A stretch of 64,000 nt of DNA from Abditibacterium sp. Its GTDB lineage: Bacteria > Armatimonadota > Abditibacteriia > Abditibacteriales > Abditibacteriaceae. Below the pieces are notes generated by a model. It had not been told where the DNA came from. It searched no databases and saw only the letters and a program-made list of their open reading frames with translations. Within the stretch, counting starts at the first letter, position 1. Each line of letters opens with the position of its first letter. The position numbers and the translations under genes were made by a program. The DNA lies in contig CBDASK010000003.1 in NCBI GenBank assembly GCA_965199495.1, positions 2,400,001 through 2,464,000 on the forward strand, in the 5' to 3' direction. This document shows positions 1 to 64,000 of this stretch, piece after piece.

Positions 1-1
1 G

Positions 2-1054
2 CGCAACGATCAAATCGCGCTGGATGTGCGGCTTTATCTCAAAGACGCTTTGAGCGCGACCATCGAAGCTGTGCGTGCGCTGCAAAGCGTTTTAGTGGCG
101 CAAGCCGAAGCGCATCTGGGCGCGATTATGCCGGGTTACACGCATTTGCAGCGCGCGCAACCGGTGTTATTGTCGCATCATTTGCTGGCCTATTTCCAAA
201 TGTTTTCGCGCGACTGCGAGCGATTGGAACAATGTTTGACGCGCGCTGATGTCTTGCCGCTCGGCGTGGCTGCTCTGGCGGGCACGGGTTTTCCGATTGA
301 CCGGCAAATGGTCGCCGATGAACTCGGATTTGCGCGCATCTCGGAAAATTCGCTCGATACCGTCGCCGACCGCGATCATTTGATCGAGAGCGTGGGGGCT
401 TTGTCAATTATCGCGTTGCACCTGTCGCGATTGGGCGAAGAGTGGGTGAATTGGAGCAGCAAAGAGTTCGATTTTTGTCGTTTGGACGACCGCTTTTCGA
501 CGGGCAGTTCGATTATGCCGCAAAAGCGCAACCCCGATTCGATGGAATTGGTGCGCGGCAAATCGGCGCGCGTGTTGGGCGATTTGACCGCGCTGTGGAC
601 GCTCGTCAAAGGTTTGCCATTGACTTATAATCGCGATTTGCAGGAAGACAAAGAGCCATTGTTCGACGCGTTCGATACCGTTTTGGGCAGCCTACAAATC
701 GCGCGCGGCGTAGTCGAAACCACAACTTTTAACGTCGAGCGCATGAAAGCCATCGCGGGCGGCGGATTTTCGCCCGCGACTGATGTCGCCGATTATCTGG
801 TGCGTCGCGGCGTGCCATTTCGCGAGGCGCACGAAATCACCGGTGCCGCCGTTCGTTTGTGCGAGAGCAGCCACCGCGAACTGCCCGATTTAACGCTGGA
901 AGAATGGCGCGCGTTGGACGAACGATTCGACGAAGGCGTATTAGAAGCCGTTAAGGTCGAAGGCAGCGTCGCCGCGCGTGCGTCGCAGGGCGGAACGGCG
1001 CCAGTTCGCGTGCAGGAACAATTGGAGCGGGCGAAAGAAAGTTTGAATAAATAA
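2..1054 (+). CDS. argH: argininosuccinate lyase (5'-partial)
   Basis: RNDQIALD, PGYTHLQRAQP and the GSSIMPQKRNPD fumarase/ASL signature; frame open to the window edge. Confidence 0.96.
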   Translation, partial: RNDQIALDVRLYLKDALSATIEAVRALQSVLVAQAEAHLGAIMPGYTHLQRAQPVLLSHHLLAYFQMFSRDCERLEQCLTRADVLPLGVAALAGTGFPIDRQMVADELGFARISENSLDTVADRDHLIESVGALSIIALHLSRLGEEWVNWSSKEFDFCRLDDRFSTGSSIMPQKRNPDSMELVRGKSARVLGDLTALWTLVKGLPLTYNRDLQEDKEPLFDAFDTVLGSLQIARGVVETTTFNVERMKAIAGGGFSPATDVADYLVRRGVPFREAHEITGAAVRLCESSHRELPDLTLEEWRALDERFDEGVLEAVKVEGSVAARASQGGTAPVRVQEQLERAKESLNK

Positions 1055-1197
1055 GCCACAGAGTTCACGGAGAACGCACAGAGGGGCACAGAAAAGAACG
1101 AAGAAATTAGAATGTAGATGAATTGTTATTAATTTCTTCGTTCTTTTCTGTGCCCCTCTGTGCGTTCTCCGTGAACTCTGTGGCTTATTTATTCAAA
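1042..1197. repeat. long palindrome, 68-bp perfect arms, CACAGAG-type
   Basis: arm 1042-1109 is the exact reverse complement of 1130-1197; 20-bp loop. Confidence 0.95.
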
Positions 1198-1507
1198 TGC
1201 AACCGTCGCTGTCGGCGCGCAAAATTGCGCCCAGCAAACCCGGAAATCGCGCGTCCAAATCGGAGTTGCGCAGCGAATTGTAACAACTGGTGCCCTCGTT
1301 GCGCTGGCGAATGAGTCCGGCCAATCGCAGAACTTTGAAGTGATGCGACATAGTGGATTTGGGCGCGCTTTCGCAAAAGGTGCCGCACGGTAATGCGCCG
1401 TCGTCGGCTAATTGGCGCACGATGCAGAGCCGAATCGGATCGCTGAGCGCGTGCAAAACCTGCGTCAGCTCCAGACACTCGCGCGGCGGATGATGTAGTT
1501 CTCGCAT
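1193..1507 (-). CDS. ArsR/SmtB-family transcriptional regulator
   Basis: LHALSDPIRL...KSTMSHHFKVLRLAGLI winged helix; LDARFPGLL tail. Confidence 0.9.
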   Translation of the reverse strand: MRELHHPPRECLELTQVLHALSDPIRLCIVRQLADDGALPCGTFCESAPKSTMSHHFKVLRLAGLIRQRNEGTSCYNSLRNSDLDARFPGLLGAILRADSDGCI

Positions 1508-1572
1508 AATTCTTCCGATTCCCTGACATCAAATGACGCGCCAAATTTAATCGGGGAACCAAATTTAATTCT

Positions 1573-1596
1573 ATTGTTCTAAATATATCGAACAAT
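1573..1596. promoter_or_regulatory. putative ArsR operator (dyad ATTGTTC-N10-GAACAAT)
   Basis: AT-rich inverted repeat between the divergent ArsR and trxA genes. Confidence 0.5.
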
Positions 1597-1644
1597 CGAG
1601 AATTGGCCGCGAGTTTGCGGCAGAGTGAGCGAGGAAAAATCAAA

Positions 1645-1974
1645 ATGTCAAAAATCGAATATCTCAATAATGATAACTTCGGCAGCGAAGTTGAGCAGAA
1701 CGAAGGCACCGTCATCGTGGACTTTACCGCGACTTGGTGCCCGCCCTGCAAAATGTTGGCGCCCGTCTTAGACCGCGTCGCCGAAAAGTATCAGGGCCAG
1801 GCGACGTTCGTCAAAGTGGATATTGACGAGAACGTCGAAGTCGCCGCCAAATATGGCGTGACCACGATTCCCAATCTGTTGTTTTTCAAAAACGGCGAGG
1901 TTGTGGATCAAAGCGTCGGCTTCGTCGCCGAAGGCGCGCTGTCCAGCAAAGTGGACGACGTTTTGGCGAAGTAA
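1645..1974 (+). CDS. trxA: thioredoxin
   Basis: DFTATWCPPCK active site and TIP cis-Pro loop; GAGG upstream of ATG 1645. Confidence 0.92.
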   Translation: MSKIEYLNNDNFGSEVEQNEGTVIVDFTATWCPPCKMLAPVLDRVAEKYQGQATFVKVDIDENVEVAAKYGVTTIPNLLFFKNGEVVDQSVGFVAEGALSSKVDDVLAK

Positions 1975-1985
1975 ATTCCGCTTGT

Positions 1986-2027
1986 AAAACAAAAGAGCCA
2001 CGGCAAACGCCGTGGCTCTTTTGTTTT
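1986..2027. terminator. bidirectional rho-independent terminator whose stem is an inverted pair of GCCGTGGCT
   Basis: AAAACAAAAGAGCCACGGC-aaac-GCCGTGGCTCTTTTGTTTT. Confidence 0.85.
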
Positions 2028-2063
2028 TGATTTTGACCGTGAAAACGTCATAATCGAATGGTT

Positions 2064-2187
2064 TAGGAGTTACGCAAGGCACCCGTAGAGACACCGACTT
2101 GTCGTGTCTAAAACGTGAGATTCACCACAAATTTACGTTTTAGACACGACAAGTCGGTGTCTCTACGGGTGCCTTGCGTAACTCCTA
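2064..2187. repeat. GTAG-REP doublet (REPIN-like), GTAGAGAC family
   Basis: 53-bp perfect arms containing GTAGAGACACCGACTTGTCGTGTCT; same core at 58695-58793. Confidence 0.9.
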
Positions 2188-2218
2188 TATTTTATGAACC
2201 AATCGTGAAAACACAACG

Positions 2219-2254
2219 CAAAGCGGCCCGCGATATTTATCGCGGGCCGCTTTG
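2219..2254. terminator. rho-independent terminator
   Basis: CAAAGCGGCCCGCGAT...ATCGCGGGCCGCTTTG just downstream of the large minus-strand gene. Confidence 0.75.
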
Positions 2255-2269
2255 TTACGTCGCCAGACC

Positions 2270-5200
2270 TTACGAATTGCCAGCCGACGGCGCCGTGGCT
2301 GCTGGCGCGGGCCGCGACAAACTGGCTTGCGCCGAACTCGCGTTTGAACCCGCCGTTTCGACGGCGCCGATGTCTTTGCGCGCGCCTTGCGGACGAGCCA
2401 CGCCGCGTTGGTCGGTCGTGGCGCTCGTGTTGCCCGCGTCAATCGCCGGACTGCCGGTTTGCGGCAAACGCGTTTGTGTCGGGCCACCGTTGTTGGCGAG
2501 GGCGCCCAACTTCGGATCGAGCGGCGAGCCAACAGTGCCGCTTTTGTCTCCGGTGCGCGCGCCGTTGCCCGGCGAAACGCCGATCAGGTTATAACCCTGC
2601 GAATTGAGTGCGCCGCTCACGTCAACGCCGTTGCTGCCGCTGTTGAGCGCGAGGATGGAATTTAGGCTGTTGACCGTGCCGCCCACGCTCAAAAGTCCGC
2701 CGCCCGCGCTGCTGGCGCTGTTGCTCGCGACCGTCGCGCTATCGAGCGAGACCGTGCCGCCATCGTTATAGATGCCGCCGCCGCCCTGATCGCTGCCGCC
2801 GCCGTTGGCCGCGTTGCCGCTCAGCGTGCTGTTGCGCACGGCCAGAGAACCGCCTGCCGAATTCCACAGGCCGCCGCCCTCTTGCTGCGCCGTATTGTTG
2901 GACGCGGTGCTGTTGAGAAAGAACACGCGTCCGGCGCCCGAAGTGTGCAAACCGCCGCCGTTAATGCCCGCCGTGTTGCCATTGAGCGTGGCGTTTTGAA
3001 TCGTGGCTTGCCCCGCGTTTTCGATGGCGCCCCCGGCGCGCGCGGTGCTGTTGCTTCTCAAACTGCCGCCATTGATAACCATCGTGCCGCTATTCAAAAT
3101 CGCGCCGCCGTTGCCCAATCCGTTGGTCGCGGTGTTGCCGGTAAAGTTCGTGTTGACGATGTTGGCATTGCCTTTGTTGAACAAGCCACCGCCGCCCAAA
3201 CCGGGCGCATTGCCCAGCGTCGAGTTGCCCATGATGTTGGCGTTGCGCACCGTGAGCGCGCCGCCATCGTTGTATAAACCGCCGCCGCCTGCCTCTTCGC
3301 CCGTGCCCGCCGCCGCGTTGCCGCGAATGGTTGTGCCATCCACAACTAAAGTGCCCGTGCCCGAATTCCACAGCCCGCCGCCTTCGGCCAGAGCGTTGTT
3401 GCCCGTCACTTCGCCGCGCACAAGGGTGACATCGCCCGCACCCGAAATATGCAAACCGCCGCCGTTGCCGGGGCCATTGCCCGCGCCGGTCGAGTTTTGA
3501 ACGAGTTGGGTTTCGGTCAAGCTAATTTTGCCGCCCAGAGTTTCGATGGCGCCGCCCGCGCGATTGGAACGGTTATTTTGCAGTAGGCTCGCGCTCACTG
3601 AAACGGTGCCGCCTTTGTTAAAGAGCGCGCCGCCGCTGCCCGAACCGACGCTCGCCTGATTGTTCGCCAGATTTACGCCACGCACATTGACCATGCCGCC
3701 ATTATTGAAGATGCCGCCGCCGCCTTTTTCGGCGGTCGCGCCCAAAGAAACGTTGTCGCGCAAACTCGAATTTTGCACCGTGAGCGTGGCGCCCGCCTGA
3801 TTCCACAGCGCGCCGCCCTCGCTGGCGGCGGTGTTTTCCAGGAAAGTGCCGCCCGTGATAAACACGGTATCGGCGCCCGAAGTGTGCAGGGCGCCGCCGT
3901 TTCCGGGCGCCGCGCTCGCCGAGTTCGCCCGGAAACCGCTGTTTTCGAGCGAAACGCCGCCCGTCCCGACGGTTTCGATGGCGCCGCCCGCGCGCTGGGC
4001 CGTATTGCGGTTGAACGTGCTGGACTTGACTTGCAGCGCGCCGCCCTTGTTGAGAATCGCGCCGCCCGAACCCGCCGCGCCCGTGGCTGTGTTGGTGTCT
4101 AAAATCGCGTTACGAACCGTAATGGAACCGCCGTCGCCATAAATCGCGCCGCCGCCATTATCGGCATCGGCGCCCGCCGCCGTATTGTTGCTAAACGTCG
4201 TTCCGTCCACAATGAGCGTGCCGCCGCTCGAATTCCACAAACCGCCGCCTTCGCTGGCCGCCGTATTGCCGTTGACGCCGCCGCCTATCACGGTCGTGAT
4301 GCCCGCGCCCGTCACATGAAATGCGCCGCCGTTGCCGGGCGCCGCGCTGCCGTTTGGCCCGGCCACATTTTCAGAAAGCGTGCTGTTAGTTATGGTATTG
4401 GTCGTCGCGCCATTGCTTTCGATGGCGCCGCCCGCGCGATTGGCCCTGTTGCCGCTCGCCCTGCTGTTGGCGAATTCCAGACGCCCGCCGTTATTGAGAA
4501 TGCCGCCGCCGCTACCAGCCACGCCGGTCGCCTCGTTGCTGGACAACGTCGCATTACGCACGCTCAAAATGCCGCCGTCGCTATAAAGCGCGCCGCCACC
4601 GTTATCGGCAGCGTCGCCCGCCGCGACATTGTCGCTAAACGTCGTTCCATCCACGCGCATCACGCCGTCCGCCGAATTCCACAGGCCGCCGCCTTCGAGC
4701 GCCGCCGCGTTACCAGAAACGTTGCCGCCCGCCACGAAAACGTTGGCATTGCCTCCGGCGTGCAAAGCGCCGCCGTTACCGGGCGCGCCCATCGCGCCGC
4801 CCAATGCGCGATTGTTAGTGACTCCCACGTTGCTCAAAACCACGCGTCCGCCCACGGTTTCGATGGCGCCGCCCGCACGGTTGGCGATGTTATTGGTCAA
4901 CGAGCCACCGACAATATTGAGGCTGCCCTTATTCAGAATCGCGCCGCCACTTCCTGCCGTGCCGTTCGCCCGATTGCTTTGCAGCGTCGAATTGCGCACC
5001 GTCGTGGTGCCGCCATCGCTATAAATCGCGCCGCCGCCGTTATCGGCATCGGCGCCCAAAGCGTCATTGTTGATAAACGTCGAATCGGCCACGGTCAGCG
5101 CGCCAGTCGCCGAGTTCCACAAACCGCCGCCCTCGCCGCTCGCGCTGTTCTGGAGAATTTGGGTGTCCGAAATCGAAACGATGTCGGCGCCCGTCATGTG

Positions 5201-5947
5201 TAATGCGCCGCCATTGCCGGGCGCGGCGCCCGTGCTATTGCTCGCCATTTGTCCGCCCACGATGGTGACGCGCGCGCCATCGCGCGTTTCGATACCGCCG
5301 CCCGCGCGATTAGAACGGTTGTCGTTCAACGTGCTGTCGCGCAGTTCGAGCGACGAACCCGCCACGAAAATCGCGCCGCCCGAACCCAACGCGCCCGTCG
5401 CGGAATTTCTGACAAAAATCGAATCGCGCACCACGACAGGGCCGCTCGAATACAACGCGCCGCCACCGTTGGTCGCTGCCGCGCCCGTTGCGGTGTTGTC
5501 ATTGAAATCCACTTTTAACAAAGTCAGACGTCCTGAACCGTTGTTAATGCCACCACCATTCACTGCGTTGCCTCCAATGACAGTCAGATCGGAAATCACT
5601 ACCGTCGCCGCAGGAATATTGAACACGCGAACCGCATTATTACCGCTCACGGCCAAGTTACCCGGCCCACGCAACACGATATTGCTCAAATCAGGCAGCG
5701 CCGAAGCGAGGACAATTGTGCCGCTCACGCCCGTCGCATCAATGAAGTCGTCACCCGCAGCCGCGTTGGCATCGAGAATCGCCTGACGTAGCGACCCCGC
5801 GCCCGCATCGTCGGTGTTAGAAACGGTGAAAGTCGCCGCCCGCGCGTCCGAAGCCGTCAAACTCACAGCCAGACCGCACATCGTGAGGCACAATAAAGTG
5901 CCGGTGCGCCGCGAAGACGGACGCGCAACAGAATTTTTCAAGAACAT
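2270..5947 (-). CDS. large secreted beta-helix repeat protein (Pmp/CSLREA-like N-terminus, choice-of-anchor-Q-like C-terminus)
   Basis: signal peptide, ATFTVSNTDDAGAGSLRQAI, many GGA(I/L) repeats, LGALANNGGPTQT...SPAIDAG...DQRG...DIGAVE tail; start codon uncertain. Confidence 0.82.
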   Translation of the reverse strand: MFLKNSVARPSSRRTGTLLCLTMCGLAVSLTASDARAATFTVSNTDDAGAGSLRQAILDANAAAGDDFIDATGVSGTIVLASALPDLSNIVLRGPGNLAVSGNNAVRVFNIPAATVVISDLTVIGGNAVNGGGINNGSGRLTLLKVDFNDNTATGAAATNGGGALYSSGPVVVRDSIFVRNSATGALGSGGAIFVAGSSLELRDSTLNDNRSNRAGGGIETRDGARVTIVGGQMASNSTGAAPGNGGALHMTGADIVSISDTQILQNSASGEGGGLWNSATGALTVADSTFINNDALGADADNGGGAIYSDGGTTTVRNSTLQSNRANGTAGSGGAILNKGSLNIVGGSLTNNIANRAGGAIETVGGRVVLSNVGVTNNRALGGAMGAPGNGGALHAGGNANVFVAGGNVSGNAAALEGGGLWNSADGVMRVDGTTFSDNVAAGDAADNGGGALYSDGGILSVRNATLSSNEATGVAGSGGGILNNGGRLEFANSRASGNRANRAGGAIESNGATTNTITNSTLSENVAGPNGSAAPGNGGAFHVTGAGITTVIGGGVNGNTAASEGGGLWNSSGGTLIVDGTTFSNNTAAGADADNGGGAIYGDGGSITVRNAILDTNTATGAAGSGGAILNKGGALQVKSSTFNRNTAQRAGGAIETVGTGGVSLENSGFRANSASAAPGNGGALHTSGADTVFITGGTFLENTAASEGGALWNQAGATLTVQNSSLRDNVSLGATAEKGGGGIFNNGGMVNVRGVNLANNQASVGSGSGGALFNKGGTVSVSASLLQNNRSNRAGGAIETLGGKISLTETQLVQNSTGAGNGPGNGGGLHISGAGDVTLVRGEVTGNNALAEGGGLWNSGTGTLVVDGTTIRGNAAAGTGEEAGGGGLYNDGGALTVRNANIMGNSTLGNAPGLGGGGLFNKGNANIVNTNFTGNTATNGLGNGGAILNSGTMVINGGSLRSNSTARAGGAIENAGQATIQNATLNGNTAGINGGGLHTSGAGRVFFLNSTASNNTAQQEGGGLWNSAGGSLAVRNSTLSGNAANGGGSDQGGGGIYNDGGTVSLDSATVASNSASSAGGGLLSVGGTVNSLNSILALNSGSNGVDVSGALNSQGYNLIGVSPGNGARTGDKSGTVGSPLDPKLGALANNGGPTQTRLPQTGSPAIDAGNTSATTDQRGVARPQGARKDIGAVETAGSNASSAQASLSRPAPAATAPSAGNS

Positions 5948-6198
5948 AAAGGGGAGAGAAACCAAGCCCAAATAATCGTGAGCTTATCGAGACCGGCGAA
6001 GGTCGAGAAAGGACGGAGTTTCTGGAAAACTGAGAAATTCCACAGAAAATCGAAGTGCCCCCAGTGTAAGCGCAAAACGAGAAAAAATGTCATAATTGGA
6101 GCAAGAAAAAACCGCAAATAATCATCTATTTTGCGGTTCTTCTTGTCAAACGACGGTGCGACAAAACGGGTTATCTCGGAATTTTTTGTGCTTTGGTT

Positions 6199-6585
6199 TC
6201 ATTCATTTGTCTCGACGGCGTGCGCTTTCAAATCGTCCAGATTGACCCATTCGAGCGTGCTGATATGCGTCGCTTCCAAAACGACGGCGGGCGCAACACC
6301 CGCGTCAAACGCTTCCTGCCAGCGATTGGCGCACAAACACCATTGATCGCCCGGCACAAGGCCGGGAAAATCGTATTGCGGATGCGGCGTGCTTAAATCG
6401 TTGCCGCGACTTTGGGAAAACTCCAAAAACTCGGCGGTGACGCGGGCGCACACGGTATGCACGCCCATATCGCCCGGCCCGGTATCGCAGCAACCGTTGC
6501 GATAATAACCGGTCATCGGATCGAGCGAACACGATTGCAGCGGCTCGCCCAGAACGTTGCGCGCATTGGAAGAAGATTGTGACAT
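6199..6585 (-). CDS. DUF2237 family protein
   Basis: NVLGEPLQSCS.DPMTGYYRNGCC...GNDLSTP...FPGL.PGD.WCLCA.RW. Confidence 0.92.
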   Translation of the reverse strand: MSQSSSNARNVLGEPLQSCSLDPMTGYYRNGCCDTGPGDMGVHTVCARVTAEFLEFSQSRGNDLSTPHPQYDFPGLVPGDQWCLCANRWQEAFDAGVAPAVVLEATHISTLEWVNLDDLKAHAVETNE

Positions 6586-6626
6586 AGGGAATGTAAAGTT
6601 TGGAAGATTCGCGCCAACGATTTAAT

Positions 6627-6732
6627 TTGGCCACGAAAAGGCACAAAAGCAACAAAAGGTTTGGACGAACTTTCTTTATTTTTGGCGATGGCTTCCCAAC
6701 TTTTTGTTGCTTTTGTGCCTCTTCGTGGCCAA
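6627..6732. repeat. palindrome, CCACGAA/CACAAAA-type
   Basis: 31-bp arms (6627-6657 and 6702-6732), one mismatch. Confidence 0.88.
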
Positions 6733-6736
6733 CGAT

Positions 6737-7756
6737 TTATTGCTGAAACATCTGCGCCAATGGCTCGCGAATTTTCGCCCAACTCGCGGGCCACTGCGTG
6801 TAATCATCAACGGGCGCTTTGACCAGAAACCCGAAATCTTCGCCACCGCTTTTCCAATTCGCCGGTTTATCCAACGCGCGCAACGAAAACACGCCCGGCA
6901 TTCCGGCAACCAAATCGGCCTCGCCCTGTTTACTGACAATCGCGTCGAATAATTTGCGCGCGTTTTCGGGATTGGGCGCGCCCTTAACCAGAGCCACGGC
7001 GCCCGGCACGATGACGTTATCGGTTTGAGTTTTCGCCGCGAAAATCGGTTTGCCGCGTTTTTTCTGCCCCAGATAATCGTCGGTATCCGTCCAACCGAAC
7101 TGTAAATCGCCGTCAGCGACGGCGCGCGCGACATCGCCGTTGCCGGGCAAAATCCGAACTTTGGCCGCTTTGAGTTCACGATACCACATCAGTGTTCGGT
7201 TTGGTTCGCGCGCATAAAGCGCGGTGGCTTCATCGCTGGCGGTGCCAAATTGCGGGTTAGAGTGTGCGGTAGCGAGACCTTTGGGAATAAGAACCAAACG
7301 ATCAAGAGAGAAGGCAGTGTCGGAGCTATTTGCCACCAAAACGCGCGCCCGCGTGCCGACGCCCGCCCAACCGACGCCGCGAAAACGCGGCGCCAAATCG
7401 CGCGCGGCGGGCGAATCGTAGGGTTCCAATAAGCCGTCTTGGCTCAGTAGCAGCGTTTGCAACAGCGCCGAAGTCCATAAAACATCGGCGCGCGGACGCG
7501 ATTTTTCGGCCCGAATCCGTGTCGTCAAACCGGCGGTTTTGGTGGACTCGGTATCGAACAACGGCACGATGTCCAAACCGGTGCGCTTTTTCAATTTTTC
7601 GATTAAAGGTTTAGCGAACACATCGTCAATCGAACAATAAAGCACGACGCGCTTAGATTTGGGCACATCGGCGGTTTGAGTTGGCGTCGAAGTTTTGGAA
7701 GCGCAACCGCTTAGCAATGATGCGCCAAGCAAACAGGGAATCACGAAAATCTTCAT
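6737..7756 (-). CDS. ABC transporter substrate-binding lipoprotein (Fe3+/AfuA-like)
   Basis: LSGC lipobox; RIRAEKSRPRADVLW; GWTDTDD. Confidence 0.8.
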   Translation of the reverse strand: MKIFVIPCLLGASLLSGCASKTSTPTQTADVPKSKRVVLYCSIDDVFAKPLIEKLKKRTGLDIVPLFDTESTKTAGLTTRIRAEKSRPRADVLWTSALLQTLLLSQDGLLEPYDSPAARDLAPRFRGVGWAGVGTRARVLVANSSDTAFSLDRLVLIPKGLATAHSNPQFGTASDEATALYAREPNRTLMWYRELKAAKVRILPGNGDVARAVADGDLQFGWTDTDDYLGQKKRGKPIFAAKTQTDNVIVPGAVALVKGAPNPENARKLFDAIVSKQGEADLVAGMPGVFSLRALDKPANWKSGGEDFGFLVKAPVDDYTQWPASWAKIREPLAQMFQQ

Positions 7757-7771
7757 GGTGATTTCAGTTTC

Positions 7772-8170
7772 TCACGCCAAACATTCGCGATAAATCGCGG
7801 GCACGCGCGTGGGTTTCCACTCGCGATTCAAAAACGCGATGGTCTGGCGCGCGCGTAAAATCGTGACGCCATCGCAGTCGCGCGTGATTTCGTGCGACAC
7901 GGTCGCCGTGGCTCCCTTCCATTCGCTGACCCAGGTTTTTAAAGTCAGCGCCTCTTCGTGGCGCGCGAAATTGAGATAATCGGCCTCGACGCGCCGCACA
8001 ATCGCCATAATTCCGTTTTCGCGCCACGTTTTCTCGACCGGCAAACCGGCGGCATGGAGCAACGCATAGCGCCCGCGTTCGAGAAATTCGAGATAGCGCG
8101 TGTTGGAAACCACACCGCCGAAATCGGTCTCGAAGGCGTGAACCAAAATGGGAAGAGTGACGGAATTCAT
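7772..8170 (-). CDS. acyl-CoA thioesterase (YbgC/4HBT family)
   Basis: ETDFGGVVSNTRYLEFLERGR; ATGA overlap with the valS stop. Confidence 0.88.
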   Translation of the reverse strand: MNSVTLPILVHAFETDFGGVVSNTRYLEFLERGRYALLHAAGLPVEKTWRENGIMAIVRRVEADYLNFARHEEALTLKTWVSEWKGATATVSHEITRDCDGVTILRARQTIAFLNREWKPTRVPAIYRECLA

Positions 8171-10908
8171 AGCGCCGCCAATCGCCCCTGCGCGTTTTCA
8201 ATTGTCGCCGCCAATTCGGCGCGTTTGGCTTCTTCTTTGGCCACGACTTCGGCGGGCGCTTTGTCGGTGAAACCCGTGTTGCCCAGTTTCGCCGTGACTT
8301 TCGCCAAATCTTTGCGCGCGGTTTCCAATTGCTTTTCCAACTTCGCGCGCTCTTTTTCGACATCAATCAAACCTTCGAGCGGCAGCCAAATCTCGACTTC
8401 GGGCAAAGTCGCCGACAACGCATTGTCGGGGCGCGGCGCGTTGTTGTCCATAATCGAAGCCGTTTCCAGACGCGCCATTTCGGTCATGTAATTTTCGCCC
8501 TCACGCAAAGTGCGCGCGGCTTCGTCGGTAAGAGCGATAAACGTCACGTTCAAACGCTTGCCGGGCGCGATGTCGGCGCTCGCGCGCAGGTTGCGCGTGG
8601 CGCGAATCGTCTCTTGAATTAAGGCAAATTCGCGCTCGACGTTAGCAGCCACGGCGCCCGCGACGGGCCAATCGGCGCGCGCCAACAATCCGTTTGTGCC
8701 GGGCAATTGCGCCCAGATTTCTTCCGACAAAAACGGCATGAACGGATGCAACAAGCACAACGATTGCTCTGTAACGTGCGCCAGAAAGGCGGCGTGGCTG
8801 CTATCGCCTTCGCGCAGTTTGGGCTTGGAAACTTCCAGAAACCAATCGCACAGATCGTTCCAGATGAACGAATATAAAGTCGAAGCCGCGCTCTCGAATT
8901 CGTAATTATCGAACGCGCGCGTTACTTCGGCGATGGTTGTGTTCAGGCGCGACACAATCCAGCGCGAGGCCAAATCGGTCGGCATTTCGCCATTGAATGC
9001 GCGCGGCTCGAAACTGAGAACGAAGCGCGCGGCGTTCCAGATTTTGTTGGCGAAGTTGCGCGCCGATTGCATCTGCGGATAACGCTCGGTCGGTTTGCCG
9101 TCTTCGCTCGTCCATTCCAATGGCAACGGTTGCGGGTCGGCGCGGTGTTTTTCCGTCCAATCGCGCACGAATTTTTCGCCCAATTTCGTCATCGCGCCGT
9201 CCAAAAACCGCGTGTCTTGCGCGCCGCCCGCCAGTTGCAACAAACCGAAACGCGTGGCGTCGGCGCCGTAAGTTTCGATGAGTTCGAGCGGGTCAATGCC
9301 CGTGCCCGAACTTTTGCTCATGCGGCGCCCGAAGGTATCCTGAATCGTGGGATGCACAAAAACCTGACGAAACGGAATTTCCGGTTGGCCCGCATCGGTT
9401 TCGATGCAATCCAGACTCGTCGCGATCATGCGCGAAACCCACAGATGCAGAATATCGCGCCCGGTAATCAAAACTGAGGTCGGGTAAAATTGGCGCTGCA
9501 AATCGTCGGGCCAGCCCAACACGGCGAACGGCCACAACGCCGACGAAAACCATGTATCCAAAACATCTTCGTCCTGCGCCCAACCTTCGCCCGCAATCGG
9601 TTCGAGCGAGCAAACGGTTTCGCCGTTTGGCCCATACCAAATCGGGATGCGATGGCCCCACCACAACTGCCGCGAAATGCACCAATCGCGAATGTTATCG
9701 AGCCAATCCAAACTCGTATCGGCGAAGCGCGGTGGCACATATTCCACGCGATTCATCCGAATCGCATCAGCCACGGGCCGCGCCAACTCTTTCATCGCGA
9801 CAAACCATTGCTCGCTCAAAAGCGGCTCGATAACAACGCCGGTGCGCGAACAGTGCGGCACGGTGTGGGTAATCGGCTCGATTTTCTCGACGAGATTCTG
9901 CGCGCGTAAATCTTCGACAACGCGGCGGCGCGCTTCGGCAGTTTTGAGTCCGGCATAGGCGCCGCCGTTTTCGGTAATTTCGTCGTGAAAACCGATGACC
10001 GAAACCATCGCCAAACCGTGGCGCTGGCCGATTTCGTAATCGTTGACATCGTGCGCGGGCGTCACTTTAAGCGCGCCGGTGCCAAATTCCGACGCGACAT
10101 ATTCATCGAAAATAATGGGAATCGGGCGATTCATCAACGGCAAAATCACGTTCTTCCCGCGCAAATGCGCGTAACGCGCATCATCGGGATGAACAGCCAC
10201 GGCGGTGTCGCCCATCATGGTTTCGGGGCGCGTCGTGGCGACGGTGACGAATTCGCCGGGCGCATTTTCGACCGGATATTTGATATACGTCAGCGTGCCG
10301 CTCACTTCGCGCGGCTCGATTTCCTGATCCGAAATCATCGTCTGCGCGCCGCTCGACCAGTTGCCCAAACGCGTGCCGCGATAAATCAAACCGCGCTCAA
10401 ACCAGTCTTTGAAAACGGTTAAAACCGCTTGGACGTAATTTTCGTCCATCGTGAAACGCTCGCGCTCCCAATCGTAGGAACAACCGAGCGCGTGCATCTG
10501 CTCGATAATTGTGGCGCCGTATTGATTTTTCCAATCGTAAACGCGCGCGACGAATTCCTCGCGGCCCAACTCTTGGCGCGAGGTGCCTTGATTGCGCAGC
10601 AACGTTTCGACTTTGACCTGCGTGGCGATGCCCGCGTGATCGGTGCCGGGCACGACCAAAGTCGGCTCGCCCTTCATGCGATGATAGCGCGCCAGACAAT
10701 CGTGAATCGCGTGTTGGAGGGCGTGGCCCAGATGCAAAACGCCCGTCACATTGGGCGGCGGAATCGTCACCACAAACGGTGGCTGGTTCGTCGTGGCTGC
10801 ATCGGCGGGCTGGCCGATTTTTTCTTCGAGCCAGATTTGGCTCCACTTGGTTTCGACGGGTTGCGGATCGAAGGCCGTGGCCATCGCGCTGGTATTTTCG
10901 GCGGACAT
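8167..10908 (-). CDS. valS: valine--tRNA ligase
   Basis: PPPNVTGVLHLGH, ATTRPET, DWCISRQLWWGH, RMSKS, C-terminal coiled coil; start could be 10941, 10908 or 10884. Confidence 0.97.
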   Translation of the reverse strand: MSAENTSAMATAFDPQPVETKWSQIWLEEKIGQPADAATTNQPPFVVTIPPPNVTGVLHLGHALQHAIHDCLARYHRMKGEPTLVVPGTDHAGIATQVKVETLLRNQGTSRQELGREEFVARVYDWKNQYGATIIEQMHALGCSYDWERERFTMDENYVQAVLTVFKDWFERGLIYRGTRLGNWSSGAQTMISDQEIEPREVSGTLTYIKYPVENAPGEFVTVATTRPETMMGDTAVAVHPDDARYAHLRGKNVILPLMNRPIPIIFDEYVASEFGTGALKVTPAHDVNDYEIGQRHGLAMVSVIGFHDEITENGGAYAGLKTAEARRRVVEDLRAQNLVEKIEPITHTVPHCSRTGVVIEPLLSEQWFVAMKELARPVADAIRMNRVEYVPPRFADTSLDWLDNIRDWCISRQLWWGHRIPIWYGPNGETVCSLEPIAGEGWAQDEDVLDTWFSSALWPFAVLGWPDDLQRQFYPTSVLITGRDILHLWVSRMIATSLDCIETDAGQPEIPFRQVFVHPTIQDTFGRRMSKSSGTGIDPLELIETYGADATRFGLLQLAGGAQDTRFLDGAMTKLGEKFVRDWTEKHRADPQPLPLEWTSEDGKPTERYPQMQSARNFANKIWNAARFVLSFEPRAFNGEMPTDLASRWIVSRLNTTIAEVTRAFDNYEFESAASTLYSFIWNDLCDWFLEVSKPKLREGDSSHAAFLAHVTEQSLCLLHPFMPFLSEEIWAQLPGTNGLLARADWPVAGAVAANVEREFALIQETIRATRNLRASADIAPGKRLNVTFIALTDEAARTLREGENYMTEMARLETASIMDNNAPRPDNALSATLPEVEIWLPLEGLIDVEKERAKLEKQLETARKDLAKVTAKLGNTGFTDKAPAEVVAKEEAKRAELAATIENAQGRLAAL

Positions 10909-10959
10909 AATGTGCGCTAAAAGTCTAACGGGCGCGCGCATTTGGTTTCGTGCCTAAAA

Positions 10960-11070
10960 ATCACGTTTTGTGGACACGTCGAATTATCATGCACAGATAG
11001 CGCGCATTTCGTGATCACGTTTTGTGGACGTGGGCACAAAACCGCGCTTTCTTACTCACGTTTTATGAGC
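10960..11070. repeat. short direct repeats upstream of valS
   Basis: ATCACGTTTTGTGGAC at 10960 and 11014; degenerate TCACGTTTTATG at 11056. Confidence 0.7.
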
Positions 11071-11093
11071 AATAATCTCAATTATGATTGCTT

Positions 11094-11217
11094 AAAAAAC
11101 GTCACGCAGAGACCGCAAAGCCGCAGAGAAATCAAAAATTAAAGATTAAGAGAATAGAGACTCATTCAAAAATATTCGTTCTCTCTGCGCACCAACGTTC
11201 TCTGCGTGACGTTTTTT
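11094..11217. repeat. palindrome, CGCAGAG-type
   Basis: AAAAAACGTCACGCAGAGA ... TCTCTGCGTGACGTTTTTT outer arms with degenerate inner arms. Confidence 0.8.
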
Positions 11218-11298
11218 CTATCGAAATCGCGTTATCAAGTCAAAGATTTCTGCGCTATCAAATGTTGTTTTGAGCCGGGTATTCTCTTGAGCGAGAAC

Positions 11299-12108
11299 TT
11301 ATTTCGCTAAAGCCACGCGCGTATTGGTGGATGTCGAAGGTTTCCAGTTGCGCGCCATATCGCGCTCGAAATACAATTGCACGCGCGCCAGCATAATTCC
11401 GTTATTATACGTCCAAATTGCGGTTTGTCCGCCGTCAATCGGCGTTTTGTCGGTGTAAGTCAACACCGGTTTGCCGTCCATCGAAGCGATGATCTGGTCG
11501 CCGACTTTGTCCAAACGCGCATACCACCAGCGGCGATGAATGTTATCGTTGTCGGGTTTGCCATCGGTGAGGCTCGGCAAAAGTGCTTCGGGTTTTTCGC
11601 TGCGCGCCACGACCTCGCCGTCTTTCATCAACAGCGAGCAGGTATTATCTTGCGCGCCCGCAATAAACACATAACCCGAACCCAGATTGGTGCCATCGCC
11701 GCAAATCGTCAAGGCGACGTTCGATGGATATTCCGGCCACTGCGGAACATTGAGTCCCATTTTAAACGCGAAATACATCTGCGCCGATTGGTCGCCGCCG
11801 ACTTTGCGCTTGTTCCAGATCGCCGCGACTTCGTCGGAGCGTCCGCCAAACCAGCTCCAGCCGGGCGAACAGCTCCAGCGATTGGTCATTTCCCACACGC
11901 CCGCCGCCACGCGCCAATCCACCGGCGCCGTCGAAAAGGTGTAATCGTAAACGTGTTTGGAATTGACCGAAACATCTTTTAAATCGAACGACGCGCCCGA
12001 CAACGCCAACGTCGGCGCTTTACCAGTTGGCAACGCGGCAGGCACAGTCGTCGGAGAAGCCACGGCGGCGGTGGCTGTTAGAATCGGAAGCAGAAAAAGA
12101 GCGCGCAT
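11299..12108 (-). CDS. secreted hypothetical protein (possible concanavalin-A-like beta-sandwich)
   Basis: signal peptide, Trp-rich predicted beta protein, host-like codon use. Confidence 0.7.
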   Translation of the reverse strand: MRALFLLPILTATAAVASPTTVPAALPTGKAPTLALSGASFDLKDVSVNSKHVYDYTFSTAPVDWRVAAGVWEMTNRWSCSPGWSWFGGRSDEVAAIWNKRKVGGDQSAQMYFAFKMGLNVPQWPEYPSNVALTICGDGTNLGSGYVFIAGAQDNTCSLLMKDGEVVARSEKPEALLPSLTDGKPDNDNIHRRWWYARLDKVGDQIIASMDGKPVLTYTDKTPIDGGQTAIWTYNNGIMLARVQLYFERDMARNWKPSTSTNTRVALAK

Positions 12109-12131
12109 AGTGAAAGCGAGGCGAAAAACGC

Positions 12132-12164
12132 AAAAACCCGCCGCACTTTTGGAAGCGCGGCGGG
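12132..12164 (-). terminator. rho-independent terminator after the ferredoxins
   Basis: CCCGCCGC...GCGGCGGG stem with an A-run on the left (U-tract on the minus strand). Confidence 0.6.
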
Positions 12165-12193
12165 CCTTGAGGTTTCGTCTTCAATGTGACGAA

Positions 12194-12439
12194 TTATTTG
12201 CCTTCAAAGAAGTCGGCGTTGATTTTCTCGTATTGCTTCCACTGCGCGGGCAGAGCGGAATCGTCGTAAATCGCCTCGACCGGACATTCCGGTTCGCAGG
12301 CGCCGCACGAGATGCACTCGTCGGGGTTGATATACATCTGCGGCGAATCGTCTTCGCCGTGAATGCAATCCACGGGACACACGTCCACGCACGCTTTGTC
12401 TTTGACGCCAATGCAGGGTTCTGCGATGATATAAGCCAT
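12194..12439 (-). CDS. 7Fe-type dicluster ferredoxin (FdxA-like)
   Basis: CIGVKDKACVDVCPVDCI...CISCGACEPECPV. Confidence 0.93.
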   Translation of the reverse strand: MAYIIAEPCIGVKDKACVDVCPVDCIHGEDDSPQMYINPDECISCGACEPECPVEAIYDDSALPAQWKQYEKINADFFEGK

Positions 12440-12561
12440 AGTTTAGTTTTCCTTTTCGCTTGATTTTTCAGCGAACTAACACTTACCAATATAAAACCAA
12501 ACGCGCGCTTTGTCCAAAAGTAATTCTCAATGGATGTTATTGAGTTTTCGGATGATGAGAT

Positions 12562-12801
12562 TCACCGGAAGAAATCGGCGTTGATTTTCTCATATTTTTC
12601 CCATTCGACGGGCAATTCGCCCGGCTCCACAATCGCGCCGACGGGACAAACCGGCTCGCACATTCCGCAATCGATGCACCCGTCGGGATTGATGTAGAAT
12701 TGCGGCGCGTTTTCGTCGCTGGCAATGCAATCCACAGGGCAGACTTCGACGCACGCGCCATCTTTGACGCCGATACACGGCTGGGCAATAACGTAAGGCA
12801 T
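12562..12801 (-). CDS. 7Fe-type dicluster ferredoxin, paralogue
   Basis: CIGVKDGACVEVCPVDCI...CIDCGMCEPVCPV. Confidence 0.93.
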   Translation of the reverse strand: MPYVIAQPCIGVKDGACVEVCPVDCIASDENAPQFYINPDGCIDCGMCEPVCPVGAIVEPGELPVEWEKYEKINADFFR

Positions 12802-12863
12802 AACTCTTTAAATTTTGCGCTATGGGCACTGTAAAGTCCAAGACGCAACTTCAATTCGGGCGA

Positions 12864-12902
12864 TTGATGCGAGCTTAATCAACGCGATTGGAATTATCTA
12901 TC
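12864..12902. promoter_or_regulatory. putative LysR binding boxes
   Basis: GAT-N11-ATC (12886-12902, T-N11-A) plus a TTGAT-N9-ATCAA dyad in the divergent promoter. Confidence 0.5.
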
Positions 12903-12938
12903 GCGAGTTGGAGGCGCGAAGCGTTAGAATTAACACCA

Positions 12939-13826
12939 ATGGAACTTCGACATTTGCGCTACTTTTTAGCCGTCGCCGACGCCGCGCACTTCACGCGCGC
13001 GGCGCAAAAATTGTGGGTTTCGCAGCCGACATTATCCCAACAAATCAAGCAATTGGAAGAAGAGTTGGGCGCGCCGCTTTTTCATCGCGGCGCGGGCGGC
13101 GTACAACTGACGGCGGCGGGCGAAAAGTTTCGGCCCTACGCCGAGCGCGTGTTGCACGAAATGGAAGAGGCCGTGGCTGCCATCGGCGGCGACGAAGCCG
13201 CGCCCGGCGAATCGTTGCACATTGGCGCGTTGCAGGGCGTCGCCGATTATCTGTTGCCCGCCGTTGTGGCTCGCGCGGTTGTCGAATCGAAACTGGAAAT
13301 CCGCGTTTCGACGTTTAGCGCCGACGAACTGGCTGCGATGATCAAAGACGGCGCGCTCGATTTGGCGATTGGCGATTTATCCCAAAGCAGCCACGGCGAG
13401 CCTTTGTTCGACGAAGATTTGATTTTGTGGACGCCGCCGTCGCATCGCTTGAGCGGCGCGCGCGCGCGCTTCGGCGATTTGGAAAACGTGCCGCTTTTTT
13501 GCATCGGCGCGCCTTCGCCGCTCCGCGAACTGTTGGACGATGGCGCGCAGCGCGCCGGAATTACCCTCCGCGCGGTCGGCGAATTCGCCAGTCTGGGCGC
13601 CGTGGCTGCTGCCGCGCAGATGGCGAAAGTGCCCGCGATTTTGCCCGCGCCGATGCTACGCTCGTTTTCGCACGCGCAAGGTTGGAACGCCGTCGCGCTG
13701 ACCAACCCGCGCCCGCACCGCACGATTGCGCTGTTGCGCCCGAAAAGTCGCAACGAAAACCCGGCGTCGCGGGTTTTGGTCGCGCATTTAAACGCCGTCG
13801 TGGGCGAATTGTTGAAGCCGGAGTGA
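12939..13826 (+). CDS. LysR-family regulator (CynR-like)
   Basis: MELRHLRYFLAVA...HFTRAAQKLWVSQPTLSQQIKQLEEELG. Confidence 0.93.
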   Translation: MELRHLRYFLAVADAAHFTRAAQKLWVSQPTLSQQIKQLEEELGAPLFHRGAGGVQLTAAGEKFRPYAERVLHEMEEAVAAIGGDEAAPGESLHIGALQGVADYLLPAVVARAVVESKLEIRVSTFSADELAAMIKDGALDLAIGDLSQSSHGEPLFDEDLILWTPPSHRLSGARARFGDLENVPLFCIGAPSPLRELLDDGAQRAGITLRAVGEFASLGAVAAAAQMAKVPAILPAPMLRSFSHAQGWNAVALTNPRPHRTIALLRPKSRNENPASRVLVAHLNAVVGELLKPE

Positions 13827-13829
13827 AAG

Positions 13830-14567
13830 TTAATCGAGTTTGTCGAGAACGTGAGTTTCAAACCAACGCGGCGGAGACTGGGTTTTCAAATCGGACAATT
13901 GCCCGTTATCGAACTCGGCGACAAATTCGAGTTTGCGACCAGAGTTATCGAAACAGAGGCGCGATTAGCGACGGTTATTGCGTCGAAAAGCAGGCCCAGA
14001 GAACGATAATAACGCGCGATGATTTTGTCGGTGGGAACATCGTGGCCGCCTTTGCGCACGCGTCGGGCGACGCGGTCGATGTTGATCTCAGTCTCTTGAG
14101 TTGCGACGAAATAAAGGTAAGTGCGAAAGCCTGAATTTCGCGCGTCTCTGCAAGAAGTCAACTTTGTCGGGCGAACTCATCACGGTCTCGAAAGTGAAAG
14201 AGCGATGCTGTGCCACGAACTTACGGCGCACGAAATCGGCGATGACCGAGGCGAAATAAGAATTGATTTCGTCGCGGGCGAAGTAAAGTCGGTTTTCTCG
14301 AAACGGGAGATCGCTCGCTCGTTCGAGCAAGTTGGCCTTGTCCAGGAGCGTGGAACCAGAGAAAAAGTCGCGCACTTCCATTTCCTCGACCGCAAGTTGC
14401 CAATTCGTAAAATCGAAGTAACCTTCGGTGCGAATAGAGGCTTCGATATCGTCGGCATTGAGATAATTTTCTAACAGACCGGGACGCAGCATCGCTTTCG
14501 CCGTGCTTTTTCCCGAACCGTTTGGCCCGGCTATCATGCGCAAACGCGGCGTTTCAAGCGCGGTCAC
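13830..14567 (-). pseudogene. zeta-toxin-like P-loop ATPase with two frameshifts
   Basis: AGPNGSGKST, NADDI, SFTFETVMS in frame 1; GFRTYLYFVAT...RVARRVRKGGHDVP in a shifted frame; FDNSG...stop at 13830 back in frame 1. Confidence 0.85.
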
Positions 14568-14788
14568 GAGATTTCTGCCTTGCGCCCAATTTGGTTTCTG
14601 GGTTCGAGTCTTTTCACAACGCGTTTGCTTCCATCGGGAAATTGCTCGATAAGCTCGTCGCCCTCGACCTGCAACACGCTTTCGCCATCGGCCAGCGCGT
14701 CGTTATAGGCGACGGTAATCGCCGCCGCCATTAAATCAGGAATTTGCTGCTCCAGAAAATCGAGTGTTTTGTCATCCAGTTTTTTCAC
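14564..14788 (-). CDS. small hypothetical protein, putative antitoxin partner
   Basis: 74 aa; 4-bp overlaps with dop and with the ATPase; GESVLQVEGDELIEQFPDGSKRVVK. Confidence 0.65.
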   Translation of the reverse strand: MKKLDDKTLDFLEQQIPDLMAAAITVAYNDALADGESVLQVEGDELIEQFPDGSKRVVKRLEPRNQIGRKAEIS

Positions 14789-16287
14789 GATTCATCTCCC
14801 GCGATAATCTCGCCCGCCGCGCGCAAGTTCGGCGCATCGGCCAAGCGAGCAGCCACGGCGACGAAGTCGGCGTTTTCGGGCAGCACGAAACGAAAGCCGC
14901 CCTGCGCATCTTCGCCCTCGACGGCGCCCCACGAAATCGATTTGATTTCCGAATTAAACCGCGTCAACGCGCCGCGCAAAAGCGCGCGCGAAGTCGTCGG
15001 CGCCTGCGTTCTAGCGGTTTCGATTTCTTCGTCGGAAACCAAACGTCGCATCGCGCCCGCTTCGACCAAAGCGTGATACAAACCTTCTTCGGGATCAACG
15101 TTGGAATAGGCCAAATCCAAACTTTGCAGAAACGTTTGGTCATCTTTCCAGCTTAATTCTTCGGATTCGACGAACTGATCTAACAACGATTTTTTCGCTA
15201 CCCAATCGCAGCGGTCGGCCATTTCCATCGGGTCGCGTTCGAGCGTGTCCAAAGCCTCGGCCCATTCGCCCAGAACCCATTCGGAACCGGGCAAATTCAA
15301 TTCGCAAACGCCTTTCAAATAAGCGCGCTGAACGTCAATGGCGCTGACAGAATCGCCCGATTTGGTTTCGATTTGCCAATTATAAGATTGGTCGCGCGAA
15401 ATCTGCTTGATCGCTTTGACTGGATCGCACAGTTCAATCGGGCAGTTCCAGCCGCTTTCGATGAGCGCGGCGACCAAATTGGTGGTGCCGCCGCGCAAGG
15501 CAATCGCCCATTCGCTCAAATTGGCGTCGCCCGCGATGACGTGCAAACGGCGAAAGCGCCGCGCGTCGCCGTGTGGTTCATCGCGCGTGTTGACGAGCGG
15601 ACGATTGCTCAAAGTGTCAACCGATTGCAAAACCTGAAAGAAATCGGCGCGCTGCGACAATTGATAATCGCATTCGACGCCGCGCTCTTCGCAGCCGACT
15701 TTACCGGTGCCGCAGAAGATGATGCGCGTCGCCAGAAACGGCGCCAGATTGCGCGTCACGTCTTCCCAACTGACGTTGCGCTGAATCAGATAGCTCTCGT
15801 GCGAGCCATACGACGCGCCATGAAAATCGGTGTTGTTTTTCCAAATCTCAACTTTCTTGCCGCATTTCTCGCTATACAATTGCGCGCACTGCAAAACGAT
15901 GCGCTCGCCCGCTTTATCGTGCGCCACCAGCGCGCGCAAATCGCCACATTCGGGCGTGGCGTATTCGGGATGGCCGTGATCGTTATATAAGCGCGCGCCA
16001 TTCGTCAAAACGTGGTCGCAGCGATCTTCCTGGGGCGAATGGGCGCGCTCGCCGGGTCGGTCGAATTGGGCGTCCACGGTGTCAACGGTTAATTTGTCAA
16101 CGTGAAAACCGCGCTGATCGTTGCGCGGGTCTTCGGCGCGATAGTTCCACGGAGCGGCGAAGGGCAACCCGGTTTCGTCGTAGGCTTTGACGACTTCGCG
16201 CGAGGCTTTAATTAAATCGGAGGCGTCGCCGCCTTCTATGGTGATGCCGTATTCGGTCTCGAACCCGAAAAAGGGATTAAAATTCAT
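14785..16287 (-). CDS. dop: Pup deamidase/depupylase Dop (PafA2 family)
   Basis: GFETEYGI, NGARLYNDHGHPEYATPEC, KNNTD..GASYGSHE, SQRADFF, RPLVNTRDEPH, RRLHVIAGDAN. Confidence 0.9.
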   Translation of the reverse strand: MNFNPFFGFETEYGITIEGGDASDLIKASREVVKAYDETGLPFAAPWNYRAEDPRNDQRGFHVDKLTVDTVDAQFDRPGERAHSPQEDRCDHVLTNGARLYNDHGHPEYATPECGDLRALVAHDKAGERIVLQCAQLYSEKCGKKVEIWKNNTDFHGASYGSHESYLIQRNVSWEDVTRNLAPFLATRIIFCGTGKVGCEERGVECDYQLSQRADFFQVLQSVDTLSNRPLVNTRDEPHGDARRFRRLHVIAGDANLSEWAIALRGGTTNLVAALIESGWNCPIELCDPVKAIKQISRDQSYNWQIETKSGDSVSAIDVQRAYLKGVCELNLPGSEWVLGEWAEALDTLERDPMEMADRCDWVAKKSLLDQFVESEELSWKDDQTFLQSLDLAYSNVDPEEGLYHALVEAGAMRRLVSDEEIETARTQAPTTSRALLRGALTRFNSEIKSISWGAVEGEDAQGGFRFVLPENADFVAVAARLADAPNLRAAGEIIAGDES

Positions 16288-16327
16288 GTGCGCACAGGGG
16301 ACGCGCGCGCGGGTTCGCGGTTGCGCG

Positions 16328-18190
16328 TTACAACGCCTCGACTTTCACATTTTCGACGGTTCCTTTGAGCGCATTGGGCGCCTTGTAATCGCCAACGGCG
16401 GTGATGGTATCGGCGCCGATGCTCAGTTCGTCGGTCGGTTGCGTCGTGAAAACGCCGGGCGCTGTGCCGGTGGCTGCTGTCGCGCCATTGATTATAAGCG
16501 TCATAGCGCCGTCTTTTTGCAATTGCGCGCGCAACGAAAATTGAGAGGGCGCCGCATCGGGCGCCGCCGCGATGTATAGTTTCCCGTTCTGGCGCACGCT
16601 GAAAATGAGTTTGCCGCCCTGAAGATGCAGCGCGTAACCGTTCTGGACGCCGCCCTGCGCCAGAATCACGCCGTTGTCCCCTTGCCGCGTTACGTTGCAC
16701 GAAATCGTCAACTCTTTTCCAACGATTTGCGGATCGGTCGTGGCTATTCGGCCCGGTTCGCGTTTGCCGCTGCCGGTGCGTTTGGTGAGCGAATCGCCCA
16801 GATCGGCGCGCGCGGTTTCGGCATCTTTTTGCAAACGAGCGACAATTTCGGGATACTTGTCCGAGACATCTTTGGTTTCGCCAATGTCGGCTTTCAGGTC
16901 GTAAAGTTCGGCGCGTTCGATGGTGCCCTTGTCATAAGCCACCGGCTTGCCATCGTCGCGTCCGGCGCGGCCATTGAGCGTGAAATAAGTATGCGGCAAC
17001 TGCAATTTCCAGCGCCCGTCGCCGCTCATGACGGCTTGCAGTTCGTTGTTGCCATAATAAAAATAGTAGGCTTCGTGCGGATTGACCGCGCCCTTTTCGC
17101 CGCTAATTATCGGCCATACATCGAGGCCGTCAATGCGATTTTTGGACATTGTTAGCCCCAGTTTTTTCGCCAGCGTTGGGAATAAATCGAGGTTCATCAA
17201 CATATCGTCGGACGTGGTGCCCGCCGGAATTTGCCCCGGCCAACGCATGATGCACGGCACGCGCGTGCCGCCTTCCCAGTTGGTGTGCTTGCCCTCGCGT
17301 AGCGGCAACGCCGAACCCGCGTGCGTGCCATAGCTCAGCCACGGGCCGTTGTCCGAAGCGAAAATTACGAGGGTATTTTCGTCCAAATGGTTGCGCTTCA
17401 ACGCATCCATGACTTGTCCGACCGACCAATCAATTTCCTCGATGACATCGCCGTAAATGCCGCGCTTGGAATGGCCCTTGAACTGCGCACTGGCAAACAG
17501 CGGGACGTGCGGCATATTGTGCGCGAGATACAGAAAAAACGGTTTGTCTTTGTTGGCATCAATAAAACTCACCGCGCGCTCGGTATAATCCTTGGTGAGA
17601 TGCGTCAAATCATCGGGATGCAAATCGGGATTGATGATCTTCCCATTCTCGATAAGCGGCAGCGACGGATAAGCACCGGGCGTTTCGGGATGACGCGTCC
17701 ACATATCGTGCGAGTAGGGGATGCCGTAATATTGGTCGAATCCGCGTTTGGTCGGCAAAAACTGCGGCGCATCGCCCAGATGCCATTTGCCCATCATTCC
17801 GGTCGCGTAACCCTGATTTTTGAACATCTGCGCGAGCGTCAATTCGTTCTCGTTGATGCCGATTTTGCTGTGCGGCCCCAAAGCGCCCTGAAAGCCGATG
17901 CGATTGGGATAACAACCCGTCAGCAACGAGGCGCGCGACGCGGTGCAAATCGGTTGCGACACATGAAAATCGGTGAAGCGCCGTCCCTCGCGCGCCAGTT
18001 GATCGAGGTTGGGCGTCGTCAAACCCTGCGCGCCAAAACTCCCGACATCCGCGTAACCTTGATCGTCGGTATAGATAATAACGACATTGGCCGGGCGCGG
18101 CGCGGCGTGCGCGGTTTGGGCGGCGGAAAGCGACAACAGCGCCGTGGCTGCTATCGCCGCGTTGGTCGAGTTGAGTTTCGGGATTTTCAT
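16328..18190 (-). CDS. secreted sulfatase with C-terminal LamG-like domain
   Basis: DDQGY, CTASR, GKWHLG, SDNG; GVILAQGG tail domain. Confidence 0.93.
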   Translation of the reverse strand: MKIPKLNSTNAAIAATALLSLSAAQTAHAAPRPANVVIIYTDDQGYADVGSFGAQGLTTPNLDQLAREGRRFTDFHVSQPICTASRASLLTGCYPNRIGFQGALGPHSKIGINENELTLAQMFKNQGYATGMMGKWHLGDAPQFLPTKRGFDQYYGIPYSHDMWTRHPETPGAYPSLPLIENGKIINPDLHPDDLTHLTKDYTERAVSFIDANKDKPFFLYLAHNMPHVPLFASAQFKGHSKRGIYGDVIEEIDWSVGQVMDALKRNHLDENTLVIFASDNGPWLSYGTHAGSALPLREGKHTNWEGGTRVPCIMRWPGQIPAGTTSDDMLMNLDLFPTLAKKLGLTMSKNRIDGLDVWPIISGEKGAVNPHEAYYFYYGNNELQAVMSGDGRWKLQLPHTYFTLNGRAGRDDGKPVAYDKGTIERAELYDLKADIGETKDVSDKYPEIVARLQKDAETARADLGDSLTKRTGSGKREPGRIATTDPQIVGKELTISCNVTRQGDNGVILAQGGVQNGYALHLQGGKLIFSVRQNGKLYIAAAPDAAPSQFSLRAQLQKDGAMTLIINGATAATGTAPGVFTTQPTDELSIGADTITAVGDYKAPNALKGTVENVKVEAL

Positions 18191-18294
18191 TTCGGGTATT
18201 CGGGGGCACCATAATTCGGCGTCTCTACAAAACGGTAGGAAGTTCCATTGCGACAGGCTGGGTAGCGCTCCAACCGTGTAATTCCACAGGGGTA

Positions 18295-18376
18295 ACAGCG
18301 GGGCTGACGCACCCTTCCAATCTTATAATTACCCGCAGAAATTTCGCCGATTGGAAGGGTGCGTCAGCCCCGCTGT
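18295..18376. repeat. palindrome, GGGGCTGACGC family
   Basis: 28-bp perfect arms ACAGCGGGGCTGACGCACCCTTCCAATC; related copy at 44773. Confidence 0.88.
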
Positions 18377-18412
18377 CAAAAATGTAGCTTTCTGTTCAGG
18401 AAAGGTTTTCTT

Positions 18413-19870
18413 CTACTTTTTGCGGCGCACCAAACCGCTGCCCTGATGCTCTTTGGCTTCCATTTCGGTTTTCGCGCCTTCGTCGCCCTGCTGCTTCATC
18501 CACGCGTCCAAAGCCGCGCGCAGACGCGTCAAATTCGCTTTTTGCGCGGGATCGTCGGCCAGGTTCTTCATTTCGTAAGGATCATTTTTCAGATCGTAAA
18601 GCTCGACGGGCGGGCGATGTTGATAACGCTCGACCTGTTCGCGGGCAAAAGCGTCGGTTTGACCTTTTTTGACCCACGACTGGAAACGCGGCGAATTAAC
18701 TTCGGTGTTGGTGAAAGTCGCGTCCGGGTTGAGGTTGAGAATGTATTTCCAATTCTTATCGGCCACGGCGCGGATGCCGTAGGCTTCCGGCCCGCGAATA
18801 ATACCGCGCGAAGTTTCTTCGGCGTAAACATAATCGCGGCCTTTCGTGTCTTGGCCGGTCAGAATATCGGTGATGTCGCGCCCGTCGAGGCCGGGCACGG
18901 GTTTTCCGCCCGCCATCGAAACGAAAGTCGGCACCCAATCCACATATTGACACAATGCGCCGTTGGTCGTGCCCGGCTTGATTTTGGCGGGCCAACGCGC
19001 GATGGTCGCGCTACGAATGCCGACATCATAAAGCGTCCATTTGCCGTGCGGCGGCGAAGAACCCTGTTCGCTCAAAAACACAAACAGCGTATTATTCGCT
19101 TGTCCGGTGCGTTCGATGGCTTGCATTACGCGGCCCACCTGGTCGTCGAGATAAGTGACCTCGGCGTAATAATGCGTCAGCGCGCGTCGCATCACCGGCG
19201 TGTCCACATAATAGGGCGGAATCGTGAGTTTGTCGGCATCATAGGCGCTGGCGTCGCCTTTGTTCCACGGCGTGTGCGGCTCGTGCGCGGCCAAAACCAG
19301 ACAATACGGCTGCGTCTTGTCGCGATCCATGAAACGTTCAGCGCCGTCGTAATCGAGCGGCTTTTCCGCGTCTTCGTTGTCTTCGTCGGTCGCGGTGTCG
19401 CCTTGCGCGGGATATTCAAACGGATAATTTTCTGCTGGCCCAAAGTGCCGTTTGCCGACCAAACCGACGCGATAACCCAACGGTTTGAGATACATCGGCA
19501 GGCTTTTGACATCGTCTTTGACAATCGAATGATTGGGATAGGCGCCGCTTTTGACGGGAAACAATCCGGTATAAAGCGCCTGACGCGTCGGCGAGCAAAC
19601 CGGCGCGGGTGTGTAATCGCCGGTCAGACGCACGCCCTGCGACGCCAACTTGTCTAAATTCGGCGTTTTGACATCGGGATTGCCCCAGCAACCGAGGTCG
19701 AGATAAGTGAGGTCGTCGGCGATCATCACCACGATATTGGGTTTGGCGTTGGTTTGAGTCACGCCGGGTTTGATCGCGGGTTTGAGCGCCGTTTGCGCCG
19801 GAGCCTGACAGGCCGTGAGCGTCAGAGCCATCGGAGCGGCGAGCATCGGAAGAAAAGAGGTGGGTTTCAT
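18413..19870 (-). CDS. sulfatase (N-sulfoglucosamine sulfohydrolase-like) lipoprotein
   Basis: LTAC lipobox, CSPTR, GKRH, GKWTLYD.G; lacks the extra C-terminal domain. Confidence 0.9.
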   Translation of the reverse strand: MKPTSFLPMLAAPMALTLTACQAPAQTALKPAIKPGVTQTNAKPNIVVMIADDLTYLDLGCWGNPDVKTPNLDKLASQGVRLTGDYTPAPVCSPTRQALYTGLFPVKSGAYPNHSIVKDDVKSLPMYLKPLGYRVGLVGKRHFGPAENYPFEYPAQGDTATDEDNEDAEKPLDYDGAERFMDRDKTQPYCLVLAAHEPHTPWNKGDASAYDADKLTIPPYYVDTPVMRRALTHYYAEVTYLDDQVGRVMQAIERTGQANNTLFVFLSEQGSSPPHGKWTLYDVGIRSATIARWPAKIKPGTTNGALCQYVDWVPTFVSMAGGKPVPGLDGRDITDILTGQDTKGRDYVYAEETSRGIIRGPEAYGIRAVADKNWKYILNLNPDATFTNTEVNSPRFQSWVKKGQTDAFAREQVERYQHRPPVELYDLKNDPYEMKNLADDPAQKANLTRLRAALDAWMKQQGDEGAKTEMEAKEHQGSGLVRRKK

Positions 19871-19952
19871 GGGAGAAGATTTCAAAGTTTTTGTGTCTGG
19901 GTTGTTTAACTCGCCAGCGATTTATCGTGCGACGAAAGAACGCGGTTTCGCC

Positions 19953-22079
19953 TTACTTCAGTTCGACGATGACTTTTTGCAAATCGCCCTGAAACGCGTT
20001 GTCGCGGGTGTAGTTGCCCACTTGTCCGGCTTCGTCGCGCCCCACTTGCAGGCCATCGGTTGGCATCATCAACAGCGGTTTGGGCGCCTGTCCCTGCGCG
20101 ACGGTTTTTCCGGCGACGCGCAGCGTCAGGGCGCCGGTTTTGGAAAGCGTCGCGCCGACTTGAATCGGCCCCGCCGGGAGCGCGTCGGGCGCCGTCAAGG
20201 TCGTCAGCTTGCCGTCGCTTCGCAGCGCGACTGCCAATTTGCCTGCGCTCACGTAAAGCGCGAGTCCGTCTTGCGAGCCGCCCTGCGCGACCAAAACGCC
20301 GTCACCGCTTCGCGCGCCCAGTTGCGCGCTGATTTCAACGTCGCGCTCCGCGATGCGCGGCGCTCGCTCGCGCGGCAAAGTGGCGCCGGGCCGCAAATCG
20401 AACGAGGCGGCGTGGCTGCCCGCGTCGTTGGCCGATTCCCGCGTGACATCGCCCCAATCGGCGCGGCGCGGCCCCGTCCATTGGTCAACATGGGACGACT
20501 TGGCCCACGCGTCCCACTGCGCGCCCATTTTGGCGACCAACTTCGGTTGCTGTTTCACCAAATCGTGCTGCTCGGTGCGGTCGGCCTCCACGTCATAAAG
20601 TTCCCACGGATCGAGATATTTGGAAACCAGCTTCCACTTTCCATTGCGCACGCCGCGATTGCCTTCGTGTTCCCAGAAAATCGGTTTGGAGCGCGCCTGT
20701 TTTTTGCCCGCGAAATCGGGAATTAGACTTACGCCGTCCATCGGATAAATTTGGTGGCCGTTATAAGTCGTCGGATATTTGGCGCCGGTCACGGCCAAAA
20801 CCGTCGGCATAATGTCCACAAAATGGCCCGGCTGTTTTTCCAATTGCCCGTTGCGCGACTTCGGAATGCCATCGGGCCAGTGCGCGATAAGCGGCGTCGA
20901 AATGCCGCCTTCGTGGATGAAATGTTTGTAGCGCCGAAACGGCGTATTGCTGAGCGTCGCCCAGTCCATGCCCTCGAAAACATTCGATTGCGGCCCGCCC
21001 AATGGGTCGCCCTGCGCGATGCCGCGCGGCCCACTTTCGGCGTTGCCGCCGTTGTCGGACATGAACAGAATCAGCGTGTTATCGTAAACGCCGCGTTTTT
21101 TCAGGCCGTCCACCAACATTCCGACGCTCTTGTCCATGTCGCTCACCATCGCCGCGTAAACCGACATAATGCCGTCGAACCGTTCTTTTTCGGCGTCATC
21201 GAGCGTGTCCCACGCGGGCGTCGCGGGCGGGCGCGCCGAAAGCGGCCACTTCGGATCAATCAGACCCATCTGAATTTGGCGCTGATAACGCGCCGCGCGC
21301 AATTTGTCCCAGCCGACCAGATATTTGCCCTTAAATTTGGCGATGTCCGCTTGCGGCGCCATCAACGGAAAGTGCGGCGCGCAGAAAGGCAGATACAAAA
21401 AGAACGGTTTTTTCGCTTGCTGAGCCTCGTCAATGAACCGCAAACCGAAATCTTTGAAAAGGGTAGTCGAATACCAATTTTCGCCTAATTTTGGCGAATC
21501 GAGCGGCAACTCTTCGCCGTTGAGCGCCAGAGGATTATTCGGCTCTGGTTTTTGGTCGGGGAAATAAATGGCGCCGTGCATGGAACTCAAGCTGCGGTCG
21601 AAGCCGCGTTTCCACGGCGGCGTGCCGTGCGTCTGGCCCATGTGCCATTTGCCACTCATCGCGGTGAAATAACCGGCGGGTTGCAGCGCCTCGCCAATGG
21701 TCACGGCGCGGTCGCTCAAGCGCCCGGTTGTGCCCTCGGAATCTTTGATAACCAGTGGCTCCAAATATCCCAGACCCGCGCGATGCGGATAAAGCCCGGT
21801 GATGAGCGAAGCGCGCGAAGGGCTGCACCGCGCGGTATTGTAAAACTGCGTAAAGCGCAGTCCGGTCGCCGCCAGATTGTCGAGATTGGGCGTGGGAATT
21901 TCGCTGCCATAACAACCGATGTCCGACCAACCCATATCGTCCACCAAAATCACCACAACATTGGGCCGCGCGGCGGGTGCAGCCACGGCGGGTTGCGCGG
22001 CGATGGCAACCGCGCCCAAAGCGGTGACGCCCGTCGCGAGAGTGGCCGCGCGCTGAGTGAGGTTCAAACGTTTTTTCAT
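19953..22079 (-). CDS. arylsulfatase (AtsA-like) with C-terminal LamG-like domain
   Basis: DDMGWSD, RCSPSR, FWEHEGNR; the ORF extension to 22211 lies in a repeat. Confidence 0.93.
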   Translation of the reverse strand: MKKRLNLTQRAATLATGVTALGAVAIAAQPAVAAPAARPNVVVILVDDMGWSDIGCYGSEIPTPNLDNLAATGLRFTQFYNTARCSPSRASLITGLYPHRAGLGYLEPLVIKDSEGTTGRLSDRAVTIGEALQPAGYFTAMSGKWHMGQTHGTPPWKRGFDRSLSSMHGAIYFPDQKPEPNNPLALNGEELPLDSPKLGENWYSTTLFKDFGLRFIDEAQQAKKPFFLYLPFCAPHFPLMAPQADIAKFKGKYLVGWDKLRAARYQRQIQMGLIDPKWPLSARPPATPAWDTLDDAEKERFDGIMSVYAAMVSDMDKSVGMLVDGLKKRGVYDNTLILFMSDNGGNAESGPRGIAQGDPLGGPQSNVFEGMDWATLSNTPFRRYKHFIHEGGISTPLIAHWPDGIPKSRNGQLEKQPGHFVDIMPTVLAVTGAKYPTTYNGHQIYPMDGVSLIPDFAGKKQARSKPIFWEHEGNRGVRNGKWKLVSKYLDPWELYDVEADRTEQHDLVKQQPKLVAKMGAQWDAWAKSSHVDQWTGPRRADWGDVTRESANDAGSHAASFDLRPGATLPRERAPRIAERDVEISAQLGARSGDGVLVAQGGSQDGLALYVSAGKLAVALRSDGKLTTLTAPDALPAGPIQVGATLSKTGALTLRVAGKTVAQGQAPKPLLMMPTDGLQVGRDEAGQVGNYTRDNAFQGDLQKVIVELK

Positions 22080-22143
22080 GGGAATTTTTATCGTAAGTTG
22101 AAGGAAAGCAACCCACCTTGAATTGGATATTACATCTCGACAG

Positions 22144-22323
22144 CGGGGCTGACGCACACCGAATTGAGCGTGAATCGTAGGGTCACCGGCTTGCCGTGAC
22201 CGCAAAGTCACGGCTTCAGGTCAAGCCCAAGTTCTTGCCAAACAACAAAGTCAATTGACCTTTGCGGTCACGGCAAGCCGGTGACCCTACGATTCACGCT
22301 CAATTCGGTGTGCGTCAGCCCCG
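22144..22323. mobile_element. REPIN-like composite palindrome (GTAGGGTCA REP doublet)
   Basis: 64-bp perfect arms; asymmetric spacer conserved in the inverted copy at 48142-48315. Confidence 0.85.
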
Positions 22324-24126
22324 TTACTGCGCCACAATTTTTACGTTTTCGATTACACCTGCGAGCGGATGCGGCGCCGTATAATCGCCGACCGCGAATT
22401 GCGTGTCTTGCCCGATGCTGAGTCCTTCGGCGGGCTGTTTCTTAATCGGCCCCGCCGCCTGCGCGCGCGCCACGATTGTTCCGTTAATTGCCAACGTCAT
22501 CGCGCCGTCTTTGCCCAAATGCGCTTCAATCGAGAACTTCCTCGTCGCCGCCTCGGTCGCCGTGGCTGTTACGAGCGTCCGGCTTTCGCGGACGCCGAAA
22601 ACCGGTTTGCCCCCCGCCAAATACAACGCGTAACCGATTTGATTGCCGCCCTGCGCCACAATCACGCCGTCTTTGGCGTCAGTCGTCACGTCAGCCGTGA
22701 TGGTCAGGTCTTTGCCCGCGATTTCCGGCGAGGCCACCGGATCGGGATCGGTCAGCAAATGCGATTTGCCGTAGACGATGCCCTTGTCGCCTTCGGCAGT
22801 CATCCACGATTCTAATTCTTGGTGCAAATCGCTTTTAACTTTTGCATATTGCGGGTCTGCGGCCAAATTGTGCAGTTCGTTGGGGTCGGCTTGAATATCG
22901 TAAAGCTCTTCGGCGGGCCGCTCGTGGTAGCGATGCACGAGCGCGGCGGCGAGCGGATCGGTCTTGGCGGCTTCGAGCCACGTCGGCCAATACGGATCGG
23001 TTTGGGTGTCGGCCTTGAGGTCTATATGCGTGCGAAACGCGAATTCGGGGTGCAGGTTGAGAATGTATTTCCAGCGATTGGTACGCACGCTGCGCATCGG
23101 GTAAACGTTGATGTCGCCGTCGCCGCTGTGCGTGGCGAAAATCATATCGCGTCCCTTGCTTTTAGGGTCGAGCAAAATCGGTAGCATCGAGCGCCCGTCC
23201 AATCCGGGCGGCGGATTGCCACCGGCGATTTGAACTAAAGTCGGCAAAATATCCACCCAATCCACCATTGAATCGGTGCGCTGGCCGGGTTTGATAACAC
23301 CCGGCCACGTCGCGATCATCGGCACGCGAATGCCTTCGTCGTAGAGATTCCACTTGCTAAACGGCCACTGCGCACCCTGGTCGCTCGAATGCAAAAAGAA
23401 CATATTGGAGCCAAATTTCGCGCGCGACGCATCGTAAACTTCGCCCAATTCGGTGTCGAATCGTTTAATCGCGGCGTAATAACGCGTGCGCCACTGGCGC
23501 GTGGCTGGCGTATCGAGCAACGTTGGCGGTAACTTAACTTTGGCGGCATCGAAGCCTTCGCCGGTTTCGGGCCACGGGACGTGCGGCCAGTTGGTGCCCA
23601 CAAAAAACGCCAACGGCTTGGTGCTTTTGCGGTTTTTCAGCCATTCGATAGCGGCGGGAATCGCTTCGTCGTCGTGATAGCCGGTGTGTTCCGCGACATC
23701 GAAACCGTATTTTTTGGTGAAGTTGTAATGGCCGACCTTGCCAAACGCCACGACTTCGTAGCCCTGCTCGTGCAGGTAGGCGGGCATCAGCTTGATGTCG
23801 GAATGGGGCGAAGTTTGGTTTGGTTCGGCGCCGTTGCGCGCGGGCATCAGGCCGCTCAGCATGGCGCCGCGACTGGGCGCGCACGTCGGCGAAGCCGCAA
23901 ACGCGCGATTGAACGTCAAACCCGCCGCGCTGATGCGCTGCATATTGGGCGTCTGCACATCGGTCGCGCCATAAACCGTCGAATCGCGCAGGCTGTGATC
24001 GTCGGAAATGAAAAAGACGATGTTGGGTTTGACCGGAAGTTTGGGTGCCGGAGCGGATTGCGCGCAGGAAGCGGCTGTCGCTGTCGCACTGAGAGCAAAT
24101 AGGCCGCGAAAAAGTGTTTTGTTCAT
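22324..24126 (-). CDS. sulfatase (sulfamidase-like) with C-terminal LamG-like domain
   Basis: CAPSR, KWNLYDEG, ELYD...DP.E; tail domain. Confidence 0.92.
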   Translation of the reverse strand: MNKTLFRGLFALSATATAASCAQSAPAPKLPVKPNIVFFISDDHSLRDSTVYGATDVQTPNMQRISAAGLTFNRAFAASPTCAPSRGAMLSGLMPARNGAEPNQTSPHSDIKLMPAYLHEQGYEVVAFGKVGHYNFTKKYGFDVAEHTGYHDDEAIPAAIEWLKNRKSTKPLAFFVGTNWPHVPWPETGEGFDAAKVKLPPTLLDTPATRQWRTRYYAAIKRFDTELGEVYDASRAKFGSNMFFLHSSDQGAQWPFSKWNLYDEGIRVPMIATWPGVIKPGQRTDSMVDWVDILPTLVQIAGGNPPPGLDGRSMLPILLDPKSKGRDMIFATHSGDGDINVYPMRSVRTNRWKYILNLHPEFAFRTHIDLKADTQTDPYWPTWLEAAKTDPLAAALVHRYHERPAEELYDIQADPNELHNLAADPQYAKVKSDLHQELESWMTAEGDKGIVYGKSHLLTDPDPVASPEIAGKDLTITADVTTDAKDGVIVAQGGNQIGYALYLAGGKPVFGVRESRTLVTATATEAATRKFSIEAHLGKDGAMTLAINGTIVARAQAAGPIKKQPAEGLSIGQDTQFAVGDYTAPHPLAGVIENVKIVAQ

Positions 24127-24192
24127 GGAGATTTAAGCGATTGTCTCGGTTGTTTTGATTTTGGGGCTTTCAAAGCGGAGGGGAATTGGCCA

Positions 24193-24348
24193 TTTTCCCT
24201 CACCCTAACCCTCTCCCGGAGGGAGAAGGAACACAACGACGAAAGTTAAAGTTGCGACGAACTGACTTAATAAGCAAGTTCATCGAAACTCCAACTTGCT
24301 CGAACGTAGTTCCTTCTCCCTCCGGGAGAGGGTTAGGGTGAGGGAAAA
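24193..24348. repeat. palindrome, CCCTCACCC/CCCTCTCCC family
   Basis: 40-bp perfect arms; relatives at 50945 and 57006. Confidence 0.9.
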
Positions 24349-24364
24349 ACCTTCAATTTCCCCT

Positions 24365-26368
24365 TCACTCCGCCACAATTTTCACGTTCTCGACTGTTCC
24401 CGCCAACCGATTGGGCGCCCGATAATCGCCGACGGCGCCGCGCGTGTCCTGGCCGATACTGAGTTCGTCTTTGGGCTGAACTTTGATGAGACTCGGCGCC
24501 TTCGCGCGCGCCACAATTTTTCCGCCCACGCTCAAAATCATCGCGCCGTCTTTTTGCAATTGCGCCTCAACTGAAAACTTGCCGCCCAGCGCGTCGGGCG
24601 CCGTGGTTGTTGTCAGCACGCCGTTTTCGCGCACGCTGAAAATCAATTTGCCCTCCGCCAAATGCAACGCGTAACCGGCCTGTGCGCCGCCCTGCGCCAG
24701 AATCACGCCGCTTTGCGCAGTCGTCGTTACGTCGCAACGAATGTCCAGCGTTTTACCGGCGATTTGCGGCGTCGCCACCGATGCAGCCACGTCGCCCGCG
24801 TCGGGCGCTTCTTCATCTTCGGCGGCGTTGGCCGGGCCGTTTGGCATCGGGAAAACATGAACGCGCGCGGCCCATTTGTCCCAACTCGCCGCCATCTGCG
24901 TTGCGCGCGCGGGTTGCGCGCCGATCAAGTCGTGCATTTCGGAACGATCTTTCGACAAATCATACAATTCCCATTTCGGCGGCTGATTGCGGTTGCCCGC
25001 CGAAACCAACTTCCAATTGCCCTCGATAACCGCGCGATTGCCTTCGTGTTCCCAGAACAAAGGCGCGCGATTTAACGGTTTGTTCTCGAACGCGGGCACC
25101 AAACTTGTGCCTTCCATCGGCGGAATTTTATGTCCGTGGTAAGTTGTCGGATAAGTCGCGCCCGCGACATCGGCGAAGGTCGCCATGAAATCCATCACGT
25201 TGCCGATTTGCCCGTTCCACCCTCCGCCGCCTTGGATGCGCGCGGGCCAATGCGCGATCATCGGCGTGGCGATGCCGCCTTCGTGCGTCCAATGTTTATA
25301 CAACCGAAACGGCGTATTCGACAAATTCGCCCACGGCACGCCATAACTCGCGCCTTCGTGACAGGCGCCGTTATCCGACAGAAAAATCAGTAATGTATTG
25401 TTGTATTGACCGCTTTTTTTCAACGCGCTCACGATTTTGCCGACGCCCTGATCCATCGAATCCACCATCGCGGCGTAGGTCTCCATTTTTCGCAGCAGTT
25501 CGGCTTTGCCCGGCGTCGTCGCCCAATCGCGTTCGTGCGGCGACAAATCCCACGAAGGTTCGAGCAAACCCATTTTTATCATGCGCTCGTAACGCTGTTG
25601 TCTCAAAACGTCCCAACCCGCGTCGAATTTTCCTTTGTATTTGGCGAGGTCGGCGGGTTTGGCCTGGAGCGGCCAATGCGGCGCGTTATAAGAAACGTAG
25701 AAGAAAAACGGCTTGTTTTTCGGCTGCGCCTCGATAGTTTTCGCCGTGTAATCGCTAAAAGCGTCGGTCGTATAATAATCGTCGCCCGGCTTGGGCAAAC
25801 GCTGGTTGCCCTTGGTCAAAGTCGCCGGATGAAAATAGTTATCCGCGCCCGCGATAATGCCATAATAATCGTCGAAACCGCGTTGCAAAGGCCAGTTCGC
25901 TTTGCCTGCCTCAGTTTTGGGATTATTATGCTCGAACGTCGTTAAGTGCCATTTGCCGGTCGCATAAGTCGAGTAACCGGCGCCTTTGAGCATTTCGGCG
26001 AGCGTGACGCATTGATTGTTCAATTCGCCCTGATACGCGGGCAAACCCAAATCGTAATTCATGCCGCCGATGCCCGCCTGATGCGGATACAAACCGGTCA
26101 TCAGCGCGGCGCGCGTCGGGCAACAGCGCGCCTCGTTGGTGAAGCGCGTGAATCGCACGCCTTCGCGCGCGATTTGGTCAATGTTGGGCGTCCCAATTTC
26201 GCCGCCATAACAGCCGATGTCGGAAAATCCCATATCGTCGGCCATAATCAACACGATATTGGGACGCGGCGCGCGCGGCGCGACCGGCGCGTTTTGGGCC
26301 GTCGCGCAACTGGAAGTGAGCGCCAAACCTGAGAATGCGAGACTTTTGCAAAGCAATTGTTTTATCAT
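24365..26368 (-). CDS. arylsulfatase with C-terminal LamG-like domain
   Basis: DDMGFSD, RCCPTR, FWEHEGNR. Confidence 0.93.
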   Translation of the reverse strand: MIKQLLCKSLAFSGLALTSSCATAQNAPVAPRAPRPNIVLIMADDMGFSDIGCYGGEIGTPNIDQIAREGVRFTRFTNEARCCPTRAALMTGLYPHQAGIGGMNYDLGLPAYQGELNNQCVTLAEMLKGAGYSTYATGKWHLTTFEHNNPKTEAGKANWPLQRGFDDYYGIIAGADNYFHPATLTKGNQRLPKPGDDYYTTDAFSDYTAKTIEAQPKNKPFFFYVSYNAPHWPLQAKPADLAKYKGKFDAGWDVLRQQRYERMIKMGLLEPSWDLSPHERDWATTPGKAELLRKMETYAAMVDSMDQGVGKIVSALKKSGQYNNTLLIFLSDNGACHEGASYGVPWANLSNTPFRLYKHWTHEGGIATPMIAHWPARIQGGGGWNGQIGNVMDFMATFADVAGATYPTTYHGHKIPPMEGTSLVPAFENKPLNRAPLFWEHEGNRAVIEGNWKLVSAGNRNQPPKWELYDLSKDRSEMHDLIGAQPARATQMAASWDKWAARVHVFPMPNGPANAAEDEEAPDAGDVAASVATPQIAGKTLDIRCDVTTTAQSGVILAQGGAQAGYALHLAEGKLIFSVRENGVLTTTTAPDALGGKFSVEAQLQKDGAMILSVGGKIVARAKAPSLIKVQPKDELSIGQDTRGAVGDYRAPNRLAGTVENVKIVAE

Positions 26369-26393
26369 CTGTGAGCGGTTGTGTTGACTTTAA

Positions 26394-26443
26394 AAACAAA
26401 GGGGAGAAATGCGTTTCGCAAAACGCATTTCTCCCCTTTGTTT
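26394..26443. terminator. long hairpin/terminator
   Basis: AAACAAAGGGGAGAAATGCGTTT-cgca-AAACGCATTTCTCCCCTTTGTTT. Confidence 0.75.
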
Positions 26444-26448
26444 CAAAC

Positions 26449-28398
26449 TTAATCCAAAGGCGAGTCCAAGTCAATTGCCACAGATTCAATTTTTCCTTTG
26501 AAGGGAAACGGTGCGTCGTATGGCCCAACGGCGCCATCGGAATCGCGGCCAACGCTCAATCCATCGAGCGGTTGCGAATCTATCAATTTGGGCGCTTGCC
26601 CCTGCGCCACGACCTTGCCATCCACGCTGAGCGTGAGCGTCTGGTCGGCGCTCAGACGCGCGACCACGCTGTGCGCGCCTTTCACCGCTTGCGGCGAAAC
26701 CACTTGCGACGCTTTGCTGTCAACGCGCACCAAAAAGTGCAATTTGCTTTCTTTGTCGAGGAACAGCGTGTAACCTACAGCCGCGCCGCCCTGCGCCACA
26801 ATCACGCCGCCGTTCGCCGCATCTGTAGCATCGAATTTGGCCGTAACGCGAATGCCGTGTTTGGCCAAATTAGGCGCCTGAAGGCGACCCAGAGTTTGGC
26901 CCGCTTTCAAATCGAAGTGAACCGTGTCACTAAATTTCGGCTGCGAAGGCGCGGGCACGGGCGGCAAAGTTTTGTTCCAGTCCATCACCGCTTTGGTGAG
27001 GCGCGCCACCAACTGCGGTTGCGCCGCCGCCAAGTTATTGGTTTCGCCGACGTCTTTGCTCAAATCATAAAGCTGAGGCTGCGAGCCGTCGTCCTGCACC
27101 AACAATTTCATATTGCCTTCGCGCACGGCGAAACCGGGCAACGGCTCTGCGGGCGAACCGGGACGATCCGGCGGGCGCTTCCAAAACAGCGGTTGCGTGC
27201 GGCCATTTTGCGTCTTGCCCAGCAAAGTCGCGCTCAAATTCGAGCCGTCGCTTTTGGGCACATTTTTCACGCCTGCGATGTTCAAAATCGAGGGCAGAAA
27301 ATCCGCGCCCGAAACAATGGCGCTGTCGTTGACCGTGCCCGCTTTGGCGGCGGGAATTAGTCCCGGCCCCCACACGATGAGCGGTTCGCGAATGCCGCCT
27401 TCGTAAAGTTGGCCTTTGCTGCCGCGAAACGGTTTGGCCAGCCCCGCGCCCTCTTCTGGCCCGTTATCACTGGCAAAAATTATTAACGTGTTATCGCGCA
27501 ATTTTGGGTCGTTGCGAACTTTGTCAAAGAGCGGCCCCAGTTCTTTGTCCATGTTGGTCACCACGCCGCGATACAACTCGCGTTTGCCGCCGTCGCCGCG
27601 CAGGGTTTGCGGCGGGTCGTAGGGCGAATGCACGTCGTCAGGCCACAGGTTGATGTAAAACGGTTTATCGTTTTTTTCGGCCTGATCGATGAAACCGAGC
27701 GCGCCGTTGACGAACGCGCTCGTCACATCGGCGCGCGGCACCCACGTCACTTTGCCGCGCCCCAGTTGCGCGCTGGCCACGCCCAATCCCAATTTTTCTT
27801 CGGGCTTGCCGTTTTGCGCGCTCATCACGGGCAAAACGCGGTCGCCCAAACCCTCAAACTGAGTCAGCGATTGGGCAAATCCATATTGCGTCGGCAACGG
27901 CGCTTCACCGACATCGCGCCCGCCGCCCATGTGCCATTTGCCGAAATGGCCGCTCGCATAACCGGCGTTCGTCAAAGAACGCGCGACGGTTGGCGCGCTC
28001 AGATCGAGCCACTGCGCCATGCCGCGCCGGTTGTTGAGTTCGCGATTATCAATGTAAGACGTGATGTTCCAGCGCGCCGGATATTGTCCCGTCGTAAACG
28101 CGGTGCGCGAGGGCGAACAAATCGGCGAATTCACGTAAAACTGCGTGAAACGAATGCCTTCGGCAGCCAGACGATCCACGTTGGGCGTTTTCACGCCTTG
28201 GCCGCCGTAAAGCGGCAAATCGGCGTAGCCCATATCGTCGGCCAGCACGAAAATGATGTTGGGTTTTGAAGGAGTTTTCGCCATCGGTGCAGGTTGAGGT
28301 TGCGGCGCAGCGGCTGGCTGTGGAGCCGAACGCGCGTTACAACCCGACACCGCCGTGGCTACTACGGCAAGTAGGCCACTAAAAAATACTTTATTCAT
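26449..28398 (-). CDS. sulfatase lipoprotein with C-terminal LamG-like domain
   Basis: VSGC lipobox, CSPSR, GKWHMG, SDNG, KGQLYEGG. Confidence 0.93.
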   Translation of the reverse strand: MNKVFFSGLLAVVATAVSGCNARSAPQPAAAPQPQPAPMAKTPSKPNIIFVLADDMGYADLPLYGGQGVKTPNVDRLAAEGIRFTQFYVNSPICSPSRTAFTTGQYPARWNITSYIDNRELNNRRGMAQWLDLSAPTVARSLTNAGYASGHFGKWHMGGGRDVGEAPLPTQYGFAQSLTQFEGLGDRVLPVMSAQNGKPEEKLGLGVASAQLGRGKVTWVPRADVTSAFVNGALGFIDQAEKNDKPFYINLWPDDVHSPYDPPQTLRGDGGKRELYRGVVTNMDKELGPLFDKVRNDPKLRDNTLIIFASDNGPEEGAGLAKPFRGSKGQLYEGGIREPLIVWGPGLIPAAKAGTVNDSAIVSGADFLPSILNIAGVKNVPKSDGSNLSATLLGKTQNGRTQPLFWKRPPDRPGSPAEPLPGFAVREGNMKLLVQDDGSQPQLYDLSKDVGETNNLAAAQPQLVARLTKAVMDWNKTLPPVPAPSQPKFSDTVHFDLKAGQTLGRLQAPNLAKHGIRVTAKFDATDAANGGVIVAQGGAAVGYTLFLDKESKLHFLVRVDSKASQVVSPQAVKGAHSVVARLSADQTLTLSVDGKVVAQGQAPKLIDSQPLDGLSVGRDSDGAVGPYDAPFPFKGKIESVAIDLDSPLD

Positions 28399-28444
28399 TA
28401 CAGATATTCCTGAAGATCACTGGCACATCATTAACGAAACTAAA

Positions 28445-29203
28445 TTAGTTGTTAATGATATTAAACGTTGGATTGTTACCGGAAGTCGCGAACGGCGTGG
28501 CGCCATTGTAAATCACCGAACTGGTGTCCTGAGTAGAGGCTTTATACCACTTGACATGCCCATCGGTGAACGACAAGTTCAAACCTTCCAAGTGCTTCTG
28601 CCCACCTGCCGTCAGGTTGGTCACCAAACCAGGGCCACCGCAAGACGCAGCAACGGCAGGGGTGGGGGTTTGACCTCCCGCATTGCAGCCGTTAGCATTG
28701 AAACGCGATGTTGTATGCGGGCTAGTATTCCCACCATCACCGTTCATAATGGTCAGCGAGGGATTAATAATGGCTGCCTGCGACATACCAACAGTGTCCG
28801 CAGCTGTGGTTCCGGAGTTGACTGCCTTATTCATCCAGTAAGTTGTGTAGCCAGCGGCAGTCGGATTATCACCAGTGGGGCCGGTGAAACTGGGGCATTT
28901 AAATAACTGAGTGCTCTTCACATATGGCTGAATGGCGTCGGCCCAACCATAAGGCACTGAACCGGCAACGAACGCGATTTTCGGAAATCGCTCGTCGTAA
29001 TCCTGAACGTATTGCAAAATGCCCAAGCCGATTTGCTTGAGATTGCTCTGGCACGAAGAACGTCGCGCGTTTTCGCGCGCACGCGCGAAAACTGGGAACA
29101 AAATCGCCGCGAGAATGGCGATGATGGCGATAACAACGAGCAATTCGATCAAAGTAAAAGCTTGAAATCGGTTTTGCTGACGTGAAAGTGAAGTGTTTTT
29201 CAT
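28445..29203 (-). CDS. prepilin-type DUF1559 / H-X9-DG protein
   Basis: [48 protein letters not shown]. Confidence 0.93.
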
Positions 29204-29343
29204 GTTTTTAACCTTCAAAAATATTTTGTTCTCTTCCCGCTTTTGCTCTTGCTACGGATTTGACGGCGAGATTGCCAATACACCAAAACAACCCAATTTG
29301 CGAAACGTCATGGTTGACAAGATTGTGGGCGAGAAAGAGCTAA

Positions 29344-29414
29344 CTTATAGTAGAACGTAATTGCACTATACAGGCGATAAGATTAAAAGTCTCTCAACTC
29401 AGATTTTTTGTCAT
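29344..29414 (-). promoter_or_regulatory. conserved promoter/activator site, copy 1
   Basis: CTTATAGTAGAAC and AAGTCtcTCAACTcAGATTTTTTGTcAT, start offset 43 bp, same as in copy 2. Confidence 0.75.
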
Positions 29415-29427
29415 GGGCGAGGCAAGG

Positions 29428-30636
29428 TCAATAGTCAAGTTTCGCCTGGGGATTGATTTGGTCTGCGCGCCATTGCGAAGGGGTTTTTCCGAATGTTTTT
29501 TTGAATTGCGCCATCATATATTGGGAATGATCGAAGCCAGAAAGTTCGGCGATGCGCGCCAAACTCAAATCTGTTTCGCGCAACAGTTGCTGGACTTTCC
29601 GAAGGCGCACGCGACGGATTTCCTGTTGTGGAGAACAGTTGAGGTAACGCCGGAAATTGCGCTCCAGCGTCGAGCGCGACATACGCACATGAGCCGCGAC
29701 TTCGTCGGCGGAGAGGGTGCCGCAAGCGCGTTCGCGGATGAACTGCAAGGCTCTGGCGATAGCTGGGTCTTCCACGGCTCGAATATCGGACGATTGGCGC
29801 GTGATCACTTCGATGGGCGGCAGATAAATTTGCTCGACGGGAGCCTCGTTGTTCGCAGTGTCACCCGGCTTCGCGTTCATCAAACGGTCGAGCCAAGCGG
29901 CGGCTTCAAAGCCGAGCTTTTCGGTGGCAGGCATCACACTCGAAAGCGGCGGATTGCATAATTGGCACAGAGTCTCCGAGTTATCCACACCAACAACGGC
30001 GACCTGTTCGGGCACAGCCACGTCCAGCGTGCGACAAGCATCAAGAACGTGCTGGCCGCACACATCATTGCAAGTGACGATGCCAACGGGAAAATCGAGG
30101 CTTCCAATCCACTGGCACAGGAGGTCGCGCTCTTGCACTTTATTGCGTTTGGGAGGGGCTGAGGGCAACTCGAAAACGCCACACAATCGCGCATTTGCGC
30201 TCAGCGCGTTCTCCTCTATCGCGTTCTTGACGCCGAGCAAACGCTGTTGCGACCACAATTCGTTCTCGAATCCGCAATAGGCGATGCGCTCAAAACCGCG
30301 TTCGAGCAGATGCCGCGTCGCCATCGCGCCGATGGCTGGTGTGTCGGAGGCGATGTAGGGCAATCCCAAAAAACCGTGATGCTCGTTGCAATCTATGACC
30401 GGCACAGCACGCTGGCTGAGTGCGCGCGCCAATTCGGGCGTTGTGAAGCGACAGATAATACCGTCACCTTCCCAATCGGCCAACCATTGAGGTGGATCTA
30501 ATATGCGCCCACGCTCATCCAAAAAGATCGACCAATTCGCATATGCGTTCATGTAACGCGAGATGCCGCGCAAAATTTGGCGCCCATAAACGCCCGAAGT
30601 TTCGATAATCAACGCGACGTTGGCTCGTTTTTTCAT
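29428..30636 (-). CDS. XylR-type regulator (periplasmic-binding-like domain + AraC HTH)
   Basis: VALIIETSGVYGRQILRGI, VPEQVAVVGVDN, C.PPLSSV, C-terminal AraC HTH. Confidence 0.92.
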   Translation of the reverse strand: MKKRANVALIIETSGVYGRQILRGISRYMNAYANWSIFLDERGRILDPPQWLADWEGDGIICRFTTPELARALSQRAVPVIDCNEHHGFLGLPYIASDTPAIGAMATRHLLERGFERIAYCGFENELWSQQRLLGVKNAIEENALSANARLCGVFELPSAPPKRNKVQERDLLCQWIGSLDFPVGIVTCNDVCGQHVLDACRTLDVAVPEQVAVVGVDNSETLCQLCNPPLSSVMPATEKLGFEAAAWLDRLMNAKPGDTANNEAPVEQIYLPPIEVITRQSSDIRAVEDPAIARALQFIRERACGTLSADEVAAHVRMSRSTLERNFRRYLNCSPQQEIRRVRLRKVQQLLRETDLSLARIAELSGFDHSQYMMAQFKKTFGKTPSQWRADQINPQAKLDY

Positions 30637-30679
30637 GATAAATCGGAAACATCGCTCAAAGGGAATGGCCCTGAGATTC

Positions 30680-30775
30680 CGTAGAGACGACGATTTATCG
30701 CGTCTAAAATGTTGGGCTTGCGTTTGTGTGGGAGCAAGTTCAACATTTTAGACGCGATAAATCGTCGTCTCTACG
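30680..30775. repeat. GTAG-REP doublet, GTAGAGAC variant
   Basis: 35-bp perfect arms CGTAGAGACGACGATTTATCGCGTCTAAAATGTTG. Confidence 0.88.
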
Positions 30776-30819
30776 AAAACATCGAGAATCTCAACTCTGA
30801 TTAACGATTTTTGCAAATT

Positions 30820-33039
30820 TTACCATTTGATTTCGACCATCTGGGCATCAACCGAGTTGGGAAAACGCAAACGCAAAACCTGACTTTTGCCCACAACATC
30901 GGCGTCCATTTGACCCGCCCCCAGAGCTTTACCGCCGACCGTCACCGATTTCGGCATCGCGGGCACAATGGCGCGCACCACGGCGTTGGTATCAGCCACG
31001 CCGCTCGACATAAACGAAAGCGAATTTACGCTCGCCTTTTCATTATCCACGCGACACGCCGCCGCCACGACTTGCGGCGTTTGCGGCGTCGCGTCCAAAT
31101 TGAACAGGTAAGCCCGTCGCCGTGGCTGCAACTCGATGCGCGTTACCAAGGGCAAATTGGCGTCGAACAAATCAATGAAATGTCCGTTCACGGTTTGCGC
31201 GGGCGCGCCTGCGATGGGGTCGTCCAAACCCGACGCGACGACGAACGGGCCGCGCGACAAAACTAAGGCGTTCGATTCGCGCCACGGCAAACCGATGCTT
31301 TCCGATGCGCTTTTGACGAGGGCGCGCAACGTTTCGCCGCCGTTGTCATCGTGAGACAGCGCCGCCGGAGACAGCGCCGCGCGCGTGACCAGTCCTTTGC
31401 CGACTTTTTGCGTGCCAACGAAATCTACCCCCAAGCCCAACTGTTCCATCAAATGCTGGCGCGGCGTCGCGTAATTGTTGCCTTTCTCATTCCACCATTC
31501 GCGCACCGCGTTATACGGATCATCGTCGTTGTCAACGACGACGAGGGCGCCGCCCGCGCGCACCCATTTGGCGAGCGCCGCGTGAACGGCGGGCGATGGC
31601 GGCTTCTGGCCTTCGTAAGTCAAAACCAAGACTTTATAAGGGCTGAGAAAATCGTCCCGGACAATCGAACTTTCCAATTGCACCGGCACGACCGGAACGC
31701 CGCGCATAAGCAGCGGCATTGCCAATCCGTAAAACGAACCCAAACGCCCGTCGGACGGCGTGGGGTCGCCGCGCTCGAACATCAACGAATCGGAAACCAA
31801 AACGCCCACGCCCTGCGTGCCGCTGGCTTCCCATTTCACGTTGGGTTGCTTCATCTGTCCCAGCGAATTAATCACACTTTGCAGTTCGGTTTCGTAGGCC
31901 GGAGGAATCGTCGTTTTCTCGACCTCTCCCGGCGGGCGCAGCGACGCCTCTTTGACCGGATATTTGCCGTTCCAGATGCGTTCGGGCCACGGCATAATTT
32001 CGTAATGCCAGATGTCGCCCTGCAACAGCGACGCGACGAGTGTGCTTTCCCAGTTCGCCCGATAATCGTCCCACGAATGGTTGGCGTTGTCTTCGACGGG
32101 ATCGTTCAAGAAATACATCCGGCGCCCGCTCGCGCGCACCATGTTTTGCATTTGGCCGTATTCCAAAAACGCCGTCTCGAATGTGCGCTCTTGCGTAACG
32201 CCGTTATAAGTGTTCGGCTCGCGCGAAGTGCCCGTCCAAACCTGCGCGATGTAGCCGTCGGCGCCGACATCGAGCAGCGACGATTGCGGCGAAACGATGC
32301 CCCACTGCGAATAGTTCAGCAGCGAGTGCGTCGGCACGTAACATTGAATGTCGCGCCCGTGTTCCTTGCCATAAGCCTTGACGAAGGTAAAAACCTGCGA
32401 CAACGCGCGCCGGTAAAGATAATATTTCAGTTTCGCCGAACGATACGACGCATCCACCGAAGAAGTCGGGTCGCTCCAATCTTCATTGTAAAACTTTTTC
32501 CATTCGCGCTTGAACGACGGGCTGTAACCGGCGCGCACCCAGAACTCCGGCTCTTCCAGATGAACCGCTTCGGCCCCGGCATCGAGCGCCTTTTTCACGC
32601 CCTGACTGAGGAAATTGCCGTAATCTTCGCCCGGCGACATATAAGGGATGTTGACGCCGTGGCCGATGATGTCGCCGTTTTTGGTCGTCTGCGATTCGTC
32701 TTCGTGGTTTTTGCCGTCGAAGCGACCAAACAAGTAATCCTGATATTCGCCCCACGCCACACCCGTCATGACGTGAATGCGATAGCCCCGATCTTTCCAC
32801 GTTGCAATGCGGTCGGGCATCGAATCGTCAATGCCGTAAACCATAGCCACGTCGCCGTTGATGTTGGTGCGCGGCATCCACGGTTGCAGCGTTTGAAACG
32901 ATAAACGCCCGTCTTCGCGGCGTTCTTGGTTGGCTTTGGCGTCTTGCATCACGGAAGTTTTGGTTTGGCTTTGCGCGCTCGCCAGTTGCGGCAACGCGAG
33001 CGTTAGTAAAAGTGCGTTGGCGATGAGAAGTGGTTTCAT
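30820..33039 (-). CDS. secreted putative glycoside hydrolase-like protein (possible TIM-barrel + GATase-like domain)
   Basis: signal peptide; HLEEPEFW; KVLVL...LAKWVRAGGALVV trimerisation-like segment; family not assignable. Confidence 0.6.
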   Translation of the reverse strand: MKPLLIANALLLTLALPQLASAQSQTKTSVMQDAKANQERREDGRLSFQTLQPWMPRTNINGDVAMVYGIDDSMPDRIATWKDRGYRIHVMTGVAWGEYQDYLFGRFDGKNHEDESQTTKNGDIIGHGVNIPYMSPGEDYGNFLSQGVKKALDAGAEAVHLEEPEFWVRAGYSPSFKREWKKFYNEDWSDPTSSVDASYRSAKLKYYLYRRALSQVFTFVKAYGKEHGRDIQCYVPTHSLLNYSQWGIVSPQSSLLDVGADGYIAQVWTGTSREPNTYNGVTQERTFETAFLEYGQMQNMVRASGRRMYFLNDPVEDNANHSWDDYRANWESTLVASLLQGDIWHYEIMPWPERIWNGKYPVKEASLRPPGEVEKTTIPPAYETELQSVINSLGQMKQPNVKWEASGTQGVGVLVSDSLMFERGDPTPSDGRLGSFYGLAMPLLMRGVPVVPVQLESSIVRDDFLSPYKVLVLTYEGQKPPSPAVHAALAKWVRAGGALVVVDNDDDPYNAVREWWNEKGNNYATPRQHLMEQLGLGVDFVGTQKVGKGLVTRAALSPAALSHDDNGGETLRALVKSASESIGLPWRESNALVLSRGPFVVASGLDDPIAGAPAQTVNGHFIDLFDANLPLVTRIELQPRRRAYLFNLDATPQTPQVVAAACRVDNEKASVNSLSFMSSGVADTNAVVRAIVPAMPKSVTVGGKALGAGQMDADVVGKSQVLRLRFPNSVDAQMVEIKW

Positions 33040-33065
33040 GCGAGGATTGGATCAAACAAAAGGCA

Positions 33066-33101
33066 AGAAGTCCTTTATCATAACTGTGATAAAGGACTTC
33101 T
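33066..33101. terminator. hairpin/terminator
   Basis: AGAAGTCCTTTATCA-N6-TGATAAAGGACTTCT. Confidence 0.65.
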
Positions 33102-33136
33102 CTGCGCCCGTTTTTAGTTTAACTGGCTTGCAATTT

Positions 33137-35779
33137 TTATTTCACCGTCGCCAGTCCCATATCAATATATTGGCCGCCGCCGGTTTGATGAACGTGAACG
33201 GCGAACACATTTTTGCCCGGCTTGAGCGTGGCTTTGGCGCGCGCACTGATGATGAACGGCTCGTATTTGCCGTTGAAACCTGTCGCCTGTGTCGCCAGAA
33301 CGCCATTGATGTAAACATCGGCGTCTTCGTCGTGAAACATCAACAACTGCAAATCGTCGCGATTGGCGAGTTGCGCCGCCGTCATGGTGAATTCGCGGCG
33401 CGCCCAAATGTCGGGCGTGTCCCAGTTGGTGCGGACGTTGCCAGCGCTTTTGCCCAGTCCGCCTTCGCCGGTTTTCCAGCTCGTCGCGTTGTAATCGGCG
33501 GCGAACCAATCGCCCGCCGGTTTGGTCGTGGTGTAATTCCACATCACGCCGCCTTTCTCCGAAGTCGGCACGACGCTGGTAATCACGGGCGCCGCCGGAA
33601 TCGGCGCCCAGTTGAAGTTGATCCCTTTCGAGGCCGCGATGTCGCGCTGCGCCCATTTGTTCCAGATTTGCTTGTTGTTGAGCATCGGCATGAACACGCC
33701 GCCAACCGCCGAACGCGCCTTGAAGTTGACCTGCGTGCCCTCGATGGTGCGATACCAATCGGTCATCGGCACGCGCGAAGGCGATTCGTTGAGGAAATCG
33801 TAAACCGGTGCCACCAACGCCTCGACATCGGCTTTTTTGCCCGTCAGCGCCGCGCTCCACAACGTCCAATCCAATTTGGTGTAAGTTTCGCGGCTGTCGA
33901 GCGGCAGACCGTAACGATTGAGTTTGGTCTTATAATAGGCCATCTCGGCTTCGTCCACGCTGGCGGGGAACAGGTCAATGCCCAGAATTTTATCCCACAC
34001 GATATTATATTTCTGGCTCCAGGTGCCCGATTTATCGAACGCCAATTTGTAGTGATCGCCATCTTTGGCCGCGTCTTGCCACTGCTGGCTCATGCCCTGC
34101 GCGATTTTGCGCACGCGCTCGCTTTCGGCACCATCGCCGCGCATTTTCGCCATCATCGCATAGGCGCCCAGCGCTTCGATGGATTTGCCCGACAGGTTGA
34201 CGTTGTGCGCCAGATGTCCGGCGAAGTCGTCGGTCGAAAGCTGATTGTCCAGATCGTAACCTTTGCTGATGAGGAAATTCGCCCATTTGGTCAGCGTGGG
34301 CCAATAGCGGTCGGCATATTTGGTGTTGCCCTCGACCTGCGACAAAGCGCCCATCAAAATCAGCATATTGCCGCTTTCTTCGACCGGCATTTTGCCCGAA
34401 ACATCGCCGTTATCGGGGATGCTTTCGCCGCCGCCGTAGGTCATGCCGGTGGCTTTGGGGTAGGTGCCGAGATCATGCGGCGCAAAGTCGAACGGCCAGC
34501 GTGCGCTACTCGAATAGAGCATAGTCGGCTCCATCGTCGCTTTGAGTAGAGTTGGCGAGAGCAGCAACATCTGCGGGCTGGCTGGATACATCAAGTCAAC
34601 GGTGCCCGCCGAGCCGTTGGAGTTATTTTCTTTGGAAATCGAGAGCGGCGCGCCGTTATCGTCGGCCACGATTTTCTGCGCCGCCAACGCCTCACGATGC
34701 GCCAGTGCGCACAGGCGCGCGAACTTCTCGCCACCCACCGAACGCAAATCGGTCATCAATTCGTTATCAAAGGCAATCGCACGCGTGTTGAGACTGATGT
34801 AATCTTTGGCCGCGACGCTCAAAAGTCCCAAAGCGTCCATGCCATTGCGGCGCCAATAGGGCCGCAGATTGCGGCCCATCCAGTTGAGCGAATATTCGTC
34901 GTCATAGGCGACCATCAGGGTGCGCGAAACCGGCTGCGCGCCGACTTTGCCCGCATCGAGCGCGATGGCAGCCACGGGCGCGTCGTCGGCGATTGTGGGC
35001 GTGGAAGCGACATCCGAAGTCGGCAATTTGCCCGATTTGCCCCACGCCGCTTGCGCATCGGCGCGCGAAACCAAGGCACTGCTCAAACCGGCCTGATTGG
35101 GCGCCGCCAGATAAAGATAGCCCCAGTCAATGCGCACGTCGTCGCCCGTTCGAGCCAAAATCGGTTGGTCGGTCGAGCCAATTTTCAGCGCGGTAATGTC
35201 GCCTTTGGAGGCGCGTTCCCAGCTCACTTGCTGCGCGCGCGCGTCGTTGACGGTGATGTCGGCGTCAGCGTCGGCGTAAAACTGCACGTCGTGTTTTTGG
35301 CCGTCGAGCGAGCGCACCAAAAACGTCATATAAGTCACGGGACGCGCCAGAACTTCCAGATCGGACGGAATCGCGGGCGTTAAGAAAACCAGTTGCACCT
35401 GAACTTTGTCGTTCCCAAACGTGTAAATCGTGCGCGTCGGCAACACTTCGAGTTTGGTTTGCGGCAGCGACGCCGATTCGGCGGGTTGCGTGCCCATCAG
35501 GCGAAAGGTCTGGCCGTCCACGCGCGCCATTGCGCTCAGACTGTTCTCACGGCCCGTCCAGTGGCGCGTCTCGTCACTGTAAAGTTTGTTGGAATTCGAC
35601 CAGATCGAAAAATACGGATCGTGCGCGGCTATCGGCACCGATGGTGGACGGAGCGGCGGCAGATTGTCGCTCATTTGCATTGCGTTTTGCGCGCACGATG
35701 CCGAAGCAAAAACCACAGAAGCCAACGCGCAATTCAAAGAGAGCGTGCGCAGTGAGGAAGGATGTGTTTTGAAATTCAT
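33137..35779 (-). CDS. glutaminase-A-like (DUF5127/DUF4965/DUF1793) six-hairpin protein with C-terminal sugar-binding domain
   Basis: PIAAHDPYFSIWS, KENNSNG..GTVD, APHDLGTYP, MPVEESGNM, NQLSTDDFAG, WSQKYN, GLPLDSR. Confidence 0.85.
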   Translation of the reverse strand: MNFKTHPSSLRTLSLNCALASVVFASASCAQNAMQMSDNLPPLRPPSVPIAAHDPYFSIWSNSNKLYSDETRHWTGRENSLSAMARVDGQTFRLMGTQPAESASLPQTKLEVLPTRTIYTFGNDKVQVQLVFLTPAIPSDLEVLARPVTYMTFLVRSLDGQKHDVQFYADADADITVNDARAQQVSWERASKGDITALKIGSTDQPILARTGDDVRIDWGYLYLAAPNQAGLSSALVSRADAQAAWGKSGKLPTSDVASTPTIADDAPVAAIALDAGKVGAQPVSRTLMVAYDDEYSLNWMGRNLRPYWRRNGMDALGLLSVAAKDYISLNTRAIAFDNELMTDLRSVGGEKFARLCALAHREALAAQKIVADDNGAPLSISKENNSNGSAGTVDLMYPASPQMLLLSPTLLKATMEPTMLYSSSARWPFDFAPHDLGTYPKATGMTYGGGESIPDNGDVSGKMPVEESGNMLILMGALSQVEGNTKYADRYWPTLTKWANFLISKGYDLDNQLSTDDFAGHLAHNVNLSGKSIEALGAYAMMAKMRGDGAESERVRKIAQGMSQQWQDAAKDGDHYKLAFDKSGTWSQKYNIVWDKILGIDLFPASVDEAEMAYYKTKLNRYGLPLDSRETYTKLDWTLWSAALTGKKADVEALVAPVYDFLNESPSRVPMTDWYRTIEGTQVNFKARSAVGGVFMPMLNNKQIWNKWAQRDIAASKGINFNWAPIPAAPVITSVVPTSEKGGVMWNYTTTKPAGDWFAADYNATSWKTGEGGLGKSAGNVRTNWDTPDIWARREFTMTAAQLANRDDLQLLMFHDEDADVYINGVLATQATGFNGKYEPFIISARAKATLKPGKNVFAVHVHQTGGGQYIDMGLATVK

Positions 35780-35806
35780 GAATAACGGAAGAATCCGAGG
35801 ATAAAC

Positions 35807-35838
35807 AAAATGAACTCGCCGTCTGGCGAGTTCATTTT
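35807..35838. terminator. rho-independent terminator
   Basis: AAAATGAACTCGCC-gtct-GGCGAGTTCATTTT. Confidence 0.7.
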
Positions 35839-35983
35839 AGCTGTCTTTGAGTTTTCTCAGAGGAAGAGAAATTTAGAGCGTTTTTCAAAGCTATGGTTGC
35901 TCAATTTTCGCTGAGGAAAATAGTTTGATCTGATGGTTCTTGACCAAAAGCGGTGCCAACTTCAGTCGAGCGCCACAGCAAAA

Positions 35984-38062
35984 TTATTTGGTTTCGACTT
36001 TCACATTTTCGACTTTGCCGCGCAACGAAAATGGCGCCGTATATTCGCCGACAGCGCTCATTGTGTCTTCGCCAACGCTCAAACCGTCGGTCGGTTGCGT
36101 GGTGAAAACGCCGGGCGCTTTGCCGGTGGCTACTGTTTTACCGTTGATTTTTAGCGTCATGGCGCCGGTTTTATCGAGGCGCGCTTCGACCGAAAACTTG
36201 CCTGTGGGCACCTTTTGAGTCGCGGTCGCCAGCGACAAAACCTGATTTTGGCGCACGCCGAAATTCGGCACGCCGTCTTGCAAATACACAACGTAGCCGC
36301 GCTCTCTGCCGCCCTGCGCCACAATCACGCCATTTTGCGCGTTGGTCGTCACGTCGGCGGAGATGGTCAACGCCTTGTTCACCAATTGCGGCGACGGCTT
36401 GGCGATGACCATCGAATTTTGCGCCCAGGTTTCCCAGTCGGCGGCCATTTTCTTGGCGCGCGCGGGTTGCGCCGCCGTTTGGTCGCGCATTTCGGTCGGG
36501 TCTTGCGCCAGATTATAAAGTTCCCACGGGCGGTCGTGAATCGCCACCAATTTCCAGTCGCCCTCGCGCACCATGCGATTGCCTTCGTGTTCGATGAATT
36601 GCGGACGCGCGGGCAAAGTCGCGCCGCCAAACGTCGGAACCAGACTCACGCCCTGTTCCGGTATGATGTTGAAACCGTTGAACTCGTCGGGATACTTCGC
36701 GCCACTAACCTGCAAAACCGTCGGCATGATGTCAATCAACGAGCCGGGTTGTGAAGTACGAGTGCCGGGTTTGGCCGTCAAACCATTGGGCCAATGCACG
36801 ATCAAAGGCGTGCGAATGCCGCCCTCTTCGGCGTAATGTTTATACAAACGCCACGGCGTATTGCTGGCGTTGGCCCAGCCACTGCCATAGGAAACGTAGC
36901 TGCCGGGCGCGCCGATCTGCTTCAAATCGTCGCCTTTGTGCAAAATATTAAGCGGCGAATCCAGCTTGTCGAAACCAAACGGATCCCACTCCGCACACGC
37001 GCCATTATCGCTCAAAAAGAAAATCAGCGTGTTGTCATATTGGCCGGTTTCTTTGAGATGCGCGACGACGCGTCCGATGTTGCGATCCATCACTTCGATG
37101 GCCGCCGCGTAAGTCGCCATGCGGCGTGCCAAATCTTTCTGGCGGTCGGCGGGCAACGTGTTCCACGCCGGATTTTCTTTGTCGGCCCAACCGGTCTGCA
37201 CGTTGATAAAGTTTTTGGGCACTTCGCTGCGCGGCGTTAGTTCGAGGTTTTGCGGCACCAAGCCCAACTTTTTCTGGCGCGCCAGCCGCTCGGCGCGAAT
37301 TTCGTCCCAGCCCTTCTGATAAATCGTGTCGTATTTATCAATCACATCGGCGGGCGCATGGAGCGGAAAGTGCGCGGCGTTGAAAGCCAGATATTGAAAC
37401 CACGGTTTATTCTCGCGCTTGCCCTGATCAATGAAATCAATCGAGTAATCGCCAAAGGCGTTGGTCGAATAATATTGGCCGGGTTTGTAATCAATGGCCG
37501 GATGACCGGCGGGCAAACGGATTTGATAGGGATGCTCTTCCCAGTAGGAATTGAAGCCGCCCAACATACCGTAAAACTCCTGAAACCCGCGATCCACCGG
37601 CGTGCTTTGCTCGCTGAGATGCCACTTGCCGACCATCGAAGTCGCGTAGCCGTTGCCATCGAGGATTTCGGGAATCGTCACGGCGTTTTTGCTGATCGGC
37701 TGGCCCAATCCGGGCACGCCCGCCTGATGCGGATACAAGCCGGTCAGCAAACTGGCGCGCGTCGGACTGCAACGCGGCGTGTTATAAAAATCGGTAAAAG
37801 TCAGACCACTGCCCGCAAGCGCATCAATGTTGGGCGTGCTAATTTCGCCGCCCATCACGCCGATATCCGACCAACCCAAGTCGTCGGCCAAAATGATCAG
37901 CACGTTGGGTTTCTGCGCGTTAGGCGCGGGTTTGGGATTGATTTGGGCCACAGCCTGAGTTTGCACGGTTTGCGCGTTGCAACCAGCCACGGCGAGCGCG
38001 CTGGTTAGTCCGACAGTCAAAGCCGCGAACTGGCGCCGCGTTAAAAGTTGATTTTTGATCAT
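35984..38062 (-). CDS. arylsulfatase, putative Tat lipoprotein, with C-terminal LamG-like domain
   Basis: TRRQF...LAVAGC; RCSPTR; EHEGNR. Confidence 0.93.
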   Translation of the reverse strand: MIKNQLLTRRQFAALTVGLTSALAVAGCNAQTVQTQAVAQINPKPAPNAQKPNVLIILADDLGWSDIGVMGGEISTPNIDALAGSGLTFTDFYNTPRCSPTRASLLTGLYPHQAGVPGLGQPISKNAVTIPEILDGNGYATSMVGKWHLSEQSTPVDRGFQEFYGMLGGFNSYWEEHPYQIRLPAGHPAIDYKPGQYYSTNAFGDYSIDFIDQGKRENKPWFQYLAFNAAHFPLHAPADVIDKYDTIYQKGWDEIRAERLARQKKLGLVPQNLELTPRSEVPKNFINVQTGWADKENPAWNTLPADRQKDLARRMATYAAAIEVMDRNIGRVVAHLKETGQYDNTLIFFLSDNGACAEWDPFGFDKLDSPLNILHKGDDLKQIGAPGSYVSYGSGWANASNTPWRLYKHYAEEGGIRTPLIVHWPNGLTAKPGTRTSQPGSLIDIMPTVLQVSGAKYPDEFNGFNIIPEQGVSLVPTFGGATLPARPQFIEHEGNRMVREGDWKLVAIHDRPWELYNLAQDPTEMRDQTAAQPARAKKMAADWETWAQNSMVIAKPSPQLVNKALTISADVTTNAQNGVIVAQGGRERGYVVYLQDGVPNFGVRQNQVLSLATATQKVPTGKFSVEARLDKTGAMTLKINGKTVATGKAPGVFTTQPTDGLSVGEDTMSAVGEYTAPFSLRGKVENVKVETK

Positions 38063-38080
38063 GGAAATTCTGGGGGCCGA

Positions 38081-38133
38081 AGAAAGAACGAAAGCCTTAA
38101 AGAGCGAACCTCTCCAAGGCTTTTCGTTTTTTC
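38081..38133. terminator. imperfect hairpin between the DUF1559 gene and the sulfatase
   Basis: AACGAAAGCCTT...AAGGCTTTTCGTT. Confidence 0.5.
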
Positions 38134-38150
38134 TGCCAACGGGTTAGTCA

Positions 38151-38930
38151 TTAGTCAACCAGACGAAACGTCGGGCTGGTGCCGGAAGTGGCAAACGGTG
38201 TGGCTCCGTTGTAAATCGTGGTGGTGCTGTTGCTGTTGATGTTTTTAAACCACTTCACATGGCCATCGGAAAAGCCGTAGTTGGCGCCTTCCAGATGGCG
38301 AAAGCCGCCGCCCGCCAAGTTCGTCGCCAGACCGGGGCCGCCACAAACGGGCTGAAAACGGTCGAAAGGAGCGGCGCCCCCCGGATCGCCCGCCGTCGCG
38401 CATCCGTTGTTGCGTTCGCGCGCATTGGAGTGCCCGTTGATGCTCTGGCCAGCAGGCGCGCCGCTATCGCCCACCAAAATCGTCAATGTCGGATTGTTGA
38501 GCGAAGGCAACGCCTGCGCGCCATCGCCCGCGTTTTTGTTCATGAAATAATCGGTGTAGCCCGCCGAATTCGGATTGGAGTTGGGCGGCGCTGGCTCGCT
38601 GGGACACTGATAAATCTGCGTGCTTTTCAGGTAGGGCTGAATCGCGTCGGCCCAACCCACTGTCGCGCCAGCGGGCGCATTGCCGGGGCCGAGCCATACC
38701 ACCGAAAGCGGGAAATGCTCGTCGTAATCCTGCGTATACTGCGCGAAACCCAGACCCATCTGTTTGAGATTGCTCTGGCAACTGGCACGGCGCGCGTTTT
38801 CGCGGGCACGCGCGAAAACCGGAAACAGAATCGCCGCCAGAATCGCGATTATCGCGATAACAACGAGAAGCTCGATCAAAGTGAACGCGTGAATTTCATT
38901 GCGCTTGCGCGCGATTTGAATGTTTTTCAT
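38151..38930 (-). CDS. prepilin-type DUF1559 / H-X9-DG protein, paralogue
   Basis: [10 protein letters not shown]...; [28 protein letters not shown] tail shared with the 28445 gene. Confidence 0.93.
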
Positions 38931-39039
38931 AGCTCTAACCCAAAAATACCGACTTCTTTCAGATCTTACGATTTATCAAAAATTGCGAAAAAATCACCGC
39001 AAAAAACAGCATTGATAAATTTGAGGGTCGGGGAACTCG

Positions 39040-39110
39040 CTTATAGTAGAACACCGATTTTGATGACAATCAATGAGAATTCAAGTCAGTCAACTGAGAT
39101 TTTTTGTTAT
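39040..39110 (-). promoter_or_regulatory. conserved promoter/activator site, copy 2
   Basis: CTTATAGTAGAAC and AAGTCagTCAACTgAGATTTTTTGTtAT. Confidence 0.75.
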
Positions 39111-39131
39111 TGTATGGGATGATTATGAATA

Positions 39132-40337
39132 TTAATTTTTGAGTTGTGTTGTGAGTTGTGTCGCGCGCCATTGCGAGGGCGTTTGGCCGAAAGTTTTCTT
39201 GAATTGAACCATCATATATTCGGAGTGTTCGTAGCCGGTGAGTTCGGCGATGCGAGCGAGCGGCAAATCGGTTTCGCGCAACAAGTTTTGCACGCGCTGG
39301 AGGCGCACGCGGCGAATTTCCTGTTGGGGCGAGCAACTGAGCAAACGCCGAAACGTGCGCTCCAAAGTTGAGCGCGACATCCGCACATGAGCCGCGACTT
39401 CTTCGACCGTGAGCGCGTCGCAGGCGCGCTCGCGGATGAAGTGGAGCGCGCGCGCAATCGCCGGATCGTTGACCGTCCAGATGTCGGACGATTGGCGCGT
39501 CACAACTTCGAGCGGCGCCAAATAAATCTGCGCGGGCGCCGTTTCCTTTGGCGGGGTTTGGGCGTTCATCAGGCGCGAGAGCAGGGCGGCGGCTTCGTAA
39601 CCGATCTGTTCGGAATTTGGCACCACGCTCGAAAGCGGCGGATCGCACAAATGGCACAGCAGTTCCGAATTATCCGCGCCCACAACCGCGACCTGTTCGG
39701 GCACAGCTACGCCCAATAATCGGCAGGTATCGAGCAGGTGTTGGCCGCGCAAATCGTTACAGGCCACGATGCCAACCGGAAAAGTCAGCGTTTGAAGCCA
39801 TGCCGACAAAAGCGCGCGTTCTTCGTGCCAGTTGCGATTATTTAAATTCCACGGCGACTCGAAAACGCCGTGCAACTCGGCGCTGGCGCCACGCGCTGTT
39901 TTCAGCGCTTTCAGCGCGCCCGCGTGGCGTCTCTGCGACCAAGACTCCTCGGCAAATCCGCAATTGGCGAAGCCGCAATAGGCGATGCGCTCGAAACCGC
40001 GTTCGAGCAGATGGCGCGTGGCCATCGCGCCGATGGCGTCCATATCGGAAGCCACGCGCGGCAACCCCAGAAACCCGTAACAATCGTTGAGGTCAACCAC
40101 CGCAAGCGGGCGCTTAATCAACTCCTCGGCTAACGCGGGGGTCATCAAGCGGCAAATAATGCCGTCGCCGTTCCAATCCAACAGCCACTTGGGCGAGTGC
40201 GCTTTGTGGTCGCGTTCGCTGAAGAACACCGACCATTGCTCATGGGCGTGCATATAGCGCGAGACGCCGCGCAAAATCTGGCGCCCGTAGACGCCCGAAG
40301 TTTCGATAATCAGCGCGACGTTAGCTCGTTTTTTCAT
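39132..40337 (-). CDS. XylR-type regulator, paralogue
   Basis: N-terminus MKKRANVALIIETSGVYGRQILRG identical to the 29428 gene; AraC HTH. Confidence 0.92.
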   Translation of the reverse strand: MKKRANVALIIETSGVYGRQILRGVSRYMHAHEQWSVFFSERDHKAHSPKWLLDWNGDGIICRLMTPALAEELIKRPLAVVDLNDCYGFLGLPRVASDMDAIGAMATRHLLERGFERIAYCGFANCGFAEESWSQRRHAGALKALKTARGASAELHGVFESPWNLNNRNWHEERALLSAWLQTLTFPVGIVACNDLRGQHLLDTCRLLGVAVPEQVAVVGADNSELLCHLCDPPLSSVVPNSEQIGYEAAALLSRLMNAQTPPKETAPAQIYLAPLEVVTRQSSDIWTVNDPAIARALHFIRERACDALTVEEVAAHVRMSRSTLERTFRRLLSCSPQQEIRRVRLQRVQNLLRETDLPLARIAELTGYEHSEYMMVQFKKTFGQTPSQWRATQLTTQLKN

Positions 40338-40383
40338 GCCGTGAGTTTAATCAGCATAAAATTTATTCGCACTTAAATCTCTG

Positions 40384-40737
40384 CTAAAACAGTTCACCCT
40401 GTGCCGGTGGCTCGTCCTCGAAGAACGCGAGTTCGATCAAATCGTTTTCAAAAATCACGCCTTCGTCTTCCAACCGTTTGCGTTGTTCCAGCGCTTTGTC
40501 CGGCCCGCGTTTGGAAATCGGCAACGCGCCAGTTTTGCCGACGACGCGCCACCACGGCACATCGTCCATCAATTGTCCCATCACGCGCCCGCAAATGTAA
40601 CCCGAAATCGGAGGCTCGCAGCGCGCGCCCAGCGCGCCATAAGAAATCACGCGACCGTTGGGAATTGCGCGCGTCAAACGCCGGATTTGCGCGCGCAGCT
40701 TTTCGGCTTCGTCGAAGTGTTCATCGAGAGTTGACAT
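40384..40737 (-). CDS. alkyltransferase-like (ATL/MGMT family) protein
   Basis: IPNGRVISYG, VPWWRVV (Trp in place of the catalytic Cys), QRKRLEDEGV. Confidence 0.85.
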   Translation of the reverse strand: MSTLDEHFDEAEKLRAQIRRLTRAIPNGRVISYGALGARCEPPISGYICGRVMGQLMDDVPWWRVVGKTGALPISKRGPDKALEQRKRLEDEGVIFENDLIELAFFEDEPPAQGELF

Positions 40738-40740
40738 GAT

Positions 40741-42624
40741 TTAATTTTTGCCCAACGACTCTTTCAACGATTGGCGAATCCGAATGTTGCGGCTGGCTTC
40801 GTGCGTTTCGTCCAATCGTTTGGCGTGCGCCGCCAGCAAATCGCCGCGCGTCAAAATGCCAGTCATGCGCGCAGTTTCGCCCGGCTCTATGACGACCAAA
40901 CGCCCGACACCAGCGCGCACCATGTGATCGGCGGCTTCGCGCAGAGTGCGGTCGCTCTCGATAATCACCGGCGCGCGCTTGATGAGTTCGCCGACTAATC
41001 GTTCGTCGGTCGCGCCGATTTCGAGAATATCGCGCCGCGTCACTACGCCGCAAACCACGCCGTTTTCGTTCGTCACCGGATAGCCCTGATGATGCGCCTG
41101 CGCGGCGCCCGAATGAAACCACGCGCGCACTTCGCGCAGTGTATCGCTCGATTTGAGCGTCACGACGGGCGACGTGGCTGCATCGCGCACGGCGACCTGC
41201 GCCAGATAATCCGCCGAGTATTCCGACGGCACGCGCACGCCGCGCCGCGCGATTTTTTCGGTCATAATCGTGTTTTCCATCAATAAAGACGAAACCAGAT
41301 ACGCCGCCGCGCAACCGCCCAACAGCGGCAACAGCCCCAGCGGTTGCAACGTCGTCTCGAACGCGAAAACTACCGAAGCCAGCAATGCGCGCGAGGCGCC
41401 CGCGAAAATCGCTGCCATGCCGACCAATCCCGCGATGCGCGGGTCAATGCCTACGCGCGGCAGCAATGCCGAGAAAGTCGCGCCGATGGAGGCGCCCAAC
41501 GCGCCGCCGACGGTGAAAAGCGGTGCCAGAGTGCCGCCCGAAGTGCCACTGCCCAGCGCGATAACCCACGACAAAAACTTGAGAATGCACAGCATTATCA
41601 GCGCGCGCCCGACCAGTTGGCCCGTCAGAATTTGCTCGATATTATCGTAGCCCACGCCCAGCGTATGCGGCGAAAAATAGCCGACGACGCCAACAGCCAC
41701 GCCGCCGATGGCGGGCCACCACATCCAGTGAATCGGCAACTTTTCAAACGCATCTTCGACGCCGTAAACCAACTTGGTAACGCCCACCGAAACCAATCCC
41801 ATAAACGCGCCCAAAATCACATAAAACGCCAGCGCCTCGCGGCTCGGTTGCGCCACGTTTGGCATCGCGAAAACCGCCGCGCTGCCCAGCGCCGCATAAC
41901 GCATCGCGGCGGCAGTTACGCTGGCGAGCGCAACGGGAATCAGCGAACGCGGGCGAAACTCGAACAATAATAGCTCAACTGCCAAAATCACGGCGGAAAC
42001 TGGGCTGCCGAAAATCGCCGACATACCCGCCGCCGCGCCCGCCGCCAACAGCGTTTTGCGCTCGTCTGCCGTCGTATGCAAAACCTGACCGACCAACGAA
42101 CCCAACGCGCCACCGGTCGCGATAATCGGCCCTTCGGCGCCAAACGGCCCACCGGTTCCAATGGCAATCGCCGACGAAACCGGCTTGAGAAACGTCAGGC
42201 GCGGCGGAATGCGGCTTTCGTTGAGTAAAACCTGCTCCATCGCTTCGGGAATGCCGTGCCCGCGAATCGCCTTGGAGCCATAACGCGCCATAAACCCGAC
42301 GATGACGCCGCCGATAACCGGAATTAGAATGACCCACAAACCCAGCTTATTTCCGGCGGGCGAAACCAAATTGGTCGAGAACTTCCCGTAAAACGCGAGA
42401 CCCGTCACGATGCCGATGAGCGCGACCAACAAACGCGCGATAAGCGCCGTTGCGACGCCCAGCGCAATCGCCAAACCGCTCATCAAAAGCACGCGGTTAT
42501 TGATTAACGGTTCGGGGCGCGGGGCGCCAACCGCGTCCAAGATCACTTCGAGCGAAGGAGCCACGGGCAACGCGCCGGTTTCTTCTAAAGCGCCAGAAAG
42601 CGGATTTCCATTGTGTTTATTCAT
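40741..42624 (-). CDS. ClC-family chloride channel/antiporter with two CBS domains
   Basis: GHGIPE, GGPFGAEGP, GTSGGTLAP, C-terminal CBS pair; the ORF extension upstream runs into a palindrome. Confidence 0.92.
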   Translation of the reverse strand: MNKHNGNPLSGALEETGALPVAPSLEVILDAVGAPRPEPLINNRVLLMSGLAIALGVATALIARLLVALIGIVTGLAFYGKFSTNLVSPAGNKLGLWVILIPVIGGVIVGFMARYGSKAIRGHGIPEAMEQVLLNESRIPPRLTFLKPVSSAIAIGTGGPFGAEGPIIATGGALGSLVGQVLHTTADERKTLLAAGAAAGMSAIFGSPVSAVILAVELLLFEFRPRSLIPVALASVTAAAMRYAALGSAAVFAMPNVAQPSREALAFYVILGAFMGLVSVGVTKLVYGVEDAFEKLPIHWMWWPAIGGVAVGVVGYFSPHTLGVGYDNIEQILTGQLVGRALIMLCILKFLSWVIALGSGTSGGTLAPLFTVGGALGASIGATFSALLPRVGIDPRIAGLVGMAAIFAGASRALLASVVFAFETTLQPLGLLPLLGGCAAAYLVSSLLMENTIMTEKIARRGVRVPSEYSADYLAQVAVRDAATSPVVTLKSSDTLREVRAWFHSGAAQAHHQGYPVTNENGVVCGVVTRRDILEIGATDERLVGELIKRAPVIIESDRTLREAADHMVRAGVGRLVVIEPGETARMTGILTRGDLLAAHAKRLDETHEASRNIRIRQSLKESLGKN

Positions 42625-42717
42625 CGGGGTTAAGCGAGTTTGTCGTAAAGTCCCGCTTATTTCAGGCATTTTTTTGACAGCGTTTTGTTGTGTGACCTTT
42701 TTCGTGATGCCCACCAT

Positions 42718-42854
42718 ATTGTCATTTTGAGCGCAGTGAGGGACGAACGAAGTCGAAGAATCCACAACGTATTGGTAGTGACGAAGGTGAACTCAACGCA
42801 CAATTTATGGATTCTTCGACTTCGTTCGTCCCTCACTGCGCTCAAAATGACAAT
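42718..42854. repeat. palindrome, GTCATTTTGAGCG...GAAGAATC family
   Basis: 47-bp perfect arms 42718-42764 and 42808-42854. Confidence 0.92.
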
Positions 42855-42893
42855 GCGAAATTAAAGCTCAAGTTCTTCCGCTATCCTTTCTTC

Positions 42894-43151
42894 ATGGGCG
42901 ACCTCAAATCCACGCGTTTAATAATATTCAAAGGTTTTCTGTTTCTCTTCTGCGGCGCCGTGGCTGCACTCACGCTGCTCGCCGAAAATTGGAATTGGCG
43001 CAACGCGTTACTTCTCGCCATCGCGATTTGGAGCTTTTGCCGGTTCTATTATTTCGCGTTTTACGTCATCGAACGCTATGTTGACGCGACTTATAACTTT
43101 TCGAGTTTGTGGTCGTTTATGATGTATTGGTTCAAAAAACGCGCGCAGTAA
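42894..43151 (+). CDS. small membrane hypothetical protein
   Basis: MGDLKSTRLIIFKGFLFL...WSFCRFYYFAFYVIERYVD; two hydrophobic helices. Confidence 0.7.
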   Translation: MGDLKSTRLIIFKGFLFLFCGAVAALTLLAENWNWRNALLLAIAIWSFCRFYYFAFYVIERYVDATYNFSSLWSFMMYWFKKRAQ

Positions 43152-43324
43152 TAGACAAATTAGGGTTCCCGGCGCGCGCTAAGCGCGTATAATGTTCCCG
43201 CACGTTCTTAATTTCGCCCCCTTTTATCAGGAAAATTCCCCCGCGAAATTCAGACTCGAATTTCACGTTGGTCTCGCATTGACCCATTTAGATTTGTCGG
43301 GTCAAGCGCGCTAAAAGACCAAAT

Positions 43325-44707
43325 ATGTCAGAAAAACTCAACACGACGGAAGAGTCCGTCCCATCGTCGCTCGCCGACACTCCCGAAATTTCGCAAAGCG
43401 AAATTAACGAAACCGAAGCTCCGCAGACAAACGAGCTTTCGTTTCACGACCTCCCGCTCGCGCCGCCGATTTTGAAAGCGCTCGACCGCGCCAAATTCAC
43501 CATTCCCACGCCGATTCAGGCGCAGGCGATTCCCATCATCACGTCGGGCAAAGATTTGATCGGCATTGCCCAGACCGGCACCGGCAAAACCCTGGCGTTT
43601 GGCCTGCCGATTTTGCAGCACTTCATCGAAAGCCGCACCGCCGGTCGCGCCTTGATTCTGTTGCCGACGCGCGAACTGGCTTTGCAGGTCGAAGAAGCGT
43701 TGCAGGGCATGGCCAAGCAATTCAAATTGCGTTCGGCGGTTTTGATCGGCGGCGCACCGATTCGCCAGCAGTGGGCGCAACTGCGCGCCAACCCCGACCT
43801 CATCGTAGCCACGCCGGGCCGCTTGATTGACCATCTCAAAAATGGCGCCGTTGATTTGCGCTCGGTTGATACGCTCGTCTTGGACGAAGCCGACCGCATG
43901 CTCGACATGGGTTTCGCGCCGCAGATCGACCAAATCGTCAAATCGGTGCCCAAAGAACGCCAGACATTATTGTTTTCGGCGACGATGCCCGAAGCCATCG
44001 AACGCATGGCGCAGGATTATATGCACAACCCGGAACGCGTCGAAATCGAGAAGGCGGGCACATCGGCGGAAAACATCACGCAGGAACTGTTCGTCGTGCC
44101 GCAGGAAGCCAAAAACGATTTGTTGTCACAGGTTTTGTATGACACGACCGGCCCGGTTCTGGTGTTTACGCGCACAAGGTCGCGCGCGCGCCGCGTCTGC
44201 AAAGAGGTCAACGGCTGGGACATCCGCGCCGCCGAAATCCACGCCGATAGAACATTGGTGCAGCGTCGCGCGGCTTTGGACGGCTTCAAGGCGGGCAAAT
44301 ATCGCGTTCTGATCGCGACCGACATCGCGGCGCGCGGCATTGACGTGAAGAACATCGAAGTCGTCGTCAACTACGATTTGCCCGATTCGGCGGACGATTA
44401 CATTCACCGCATCGGTCGCACCGCGCGCGCTGGCGCGAGCGGCAAAGCGATCTCGTTCGCCGCGCCCGACCAGGGCCGCGACGTGCGCGACATCGAACGC
44501 CTGATGCGCATGACGTTGCCGTTGGCGGAAGGCAACAAATACGAACTCGAAATGCCCAAAAGTTCGAGCGGCGGACGCAAACGCGGCCCCTCGCGCGGCG
44601 GCTCCGGCGGCGGCAATCGCCGCTCGTTCGGTGGCGGTGGCTCCGGCGGCCCACGCGGCGCAAGCGGTGGCGGCAATCGCGCCCGTCGCCCGGCGCGCGC
44701 GCGTTAG
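43325..44707 (+). CDS. DEAD-box RNA helicase (RhlE-like)
   Basis: PTPIQ, AQTGTGKT, PTRELA, DEAD, SAT, HRIGRTAR; Gly/Arg-rich tail. Confidence 0.96.
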   Translation: MSEKLNTTEESVPSSLADTPEISQSEINETEAPQTNELSFHDLPLAPPILKALDRAKFTIPTPIQAQAIPIITSGKDLIGIAQTGTGKTLAFGLPILQHFIESRTAGRALILLPTRELALQVEEALQGMAKQFKLRSAVLIGGAPIRQQWAQLRANPDLIVATPGRLIDHLKNGAVDLRSVDTLVLDEADRMLDMGFAPQIDQIVKSVPKERQTLLFSATMPEAIERMAQDYMHNPERVEIEKAGTSAENITQELFVVPQEAKNDLLSQVLYDTTGPVLVFTRTRSRARRVCKEVNGWDIRAAEIHADRTLVQRRAALDGFKAGKYRVLIATDIAARGIDVKNIEVVVNYDLPDSADDYIHRIGRTARAGASGKAISFAAPDQGRDVRDIERLMRMTLPLAEGNKYELEMPKSSSGGRKRGPSRGGSGGGNRRSFGGGGSGGPRGASGGGNRARRPARAR

Positions 44708-44721
44708 TTGTTGGTGCTTGC

Positions 44722-44766
44722 AAACAGAAAACTCCCGCGATGTTTTATCGCGGGAGTTTTCTGTTT
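44722..44766. terminator. bidirectional terminator
   Basis: AAACAGAAAACTCCCGCGAT...ATCGCGGGAGTTTTCTGTTT between convergent genes. Confidence 0.85.
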
Positions 44767-44772
44767 CTTACA

Positions 44773-44846
44773 GCGGGGTTGACGCCCTCTTCCAATCGGC
44801 GGACTTTTCTCCAAACTTAACAGATTGGAAGGAGGCGTCAGCTCCG
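44773..44846. repeat. degenerate GGGGCTGACGC-family palindrome
   Basis: GCGGGGTTGACGCCCTCTTCCAATC ... GATTGGAAGGAGGCGTCAGCTCCGC. Confidence 0.75.
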
Positions 44847-44858
44847 CCTCTGCTCCTC

Positions 44859-47800
44859 CTACGTCGCATTCTCAACTTTCGCCGCCTTCTTCTCTTTGCT
44901 CCGCACGCGCGCGAACCATTGTTGCGCGTCGTCCAACAGCGAATAAACGACCGGCGTGGCTAAGAGCGTCAGCAACAGCGAGAGCGTTTGGCCGCCGAAA
45001 ATCACCGTGCCAATCGCGCGGTTGGTGCCCGCGCCCGTTCCCGTCGAAATCACCAGAGGAATCATGCCCGCCACGAACGCGAGGGTCGTCATCAAAATTG
45101 GGCGCAGACGGTCGCGGTTGGCCTGGATAATCGCGTCGTGCCGGTTCATGCCGCGCTCGCGCAGTTGGTTGGTGTGGTCAACCTGCAAAATCGCGTTTTT
45201 CTTGACAACGCCAAACAATAAAAGCATGCCCAGCGCCGAATAAATGTTGAGCGATTGGCCGAATATCACAATCGAAAGTAACGCGAATGGCACCGTTAAA
45301 GGCAGCGAAACCAAAATCGTGATCGGGTGAATCCAGCTCTCGAACTGCGCGGCCAAAATCAGATACATGAAGACGACCGATAGGCCCAGCGCGAGCAAAA
45401 AGGCTTCGGTGGCTTTGGCCTGTTCGCGCGAACTGCCCGAAGGCGCGCCGACGTAGCCGGGCGGCAAGTTCAGGTTTTTGTAGGCGTCGTTCAGGCCTTT
45501 GATAATCGAATCCGACGATGCGCCGGGCGCGGTGTTAATCGAAACCGTGATGGCGCGCTGGCGGTCAACGCGATTGATTTGCGTCGGGCCGAGCGCGCGT
45601 TTGAAGCTGGCAACCTGATCTAAATTCGCGGTGCCGTTGAAGCTCGACGGCACGCTCCACAGCGAAATGCCGCCCGCATCGGCGCGATATTGCGAGGGGG
45701 CGCGCATGAAAACGTCGTATTGGTAGCCGCCGGTGATGTAAGTCGAAACCTTGTCGCCGCCCACGATAAAGCGTAGCGCCGTGGCGGCGTCGCTGACTTT
45801 CACACCCAGATCGGCGGCGGCGTCGCGGTTGATGACGGTTTGCAGTTCGGGATTGCCCTCGACGTAATCGGTGTCGGCATCGGCGGCGCCGGGCAACTTT
45901 TTGGCGGCCTCGATCATGCGGGCGGCGGCATCTTTCAAAACCGGCAAATCGGGGCCGGTCAAAACGTATTGCACGCCGCGCCCGCCACCGCTAAATCCGC
46001 GTAGTGCCTGGGGCGGCGAAACGCGCGTGCGCAGATTATCGGCTTTGAACTTGGGCAAAACCTTTTTGCGCACCAAGTCCATCACATCGTTTTGCGAAAC
46101 CTCGCGCGCGCCGATGTCTTTGAGGCCGACGAAAACCTCCGCCGAGTTGGTGCTCGATGCCCCATAACCATTGACAGACATCAGCGTGTAATCCACGCCC
46201 GGCAACTTCTGAATTTGCGCGGCCATGCGGTGCGCGATGGCGGTCGTCGCTTCCAAAGATGTGCCTTCGGGCGCGCGCGCCGAAACCGAAAAGTTCGATT
46301 CATCGTCTTCGGGCAAAAAGTTAAACGGCGCCATTTTGTAAAGCGTCGGAATGGCCGCCAGCGACAAAACGCACGCTGTGACGATCACCCAGCGATGCGC
46401 CATCGTCCATTCGAGCAAACGTGTGTAAGCCGCGTCAATCGCGCCGAAAAACTTGCCGCCGCTCGCGTGGCCATCGCTTTGTCCGGCGCCGTGGCTGCTT
46501 TGGCCACCACGCGGTTTTTCGTCCGGTTTACGCCCCAGCCAGCGCGCGCCCAGCGACGGCGCCAGCGTGAACGAAACCAGCAAACTCACCAGAATCGCGA
46601 AGCTCATGGTGATGCCGAACGAACTGAGTAAGCGTCCGGTCAAACCCTGCATGAACGCGACCGGCAAAAAGACGGCGATCAAACTTAAAGTCGTCGCCAA
46701 GACGGCCAGACCGATTTCGCGCGTGCCTTGAATGGCGGCTGCTTCGGCGTCCAATCCTTCGGCGTTCATCACGCGAAAGATGTTTTCGATGACCACAATC
46801 GCGTCGTCAATCACGATGCCAACCGCCAAAGTCAGCGCCAAAAGCGTGATAATATTGAGCGTGAAACCGAACGCCCACATCAAACCGAAAGTCGCGATAA
46901 TCGAGGCGGGAATCGAGAGCGCCGCGATAATGGTGGCGCGCCAGTTGAGCAGAAATATCAACACCACGAGAGTCGCCAGAATCGAACCGACAACCAGATG
47001 TTCTTCGACGGCGTCAACGGCGGCCTGAATATATTGCGATTGATCGCGCACGACTTGGGCTTTGTAATCGGCGGGGAAACTTTTTTCGGCTTCGCTCATG
47101 CGCGCTTTGATGGCGTTAATTGTCGTCAAAGTGTTGACGCCCGATTGCTTGCGAATATAAATCGAGACCGTCGGTTTGCCGTTCAATTCGGATGTGCGCG
47201 AAACCTCAGCCACGCCGTCTTCGACCTGCGCGACATCGCTCAATCGCACCGAGCCGCTCCCCGCGCCGTCATTTTTAACGATCAAACGCTCGAAGCCTTG
47301 CAATGAAGTGATGCGGCCTTGCGTGCGCAAAGTCAGAGTTTGCTTGCCGTTCTCGACATCGCCGCCGGGCACTTCCAGGTTGCCCGCCTGAATCGCCGCG
47401 ATCAAATCGTTGACGCTCAGGCCGTAGCCGCGCAGTTTGAACGGATCGGGAATGATGTTAATTTGCCGATCTTGCCCACCGCCGACGATGACTTCGCCCA
47501 CGCCATCGGCGCTTTCGATTTGCGGCTGCACGACTTTGGTCGCGTATTCGGTGAGTTGCTTGACACTGACCGGCGCCGACAGCGCGTAGCCGATGATGGG
47601 CGACGAGTTGGGGTCTTGCTTGCGCACGATGGGCGCATCAATTTCGTCGGGCAGCTGGCGCTGCGCCAAGTTGACTTTATCGCGCACTTCCTGCGTCGCC
47701 AAATCGGGGTCAACATCGAGATTGAACGAAACCGTGACGCGCGAACTGCCTTCGGTCGAAGTCGAACTCAACTCGTTGATGCCAGCGATAGTATTGACGT

Positions 47801-48011
47801 TCGATTCGATAATTTCGGTGATTTCGGTTTCGATGGCTTCGGGCGAAGCACCCGCATAACTGGTCGAAATGCTGATCGTCGGGTTTTCGACTTCGGGCAA
47901 GCGGTCAACGCCCAAACGGGTAAATCCAACGGTGCCGAACACGACCAACACCAAGATTAAGACGATAGCGAAAACGGGGCGCTTCACACAGACTTCGGCG
48001 AGCTTTTGCAT
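44859..48011 (-). CDS. RND efflux permease (AcrB/AcrD/AcrF family)
   Basis: GIVIDDAIVVIEN, KKNAILQVD, RLRPILMTT. Confidence 0.95.
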   Translation of the reverse strand: MQKLAEVCVKRPVFAIVLILVLVVFGTVGFTRLGVDRLPEVENPTISISTSYAGASPEAIETEITEIIESNVNTIAGINELSSTSTEGSSRVTVSFNLDVDPDLATQEVRDKVNLAQRQLPDEIDAPIVRKQDPNSSPIIGYALSAPVSVKQLTEYATKVVQPQIESADGVGEVIVGGGQDRQINIIPDPFKLRGYGLSVNDLIAAIQAGNLEVPGGDVENGKQTLTLRTQGRITSLQGFERLIVKNDGAGSGSVRLSDVAQVEDGVAEVSRTSELNGKPTVSIYIRKQSGVNTLTTINAIKARMSEAEKSFPADYKAQVVRDQSQYIQAAVDAVEEHLVVGSILATLVVLIFLLNWRATIIAALSIPASIIATFGLMWAFGFTLNIITLLALTLAVGIVIDDAIVVIENIFRVMNAEGLDAEAAAIQGTREIGLAVLATTLSLIAVFLPVAFMQGLTGRLLSSFGITMSFAILVSLLVSFTLAPSLGARWLGRKPDEKPRGGQSSHGAGQSDGHASGGKFFGAIDAAYTRLLEWTMAHRWVIVTACVLSLAAIPTLYKMAPFNFLPEDDESNFSVSARAPEGTSLEATTAIAHRMAAQIQKLPGVDYTLMSVNGYGASSTNSAEVFVGLKDIGAREVSQNDVMDLVRKKVLPKFKADNLRTRVSPPQALRGFSGGGRGVQYVLTGPDLPVLKDAAARMIEAAKKLPGAADADTDYVEGNPELQTVINRDAAADLGVKVSDAATALRFIVGGDKVSTYITGGYQYDVFMRAPSQYRADAGGISLWSVPSSFNGTANLDQVASFKRALGPTQINRVDRQRAITVSINTAPGASSDSIIKGLNDAYKNLNLPPGYVGAPSGSSREQAKATEAFLLALGLSVVFMYLILAAQFESWIHPITILVSLPLTVPFALLSIVIFGQSLNIYSALGMLLLFGVVKKNAILQVDHTNQLRERGMNRHDAIIQANRDRLRPILMTTLAFVAGMIPLVISTGTGAGTNRAIGTVIFGGQTLSLLLTLLATPVVYSLLDDAQQWFARVRSKEKKAAKVENAT

Positions 48012-48126
48012 AAGATGATGAGAAAGAGTTTAGGAAGTGATGTGCCATTTGGGGCGCGCGCGAGAAAACGTCACGTTAGGAAAACGCGAGTTACTTTGCG
48101 CTTGCCACAAAGCGAAGGCTGAGTGA

Positions 48127-48396
48127 GGGCGTCAGCCCCAGGGCAAACGCACACCAAATTGAGCGTGAATCGTAGGGTCACCGGCTTGCCGTGACCGCAA
48201 AGGTCAGTTGACTTTGTTGTTTGGCAAGAACTTGGACTTGACCAAAAGCCGTGACTTTGCGGTCACGGCAAGCCGGTGACCCTACGGTTCACGCTCAATT
48301 TGGTGTGCGTTTGCCGACGGCTCTGGCAGCCGCTTCTTCTTTTTTGCGAGGGTTCACGCTCAATTTGTAGTGCGTTTGCCCTGGGCGTCAGCCCCG
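48127..48396. mobile_element. REPIN-like composite, inverted copy of the 22144 element plus an extra arm
   Basis: core 48142-48315; additional arm 48351-48396; GCGTCAGCCCC at both ends. Confidence 0.82.
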
Positions 48397-48524
48397 CCTT
48401 TTAACTTCCGAAACATTCCGGTAACCCAAAGTTCACCCAAAAAACACGCGAAACCAAGGGTCTGCGAAACAAGCGCGCGCCAATCTATAAGACAAGACGC
48501 CGACACGCAGGCGCACTTGTTCTT

Positions 48525-49850
48525 ATGAATCTCACCCGACGCGAAATGATGCGCGAACTGCTGTTGGCTGGTCTTTCCCTGACCGCCGCCAGCACCGTCC
48601 TTGCCGGTTGCGGAGGCAATTCCGCTTCCACTGACTCCAATGCAGCCACGGCGAGTTCGTCGTCGGGCACCGCGTCATCAAGCGGCCCGATTCGGCTGGG
48701 TTTTATCCCGCTCACCGACTGCGCCTCGCTGGTCGTGGCCGATCAGATGGGCTACTTCAAAAAACATAATGTGCAAGTCGAAGTCGTCAAAATGGCGAAC
48801 TGGAACGCGGTGCGCGATCAGATTTCGTCCAACATTTTGCAGGGCGCGCACTGTCTGTTCGGAATGCCGTTTTCGATTGCGACCGGCGTTTCGCAGGCCA
48901 AAGGCGATCCGCTCAAAATCGCTATGACCATCAGCAACAACGGGCAGGGCACCTCGCTGGCCAACGAGTTTCAGGGCAAAGTCAAATACGCCGATTTCGC
49001 CGGTTTCGGCAAAGCCGCAAAAGAACTGCAACAGAAGCTGAAACTGGAAAATAAGAACCTGACCTTCGGCATGACTTACCCCGGCGGCACTCACGATATG
49101 TGGATGCACCTGAGTTTGGCGGGCGCGGGCATTGACCCGAAAAGCGTGGCGATTAAACCGGTGCCGCCGCCGCAGATGGTCAACAACATGAAGGTCGGCG
49201 GACTGGACGGCTACAACGTCGGCGAGCCGTGGAATGGGCGCGCCGTCGCCGAAAACGTCGGGTTTAGCTTTATCGCCTCGCAGGATTTGTGGCAGAATCA
49301 TCCCGAAAAAGCTTTGGTCGTCAACGGTAAATTCGCCGAATCGCGCCGCGATGATCTGAAAAAAGTGATGATGGCGATGCTCGAAGCCTCGAAATTCATT
49401 GACGACATGAAGAACCGGCCCGCCGTGGCTAAGACGATTGGCACCAAGGCTTATGTCGGCGCCGAACCCGAAGTCATTCTGCCGCGCTTGATGGGCACTT
49501 ATCCTCTGGGCGGCGGTTTGGGCCAGCATACGACCGATCACCCGATGCAGTTCTATCGCGACGGCGACGTGAACTTGCCGCGCCACGGCCACGCTATCTG
49601 GTTCATGACGGCCTACGAACGCTGGGGCATGGCGAAATTGCCCGCCGACCCGATGAAAGTCGCCAAAGACGTGATTATGCAAGACCTGTATAAAGAGGTC
49701 GCGGGCGAAATGAAAATTCCGGTTCCCGACGACGACATGAAGCCGTTCGAGGTGAAAGTGGACGCGATGACCTTCGATCCGAACAAGCCGCAGGAGATGG
49801 CGAAAATGCTGATGGCGCAGGACGCGACGCGGCAGAAGACGATGGCGTAG
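48525..49850 (+). CDS. nrtA: nitrate ABC transporter substrate-binding protein (NrtA/CmpA), putative Tat lipoprotein
   Basis: TRREM...LAGC; LGFIPLTDCA; TYPGGTHDMW; VPPPQMV; GEPWN; HPEK. Confidence 0.9.
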   Translation: MNLTRREMMRELLLAGLSLTAASTVLAGCGGNSASTDSNAATASSSSGTASSSGPIRLGFIPLTDCASLVVADQMGYFKKHNVQVEVVKMANWNAVRDQISSNILQGAHCLFGMPFSIATGVSQAKGDPLKIAMTISNNGQGTSLANEFQGKVKYADFAGFGKAAKELQQKLKLENKNLTFGMTYPGGTHDMWMHLSLAGAGIDPKSVAIKPVPPPQMVNNMKVGGLDGYNVGEPWNGRAVAENVGFSFIASQDLWQNHPEKALVVNGKFAESRRDDLKKVMMAMLEASKFIDDMKNRPAVAKTIGTKAYVGAEPEVILPRLMGTYPLGGGLGQHTTDHPMQFYRDGDVNLPRHGHAIWFMTAYERWGMAKLPADPMKVAKDVIMQDLYKEVAGEMKIPVPDDDMKPFEVKVDAMTFDPNKPQEMAKMLMAQDATRQKTMA

Positions 49851-49855
49851 CGATT

Positions 49856-50002
49856 AATGCGATATAAAATCGCAGCCAAGGAAGTCGTCGGCCTTCGCCG
49901 ACACGAGGAGGTTGCGACAACAACGAACTGTTCGTCGCTGAAATAATTGCGATATGTCGGCGAAGGCCGACGACTTCCTTGGCTGCGATTTTATATCGCA
50001 TT
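49856..50002. repeat. palindrome, GCGATATAAAATCGC/TCGGCCTTCGCCGA family
   Basis: 48-bp perfect arms 49856-49903 and 49955-50002. Confidence 0.92.
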
Positions 50003-50033
50003 CATTCCCCAACAAACCCAAACACAAAACATC

Positions 50034-50930
50034 ATGGTTCAAGACGCATCCACTCTCGCGCAAAGCGCGCATCAAGCCGTCGCACCGGCGCCGGTCAAAG
50101 TCAAAACCGATCCGTCGGTGCTGGCGGTTAAATCGAAATCGGCGCTGGTTGGCGCGCTTTATTTTCTGGCTTCGATGGCGATTTTATTGGCCTTCTGGGT
50201 CGCGCTGCAAAAGAGTTTCGCCCACGATTTGCCGACGCCCGCCGCGACGTTTACCGCGCTCAAGGCGTTGCTGGCTCATCCCTATTTCATCAAGCCCGAC
50301 GGCACGATGGGCGTGATTAATCTGGTTTATGCTTCGCTGGTGCGCGTGTTTATCGGCTTCGCGCTGGGCAGTTTGGTCGCGATTCCTCTGGGCGTGTTGA
50401 TGGGCAGTTCCGATGTCGCCAAACGCCTGATTGACCCGATTTCGCAGGTGATGCGCCCGGTTTCGCCGCTCGCGTGGTTCCCGCTCGCGCAGGTCGTATT
50501 TTTGACGTTGGGTCAGGGCGCGATGCCCGCCGCGATTATCGGCACCATCGCCATTACCTGTTTGTGGCCGACTCTGGTCAACACCGCCGTCGGCGTCGCC
50601 AGTTTGCCGCAAGATTACGCGACCGTCGCCAAGGTTTTTCAGTTTTCCAAAACGCGCTATCTCACCAAAGTTCTGCTGCCCTATTCGCTACCGCATATCG
50701 TGACCGGTTTGCGTTTGAGCATGGGCATCGCGTGGCTGGTCATCGTGGCGGCGGAAATGTTGTCGGGCGCTTCGGGCATCGGCTTTTCGGCGTTTGACGC
50801 CTACAATCAAGGCCGCCTCGACGACATGATGGCGACGATTATCGTCATCGGCGCCGTCGGTTTGATTCTGGATAAAGGCTTCGATTGGATGCAACGCCGC
50901 CTGTCGTATGAGGATGCACCGGGGAAATAG
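50034..50930 (+). CDS. nrtB: nitrate ABC transporter permease
   Basis: RPVSPLAWFP, WPTLVNTAVG, GLRLSMGIAWLVIVAAEM. Confidence 0.92.
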   Translation: MVQDASTLAQSAHQAVAPAPVKVKTDPSVLAVKSKSALVGALYFLASMAILLAFWVALQKSFAHDLPTPAATFTALKALLAHPYFIKPDGTMGVINLVYASLVRVFIGFALGSLVAIPLGVLMGSSDVAKRLIDPISQVMRPVSPLAWFPLAQVVFLTLGQGAMPAAIIGTIAITCLWPTLVNTAVGVASLPQDYATVAKVFQFSKTRYLTKVLLPYSLPHIVTGLRLSMGIAWLVIVAAEMLSGASGIGFSAFDAYNQGRLDDMMATIIVIGAVGLILDKGFDWMQRRLSYEDAPGK

Positions 50931-50944
50931 AGCGTGTGGCGTTA

Positions 50945-51085
50945 TTCCCTCACCCGACCTCGCGCGGCTCGGTCACCCTCTCCCGAAGGGAGAAGGATTG
51001 TTGGCGCTCTTTTTACACGAAGAAATTTCCTACTTCCTTCTCCCTCCGGGAGAGGGTGGCTGAGGCACGAAGCCGGGTGAGGGAA
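50945..51085. repeat. CCCTCACCC-family palindrome, variant
   Basis: TTCCCTCACCCG...CCCTCTCCCGAAGGGAGAAGG ... CCTTCTCCCTCCGGGAGAGGG...CGGGTGAGGGAA. Confidence 0.82.
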
Positions 51086-51169
51086 AACGGCTCGCTCTTC
51101 AATCCAACAAAAACCACCACTTCCCTTAGCGGGGAAATAGCGCTTTTTAGCGGAGGCGCGGAAAAAACC

Positions 51170-53104
51170 ATGAATTCATTTGTTCAAATTCAAAACGTTC
51201 GCAAGGCGTTCAAGACCAACAAGGGCGAATACGTCGCTTTGCAAAATATCAATCTCGATGTCGAGCAGGGCGAGTTCGTCGCGTTTATCGGCCATTCGGG
51301 TTGCGGCAAATCTACTCTGCTCAACATGATCGCCGGGCTTTATACGCCAACTTCGGGCAGCGTCAAAGTGGACGGGCGCGAAATCAAGGCGCCCGGCAGC
51401 GACCGCGCGATGGTCTTCCAGAACTATTCGCTGTTGCCGTGGATGAGCGTGCAGGAAAACGTTTTTCAGGCGGTTGATTCGGTTTACGAGAAGAACTTAA
51501 CCGGCGTCGCCAAGCGCGAGTTGGCCGATAAATTCATCGAAATGGTCGGGCTGGGCAAGCACAAAAGCAAACTGCCCGGCCAACTTTCGGGCGGCATGAA
51601 ACAACGCGCCGCCATCGCGCGCGCCTTCGCCACTAAACCCGAAGTTTTGTTGTTGGATGAACCGTTTGGCGCCCTCGACGCCCTCACCAAAGGCGCGCTG
51701 CACGACGAACTTTTGGACATCTGGAACGAATCGGCGCAGGGCGGGCGCAAGCAGACGATTTTCATGGTAACGCACGATATTGACGAAGCGATTTATCTGT
51801 GCGACCGCATCGTGGTCTTCACTAACGGCCCCGCCGCGACCATCGGCGAAGTCATCGAAGTGCCGATTCCGCGTCCGCGCGACAAACGTTCGATGGCGCA
51901 GCTTTCGATTTACGGCGAAATCAAATCGCGTTTGATCGAATTGCTCACGGTCGGTTCGCTCGGCTCGCACAAAAAGGCGCGCGAAACCGGCTCGAAAACG
52001 GTGCGCGTTGGGTTCATCCCGCTCACCGATTGCGCGCCGATTGTGGTGGCCAAAGAACTCGAACTCGATTTCAAATATGGAATCAAAATCGAGCCGGTCA
52101 AAAGTTCGAGTTGGGCGGCGATTCGCGACGATTTAATCACCGGCGATCTGGACGCCGCGCACTGTTTGTGGAGCCTGCCGCTGTCGGTGGCTGCGGGCGT
52201 GACCCAGCCCGCCGGAATGCCGTTGCCCATCGCCATGACGATGGCGTGCAATGGTCAGGCGATTACGCTCTCCAATGAAAATTTCCCGATTCCCTTTGGC
52301 AATTTAAAGCAGTTGCGCGACGCCGTCGGTCTGCTGCGCGAGCGTAAGGGCGAGCCGTTGACGTTCGCCGCGACTTATGTTGGCGGCACGCACGGCATCT
52401 GGCTGCGCACGATGCTCGACGCGGCGGGCGTTTCGCCTGAAGATTATCGCGTGGTAACGATTCCGCCTCCGCAGATGGTTTTGAACCTTCAGGCCGGAAA
52501 CATCGACGGCTTTTCGGCGGGCGAGCCGTGGAACGGTCTGGCCGCCGGGCGCGGCGCTGGTTGGACTTTTATGGCGTCGCAGGACATTTGGCCCGATCAT
52601 CCCGAAAAAGCCTTGGTCGTTTCGCCCGAATTTGCCGACAACAATCGCCCCGCGCTCAAAGCGTTGATGAAAGCGATTTTGGAAGCGTGCCTTTGGCTCG
52701 ACGAGCCGAAGAACTTGAAGCGCGCCGCGCACAAATTGGCTTTGCCCGACTATGTCGGAACCGCGCACGACGTGATTCAGGGCCGCATGGAAGGCCGCTA
52801 CGAGTTGGGCGGCACGGCGGGCACGCGCGTTTACACCGACGACAAATTAGCGTTTTCTAAGGGCGGCACGCTCAACGCGCCGCGCGCCAGTTACGCGCGC
52901 TGGTTCTTCGATCAATACGCCCATTTCGGTCTGCCGATGACGCCCGGTTTCGACGCCGAATCTGCGTCGGAGCAATTGGTTTTGTCGGATTTATACGCCG
53001 AAGTCATCGCCGAAATGAACGACGCCGGTTTCGCTTTGCCTATGTTCACGGACGATGACGCGCTGCCCGTCGTGATGGGCGCGCGCGAGTTGGTTGGCGT
53101 TTGA
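51170..53104 (+). CDS. nrtC: nitrate ABC ATPase fused to an NrtA-like domain (NrtC architecture)
   Basis: GHSGCGKST, LSGGMKQR, DEPFGALD, then VGFIPLTDCA...GEPWN. Confidence 0.88.
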   Translation: MNSFVQIQNVRKAFKTNKGEYVALQNINLDVEQGEFVAFIGHSGCGKSTLLNMIAGLYTPTSGSVKVDGREIKAPGSDRAMVFQNYSLLPWMSVQENVFQAVDSVYEKNLTGVAKRELADKFIEMVGLGKHKSKLPGQLSGGMKQRAAIARAFATKPEVLLLDEPFGALDALTKGALHDELLDIWNESAQGGRKQTIFMVTHDIDEAIYLCDRIVVFTNGPAATIGEVIEVPIPRPRDKRSMAQLSIYGEIKSRLIELLTVGSLGSHKKARETGSKTVRVGFIPLTDCAPIVVAKELELDFKYGIKIEPVKSSSWAAIRDDLITGDLDAAHCLWSLPLSVAAGVTQPAGMPLPIAMTMACNGQAITLSNENFPIPFGNLKQLRDAVGLLRERKGEPLTFAATYVGGTHGIWLRTMLDAAGVSPEDYRVVTIPPPQMVLNLQAGNIDGFSAGEPWNGLAAGRGAGWTFMASQDIWPDHPEKALVVSPEFADNNRPALKALMKAILEACLWLDEPKNLKRAAHKLALPDYVGTAHDVIQGRMEGRYELGGTAGTRVYTDDKLAFSKGGTLNAPRASYARWFFDQYAHFGLPMTPGFDAESASEQLVLSDLYAEVIAEMNDAGFALPMFTDDDALPVVMGARELVGV

Positions 53105-53108
53105 GGAT

Positions 53109-53267
53109 AACGCATCGCCTGCGTCCGCTCCTGATTCCGTAGGGTCAAAACATGTTTTGACCGCGCCACAAAATTTTGCCTTGCAACGGCAAAGAGGGCG
53201 AACGTTTCTGCGCGGTCAAAACATGTTTTGACCCTACGGAATCAGGAGCGGACGCAGACGATACGTT
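53109..53267. repeat. GTAG-REP doublet, GTAGGGTCAAAACATGTTTTGACC family
   Basis: 48-bp perfect arms 53119-53166 and 53210-53257, extendable with mismatches. Confidence 0.9.
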
Positions 53268-53342
53268 CTGAAATCGCCGGTCTCGAATGCTCCAAAAATT
53301 CCCACAACAGTCGCACCCCGGAAGCCCCCGATTTCCACTCCA

Positions 53343-54851
53343 ATGCACCGATTTCTTCCTCTCTTCTGCTCTGCGACTTTGATTGCTCTGGCTTCGAGTA
53401 GCCACGCCCAGCCAGTAGCCACGCCGGGCACCAACACGCCCGCGCCCGGCCAAACGACCGGCGGCACGCCCGCCGCGTCGGGCCGCCCGGTCGCGCCGCC
53501 GAAACCGTTCTATTCCATCGGCGGTTTCGGATTGTCCGGTTATCTGCGCGTGCGCCCCGAAAACTACGATTGGTTTCGCGTGCCCGGCAAAGACAACAAT
53601 TATACCTTCACCGGCTACCAACTGCGTTTAGCGGGCGTAAAGTCCACGCCCAAACTCGATATTCAACTCGATTTGCAGGCGACGGCTCTAACGTCGGTGC
53701 CCGATAACGCTGTTGGCATCGGTTCGCTTTATCGTAATGCCAACGGCTCGCGCGATGGCGCGATTTCGATTAAGCAAGGTTTCGTGCGCTTCAAAAACGC
53801 GGTTGGCAAAGGCAGCGCCGCGCGTTTGGGACGCTTCGAGTTCAACGAGGGCGTCGAACTCAACAATGCCGACCCGACGCTAACTTTTCTCAAAACGCAG
53901 CGCATCGCGCAGCGTTTGGTGGGCACCTTCGGATTTTCCAATACCGGGCGTTCGTTCGACGGCATTAATTTGTCGGCGCCCGTCGGCAAAACCGGCAATT
54001 TTACCGGCGTCTTGGCGCGCCCGACCGAGGGCGTTTTCAAACTCGAAAGCAACGACAACATTGACGCCACGCAGTTTTTGTATGGCGCTTATTCCAAACC
54101 GTTCACCGGCGGCGAAGGCCGCATCTTTGGCTTGGTCTACGAAGATGGCCGCGAAGCAATTGGAGGCAAGTCGGTCAAAACCGACAATCGCCCGCTCGCC
54201 GCGCGCCAGGCCGATAACGACCGCATTCGCACTTACACGCTGGGCGCCAACGCGATCAAAGTTTTGAATACCGGCGGCGGCAAAGTGGATTTGCTGGCGT
54301 GGGGCGCGCTTCAGGGCGGCGATTGGGGCAAGCTCAAACAGAGCGCCAATGCGTTCGCCCTCGAAGCGGGTTATCAGCCCAAAAATGTGCAATTGAAGCC
54401 GTGGTTTCGCGTCGGTTATTATCGCGCGAGCGGCGACAATAATCCGCTCGACGGCGACCACAACACCTTTCACACGCCGCTCCCGACGCCGCGATTATAT
54501 GCGCGCTATCCGTTTTACAACCTGATGAACAACACCAGCACCTATGCGCAATTGTTGTTGCGACCCAACCCGAAATTGCTGATTCGCTCGGAGTTCCAAA
54601 ACCTGCGTTTGACCAACGCCAACGATTTATTATATTCGGGCGGCGGCCCGTTCAACGATGTCGGGTTTGGCATCGCGGGCACGCCATCGCGCGGCCAGAA
54701 GCGGCTGGGCAATCTGATTGATACCTCGATTGATTACAAGTTTTCTCCAGAAACCAGTCTGGGTTTTTATGTCGGTCAGGTCATAGATTCCAAAGTCTTC
54801 GCCGATCCGAGCAGTCGCTTCGCGTTTCTGGAATTTACGCAGAAGTTTTAG
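53343..54851 (+). CDS. outer-membrane beta-barrel, alginate-export (AlgE-like) family
   Basis: signal peptide, amphipathic strands, GRSFDG, RASGDNNP.DG...TF, terminal Phe. Confidence 0.75.
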   Translation: MHRFLPLFCSATLIALASSSHAQPVATPGTNTPAPGQTTGGTPAASGRPVAPPKPFYSIGGFGLSGYLRVRPENYDWFRVPGKDNNYTFTGYQLRLAGVKSTPKLDIQLDLQATALTSVPDNAVGIGSLYRNANGSRDGAISIKQGFVRFKNAVGKGSAARLGRFEFNEGVELNNADPTLTFLKTQRIAQRLVGTFGFSNTGRSFDGINLSAPVGKTGNFTGVLARPTEGVFKLESNDNIDATQFLYGAYSKPFTGGEGRIFGLVYEDGREAIGGKSVKTDNRPLAARQADNDRIRTYTLGANAIKVLNTGGGKVDLLAWGALQGGDWGKLKQSANAFALEAGYQPKNVQLKPWFRVGYYRASGDNNPLDGDHNTFHTPLPTPRLYARYPFYNLMNNTSTYAQLLLRPNPKLLIRSEFQNLRLTNANDLLYSGGGPFNDVGFGIAGTPSRGQKRLGNLIDTSIDYKFSPETSLGFYVGQVIDSKVFADPSSRFAFLEFTQKF

Positions 54852-54933
54852 GAAAGGATGAAGGCTGAAGGCTAAAGGATGAAAAATACGCATCCCCAAT
54901 TTTAGCCTTTAGCCTTTATCCTTCAGCCTTTCC
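54851..54933. repeat. inverted heptamer tandem repeats (AAGGCTG/AAGGATG)
   Basis: about four 7-mers facing about four complementary 7-mers. Confidence 0.8.
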
Positions 54934-54935
54934 CT

Positions 54936-56993
54936 ATGCCAACTCCCACACACTGTCCCTACTGCGCGATGCAATGCGGCATGAACCTGTCGCTTGTCGA
55001 AAACGAGTGGCAGGTTTCGGCGCGCGAGTTTCCGACCAATCGGGGCGGCATGTGTCGCAAAGGCTGGACGAGCGCGCAATTGCTCGAACACCCAGAGCGT
55101 TTGGCGACGCCCTTATTGCGCACCGACAAAAGCCGCCCGTTCGAGCCTGTTTCGTGGGACGAAGCTCTCGATTATATCGTGGCGGTGTGGGATCAAATCG
55201 GCATTCACTTCGGGCGCGCGGCCATCGGCGTCTTTGGCGGCGGCGGTTTGACGAACGAAAAAGCCTATTTGCTGGGCAAGTTCGCGCGCGTGGCTCTGCG
55301 CACGCCCAACATTGATTACAACGGCAGATATTGCATGGCGAGCGCGGCGAGCGCGGCGATTCGCGCGTTTGGCATTGACCGAGGTTTGCCGTTTCCGATG
55401 CAGGACATCGCCAAAACAGACACGGTTTTGTTGGTCGGCTCCAACATCGCCGAGACGATGCCGCCGATTATGCAATGGTTTGAACAATTGCGCGAGAACG
55501 GCGGCCAATTGTTCGTGGTTGACCCACGAGCCACGCCGACGACAAACAGCGCCGACGAGTTTTTGCAAATCACGCCCGGCACCGACATTGTTTTGGCGAA
55601 CGGACTATTATATATCGCCATCGAAGAAGGTTTGATAGACGAAGCATTTATCCAATCGCGCACGCGCGATTGGCCTTTGGCCAAGCAAGCGGCGCTCAAC
55701 TATTATCCGCCCCTCGTCGAGCAACTGACGGGCGTTGACGAGGCGCAGTTGCGCGCCGTTGTGCGAAGATTGGCGAGTGGCAATGCGATGATTCTGACGG
55801 CGCGCGGCGCCGAGCAACACGCCAACGGAACCGATACCGTGCAAGCCTGGATTAATCTGGCGCTCGCGCTGGGCAAAGCGGGCCAGCCCTTGAACGGTTA
55901 CGGCACAATTACTGGGCAGGGTAACGGGCAGGGCGGGCGCGAACACGGGCAAAAAGCCGATCAACTGCCGGGTTATCGCAAAATTGACAATCCGGTTCAC
56001 CGCGCGCAAGTCGCCAAAGTTTGGGGCATCGAACCCGACGAATTGCCCGGCGCGGGCCTCAACGCCTACGATTTGCTCAATTCGATTGGCGAAGCAGACG
56101 GTTTGCGCGCGCTCTTCGTGATGGGATCGAATTTGAGCGTTTCGTCGCCCAATGCTGGACGCATCCGCGATAAGTTGGAGCAACTCGAATTTCTGGTGGT
56201 CAGCGAACTCTTTCTGAGCGAAACCGCGATGCTCGCCGATGTCGTTTTGCCCGCCGCGCAGTGGGCCGAAGAAGAGGGCACGATGACGAATTTGGAGGGC
56301 CGCGTTTTGCGTCGCAAGCGCGCCAAAACTCCGCCCAACGGCGTGTGGAGCGATACCAAAATTCTGGCGCATTTAGCGGACAGAATGGGTTGCGGCGATA
56401 AATTTCCCGCGCGCCCCGCCGATGTTTGGGCCGAACTACGGCGCTGCACGGCGGGCGCCCCGGCGGATTATTCGGGCATTTCGTATGAGCGCATCGAAGC
56501 CGAAGACGGCGTGTTCTGGCCCTGCGCGCGGGGCGAAAACGGCACGCCGCGCATGTTCCTCGATTCGTTCGGCCACGAAGATGGACGCGCGCGCTTTTTC
56601 GCCATCGAATGGTGGGGCGCGCCCGAAACGCCCGACGCGAATTATCCGCTCTACTTCACTACGGGCCGCGTGACGGCGCAGTATCAATCGGGCACACAAA
56701 CGCGGCGTATTTCGGAATTGAACGAAGCGTCGGGGCCGCCGTTCGTTGAAATCAACCCGGCTCTGGCAAGCGAACTGGGCATCGCGGAAGGCGATAATGT
56801 GCGCGTTTCGTCGCGCCGTGGCTGCGCGCTGGGCGTGGCCCGTTTGAGCGAGGCGATTCGCGCCGATACGCTGTTCATGCCGTTTCACTGGGGCGGCGAA
56901 AACACGGCGAATTTGCTGACGATTCCCGCGCTCGATCCAGTCTCGAAGATGCCGGAGTTTAAGTTGTGCGCGGCGAAGATTGAGCGGGTTTGA
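54936..56993 (+). CDS. nasA: assimilatory nitrate reductase catalytic subunit (Mo-bisPGD)
   Basis: HCPYCAMQCG...CRKG, DYNGRYCM, GQGNGQGGRE, EGTMTNLEGR, DPVSKMPEFK. Confidence 0.9.
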   Translation: MPTPTHCPYCAMQCGMNLSLVENEWQVSAREFPTNRGGMCRKGWTSAQLLEHPERLATPLLRTDKSRPFEPVSWDEALDYIVAVWDQIGIHFGRAAIGVFGGGGLTNEKAYLLGKFARVALRTPNIDYNGRYCMASAASAAIRAFGIDRGLPFPMQDIAKTDTVLLVGSNIAETMPPIMQWFEQLRENGGQLFVVDPRATPTTNSADEFLQITPGTDIVLANGLLYIAIEEGLIDEAFIQSRTRDWPLAKQAALNYYPPLVEQLTGVDEAQLRAVVRRLASGNAMILTARGAEQHANGTDTVQAWINLALALGKAGQPLNGYGTITGQGNGQGGREHGQKADQLPGYRKIDNPVHRAQVAKVWGIEPDELPGAGLNAYDLLNSIGEADGLRALFVMGSNLSVSSPNAGRIRDKLEQLEFLVVSELFLSETAMLADVVLPAAQWAEEEGTMTNLEGRVLRRKRAKTPPNGVWSDTKILAHLADRMGCGDKFPARPADVWAELRRCTAGAPADYSGISYERIEAEDGVFWPCARGENGTPRMFLDSFGHEDGRARFFAIEWWGAPETPDANYPLYFTTGRVTAQYQSGTQTRRISELNEASGPPFVEINPALASELGIAEGDNVRVSSRRGCALGVARLSEAIRADTLFMPFHWGGENTANLLTIPALDPVSKMPEFKLCAAKIERV

Positions 56994-57005
56994 GGTTTAG
57001 AGGGT

Positions 57006-57187
57006 GTTTACGTTTTCCCTCACCCTCACCCTCACCCTAACCCTCTCCCGGAGGGAGAAGGAACTACGCATCGGATAACTATAAGTCGCTTCAACTGACT
57101 TACAAAGTCAGTTCAACGCACTTCTATCTTCCGATGCGTAGTTCCTTCTCCCTCCGGGAGAGGGTTAGGGTGAGGGAAAACGTAAAC
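57006..57187. repeat. CCCTCACCC-family palindrome
   Basis: 58-bp right arm; left arm carries two extra CCCTCA units; inner hairpin AACTGACTT..AAGTCAGTT. Confidence 0.92.
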
Positions 57188-57261
57188 GCTTGCCTTTCCG
57201 AAACACGCCGTTAATCGCATTTGCATCGGACAATTCGCGCGCCGCCGCGCACTTTACCTTT

Positions 57262-58692
57262 ATGTCCCAACGCAAACTTATCGTGATTGGCAACGGCATG
57301 GCCGGAGCGCGCTTGCTCGCCGAATTATTGGCGCGCGGCGGTAGCGAGAAATTCCACATCGTCGTTTTCGGCGACGAACCCGGCGGCGCCTACAACCGCA
57401 TTTTGCTGTCCGATGTTTTGAACGGCTCCAAGGCGCCCGATTCGATTACGACGCATCCGCTCGATTGGTATCAGCGCGGCAACATTGACCTGCGCGCCGG
57501 ACAACGCATCGCGCACATTGACCGCCAAAACCAAACCGTTACCACGGAAAATGGCGTCATTGAATCGTTTGATGAACTGGTTATCGCCACCGGTTCGCGC
57601 TCTCTGGTGCCGCCGCTCGACGGTTTGACCGACGCAAACGGCGAACGCATCAAAGGCGTGTTCGCGATGCGCACACTGGGCGATTGCCACAACATCGCCG
57701 GTTACGCGACCAAAGCAGCGCGCGCCGTCGTGATTGGCGGCGGATTACTCGGCCTCGAAGCCGCGCGTGGCCTGATGCAGCACGGCGCGCAGGTGCATCT
57801 CGTTCATCGTTCGAGCTGTCTGATGAGCGCGCAATTGGATCAAAGCGCCAGCGATTTGCTGCAAAAGCAAATCGAGCAAATGAGCATTTCGGTTCATTTG
57901 AACAAACAAACGGTGGGCGTGATCGGCGATGAGCAAGTGACCGGTTTGACTTTCGCCGATGGCAGCGAATTGAGTTGCGATATGATCGTTTTCGCGTGCG
58001 GCATCGTGCCCAACGTCGAGTTGGCGCGCGAAGCCGGTTTGCCGGTCGAGCGCGCGATTGTAGTTGACGACGGTTTGCAGGTCGCGCCGCATATTTACGC
58101 GGTCGGCGAATGCGCGCAGCATCGCGGGCAAACCTACGGTTTGGTCGCGCCGGTCTGGGAACAGGCGCGCGTTTTGGCGCAACGTTTGAGCGGGCAAAGT
58201 CCCGACGCGATCTATTGTGGCTCCAAAACTTCGACGCGCCTGAAAGTCATGGGCGTCGAACTGGCTTCGATGGGCGAGGCGCGCGAATGCGAGGGCGACG
58301 AAGTGATTCAATACGTCGAGGCGCGCAAAGGGCGTTACAAAAAATTGATTATCCGCGAGGGACGTCTGGCGGGCGCGGTTCTGCTGGGCGACGCCAGCAA
58401 AGCCGCGATGTTGATGCAGATTTTCGAGAGCCAGATGGCATTGCCCGACGAACGCGCGAGTCTGTTTTTCGACATCGGCAAAGCCGCCCCCGCCGACGTG
58501 GCTGTTCTGGCTGACGACGCGACAGTTTGCAATTGCAACGCGGTCAAAGCGGGCACCATTCGTTGCGCCATTAAAGACGGCGCCGCCGATCTGCCCGCGC
58601 TGATGGCAGCCACGCGCGCGGGCACCGGTTGTGGTTCGTGCAAAGGTTTGGCGCGCGAGTTTCTGGCGTGCGGGGCGAAAGTCGCGGCGTAA
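57262..58692 (+). CDS. NAD(P)H/FAD oxidoreductase with a BFD-like [2Fe-2S] domain (NirB N-terminal half; likely electron-transfer subunit)
   Basis: IGNGMAG, YNRILLS, GGGLLGLEAA, GECA, CNC...GTGCGSC; no siroheme domain. Confidence 0.85.
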   Translation: MSQRKLIVIGNGMAGARLLAELLARGGSEKFHIVVFGDEPGGAYNRILLSDVLNGSKAPDSITTHPLDWYQRGNIDLRAGQRIAHIDRQNQTVTTENGVIESFDELVIATGSRSLVPPLDGLTDANGERIKGVFAMRTLGDCHNIAGYATKAARAVVIGGGLLGLEAARGLMQHGAQVHLVHRSSCLMSAQLDQSASDLLQKQIEQMSISVHLNKQTVGVIGDEQVTGLTFADGSELSCDMIVFACGIVPNVELAREAGLPVERAIVVDDGLQVAPHIYAVGECAQHRGQTYGLVAPVWEQARVLAQRLSGQSPDAIYCGSKTSTRLKVMGVELASMGEARECEGDEVIQYVEARKGRYKKLIIREGRLAGAVLLGDASKAAMLMQIFESQMALPDERASLFFDIGKAAPADVAVLADDATVCNCNAVKAGTIRCAIKDGAADLPALMAATRAGTGCGSCKGLAREFLACGAKVAA

Positions 58693-58694
58693 AC

Positions 58695-58793
58695 CGTAGA
58701 GACACCGACTTGTCGTGTCTAATAAGATTGAAATTGCCTTCGCGTTGAAGCAATTCTAACCTTTATTAGACACGACAAGTCGGTGTCTCTACG
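58695..58793. repeat. GTAG-REP doublet, GTAGAGAC family
   Basis: CGTAGAGACACCGACTTGTCGTGTCTAA, identical to the core of the 2064 element. Confidence 0.9.
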
Positions 58794-58841
58794 AGAATTC
58801 TGATTATTGAGCCGCACCGCCGTTGCTACACTAAGTCGCCC

Positions 58842-60293
58842 GTGAGCAACCCGACAATGCAAGATTTTTCCAACACGACCGCCGCCGTCATCGGACTGGC
58901 GCGCGCGGGCGCGCCCGCCGCCCGATTTTTACTGGAGCGCGGCGCTCGCGTTATCGGCTACGATTCCAAAGCGCACGCCGAACTATCCGACGAAGCGCGC
59001 CAACTCGAACGCGATGGCGTGCAAATTTACGCAGGCGAGCATAATTACGAAAACATCGAAACCGCCGATTTAATTATTTTGTCGCCCGGTTTGAAAGTTC
59101 ATTACGAACCGTTGCAAAGCCTCATCGCTCAAGCCGAAGCGCGCGGCGCCGAAGTCATCGGCGAATTGGAATTGGCCTCGCGCTTTTGTCCGTGCCCGAT
59201 GATCGGCGTGACCGGCACCAAAGGCAAAAGCACAACAGTAAAACTCATCACCGAAATGCTGCGCGCCTGCGGCGTGGCTGCTTTCAGCGCGGGCAATACC
59301 GGAACGCCGCTCATCGAAATGTTGCCGCAACTCACGCCCGATTCGTGGGCCGTCGTCGAAGTTTCGAGTTTTCAACTCGAAAAAGCGCCGACGTTCAAAC
59401 CAAAAATCGCGGTTTTGTTATCGCTTTTGGAAGATCATCAAGATTATCATCCGACGCTGGAGCAGTATTGGAAAACCAAGTTGAAATTATTCGCTAATCA
59501 AGATGAAAATGATATTGCGATTTATAATGTCGATGATGTTCGTGTGTTTGAAGAGTGGAAGAAAAGTAATGGAAAATATTTCACTTATGCAAATGCAAAA
59601 AACGAAGACGCAGTTGATATTTTTCCTCAAGAAGCTTTAGTGGCTCCACATACGAAATATTCACTTCACCTCGAATTAGATACATCTAAAGGAGCGATTC
59701 CTATCATCGAACAAGAAAAAGTGCCGCTTAAAGGAATTCATAACCTTTCCAATATTGCTGCTGCAATTGGTGCTGTTGGAAGTGTGCTAAATCTAACGAA
59801 TAAAGACGTTCAAGATTATTGCTCACAAATCGCGGATGCGATTCGCAATTTCCAAGCGTTGCCCCATCGGCTCGAAGTTGTCGCGCGCAAAGACGGCATC
59901 ACTTACGTCAACGATTCGCAGTCCACGATTCCCGATGCTTCGATTGCTGCGTTAAAAAGTTTTCCCGCGCCTGTGACTTTATTGTTGGGCGGCAAAGCGA
60001 AAATCGAGGCCGATTCTTATCGCGCTTTGATGGATGCAGTGCGCGAGTCGGGCGCGAAAATCGGGTTATTTGGCGAGGCGGCGGCGATGTTGGAAGAAGT
60101 GGCGCGCGCGCAAAATGTGAGAGATTTGCAAATAAATCGGGCCAACACGTTGGCAGAGGCGCTCGAATCTGCGAAAATAGAGGCGTCGCCCGGCGAAACT
60201 ATTGTTTTGAGTCCCGCTTGCGCTTCGTTCGATCAGTTCAAATCCTACGAAGATCGCGGCCAAACCTTTCGCGCGCTGGTTGATGCCCTCTAA
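58842..60293 (+). CDS. murD: UDP-N-acetylmuramoyl-L-alanine--D-glutamate ligase
   Basis: GLARAG, GVTGTKGKST, EVSSFQLE, HRLE, NDS, SPACASFDQFKSYEDRG; start may be 58857. Confidence 0.95.
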   Translation: MSNPTMQDFSNTTAAVIGLARAGAPAARFLLERGARVIGYDSKAHAELSDEARQLERDGVQIYAGEHNYENIETADLIILSPGLKVHYEPLQSLIAQAEARGAEVIGELELASRFCPCPMIGVTGTKGKSTTVKLITEMLRACGVAAFSAGNTGTPLIEMLPQLTPDSWAVVEVSSFQLEKAPTFKPKIAVLLSLLEDHQDYHPTLEQYWKTKLKLFANQDENDIAIYNVDDVRVFEEWKKSNGKYFTYANAKNEDAVDIFPQEALVAPHTKYSLHLELDTSKGAIPIIEQEKVPLKGIHNLSNIAAAIGAVGSVLNLTNKDVQDYCSQIADAIRNFQALPHRLEVVARKDGITYVNDSQSTIPDASIAALKSFPAPVTLLLGGKAKIEADSYRALMDAVRESGAKIGLFGEAAAMLEEVARAQNVRDLQINRANTLAEALESAKIEASPGETIVLSPACASFDQFKSYEDRGQTFRALVDAL

Positions 60294-60363
60294 ATTATTG
60301 CCCACTTTTTCCCTCGTTTTTACGCGAATGGAAAAACAATTGAATAGCCGTTCTGGAGAACCA

Positions 60364-61788
60364 ATGTCGCCCGAATCACAGCCCCAAACTCCACCCCTTT
60401 CTCCGCCCGCCACCGATGTTGACTTTCACGCGCTCCGCCAAAACCGGATGCGCGAAGCTCACGCACAGGCCGCCGTGCCCCTGCCCGAATTGAAAATCGG
60501 CGAAGTCTCGACTAATGAAGTCGCGCCCGAAAACGATCCGTTCGTGCCCGAAACGCCCGAAGCGCGGCGGCGCGCGGCCAAACTGCAAATCGAAAACGGC
60601 GCGCCCAAACTTTCGCCCGACGAATCGAAACAGTTCGAGCGCCTCATCAAATCGCGGCGCCTCGCGCCCTGCCATTGGGGCTTGCTCGTCGCTGCCTTGA
60701 TTTTGACGGCGCTCTCGATTCCGCTCGTCTATTCGGCTTCGACGGCGATTGCTTTGGATCAGCATCATGGCGATACCAACTTCTTTTTGTGGCGCCAGAT
60801 CGGTTACTCGATTGTCGGTTTGGGCGTCATGCTGTTCGCCTCGCGCATCGCGCCCGAAAAGTTGCGCGCTTTCGCGTGGGGACTTTACGCGTTCGCCATT
60901 TTGGGTCTGTTAGCGACCAAGTTTTCGCCGCTGGGTTATTCGATGGGCAACGTCGAACGCTGGGTCAAACTGGGGCCGCTGACGTTTCAGTTTTCCGAAT
61001 TGGCCAAAATCGCCGTCATTGGTATTATGGCCGATTTCTGGAGCCGGGCCGCGCGCCAATCGCAGAAGTCCATGACGCCGTGGCTGGTCACGGCGGCGCT
61101 GGCGGGCATCCCGATTGTTTTGACGTTTATTCAGCCGCACTTATCGGCGACGCTGGTTTTGCTGTTGTTGCCTTTGGCCGTCGCGTTTTTCGCGGGCGCG
61201 CCGACCAAACATTTCATCACGATTTTTGTGCCGTTTCTGGTTGTCATCGCTGCAACGATTGGCCTGTGCAAAACGCACAAAATGCCGTTTATGGCGCCCT
61301 ATCAACAAGACCGCATCGCCGCCAAGTTCGGCGGCGACGACGCCAGTGACGACCGGGGCAACAACTATCAATCGTTGCAGGGCCAGCGCGCCATTATGCG
61401 CGGCGGTCTCACCGGCGTGGGATTGGGCGCGTCGTTGTATAAACAGGGCCATCTGCCCGCGCCGCACACCGACTTTATTTTCGCGGTCATCGCCGAAGAG
61501 ACCGGCGCGTGGGGCGTGCTTTTGCTGCTCACGCTTTATGGCGCCATCGTGTTCTTCTGCTTTCAGATTGGGCACAGTGCCAGCAACGGTTTCGATTCGC
61601 TGCTCTGCGTTGGCATCGGCACGCTGTGGGCGTTGCAGGTTTTGGGCAATATCGCCGTCGTTTCGGGCGTGATGCCCGTCACCGGTATGCCGCTACCGAT
61701 TCTCACGTTCGGCGGTTCGGGATTGTGGTGCGCGCTGTTTGGTCTGGGCTTAGTTTTGGCCGTCTCGCGCGCACAGGGCGAAAGTTAA
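60364..61788 (+). CDS. ftsW: FtsW/RodA/SpoVE SEDS family protein
   Basis: RWVKLGPLTFQFSELAK, LPAPHTDFIFAVIAEETG, PVTGMPLP; follows murD; start uncertain. Confidence 0.88.
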   Translation: MSPESQPQTPPLSPPATDVDFHALRQNRMREAHAQAAVPLPELKIGEVSTNEVAPENDPFVPETPEARRRAAKLQIENGAPKLSPDESKQFERLIKSRRLAPCHWGLLVAALILTALSIPLVYSASTAIALDQHHGDTNFFLWRQIGYSIVGLGVMLFASRIAPEKLRAFAWGLYAFAILGLLATKFSPLGYSMGNVERWVKLGPLTFQFSELAKIAVIGIMADFWSRAARQSQKSMTPWLVTAALAGIPIVLTFIQPHLSATLVLLLLPLAVAFFAGAPTKHFITIFVPFLVVIAATIGLCKTHKMPFMAPYQQDRIAAKFGGDDASDDRGNNYQSLQGQRAIMRGGLTGVGLGASLYKQGHLPAPHTDFIFAVIAEETGAWGVLLLLTLYGAIVFFCFQIGHSASNGFDSLLCVGIGTLWALQVLGNIAVVSGVMPVTGMPLPILTFGGSGLWCALFGLGLVLAVSRAQGES

Positions 61789-61887
61789 AAGCAAGGGACA
61801 AGTGACAAGTAGAAGGGAACAAGGGCGACGCAGGGAGCCGTTGCCGCAAACCTTGTCCCGTGTTCCCTGTCCCTTGTCACTTTTTAA
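61786..61887. repeat. degenerate inverted heptamer-type repeats (GGGACAA/GTGACAA)
   Basis: AGGGACAAGTGACAAG ... CTTGTCCC...CCCTTGTCACT. Confidence 0.6.
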
Positions 61888-61890
61888 ATT

Positions 61891-62892
61891 ATGTATTTCA
61901 TCGGCATTGACGGCGGCGGGAGCACGACGCGGGCGGTTGTAATCAACGAGCACCGCGAAGTTTTGGGGCGCGGCGAGTCCGGCCCATCGAGTCATTATGC
62001 GGTCGGCCCGGCGGTGGCAACCACGTCGTGTCAGGAGGCGGCGCAATTGGCGATTCAAAACGCGCGCGATATACACCCGGATTTTGACGCCGAACAGATC
62101 GCCGCGTGGGGATTTGGTCTGGCGGGCGTGCGCCGCGAAGCCGATCAGGAACTGATGAACGCGTTTCTCTCCGAGATTTGCGACGTGCCGTTTTTGCTCG
62201 ATACCGATGTCGTCGCGGCGCACGCGGGCGCCTTTGCGGGCGATCCGGGCATTGTTGTCTCGGCGGGCACAGGCGCCATCACGTTGGGCGCCGACGAGTA
62301 TGGCGAGCAGTTTTACGCCGACGGCTGGGGACCGCTGATGGGCGACGAAGGCGGCGGTTATTGGATCGGCGTTGAGGCGTTGCGCGCCGTTTGCCGTTCG
62401 CTCGATGGGCGCTCGCACGCCACTCAACTGACAGCGCCGATTTTCAAGATGCTCGGCGTGGCTGATGGCGGGCAGTTGGTGCAGTTCGTCTATTCGGAGG
62501 TCTGCACGCGCAACGACATCGCGCGACTCGCCGAAATCGTGTTCGAGCTGGCCGATGCGGGCGTGCCCGAAGCCGTGGACATTCGCGCGCGCGCCGCTTC
62601 GATGATGTCGCGCGGCGTGCGTAGCGTGGCGCGCGCACTCTTGCAGCGTCGCCGCGAACGCGCCATCGAAAACAATGAGGAAGATAGCCCGCCCCTTGAC
62701 ATGTTGGTGGCACTGCGCGGCGGCATCTTCGAGGACGATTTCATGCGCGCGACACTGGGTTTTTCCGCGACCGAAGCGATGGTCGAACTCAAGCGCGATT
62801 ACCTGCCGATCAACAGTTGGCGCGTCGTCAAACCGCAGCACGACGCGGCAGTTGGCGCCGCGATTTTAGCGCAATTGTTGGTGTGGAATTAA
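61891..62892 (+). CDS. BadF/BadG/BcrA/BcrD ATPase family sugar kinase (GlcNAc/MurNAc kinase-like)
   Basis: GIDGGGSTT, SAGTGAI, DGWGPLMGDEGGGYWIG. Confidence 0.88.
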   Translation: MYFIGIDGGGSTTRAVVINEHREVLGRGESGPSSHYAVGPAVATTSCQEAAQLAIQNARDIHPDFDAEQIAAWGFGLAGVRREADQELMNAFLSEICDVPFLLDTDVVAAHAGAFAGDPGIVVSAGTGAITLGADEYGEQFYADGWGPLMGDEGGGYWIGVEALRAVCRSLDGRSHATQLTAPIFKMLGVADGGQLVQFVYSEVCTRNDIARLAEIVFELADAGVPEAVDIRARAASMMSRGVRSVARALLQRRRERAIENNEEDSPPLDMLVALRGGIFEDDFMRATLGFSATEAMVELKRDYLPINSWRVVKPQHDAAVGAAILAQLLVWN

Positions 62893-62907
62893 CTTTTAAA
62901 AATTCAA

Positions 62908-63072
62908 TTAGCCACCAAGGACACCAAGAAAACACCAAGAAAACACCAAGGGGCACCAAGAAGGGAGAAAAGAATGAAATGTAGAAGAACTATTTGTGGT
63001 CTTGCTTCTGCGTTTAAATTCTTCTCCCTTCTTGGTGCCCCTTGGTGTTTTTTTGGTGTCCTTGGTGGCTAA
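62908..63072. repeat. palindrome built from CACCAAG units
   Basis: TTAGCCACCAAGGACACCAAG... / ...CTTGGTGTCCTTGGTGGCTAA; left arm has one extra 11-bp unit. Confidence 0.9.
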
Positions 63073-63092
63073 AAACGTCAAACTAAAAATCA

Positions 63093-64000
63093 ATGATTTA
63101 TTTTGACAACGCCGCCACGACGCCGCTTCATCCTGCCGCTCTCGAAGCGATGATGCCTTATTTACAGGCGAAGTTCGGCAATCCTTCGTCGCTGCATCAT
63201 CTGGGCAAAGAGGCCCAGTTTGGCGTCGAGTGGGCGCGCGAAAGCGTCGCCGGTTTGCTGGGCGCGCGGCCCGCCGAAATTATCTTCAATTCGGGCGCCA
63301 CCGAAGGCAATAACCACGCCATCAAAGGCATCGCCGCGCATCTGTCGAGCAAAGGTCGCCACATCGTCACCACACAAATCGAACACGATGCGGTTGTGCA
63401 TCCGCTCGGCCAACTCGAAAAATTGGGCTACGAAGTGACGTATGTCGGCGTCAATTCGGGCGGCATTGTCAATTTCGATGAACTGCAAAACGCGCTGCGT
63501 CCCGACACGATTTTGGTTTCGGTGATGCACGCCAACAACGAGTTGGGAACGCTGCAACCGATTTCGCAAATCGGCGCCCTGTGCCGCGAGCGCGAGATAC
63601 TCTTTCACAGCGACGCCTGCCAAACCGTCGGCCACATTCCGGTTGATGTCAAAGCTCTGAACGTGGATTTGCTGACGTTATCGGGCCACAAGTTCTACGG
63701 CGCCAAAGGCGCGGGCGCGCTTTATGTGCGGCGCGGCGTGCGCTTGGAAACTTTGGTTGACGGCGGCCATCAACAAAAAGGTCGTCGCGCCGGAACCGAA
63801 AACGTGCCCGCAATTATCGCGATGGGCGCGGCTTGTCAAATCGCTGTTGCCGCGATGCAAAGCGGCGACGAAGCCGCCGTGGCTGCATTGCGCGAACGGC
63901 TCATCGAAGGCGTATTGAACGGCGATATGGGCGCGCATCTCAACGGCGACCGCAACAATCGCGTGCCGGGCATCGCCAATTTTTCGTTCGAGGGCATCGA
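63093..64000 (+). CDS. iscS: cysteine desulfurase (IscS/NifS type), 3'-partial
   Basis: translated by hand: MIYFDNAATTP, FGNPSSLH, SGATEGNN, HANNELG, HSDACQ, SGHKFYGAKG. Confidence 0.92.
   Translation, partial: MIYFDNAATTPLHPAALEAMMPYLQAKFGNPSSLHHLGKEAQFGVEWARESVAGLLGARPAEIIFNSGATEGNNHAIKGIAAHLSSKGRHIVTTQIEHDAVVHPLGQLEKLGYEVTYVGVNSGGIVNFDELQNALRPDTILVSVMHANNELGTLQPISQIGALCREREILFHSDACQTVGHIPVDVKALNVDLLTLSGHKFYGAKGAGALYVRRGVRLETLVDGGHQQKGRRAGTENVPAIIAMGAACQIAVAAMQSGDEAAVAALRERLIEGVLNGDMGAHLNGDRNNRVPGIANFSFEGI

Follow-up and report, generated by a model that had tools for sequence, protein, structure and literature searches.

The DUS of the Neisseriaceae is bound by the minor pilin ComP, and the USS is the corresponding word of the Pasteurellaceae. 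Background for a comparison with these two systems is provided by 10.1101/2025.10.24.684340 and PMC3630211, the first of which presents the sequence marking of self DNA as established for only two proteobacterial families, and reports about half of the sites in Neisseriaceae and Pasteurellaceae to lie in terminators. The HIP1 word of cyanobacteria is described in one study as still unexplained after decades, with a 15- to 300-fold excess and with sites conserved within and between ORFs, which that study argues to be the result of selection (PMC5861425). Here we report a comparably strong case in a soil-type bacterium of the unrelated and barely studied phylum Abditibacteriota, seen in a window of 64,000 nucleotides (the whole stretch of DNA that was analysed) and in the genome from which it derives, hereafter G000. 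The word is genome-wide, strand-symmetric, substitution-born, conserved and limited to a small clade.

Abundance and placement of the word

The full 11-base word, CG[C/G/A]CGTGGCTG (CGVCGTGGCTG), occurs in 2,112 copies in G000, a density of about 0.45 per kb. Its 11-mer CGCCGTGGCTG is present 1,051 times, where Markov models predict 11.7 copies (order 3) and 93.7 copies (order 5), an excess of about 90-fold over the order-3 model (50- to 90-fold if quoted as a range), and the word ranks first among the 10-, 11- and 12-mers of the genome. The logo is asymmetric, not palindromic, and does not contain GTAG. Single-base variants are scarce at all positions save the third and the last base, and the third is tolerant, with counts of 690 for C, 357 for G, 276 for A and 27 for T. 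An earlier sequence-only reading of the window had claimed at least 23 copies of the 9-mer GCCGTGGCT where about one was expected; there are 25 (15 on the plus strand and 10 on the minus strand), and shuffles that preserve dinucleotides give a mean of 0.73 and reach at least 25 in 0 of 100 cases. All 23 coordinates that it listed are correct, two sites having been overlooked at 31119(+) and 61077(+). The 13 extended sites and roughly 30 additional CGTGGCT cores that it described are real in kind and differ in number: 14 window sites extend to GCCGTGGCTGC, and 36 further cores are spread over both strands of positions 1..64000 beyond the 25 copies of the 9-mer, which brings the cores to 61 (31 plus, 30 minus), with 29 matching CG[ACG]CGTGGCTG.

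The enrichment is not confined to the window, as 1,504 copies of the 9-mer are found on the 4.72-Mb chromosome (C3). The absence of strand bias claimed from the window holds genome-wide, with 772 forward and 732 reverse copies; the strands are equal across 12 of 12 bins, without replichore bias, and the strand ratio does not flip on either side of the GC-skew extremes (0.17 and 1.91 Mb). Copies are evenly distributed, with near-Poisson spacing, and 40-kb windows of low density lie at 0.44-0.52, 1.12-1.24 and 4.20-4.28 Mb. With regard to acquired DNA, GCCGTGGCT is absent from both extra contigs (C1 and C2), which together span 89 kb and hold a single full word where chromosomal density predicts about 40. 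In these genomes, native and foreign DNA can be told apart by the word.

About 91% of the 9-mer sites lie in or at genes and about 9% between them, and the intergenic sites show no bias to gene 3' ends. Among 421 intergenic cores, 39 are paired, and there are 18 intergenic inverted pairs, eight of them with T/A runs. Some inverted pairs are terminator-like hairpins, including one in the window at 1986..2027 (+), an intergenic structure formed by two inverted copies of the word (at 1996 on the minus and 2009 on the plus strand), one in each arm, with a 19-pair stem, a loop of 4 and a T-rich tail, and lying between an A run and a T run. Single coding sites in G000 are without a hairpin (-12.5 versus -12.7 kcal/mol, p = 0.53).

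Within coding sequences, the 11-mer is found 483 times in sense and 470 times in antisense orientation. Nulls that preserve amino acids, codons and codon pairs do not remove this enrichment: synonymous permutation within genes gives 9.3 sense and 10.6 antisense copies, and the corresponding numbers under a codon-pair Markov null are 27 and 21. For the sense 9-mer, 729 copies compare with 47 when protein sequence and codon usage are kept and with 122 under the codon-pair null. Between genes, the perfect 12-mer is present in 67 copies against 0 for a reversed control, and relative to the supply of near-matches, perfect copies make up 67 of 149 intergenic and 623 of 1,767 coding cases, so that the two compartments are similarly enriched. 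The word is a DNA-level feature, not a codon-level one. Given that sense and antisense copies are about equally frequent and that the strands are symmetric, the reader is unlikely to be one coupled to replication or transcription.

GCT and GCA, which had been noted as uncommon from the window, are rare alanine codons in the genome as well (10.4% and 6.2%, respectively), and Ala-Val-Ala is nevertheless spelled GCC-GTG-GCT, that is, GCCGTGGCT, in 626 of 1,538 tripeptides (41%) against 18.6 expected. Two frames, Ala-Val-Ala and Ala-Thr-Ala, hold 82% of the genic 9-mer sites. One word rewrites two fifths of the Ala-Val-Ala and Ala-Thr-Ala codings and visibly shifts peptide content, with 385 AVAA against 163 of its mirror AAVA, and 365 AATA against 142 of its mirror ATAA. 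Protein reshaping of this sort has been reported for USS.

Reading frames in the window were assigned on our own gene calls, and comprise 12 sites in sense as Ala-Val-Ala and 6 in antisense as Ala-Thr-Ala. The claim of at least four frames is borne out, since Ser-His-Gly and Arg-Arg-Gly-Cys were also found, together with Pro-Trp-Leu and Gln-Pro-Arg. In the first part of the window, the 9-mer lies at 2292..2300 (+), antisense in the gene 2270-5971(-) as Ala-Thr-Ala; at 6992..7000 (-), sense in a solute-binding protein gene, 6737-7756(-), as Ala-Val-Ala; and at 12058..12066 (-), sense at codon 16 of the gene 11299-12108(-), again as Ala-Val-Ala. A LysR-type regulator gene, 12888-13826(+), contains the 9-mer at 13170..13178 (+) in sense as Ala-Val-Ala, at 13389..13397 (-) in antisense as Ser-His-Gly, and at 13599..13607 (+) in sense as Ala-Val-Ala-Ala, and is followed by a sense copy at 14851..14859 (-) in a Pup-ligase-family gene, 14785-16287(-), also as Ala-Val-Ala-Ala. 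Sulfatase genes carry antisense copies at 18141..18149 (+), codon 16 of 16328-18190(-), Ala-Ala-Thr-Ala; at 22559..22567 (+), in 22324-24126(-), Ala-Thr-Ala; and at 28352..28360 (+), codon 15 of 26449-28398(-); and sense copies at 21981..21989 (-), in 19953-22211(-), and at 37985..37993 (-), codon 25 of 35984-38062(-). The copy at 31119..31127 (+) is antisense in the gene 30820-33039(-) and read as Gln-Pro-Arg, that at 42957..42965 (+) is sense in a small ORF, 42807-43151(+), which is a weak gene call, and that at 46488..46496 (+) is antisense in an AcrB-family transporter gene, 44859-48011(-), as Ser-His-Gly. An NMT1-like binding protein gene, 48525-49850(+), has both an antisense copy at 48644..48652 (-), Ala-Ala-Thr-Ala, and a sense copy at 49422..49430 (+), Ala-Val-Ala. 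Toward the end of the window, sense copies lie at 56815..56823 (+) in a molybdopterin oxidoreductase gene, 54936-56993(+), as Arg-Arg-Gly-Cys; at 61077..61085 (+) in an FtsW/RodA gene, 60280-61788(+), as Pro-Trp-Leu; and at 63876..63884 (+) in a gene that continues past the window end, as Ala-Val-Ala-Ala. The frequent placement in signal peptides proposed from the window turned out to be weak: 5 of 23 genic window sites fall within the first 40 codons, and genome-wide 227 of 1,918 do so, where their share of gene length predicts 204.

Origin and upkeep of sites among relatives

The word is carried by 3 of the 13 genomes of the genus, and by 3 of the 41 relatives examined; relatives of similar composition are without it, and the core is missing in six outgroups at 7 of 7 alignable sites. 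G000 and a second genome, G011, have the same form of the word, while the third, G004, keeps the core CGTGGCTG with different flanks, the shared sites having been remodelled in place. The valyl-tRNA synthetase gene 8167-10941(-) illustrates how a site arises. Its copy at 10195..10203 (-) was born of synonymous GTC>GTG and GCG/GCC>GCT changes relative to five relatives (GTC GCC to GTG GCT in the alignment), and its other copy, at 8647..8655 (-), read as Ala-Val-Ala-Ala, is common to L002 and missing from L001 and the outgroups. In the neighboring gene 7772-8170(-), the antisense Ala-Thr-Ala copy at 7905..7913 (+) is present in L001 and missing from L002 and three outgroups. New copies come from point substitution, not from insertion, as non-shared sites involve 131 substitutions versus 6 indels in the comparison with G011, and 217 versus 22 in the comparison with G004.

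Once present, the sites are retained above background. Between G000 and G011, 66.9% of coding cores and 80% of intergenic cores (16/20) are retained, compared with 42.0% and 36.2%, respectively, of other 7-mers. Across 429 windows of 500 columns, the two genomes share no stretch of at least 97% identity, which gives no indication that they exchanged DNA recently. The recent origin of the word allows gene-by-gene comparison of sister species that have it with others that lack it; this makes its reader findable, by phyletic profiling or pull-down, and makes the long-standing choice between drive and selection testable.

In G004, the core lies inside a REP/REPIN-type hairpin repeat that begins with GTAG and has about 1,000 copies, its unit being GTAG-GACGTGGCTGGTGTC (the 16-mer of this unit occurs 1,092 times). 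The unit is intergenic in 63 of 91 copies in a 400-kb sample, and is found mostly as inverted doublets with 20-26-bp stems, random relative to gene orientation; at one locus, 7 units of 19 nt follow one another head to tail with the junction ..TTAC|GAC... Genic sites in G004 also drift toward the long unit, which looks akin to the usual REPs of relatives that lack the word. In the literature consulted (PMC3733652; PMC3116915), RAYT transposases are described as acting on GTAG-tagged REPs and on doublets of these. The embedding of the core in this repeat points to an intracellular DNA-processing system, and the long G004 form, being for the most part a REP-type repeat, may not be a receptor dialect. 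With the core captured in this way, two classes of bacterial repeat that have been treated as separate are linked. This REP-type connection goes beyond what the sequence-only reading had foreseen.

What might read or write the word

We tentatively regard the word CG[C/G/A]CGTGGCTG(C), on the strength of its sequence properties, as a candidate DNA-uptake-like self-recognition signal in the DUS/USS sense, present in double-stranded DNA and probably read by the natural-transformation machinery; we rank this reading first, at somewhat less than an even chance. We infer that uptake, rather than an intracellular reader, would be the selecting agent. Most of the statistical hallmarks of DUS and USS that had suggested this comparison are indeed present, but the placement relative to terminators and intergenic regions is unlike theirs. 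G000 carries ComEC, a ComEA-like HHH_3 protein, DprA and secretins, along with a pilus cluster of PilB/PilT/PilC/PilD and four pilin-like genes. No ComP-type receptor was identified; the Pfam ComP_DUS model has no match in G000 but likewise has none in any control genome, so its silence in G000 carries no weight. All 13 genomes of the genus have ComEC, and orthologues of the pilus cluster occur in 5 of 5 genomes examined, including three that are word-free; since the machinery is also found in word-free relatives, no gene was found that tracks the presence of the word.

Under the uptake reading, a surface or periplasmic receptor of the type IV pilus/ComEA/ComEC route would prefer word-bearing fragments, and these would recombine into the chromosome more often. 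Mutations that complete near-matches would then be preferentially fixed (molecular drive), protein function would restrict where the word can arise, and many Ala-Val-Ala(-Ala) and Ala-Ala-Thr-Ala spots would be filled via mostly silent changes. Newly arrived DNA would be spared, and sites would stay intact between species that have the word in common. If the word is an uptake signal, it could open the way to developing genetic tools in Abditibacteriota.

An intracellular protein could instead recognise the word on the host chromosome, which would make it a HIP1-like chromosomal word, with selection for that function keeping thousands of copies; a nucleoid-associated or architectural factor could be the reader, or an orphan methyltransferase together with a downstream reader, and G000 has many DNA methyltransferase genes. 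The roughly 90-fold excess over the order-3 model, the even, near-Poisson spacing and the level of conservation (0.67-0.80 versus 0.36-0.42) are in line with such a word, and the mostly genic sites, with few in terminators, fit it better than they fit DUS/USS. We nonetheless consider it less likely than uptake, as the word is non-palindromic, unlike HIP1 and its methylase sites, and no gene, methyltransferase or other, was seen to be limited to the three word-bearing genomes, a weak negative given that orthology was judged by length and score. A word serving a chromosomal function would also be expected to be older and to reach beyond 3 of the 13 species in the genus. HIP1 is itself now tied to transformation and gene transfer in recent accounts (10.1101/2024.09.10.611283; PMC13756078), and the uptake and HIP1-like readings may therefore not exclude each other.

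Less probable still is that the word is written neutrally, by biased intracellular conversion possibly linked to REP and Y1 (HUH) elements, with no reader selecting the sites; biased mismatch repair could be the route, or short-patch copying from abundant repeats or single-stranded intermediates. The G004 repeat, with its many intergenic copies, its inverted doublets and 7-unit array resembling GTAG REPs, and the shift of genic sites toward the long unit, argues for this, as do the Y1 transposase genes, which 12 of 13 genomes carry. The REP families of G000, however, differ from the word. One of them, GTAGAGAC[AG]CCGA.., has 236 copies (GTAGAGAC itself has 294 sites, 81% intergenic), and GTAGGGGCTTGCCGCGCAAGCCC stands on both sides of a Y1 gene, whereas among the 6 Y1 loci of G000 and the 8 of G004 there is none that the word clearly flanks. 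The coding single sites of G000 are without a hairpin and arise by substitution, Vsr was not found in G000 or G011 at the family cut-off, and 11 bases are very short for homology-driven copying. Conservation above background, notably between genes, argues for maintenance over replenishment. The more specific proposal, that conversion coupled to REP/HUH-Y1 activity overwrites near-matches anywhere, genes included, appears quite improbable. If this proposal were true, the 'selfish' extragenic repeat of G004 and the genic word of G000 would be two faces of one process, and sequence would be homogenised across the genome by a mechanism that is new.

A polar signal, read by RecBCD/AddAB as Chi or by FtsK as KOPS, is very improbable and was rejected. 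Chi in E. coli is mostly inside genes and highly frequent, and the word, being G/T-rich, GC-rich, mostly genic and highly frequent, shares these traits. Polar signals are strongly skewed to the leading strand, though, whereas here the two strands carry equal numbers in each of the 12 chromosome bins, without strand or replichore skew; known Chi sites are also shorter than 11 bases and far less than 50- to 90-fold enriched. That the word is a by-product of amino-acid, codon or codon-pair usage in Ala-rich signal peptides and linkers, as its two Ala-rich frames and the sites in early codons of the window might suggest, has a negligible chance of being correct and was rejected by the shuffles, by the enrichment between genes, by the use of rare GCT in Ala-Val-Ala, by the want of a genome-wide excess in the first 40 codons, and by relatives of similar composition that are without the word.

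Comparison with described systems

With Chi and KOPS, the word has in common that they are frequent, G-rich and mostly genic, but it is longer, far more enriched and free of strand skew. Its likeness to the GTAG REP/REPIN-RAYT system is limited to the G004 unit, with its GTAG head, intergenic placement, inverted doublets and one array; in G000, 91% of the copies are intragenic, and the word there occurs singly, is without structure and arises by substitution, and the true REPs and the REP-flanked Y1 gene of G000 have other sequences. HIP1 (GCGATCGC) is likewise hyper-abundant, mostly genic, conserved above background and not explained by peptides or codons, although it is palindromic, has two orphan methylases and is phylum-wide, whereas the word described here is asymmetric and belongs to a small clade. 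From DUS and USS the word differs in its host phylum, in its roughly 9% intergenic share with few terminators, and in being present in 3 of 13 species of a genus in which all have competence genes. It resembles them in being a short non-palindromic word that recurs about once per 1-2 kb, equally on both strands and in genic as well as intergenic DNA, with preferred reading frames, scarcity in foreign DNA, competence genes in the genome, possible lineage variants around a kept core, and some inverted pairs that form terminator-like hairpins.

A word of the chromosome that spares foreign DNA

The word CG[C/G/A]CGTGGCTG is a recent, clade-limited, strand-symmetric word that arises by substitution, is maintained at the level of DNA and spares foreign DNA. 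The genome under study, G000 (4.81 Mb), is made up of a chromosome of 4.72 Mb with 55.7% G+C, on which the window spans C3:2400001-2464000, and a pair of small contigs, 24.7 and 64.6 kb long. The window holds 25 copies of the 9-mer GCCGTGGCT, 15 on the forward and 10 on the reverse strand, against 0.73 expected from dinucleotide-preserving shuffles, none of which (0 of 100) reached 25. The sequence-only reading had listed 23 of these copies, and an exact recount found all 23 coordinates correct, but those at 31119 and 61077 had been overlooked; the reading frames that it named were borne out on our own gene calls for the window. The extension GCCGTGGCTGC is present at 14 window sites and the CGTGGCT core at 61. 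Chromosome-wide, the 9-mer occurs 772 times on the forward and 732 times on the reverse strand, with no copy on either small contig, where one full word is found and about 40 would be expected.

The commonest 10-, 11- and 12-mers of the genome are CGCCGTGGCT, CGCCGTGGCTG and CGCCGTGGCTGC, respectively, and CGCCGTGGCTG is seen 1,051 times, compared with expectations of 11.7 (order-3 Markov model) and 93.7 (an order-5 model, which already takes in the hexamers of the word itself). A logo over 4,533 cores, combined with a one-mismatch scan, defines the shape as C-G-[C 690 / G 357 / A 276 / T 27]-C-G-T-G-G-C-T-G, with C as the next base by loose preference; at the remaining positions any one substitution occurs at most 54 times. 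There are 2,112 sites of CG[ACG]CGTGGCTG on the chromosome, or one per 2.2 kb. A limited literature search returned no description of the 8-mer CGTGGCTG as over-represented, and, among the results listed, no relevant report of competence or uptake sequences in Abditibacteri*. The chromosome is also very rich in alternating CpG, its commonest 8-mers being GCGCGCGC and CGCGCGCG (about 7,500 each, both strands) at 55.7% G+C.

Genes were called by a simple ORF-plus-codon-score procedure (3,533 genes, 84% coding), and all coding and intergenic figures depend on these calls. Within coding sequence the 9-mer is found 729 times in sense and 634 times in antisense, as opposed to 47 and 45 after synonymous codon permutation within genes; for the 11-mer the counts are 483 and 470, as opposed to 9.3 and 10.6. 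A null that keeps the protein sequence and the genome-wide codon-pair frequencies yields 27 sense and 21 antisense 11-mers, so that the enrichment persists under the amino-acid-, codon- and codon-pair-preserving shuffle named beforehand as a check (483 sense copies vs 9.3 and 27). Intergenic DNA (739 kb) has 67 copies of the perfect 12-mer and coding DNA (3.98 Mb) has 623, against 0 and 4 for the reversed control, and when scaled by the control's supply of two-mismatch near-matches the two compartments are alike, at 0.45 and 0.35. Taken together with the shuffles, this similarity indicates that the enrichment acts on DNA and is blind to coding. Intergenic DNA, 15.7% of the sequence, holds 9% of the 9-mer sites, the lower density there being a matter of composition.

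Protein sequence is also shifted by the word. Among sense 9-mers, 625 of 729 are read as GCC-GTG-GCT, and among antisense ones 507 of 634 as xGCC-ACG-GC, even as GCT is rare among the alanine codons (10.4%). As many as 626 of 1,538 Ala-Val-Ala tripeptides are written as GCCGTGGCT (18.6 expected) and 522 of 1,247 Ala-Thr-Ala tripeptides as GCCACGGCG (90 expected), and the proteome contains 385 AVAA against 163 of the mirror AAVA, and 365 AATA against 142 ATAA. The sites had been thought to favor signal peptides; however, the first 40 codons hold 227 of 1,918 sites compared with 204 expected, which is no real excess, and the idea was thus a local impression drawn from the sulfatase genes of the window. 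An artefact of codons, peptides or signal peptides has practically no probability left and is effectively excluded by the synonymous and codon-pair nulls, the intergenic enrichment, the use of rare GCT and the lack of excess in the first 40 codons.

The sulfatase genes, seven in number, lie at window positions 16328-38062 with a glutaminase-A-like glycoside hydrolase-type protein and two XylR/AraC-type regulators, in what looks like a sulfated-polysaccharide utilization locus; a DUF1559 N-methyl (pilin-like) protein at 38151-38930 accompanies this cluster. A reverse-strand gene at window positions 14785-16287 encodes a Pup-ligase family member of full length (PF03136, E 3e-148) in this Abditibacteriota genome.

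The two strands carry the word equally often in every one of 12 bins along the chromosome, with no replichore bias and no shift at the extremes of the GC skew, itself very weak on this chromosome. This excludes a polarity of the Chi or KOPS type, and such a signal, which would require skew, is very improbable and likewise effectively excluded. The near equality of sense and antisense 11-mers (483 and 470) speaks against a signal linked to RNA or transcription. The standard deviation of the counts in 40-kb steps is 6.9 (Poisson, 6.2), and the longest gap without a core is 9.4 kb (about 8.8 kb expected); seven low-density 40-kb windows are grouped at 0.44-0.52, 1.12-1.24 and 4.20-4.28 Mb. Within 60 nt, 168 core pairs are inverted and 30 direct, where about 127 of each would be expected. 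The direct repeats are thus four-fold below Poisson, for which deletion between direct repeats and frame constraints are two possibilities, and the inverted pairs show a peak at 8-16 nt spacing. Only 18 inverted pairs are intergenic, 8 of them with T or A runs, and the window pair at 1996/2009 forms a clean terminator-like hairpin.

Distribution among relatives and origin of sites

Among 41 genomes, 13 of them of the genus, high counts of CGCCGTGGCTG are confined to G000 (1,051 copies) and two relatives, G011 (839) and G004 (231); the remaining 38 have 0-47 copies, the level of the reversed control. At the relatives' valyl-tRNA synthetase (ValRS) loci, a gene 90% identical (L001) has the G000 form of the word, and one 86% identical (L002) has a different form. 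No alternative dialect or other hyper-abundant k-mer was found in 400-kb samples of G009 and G012, two of the ten word-free genomes of the genus. The G009 sample (G009:C1:1000001-1400000; loci L128-L147) contains GGGCCAACGCTTGACCCA and ACGAGGGACGTCCGCCATC, of 16-19 nt, 12-14 times in 400 kb, probably as parts of other dispersed repeats.

Alignment of the ValRS gene with five relatives shows the sites to have arisen in place, for example by GTC GCC becoming GTG GCT, with no indels. Alignments to G000 covered 390 kb from G011 and 400 kb from G004, and sites present in one genome only were explained by 131 substitutions and 6 indels for G011, and by 217 substitutions and 22 indels for G004. The ValRS alignment and this preponderance of substitutions rule out a small inserted mobile unit as the origin of the sites in G000. 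None of six outgroups shows the core at the seven sites near ValRS where alignment with more distant relatives was possible; three-way polarity in this region was limited by poor synteny, 10 of the 29 sites being alignable.

G011 retains a fraction of 0.669 of the coding cores of G000 (n=251) and 0.80 of the intergenic ones (16/20), compared with 0.420 and 0.362 for all other 7-mers and 0.425 for 7-mers of the same composition. Retention in G004 is 0.226, below the control of 0.32-0.35, and therefore many sites have been gained or lost since G004 split. None of 429 aligned windows, at a threshold of at least 97% identity, points to recent exchange between G000 and G011. Hidden hairpins at single coding sites were rejected, as folding energies do not differ from those of GC-matched controls (-12.5 vs -12.7 kcal/mol, p = 0.53).

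The form in G004 and its link to REP elements

The G004 form, with the logo T-A-G-G-A-CGTGGCT-G-G-T-G-T-C, is represented by GGACGTGGCTGGTGTC, which has 561 + 531 copies in G004, two in G000 and none in the rest of the genus. In contrast to the G000 word, it lies mainly between genes (in a 400-kb sample, 63 of 91 long-form sites are intergenic, 22 coding and 6 at boundaries), and 102 of 178 ACGTGGCTGGT sites stand in inverted doublets with stems of 20-26 bp and energies of -33 to -65 kcal/mol. The flanking genes of 49 doublets are tandem at 23, convergent at 12 and divergent at 11, with 3 doublets inside genes, in roughly random proportions. An array at L106:371-507 (G004:C3:360371-360507) comprises 7.2 copies of the 19-nt unit CGACACCAGCCACGTCTTA, seven of them head to tail, followed by one inverted arm, and its ..TTAC|GAC.. 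junctions resemble IS200/IS605-type target and cleavage tetranucleotides. The unit matches GTAG-tagged REPs/REPINs, which are described as having a GTAG head, inverted doublets and an extragenic spread (PMC3733652). Low-copy REPs of two word-free genomes, GTAG-GGACATGGCTTGCCGTGTCC in G012 and GTAG-GGACGCTGCTTGCCGCGTCC in G009, look like kin of the G004 unit, judging by resemblance. Sites of the G000 type also remain in G004, at 26 per 400 kb; of these, 23 are coding, and pairs are absent. Some intragenic G004 sites that match the long unit are orthologous to G000-type sites.

G000 has an ordinary, canonical GTAG-tagged REP family, GTAG-AGAC[AG]CCGA(c/t)TT(g/a)TCG(t/c)GTCT-AAAA, quite different in sequence from the word and unrelated to it; GTAGAGAC marks 294 sites, 238 of them intergenic (81%), and the fuller head GTAGAGAC[AG]CCGA is present at 236. 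A Y1 (IS200/RAYT-type) transposase gene at G000:C3:1873871-1874155 (region 1873450-1874500) has five copies of a second REP, GTAGGGGCTTGCCGCGCAAGCCC, on both sides, a textbook RAYT-REP arrangement. No RAYT flanked by the word was found: none of six Y1 loci in G000, and none clearly among eight in G004, has the word at its flanks. We conclude from these comparisons that the G000 word is not a REP, and that in G004 a REP family has acquired the core and multiplied it. This link may mean that the family hitch-hikes on the reader of the G000 word, or it may reflect an intracellular process common to the two.

Candidate readers and competing explanations

A DNA uptake sequence is the reading that we place first, tentatively and by analogy as regards uptake itself, because DUS is the known system that has all of these features by an understood route. 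Biased uptake and recombination would drive the word into the chromosome, while protein constraint would set where it can enter; the molecular-drive model for uptake sequences is reportedly that of Redfield and colleagues. Three points weaken the uptake reading. The terminator bias typical of DUS/USS (10.1101/2025.10.24.684340) is nearly absent in G000, where intergenic sites on the chromosome show no bias toward gene 3' ends on our own gene calls. The second is the REP connection in G004, and the third that no gene tracking the word was found among the candidates.

As to those candidates, G000 has ComEC, a ComEA-like HHH_3 protein, DprA and six or more secretin genes, as well as a PilB-PilT-PilC-PilD cluster with four pilin-like genes after it. 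Every one of the 13 genomes of the genus has ComEC, and orthologues of the pilus genes are present in each of the five genomes examined for them; the four pilins, all with orthologues in word-free genomes, were rejected as a clade-specific receptor. One of them, a 618-aa pilin-like protein (L195:13592-15448, equal to G000:C3:868592-870448), shares only 57% identity with the orthologue in G011 and 47% with the one in G004, next to a PilB with 97% and 91% identity. Its divergence does not track the word, which G000 and G011 share; it is a very fast-evolving, probably surface-exposed pilus component. A search with the ComP_DUS Pfam model gave zero hits, as it also did in the control genomes, and is therefore uninformative.

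A chromosomal word like HIP1, selected for an intracellular reader, takes second place and is possible, if on balance unlikely. No methyltransferase (C5, N4/N6 or N6) limited to G000, G011 and G004 is evident, with orthology judged by length and score alone; these enzymes are patchy or universal across genomes. Neutral conversion, possibly connected with REP/Y1 enzymes, is ranked third and seems improbable. Repair of the VSP type was rejected, as Vsr exceeds the family cut-off only in G004, on a small contig, with a sub-threshold 24.5 bits in G000 and no match in G011. In G004 the Vsr endonuclease gene adjoins a C5 DNA methyltransferase (G004:C5:1-2300; L082).

Hyper-abundant self words are a known kind. 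The present one adds a variant from a new phylum, has an unusual bias toward positions inside genes and is connected to REP elements.
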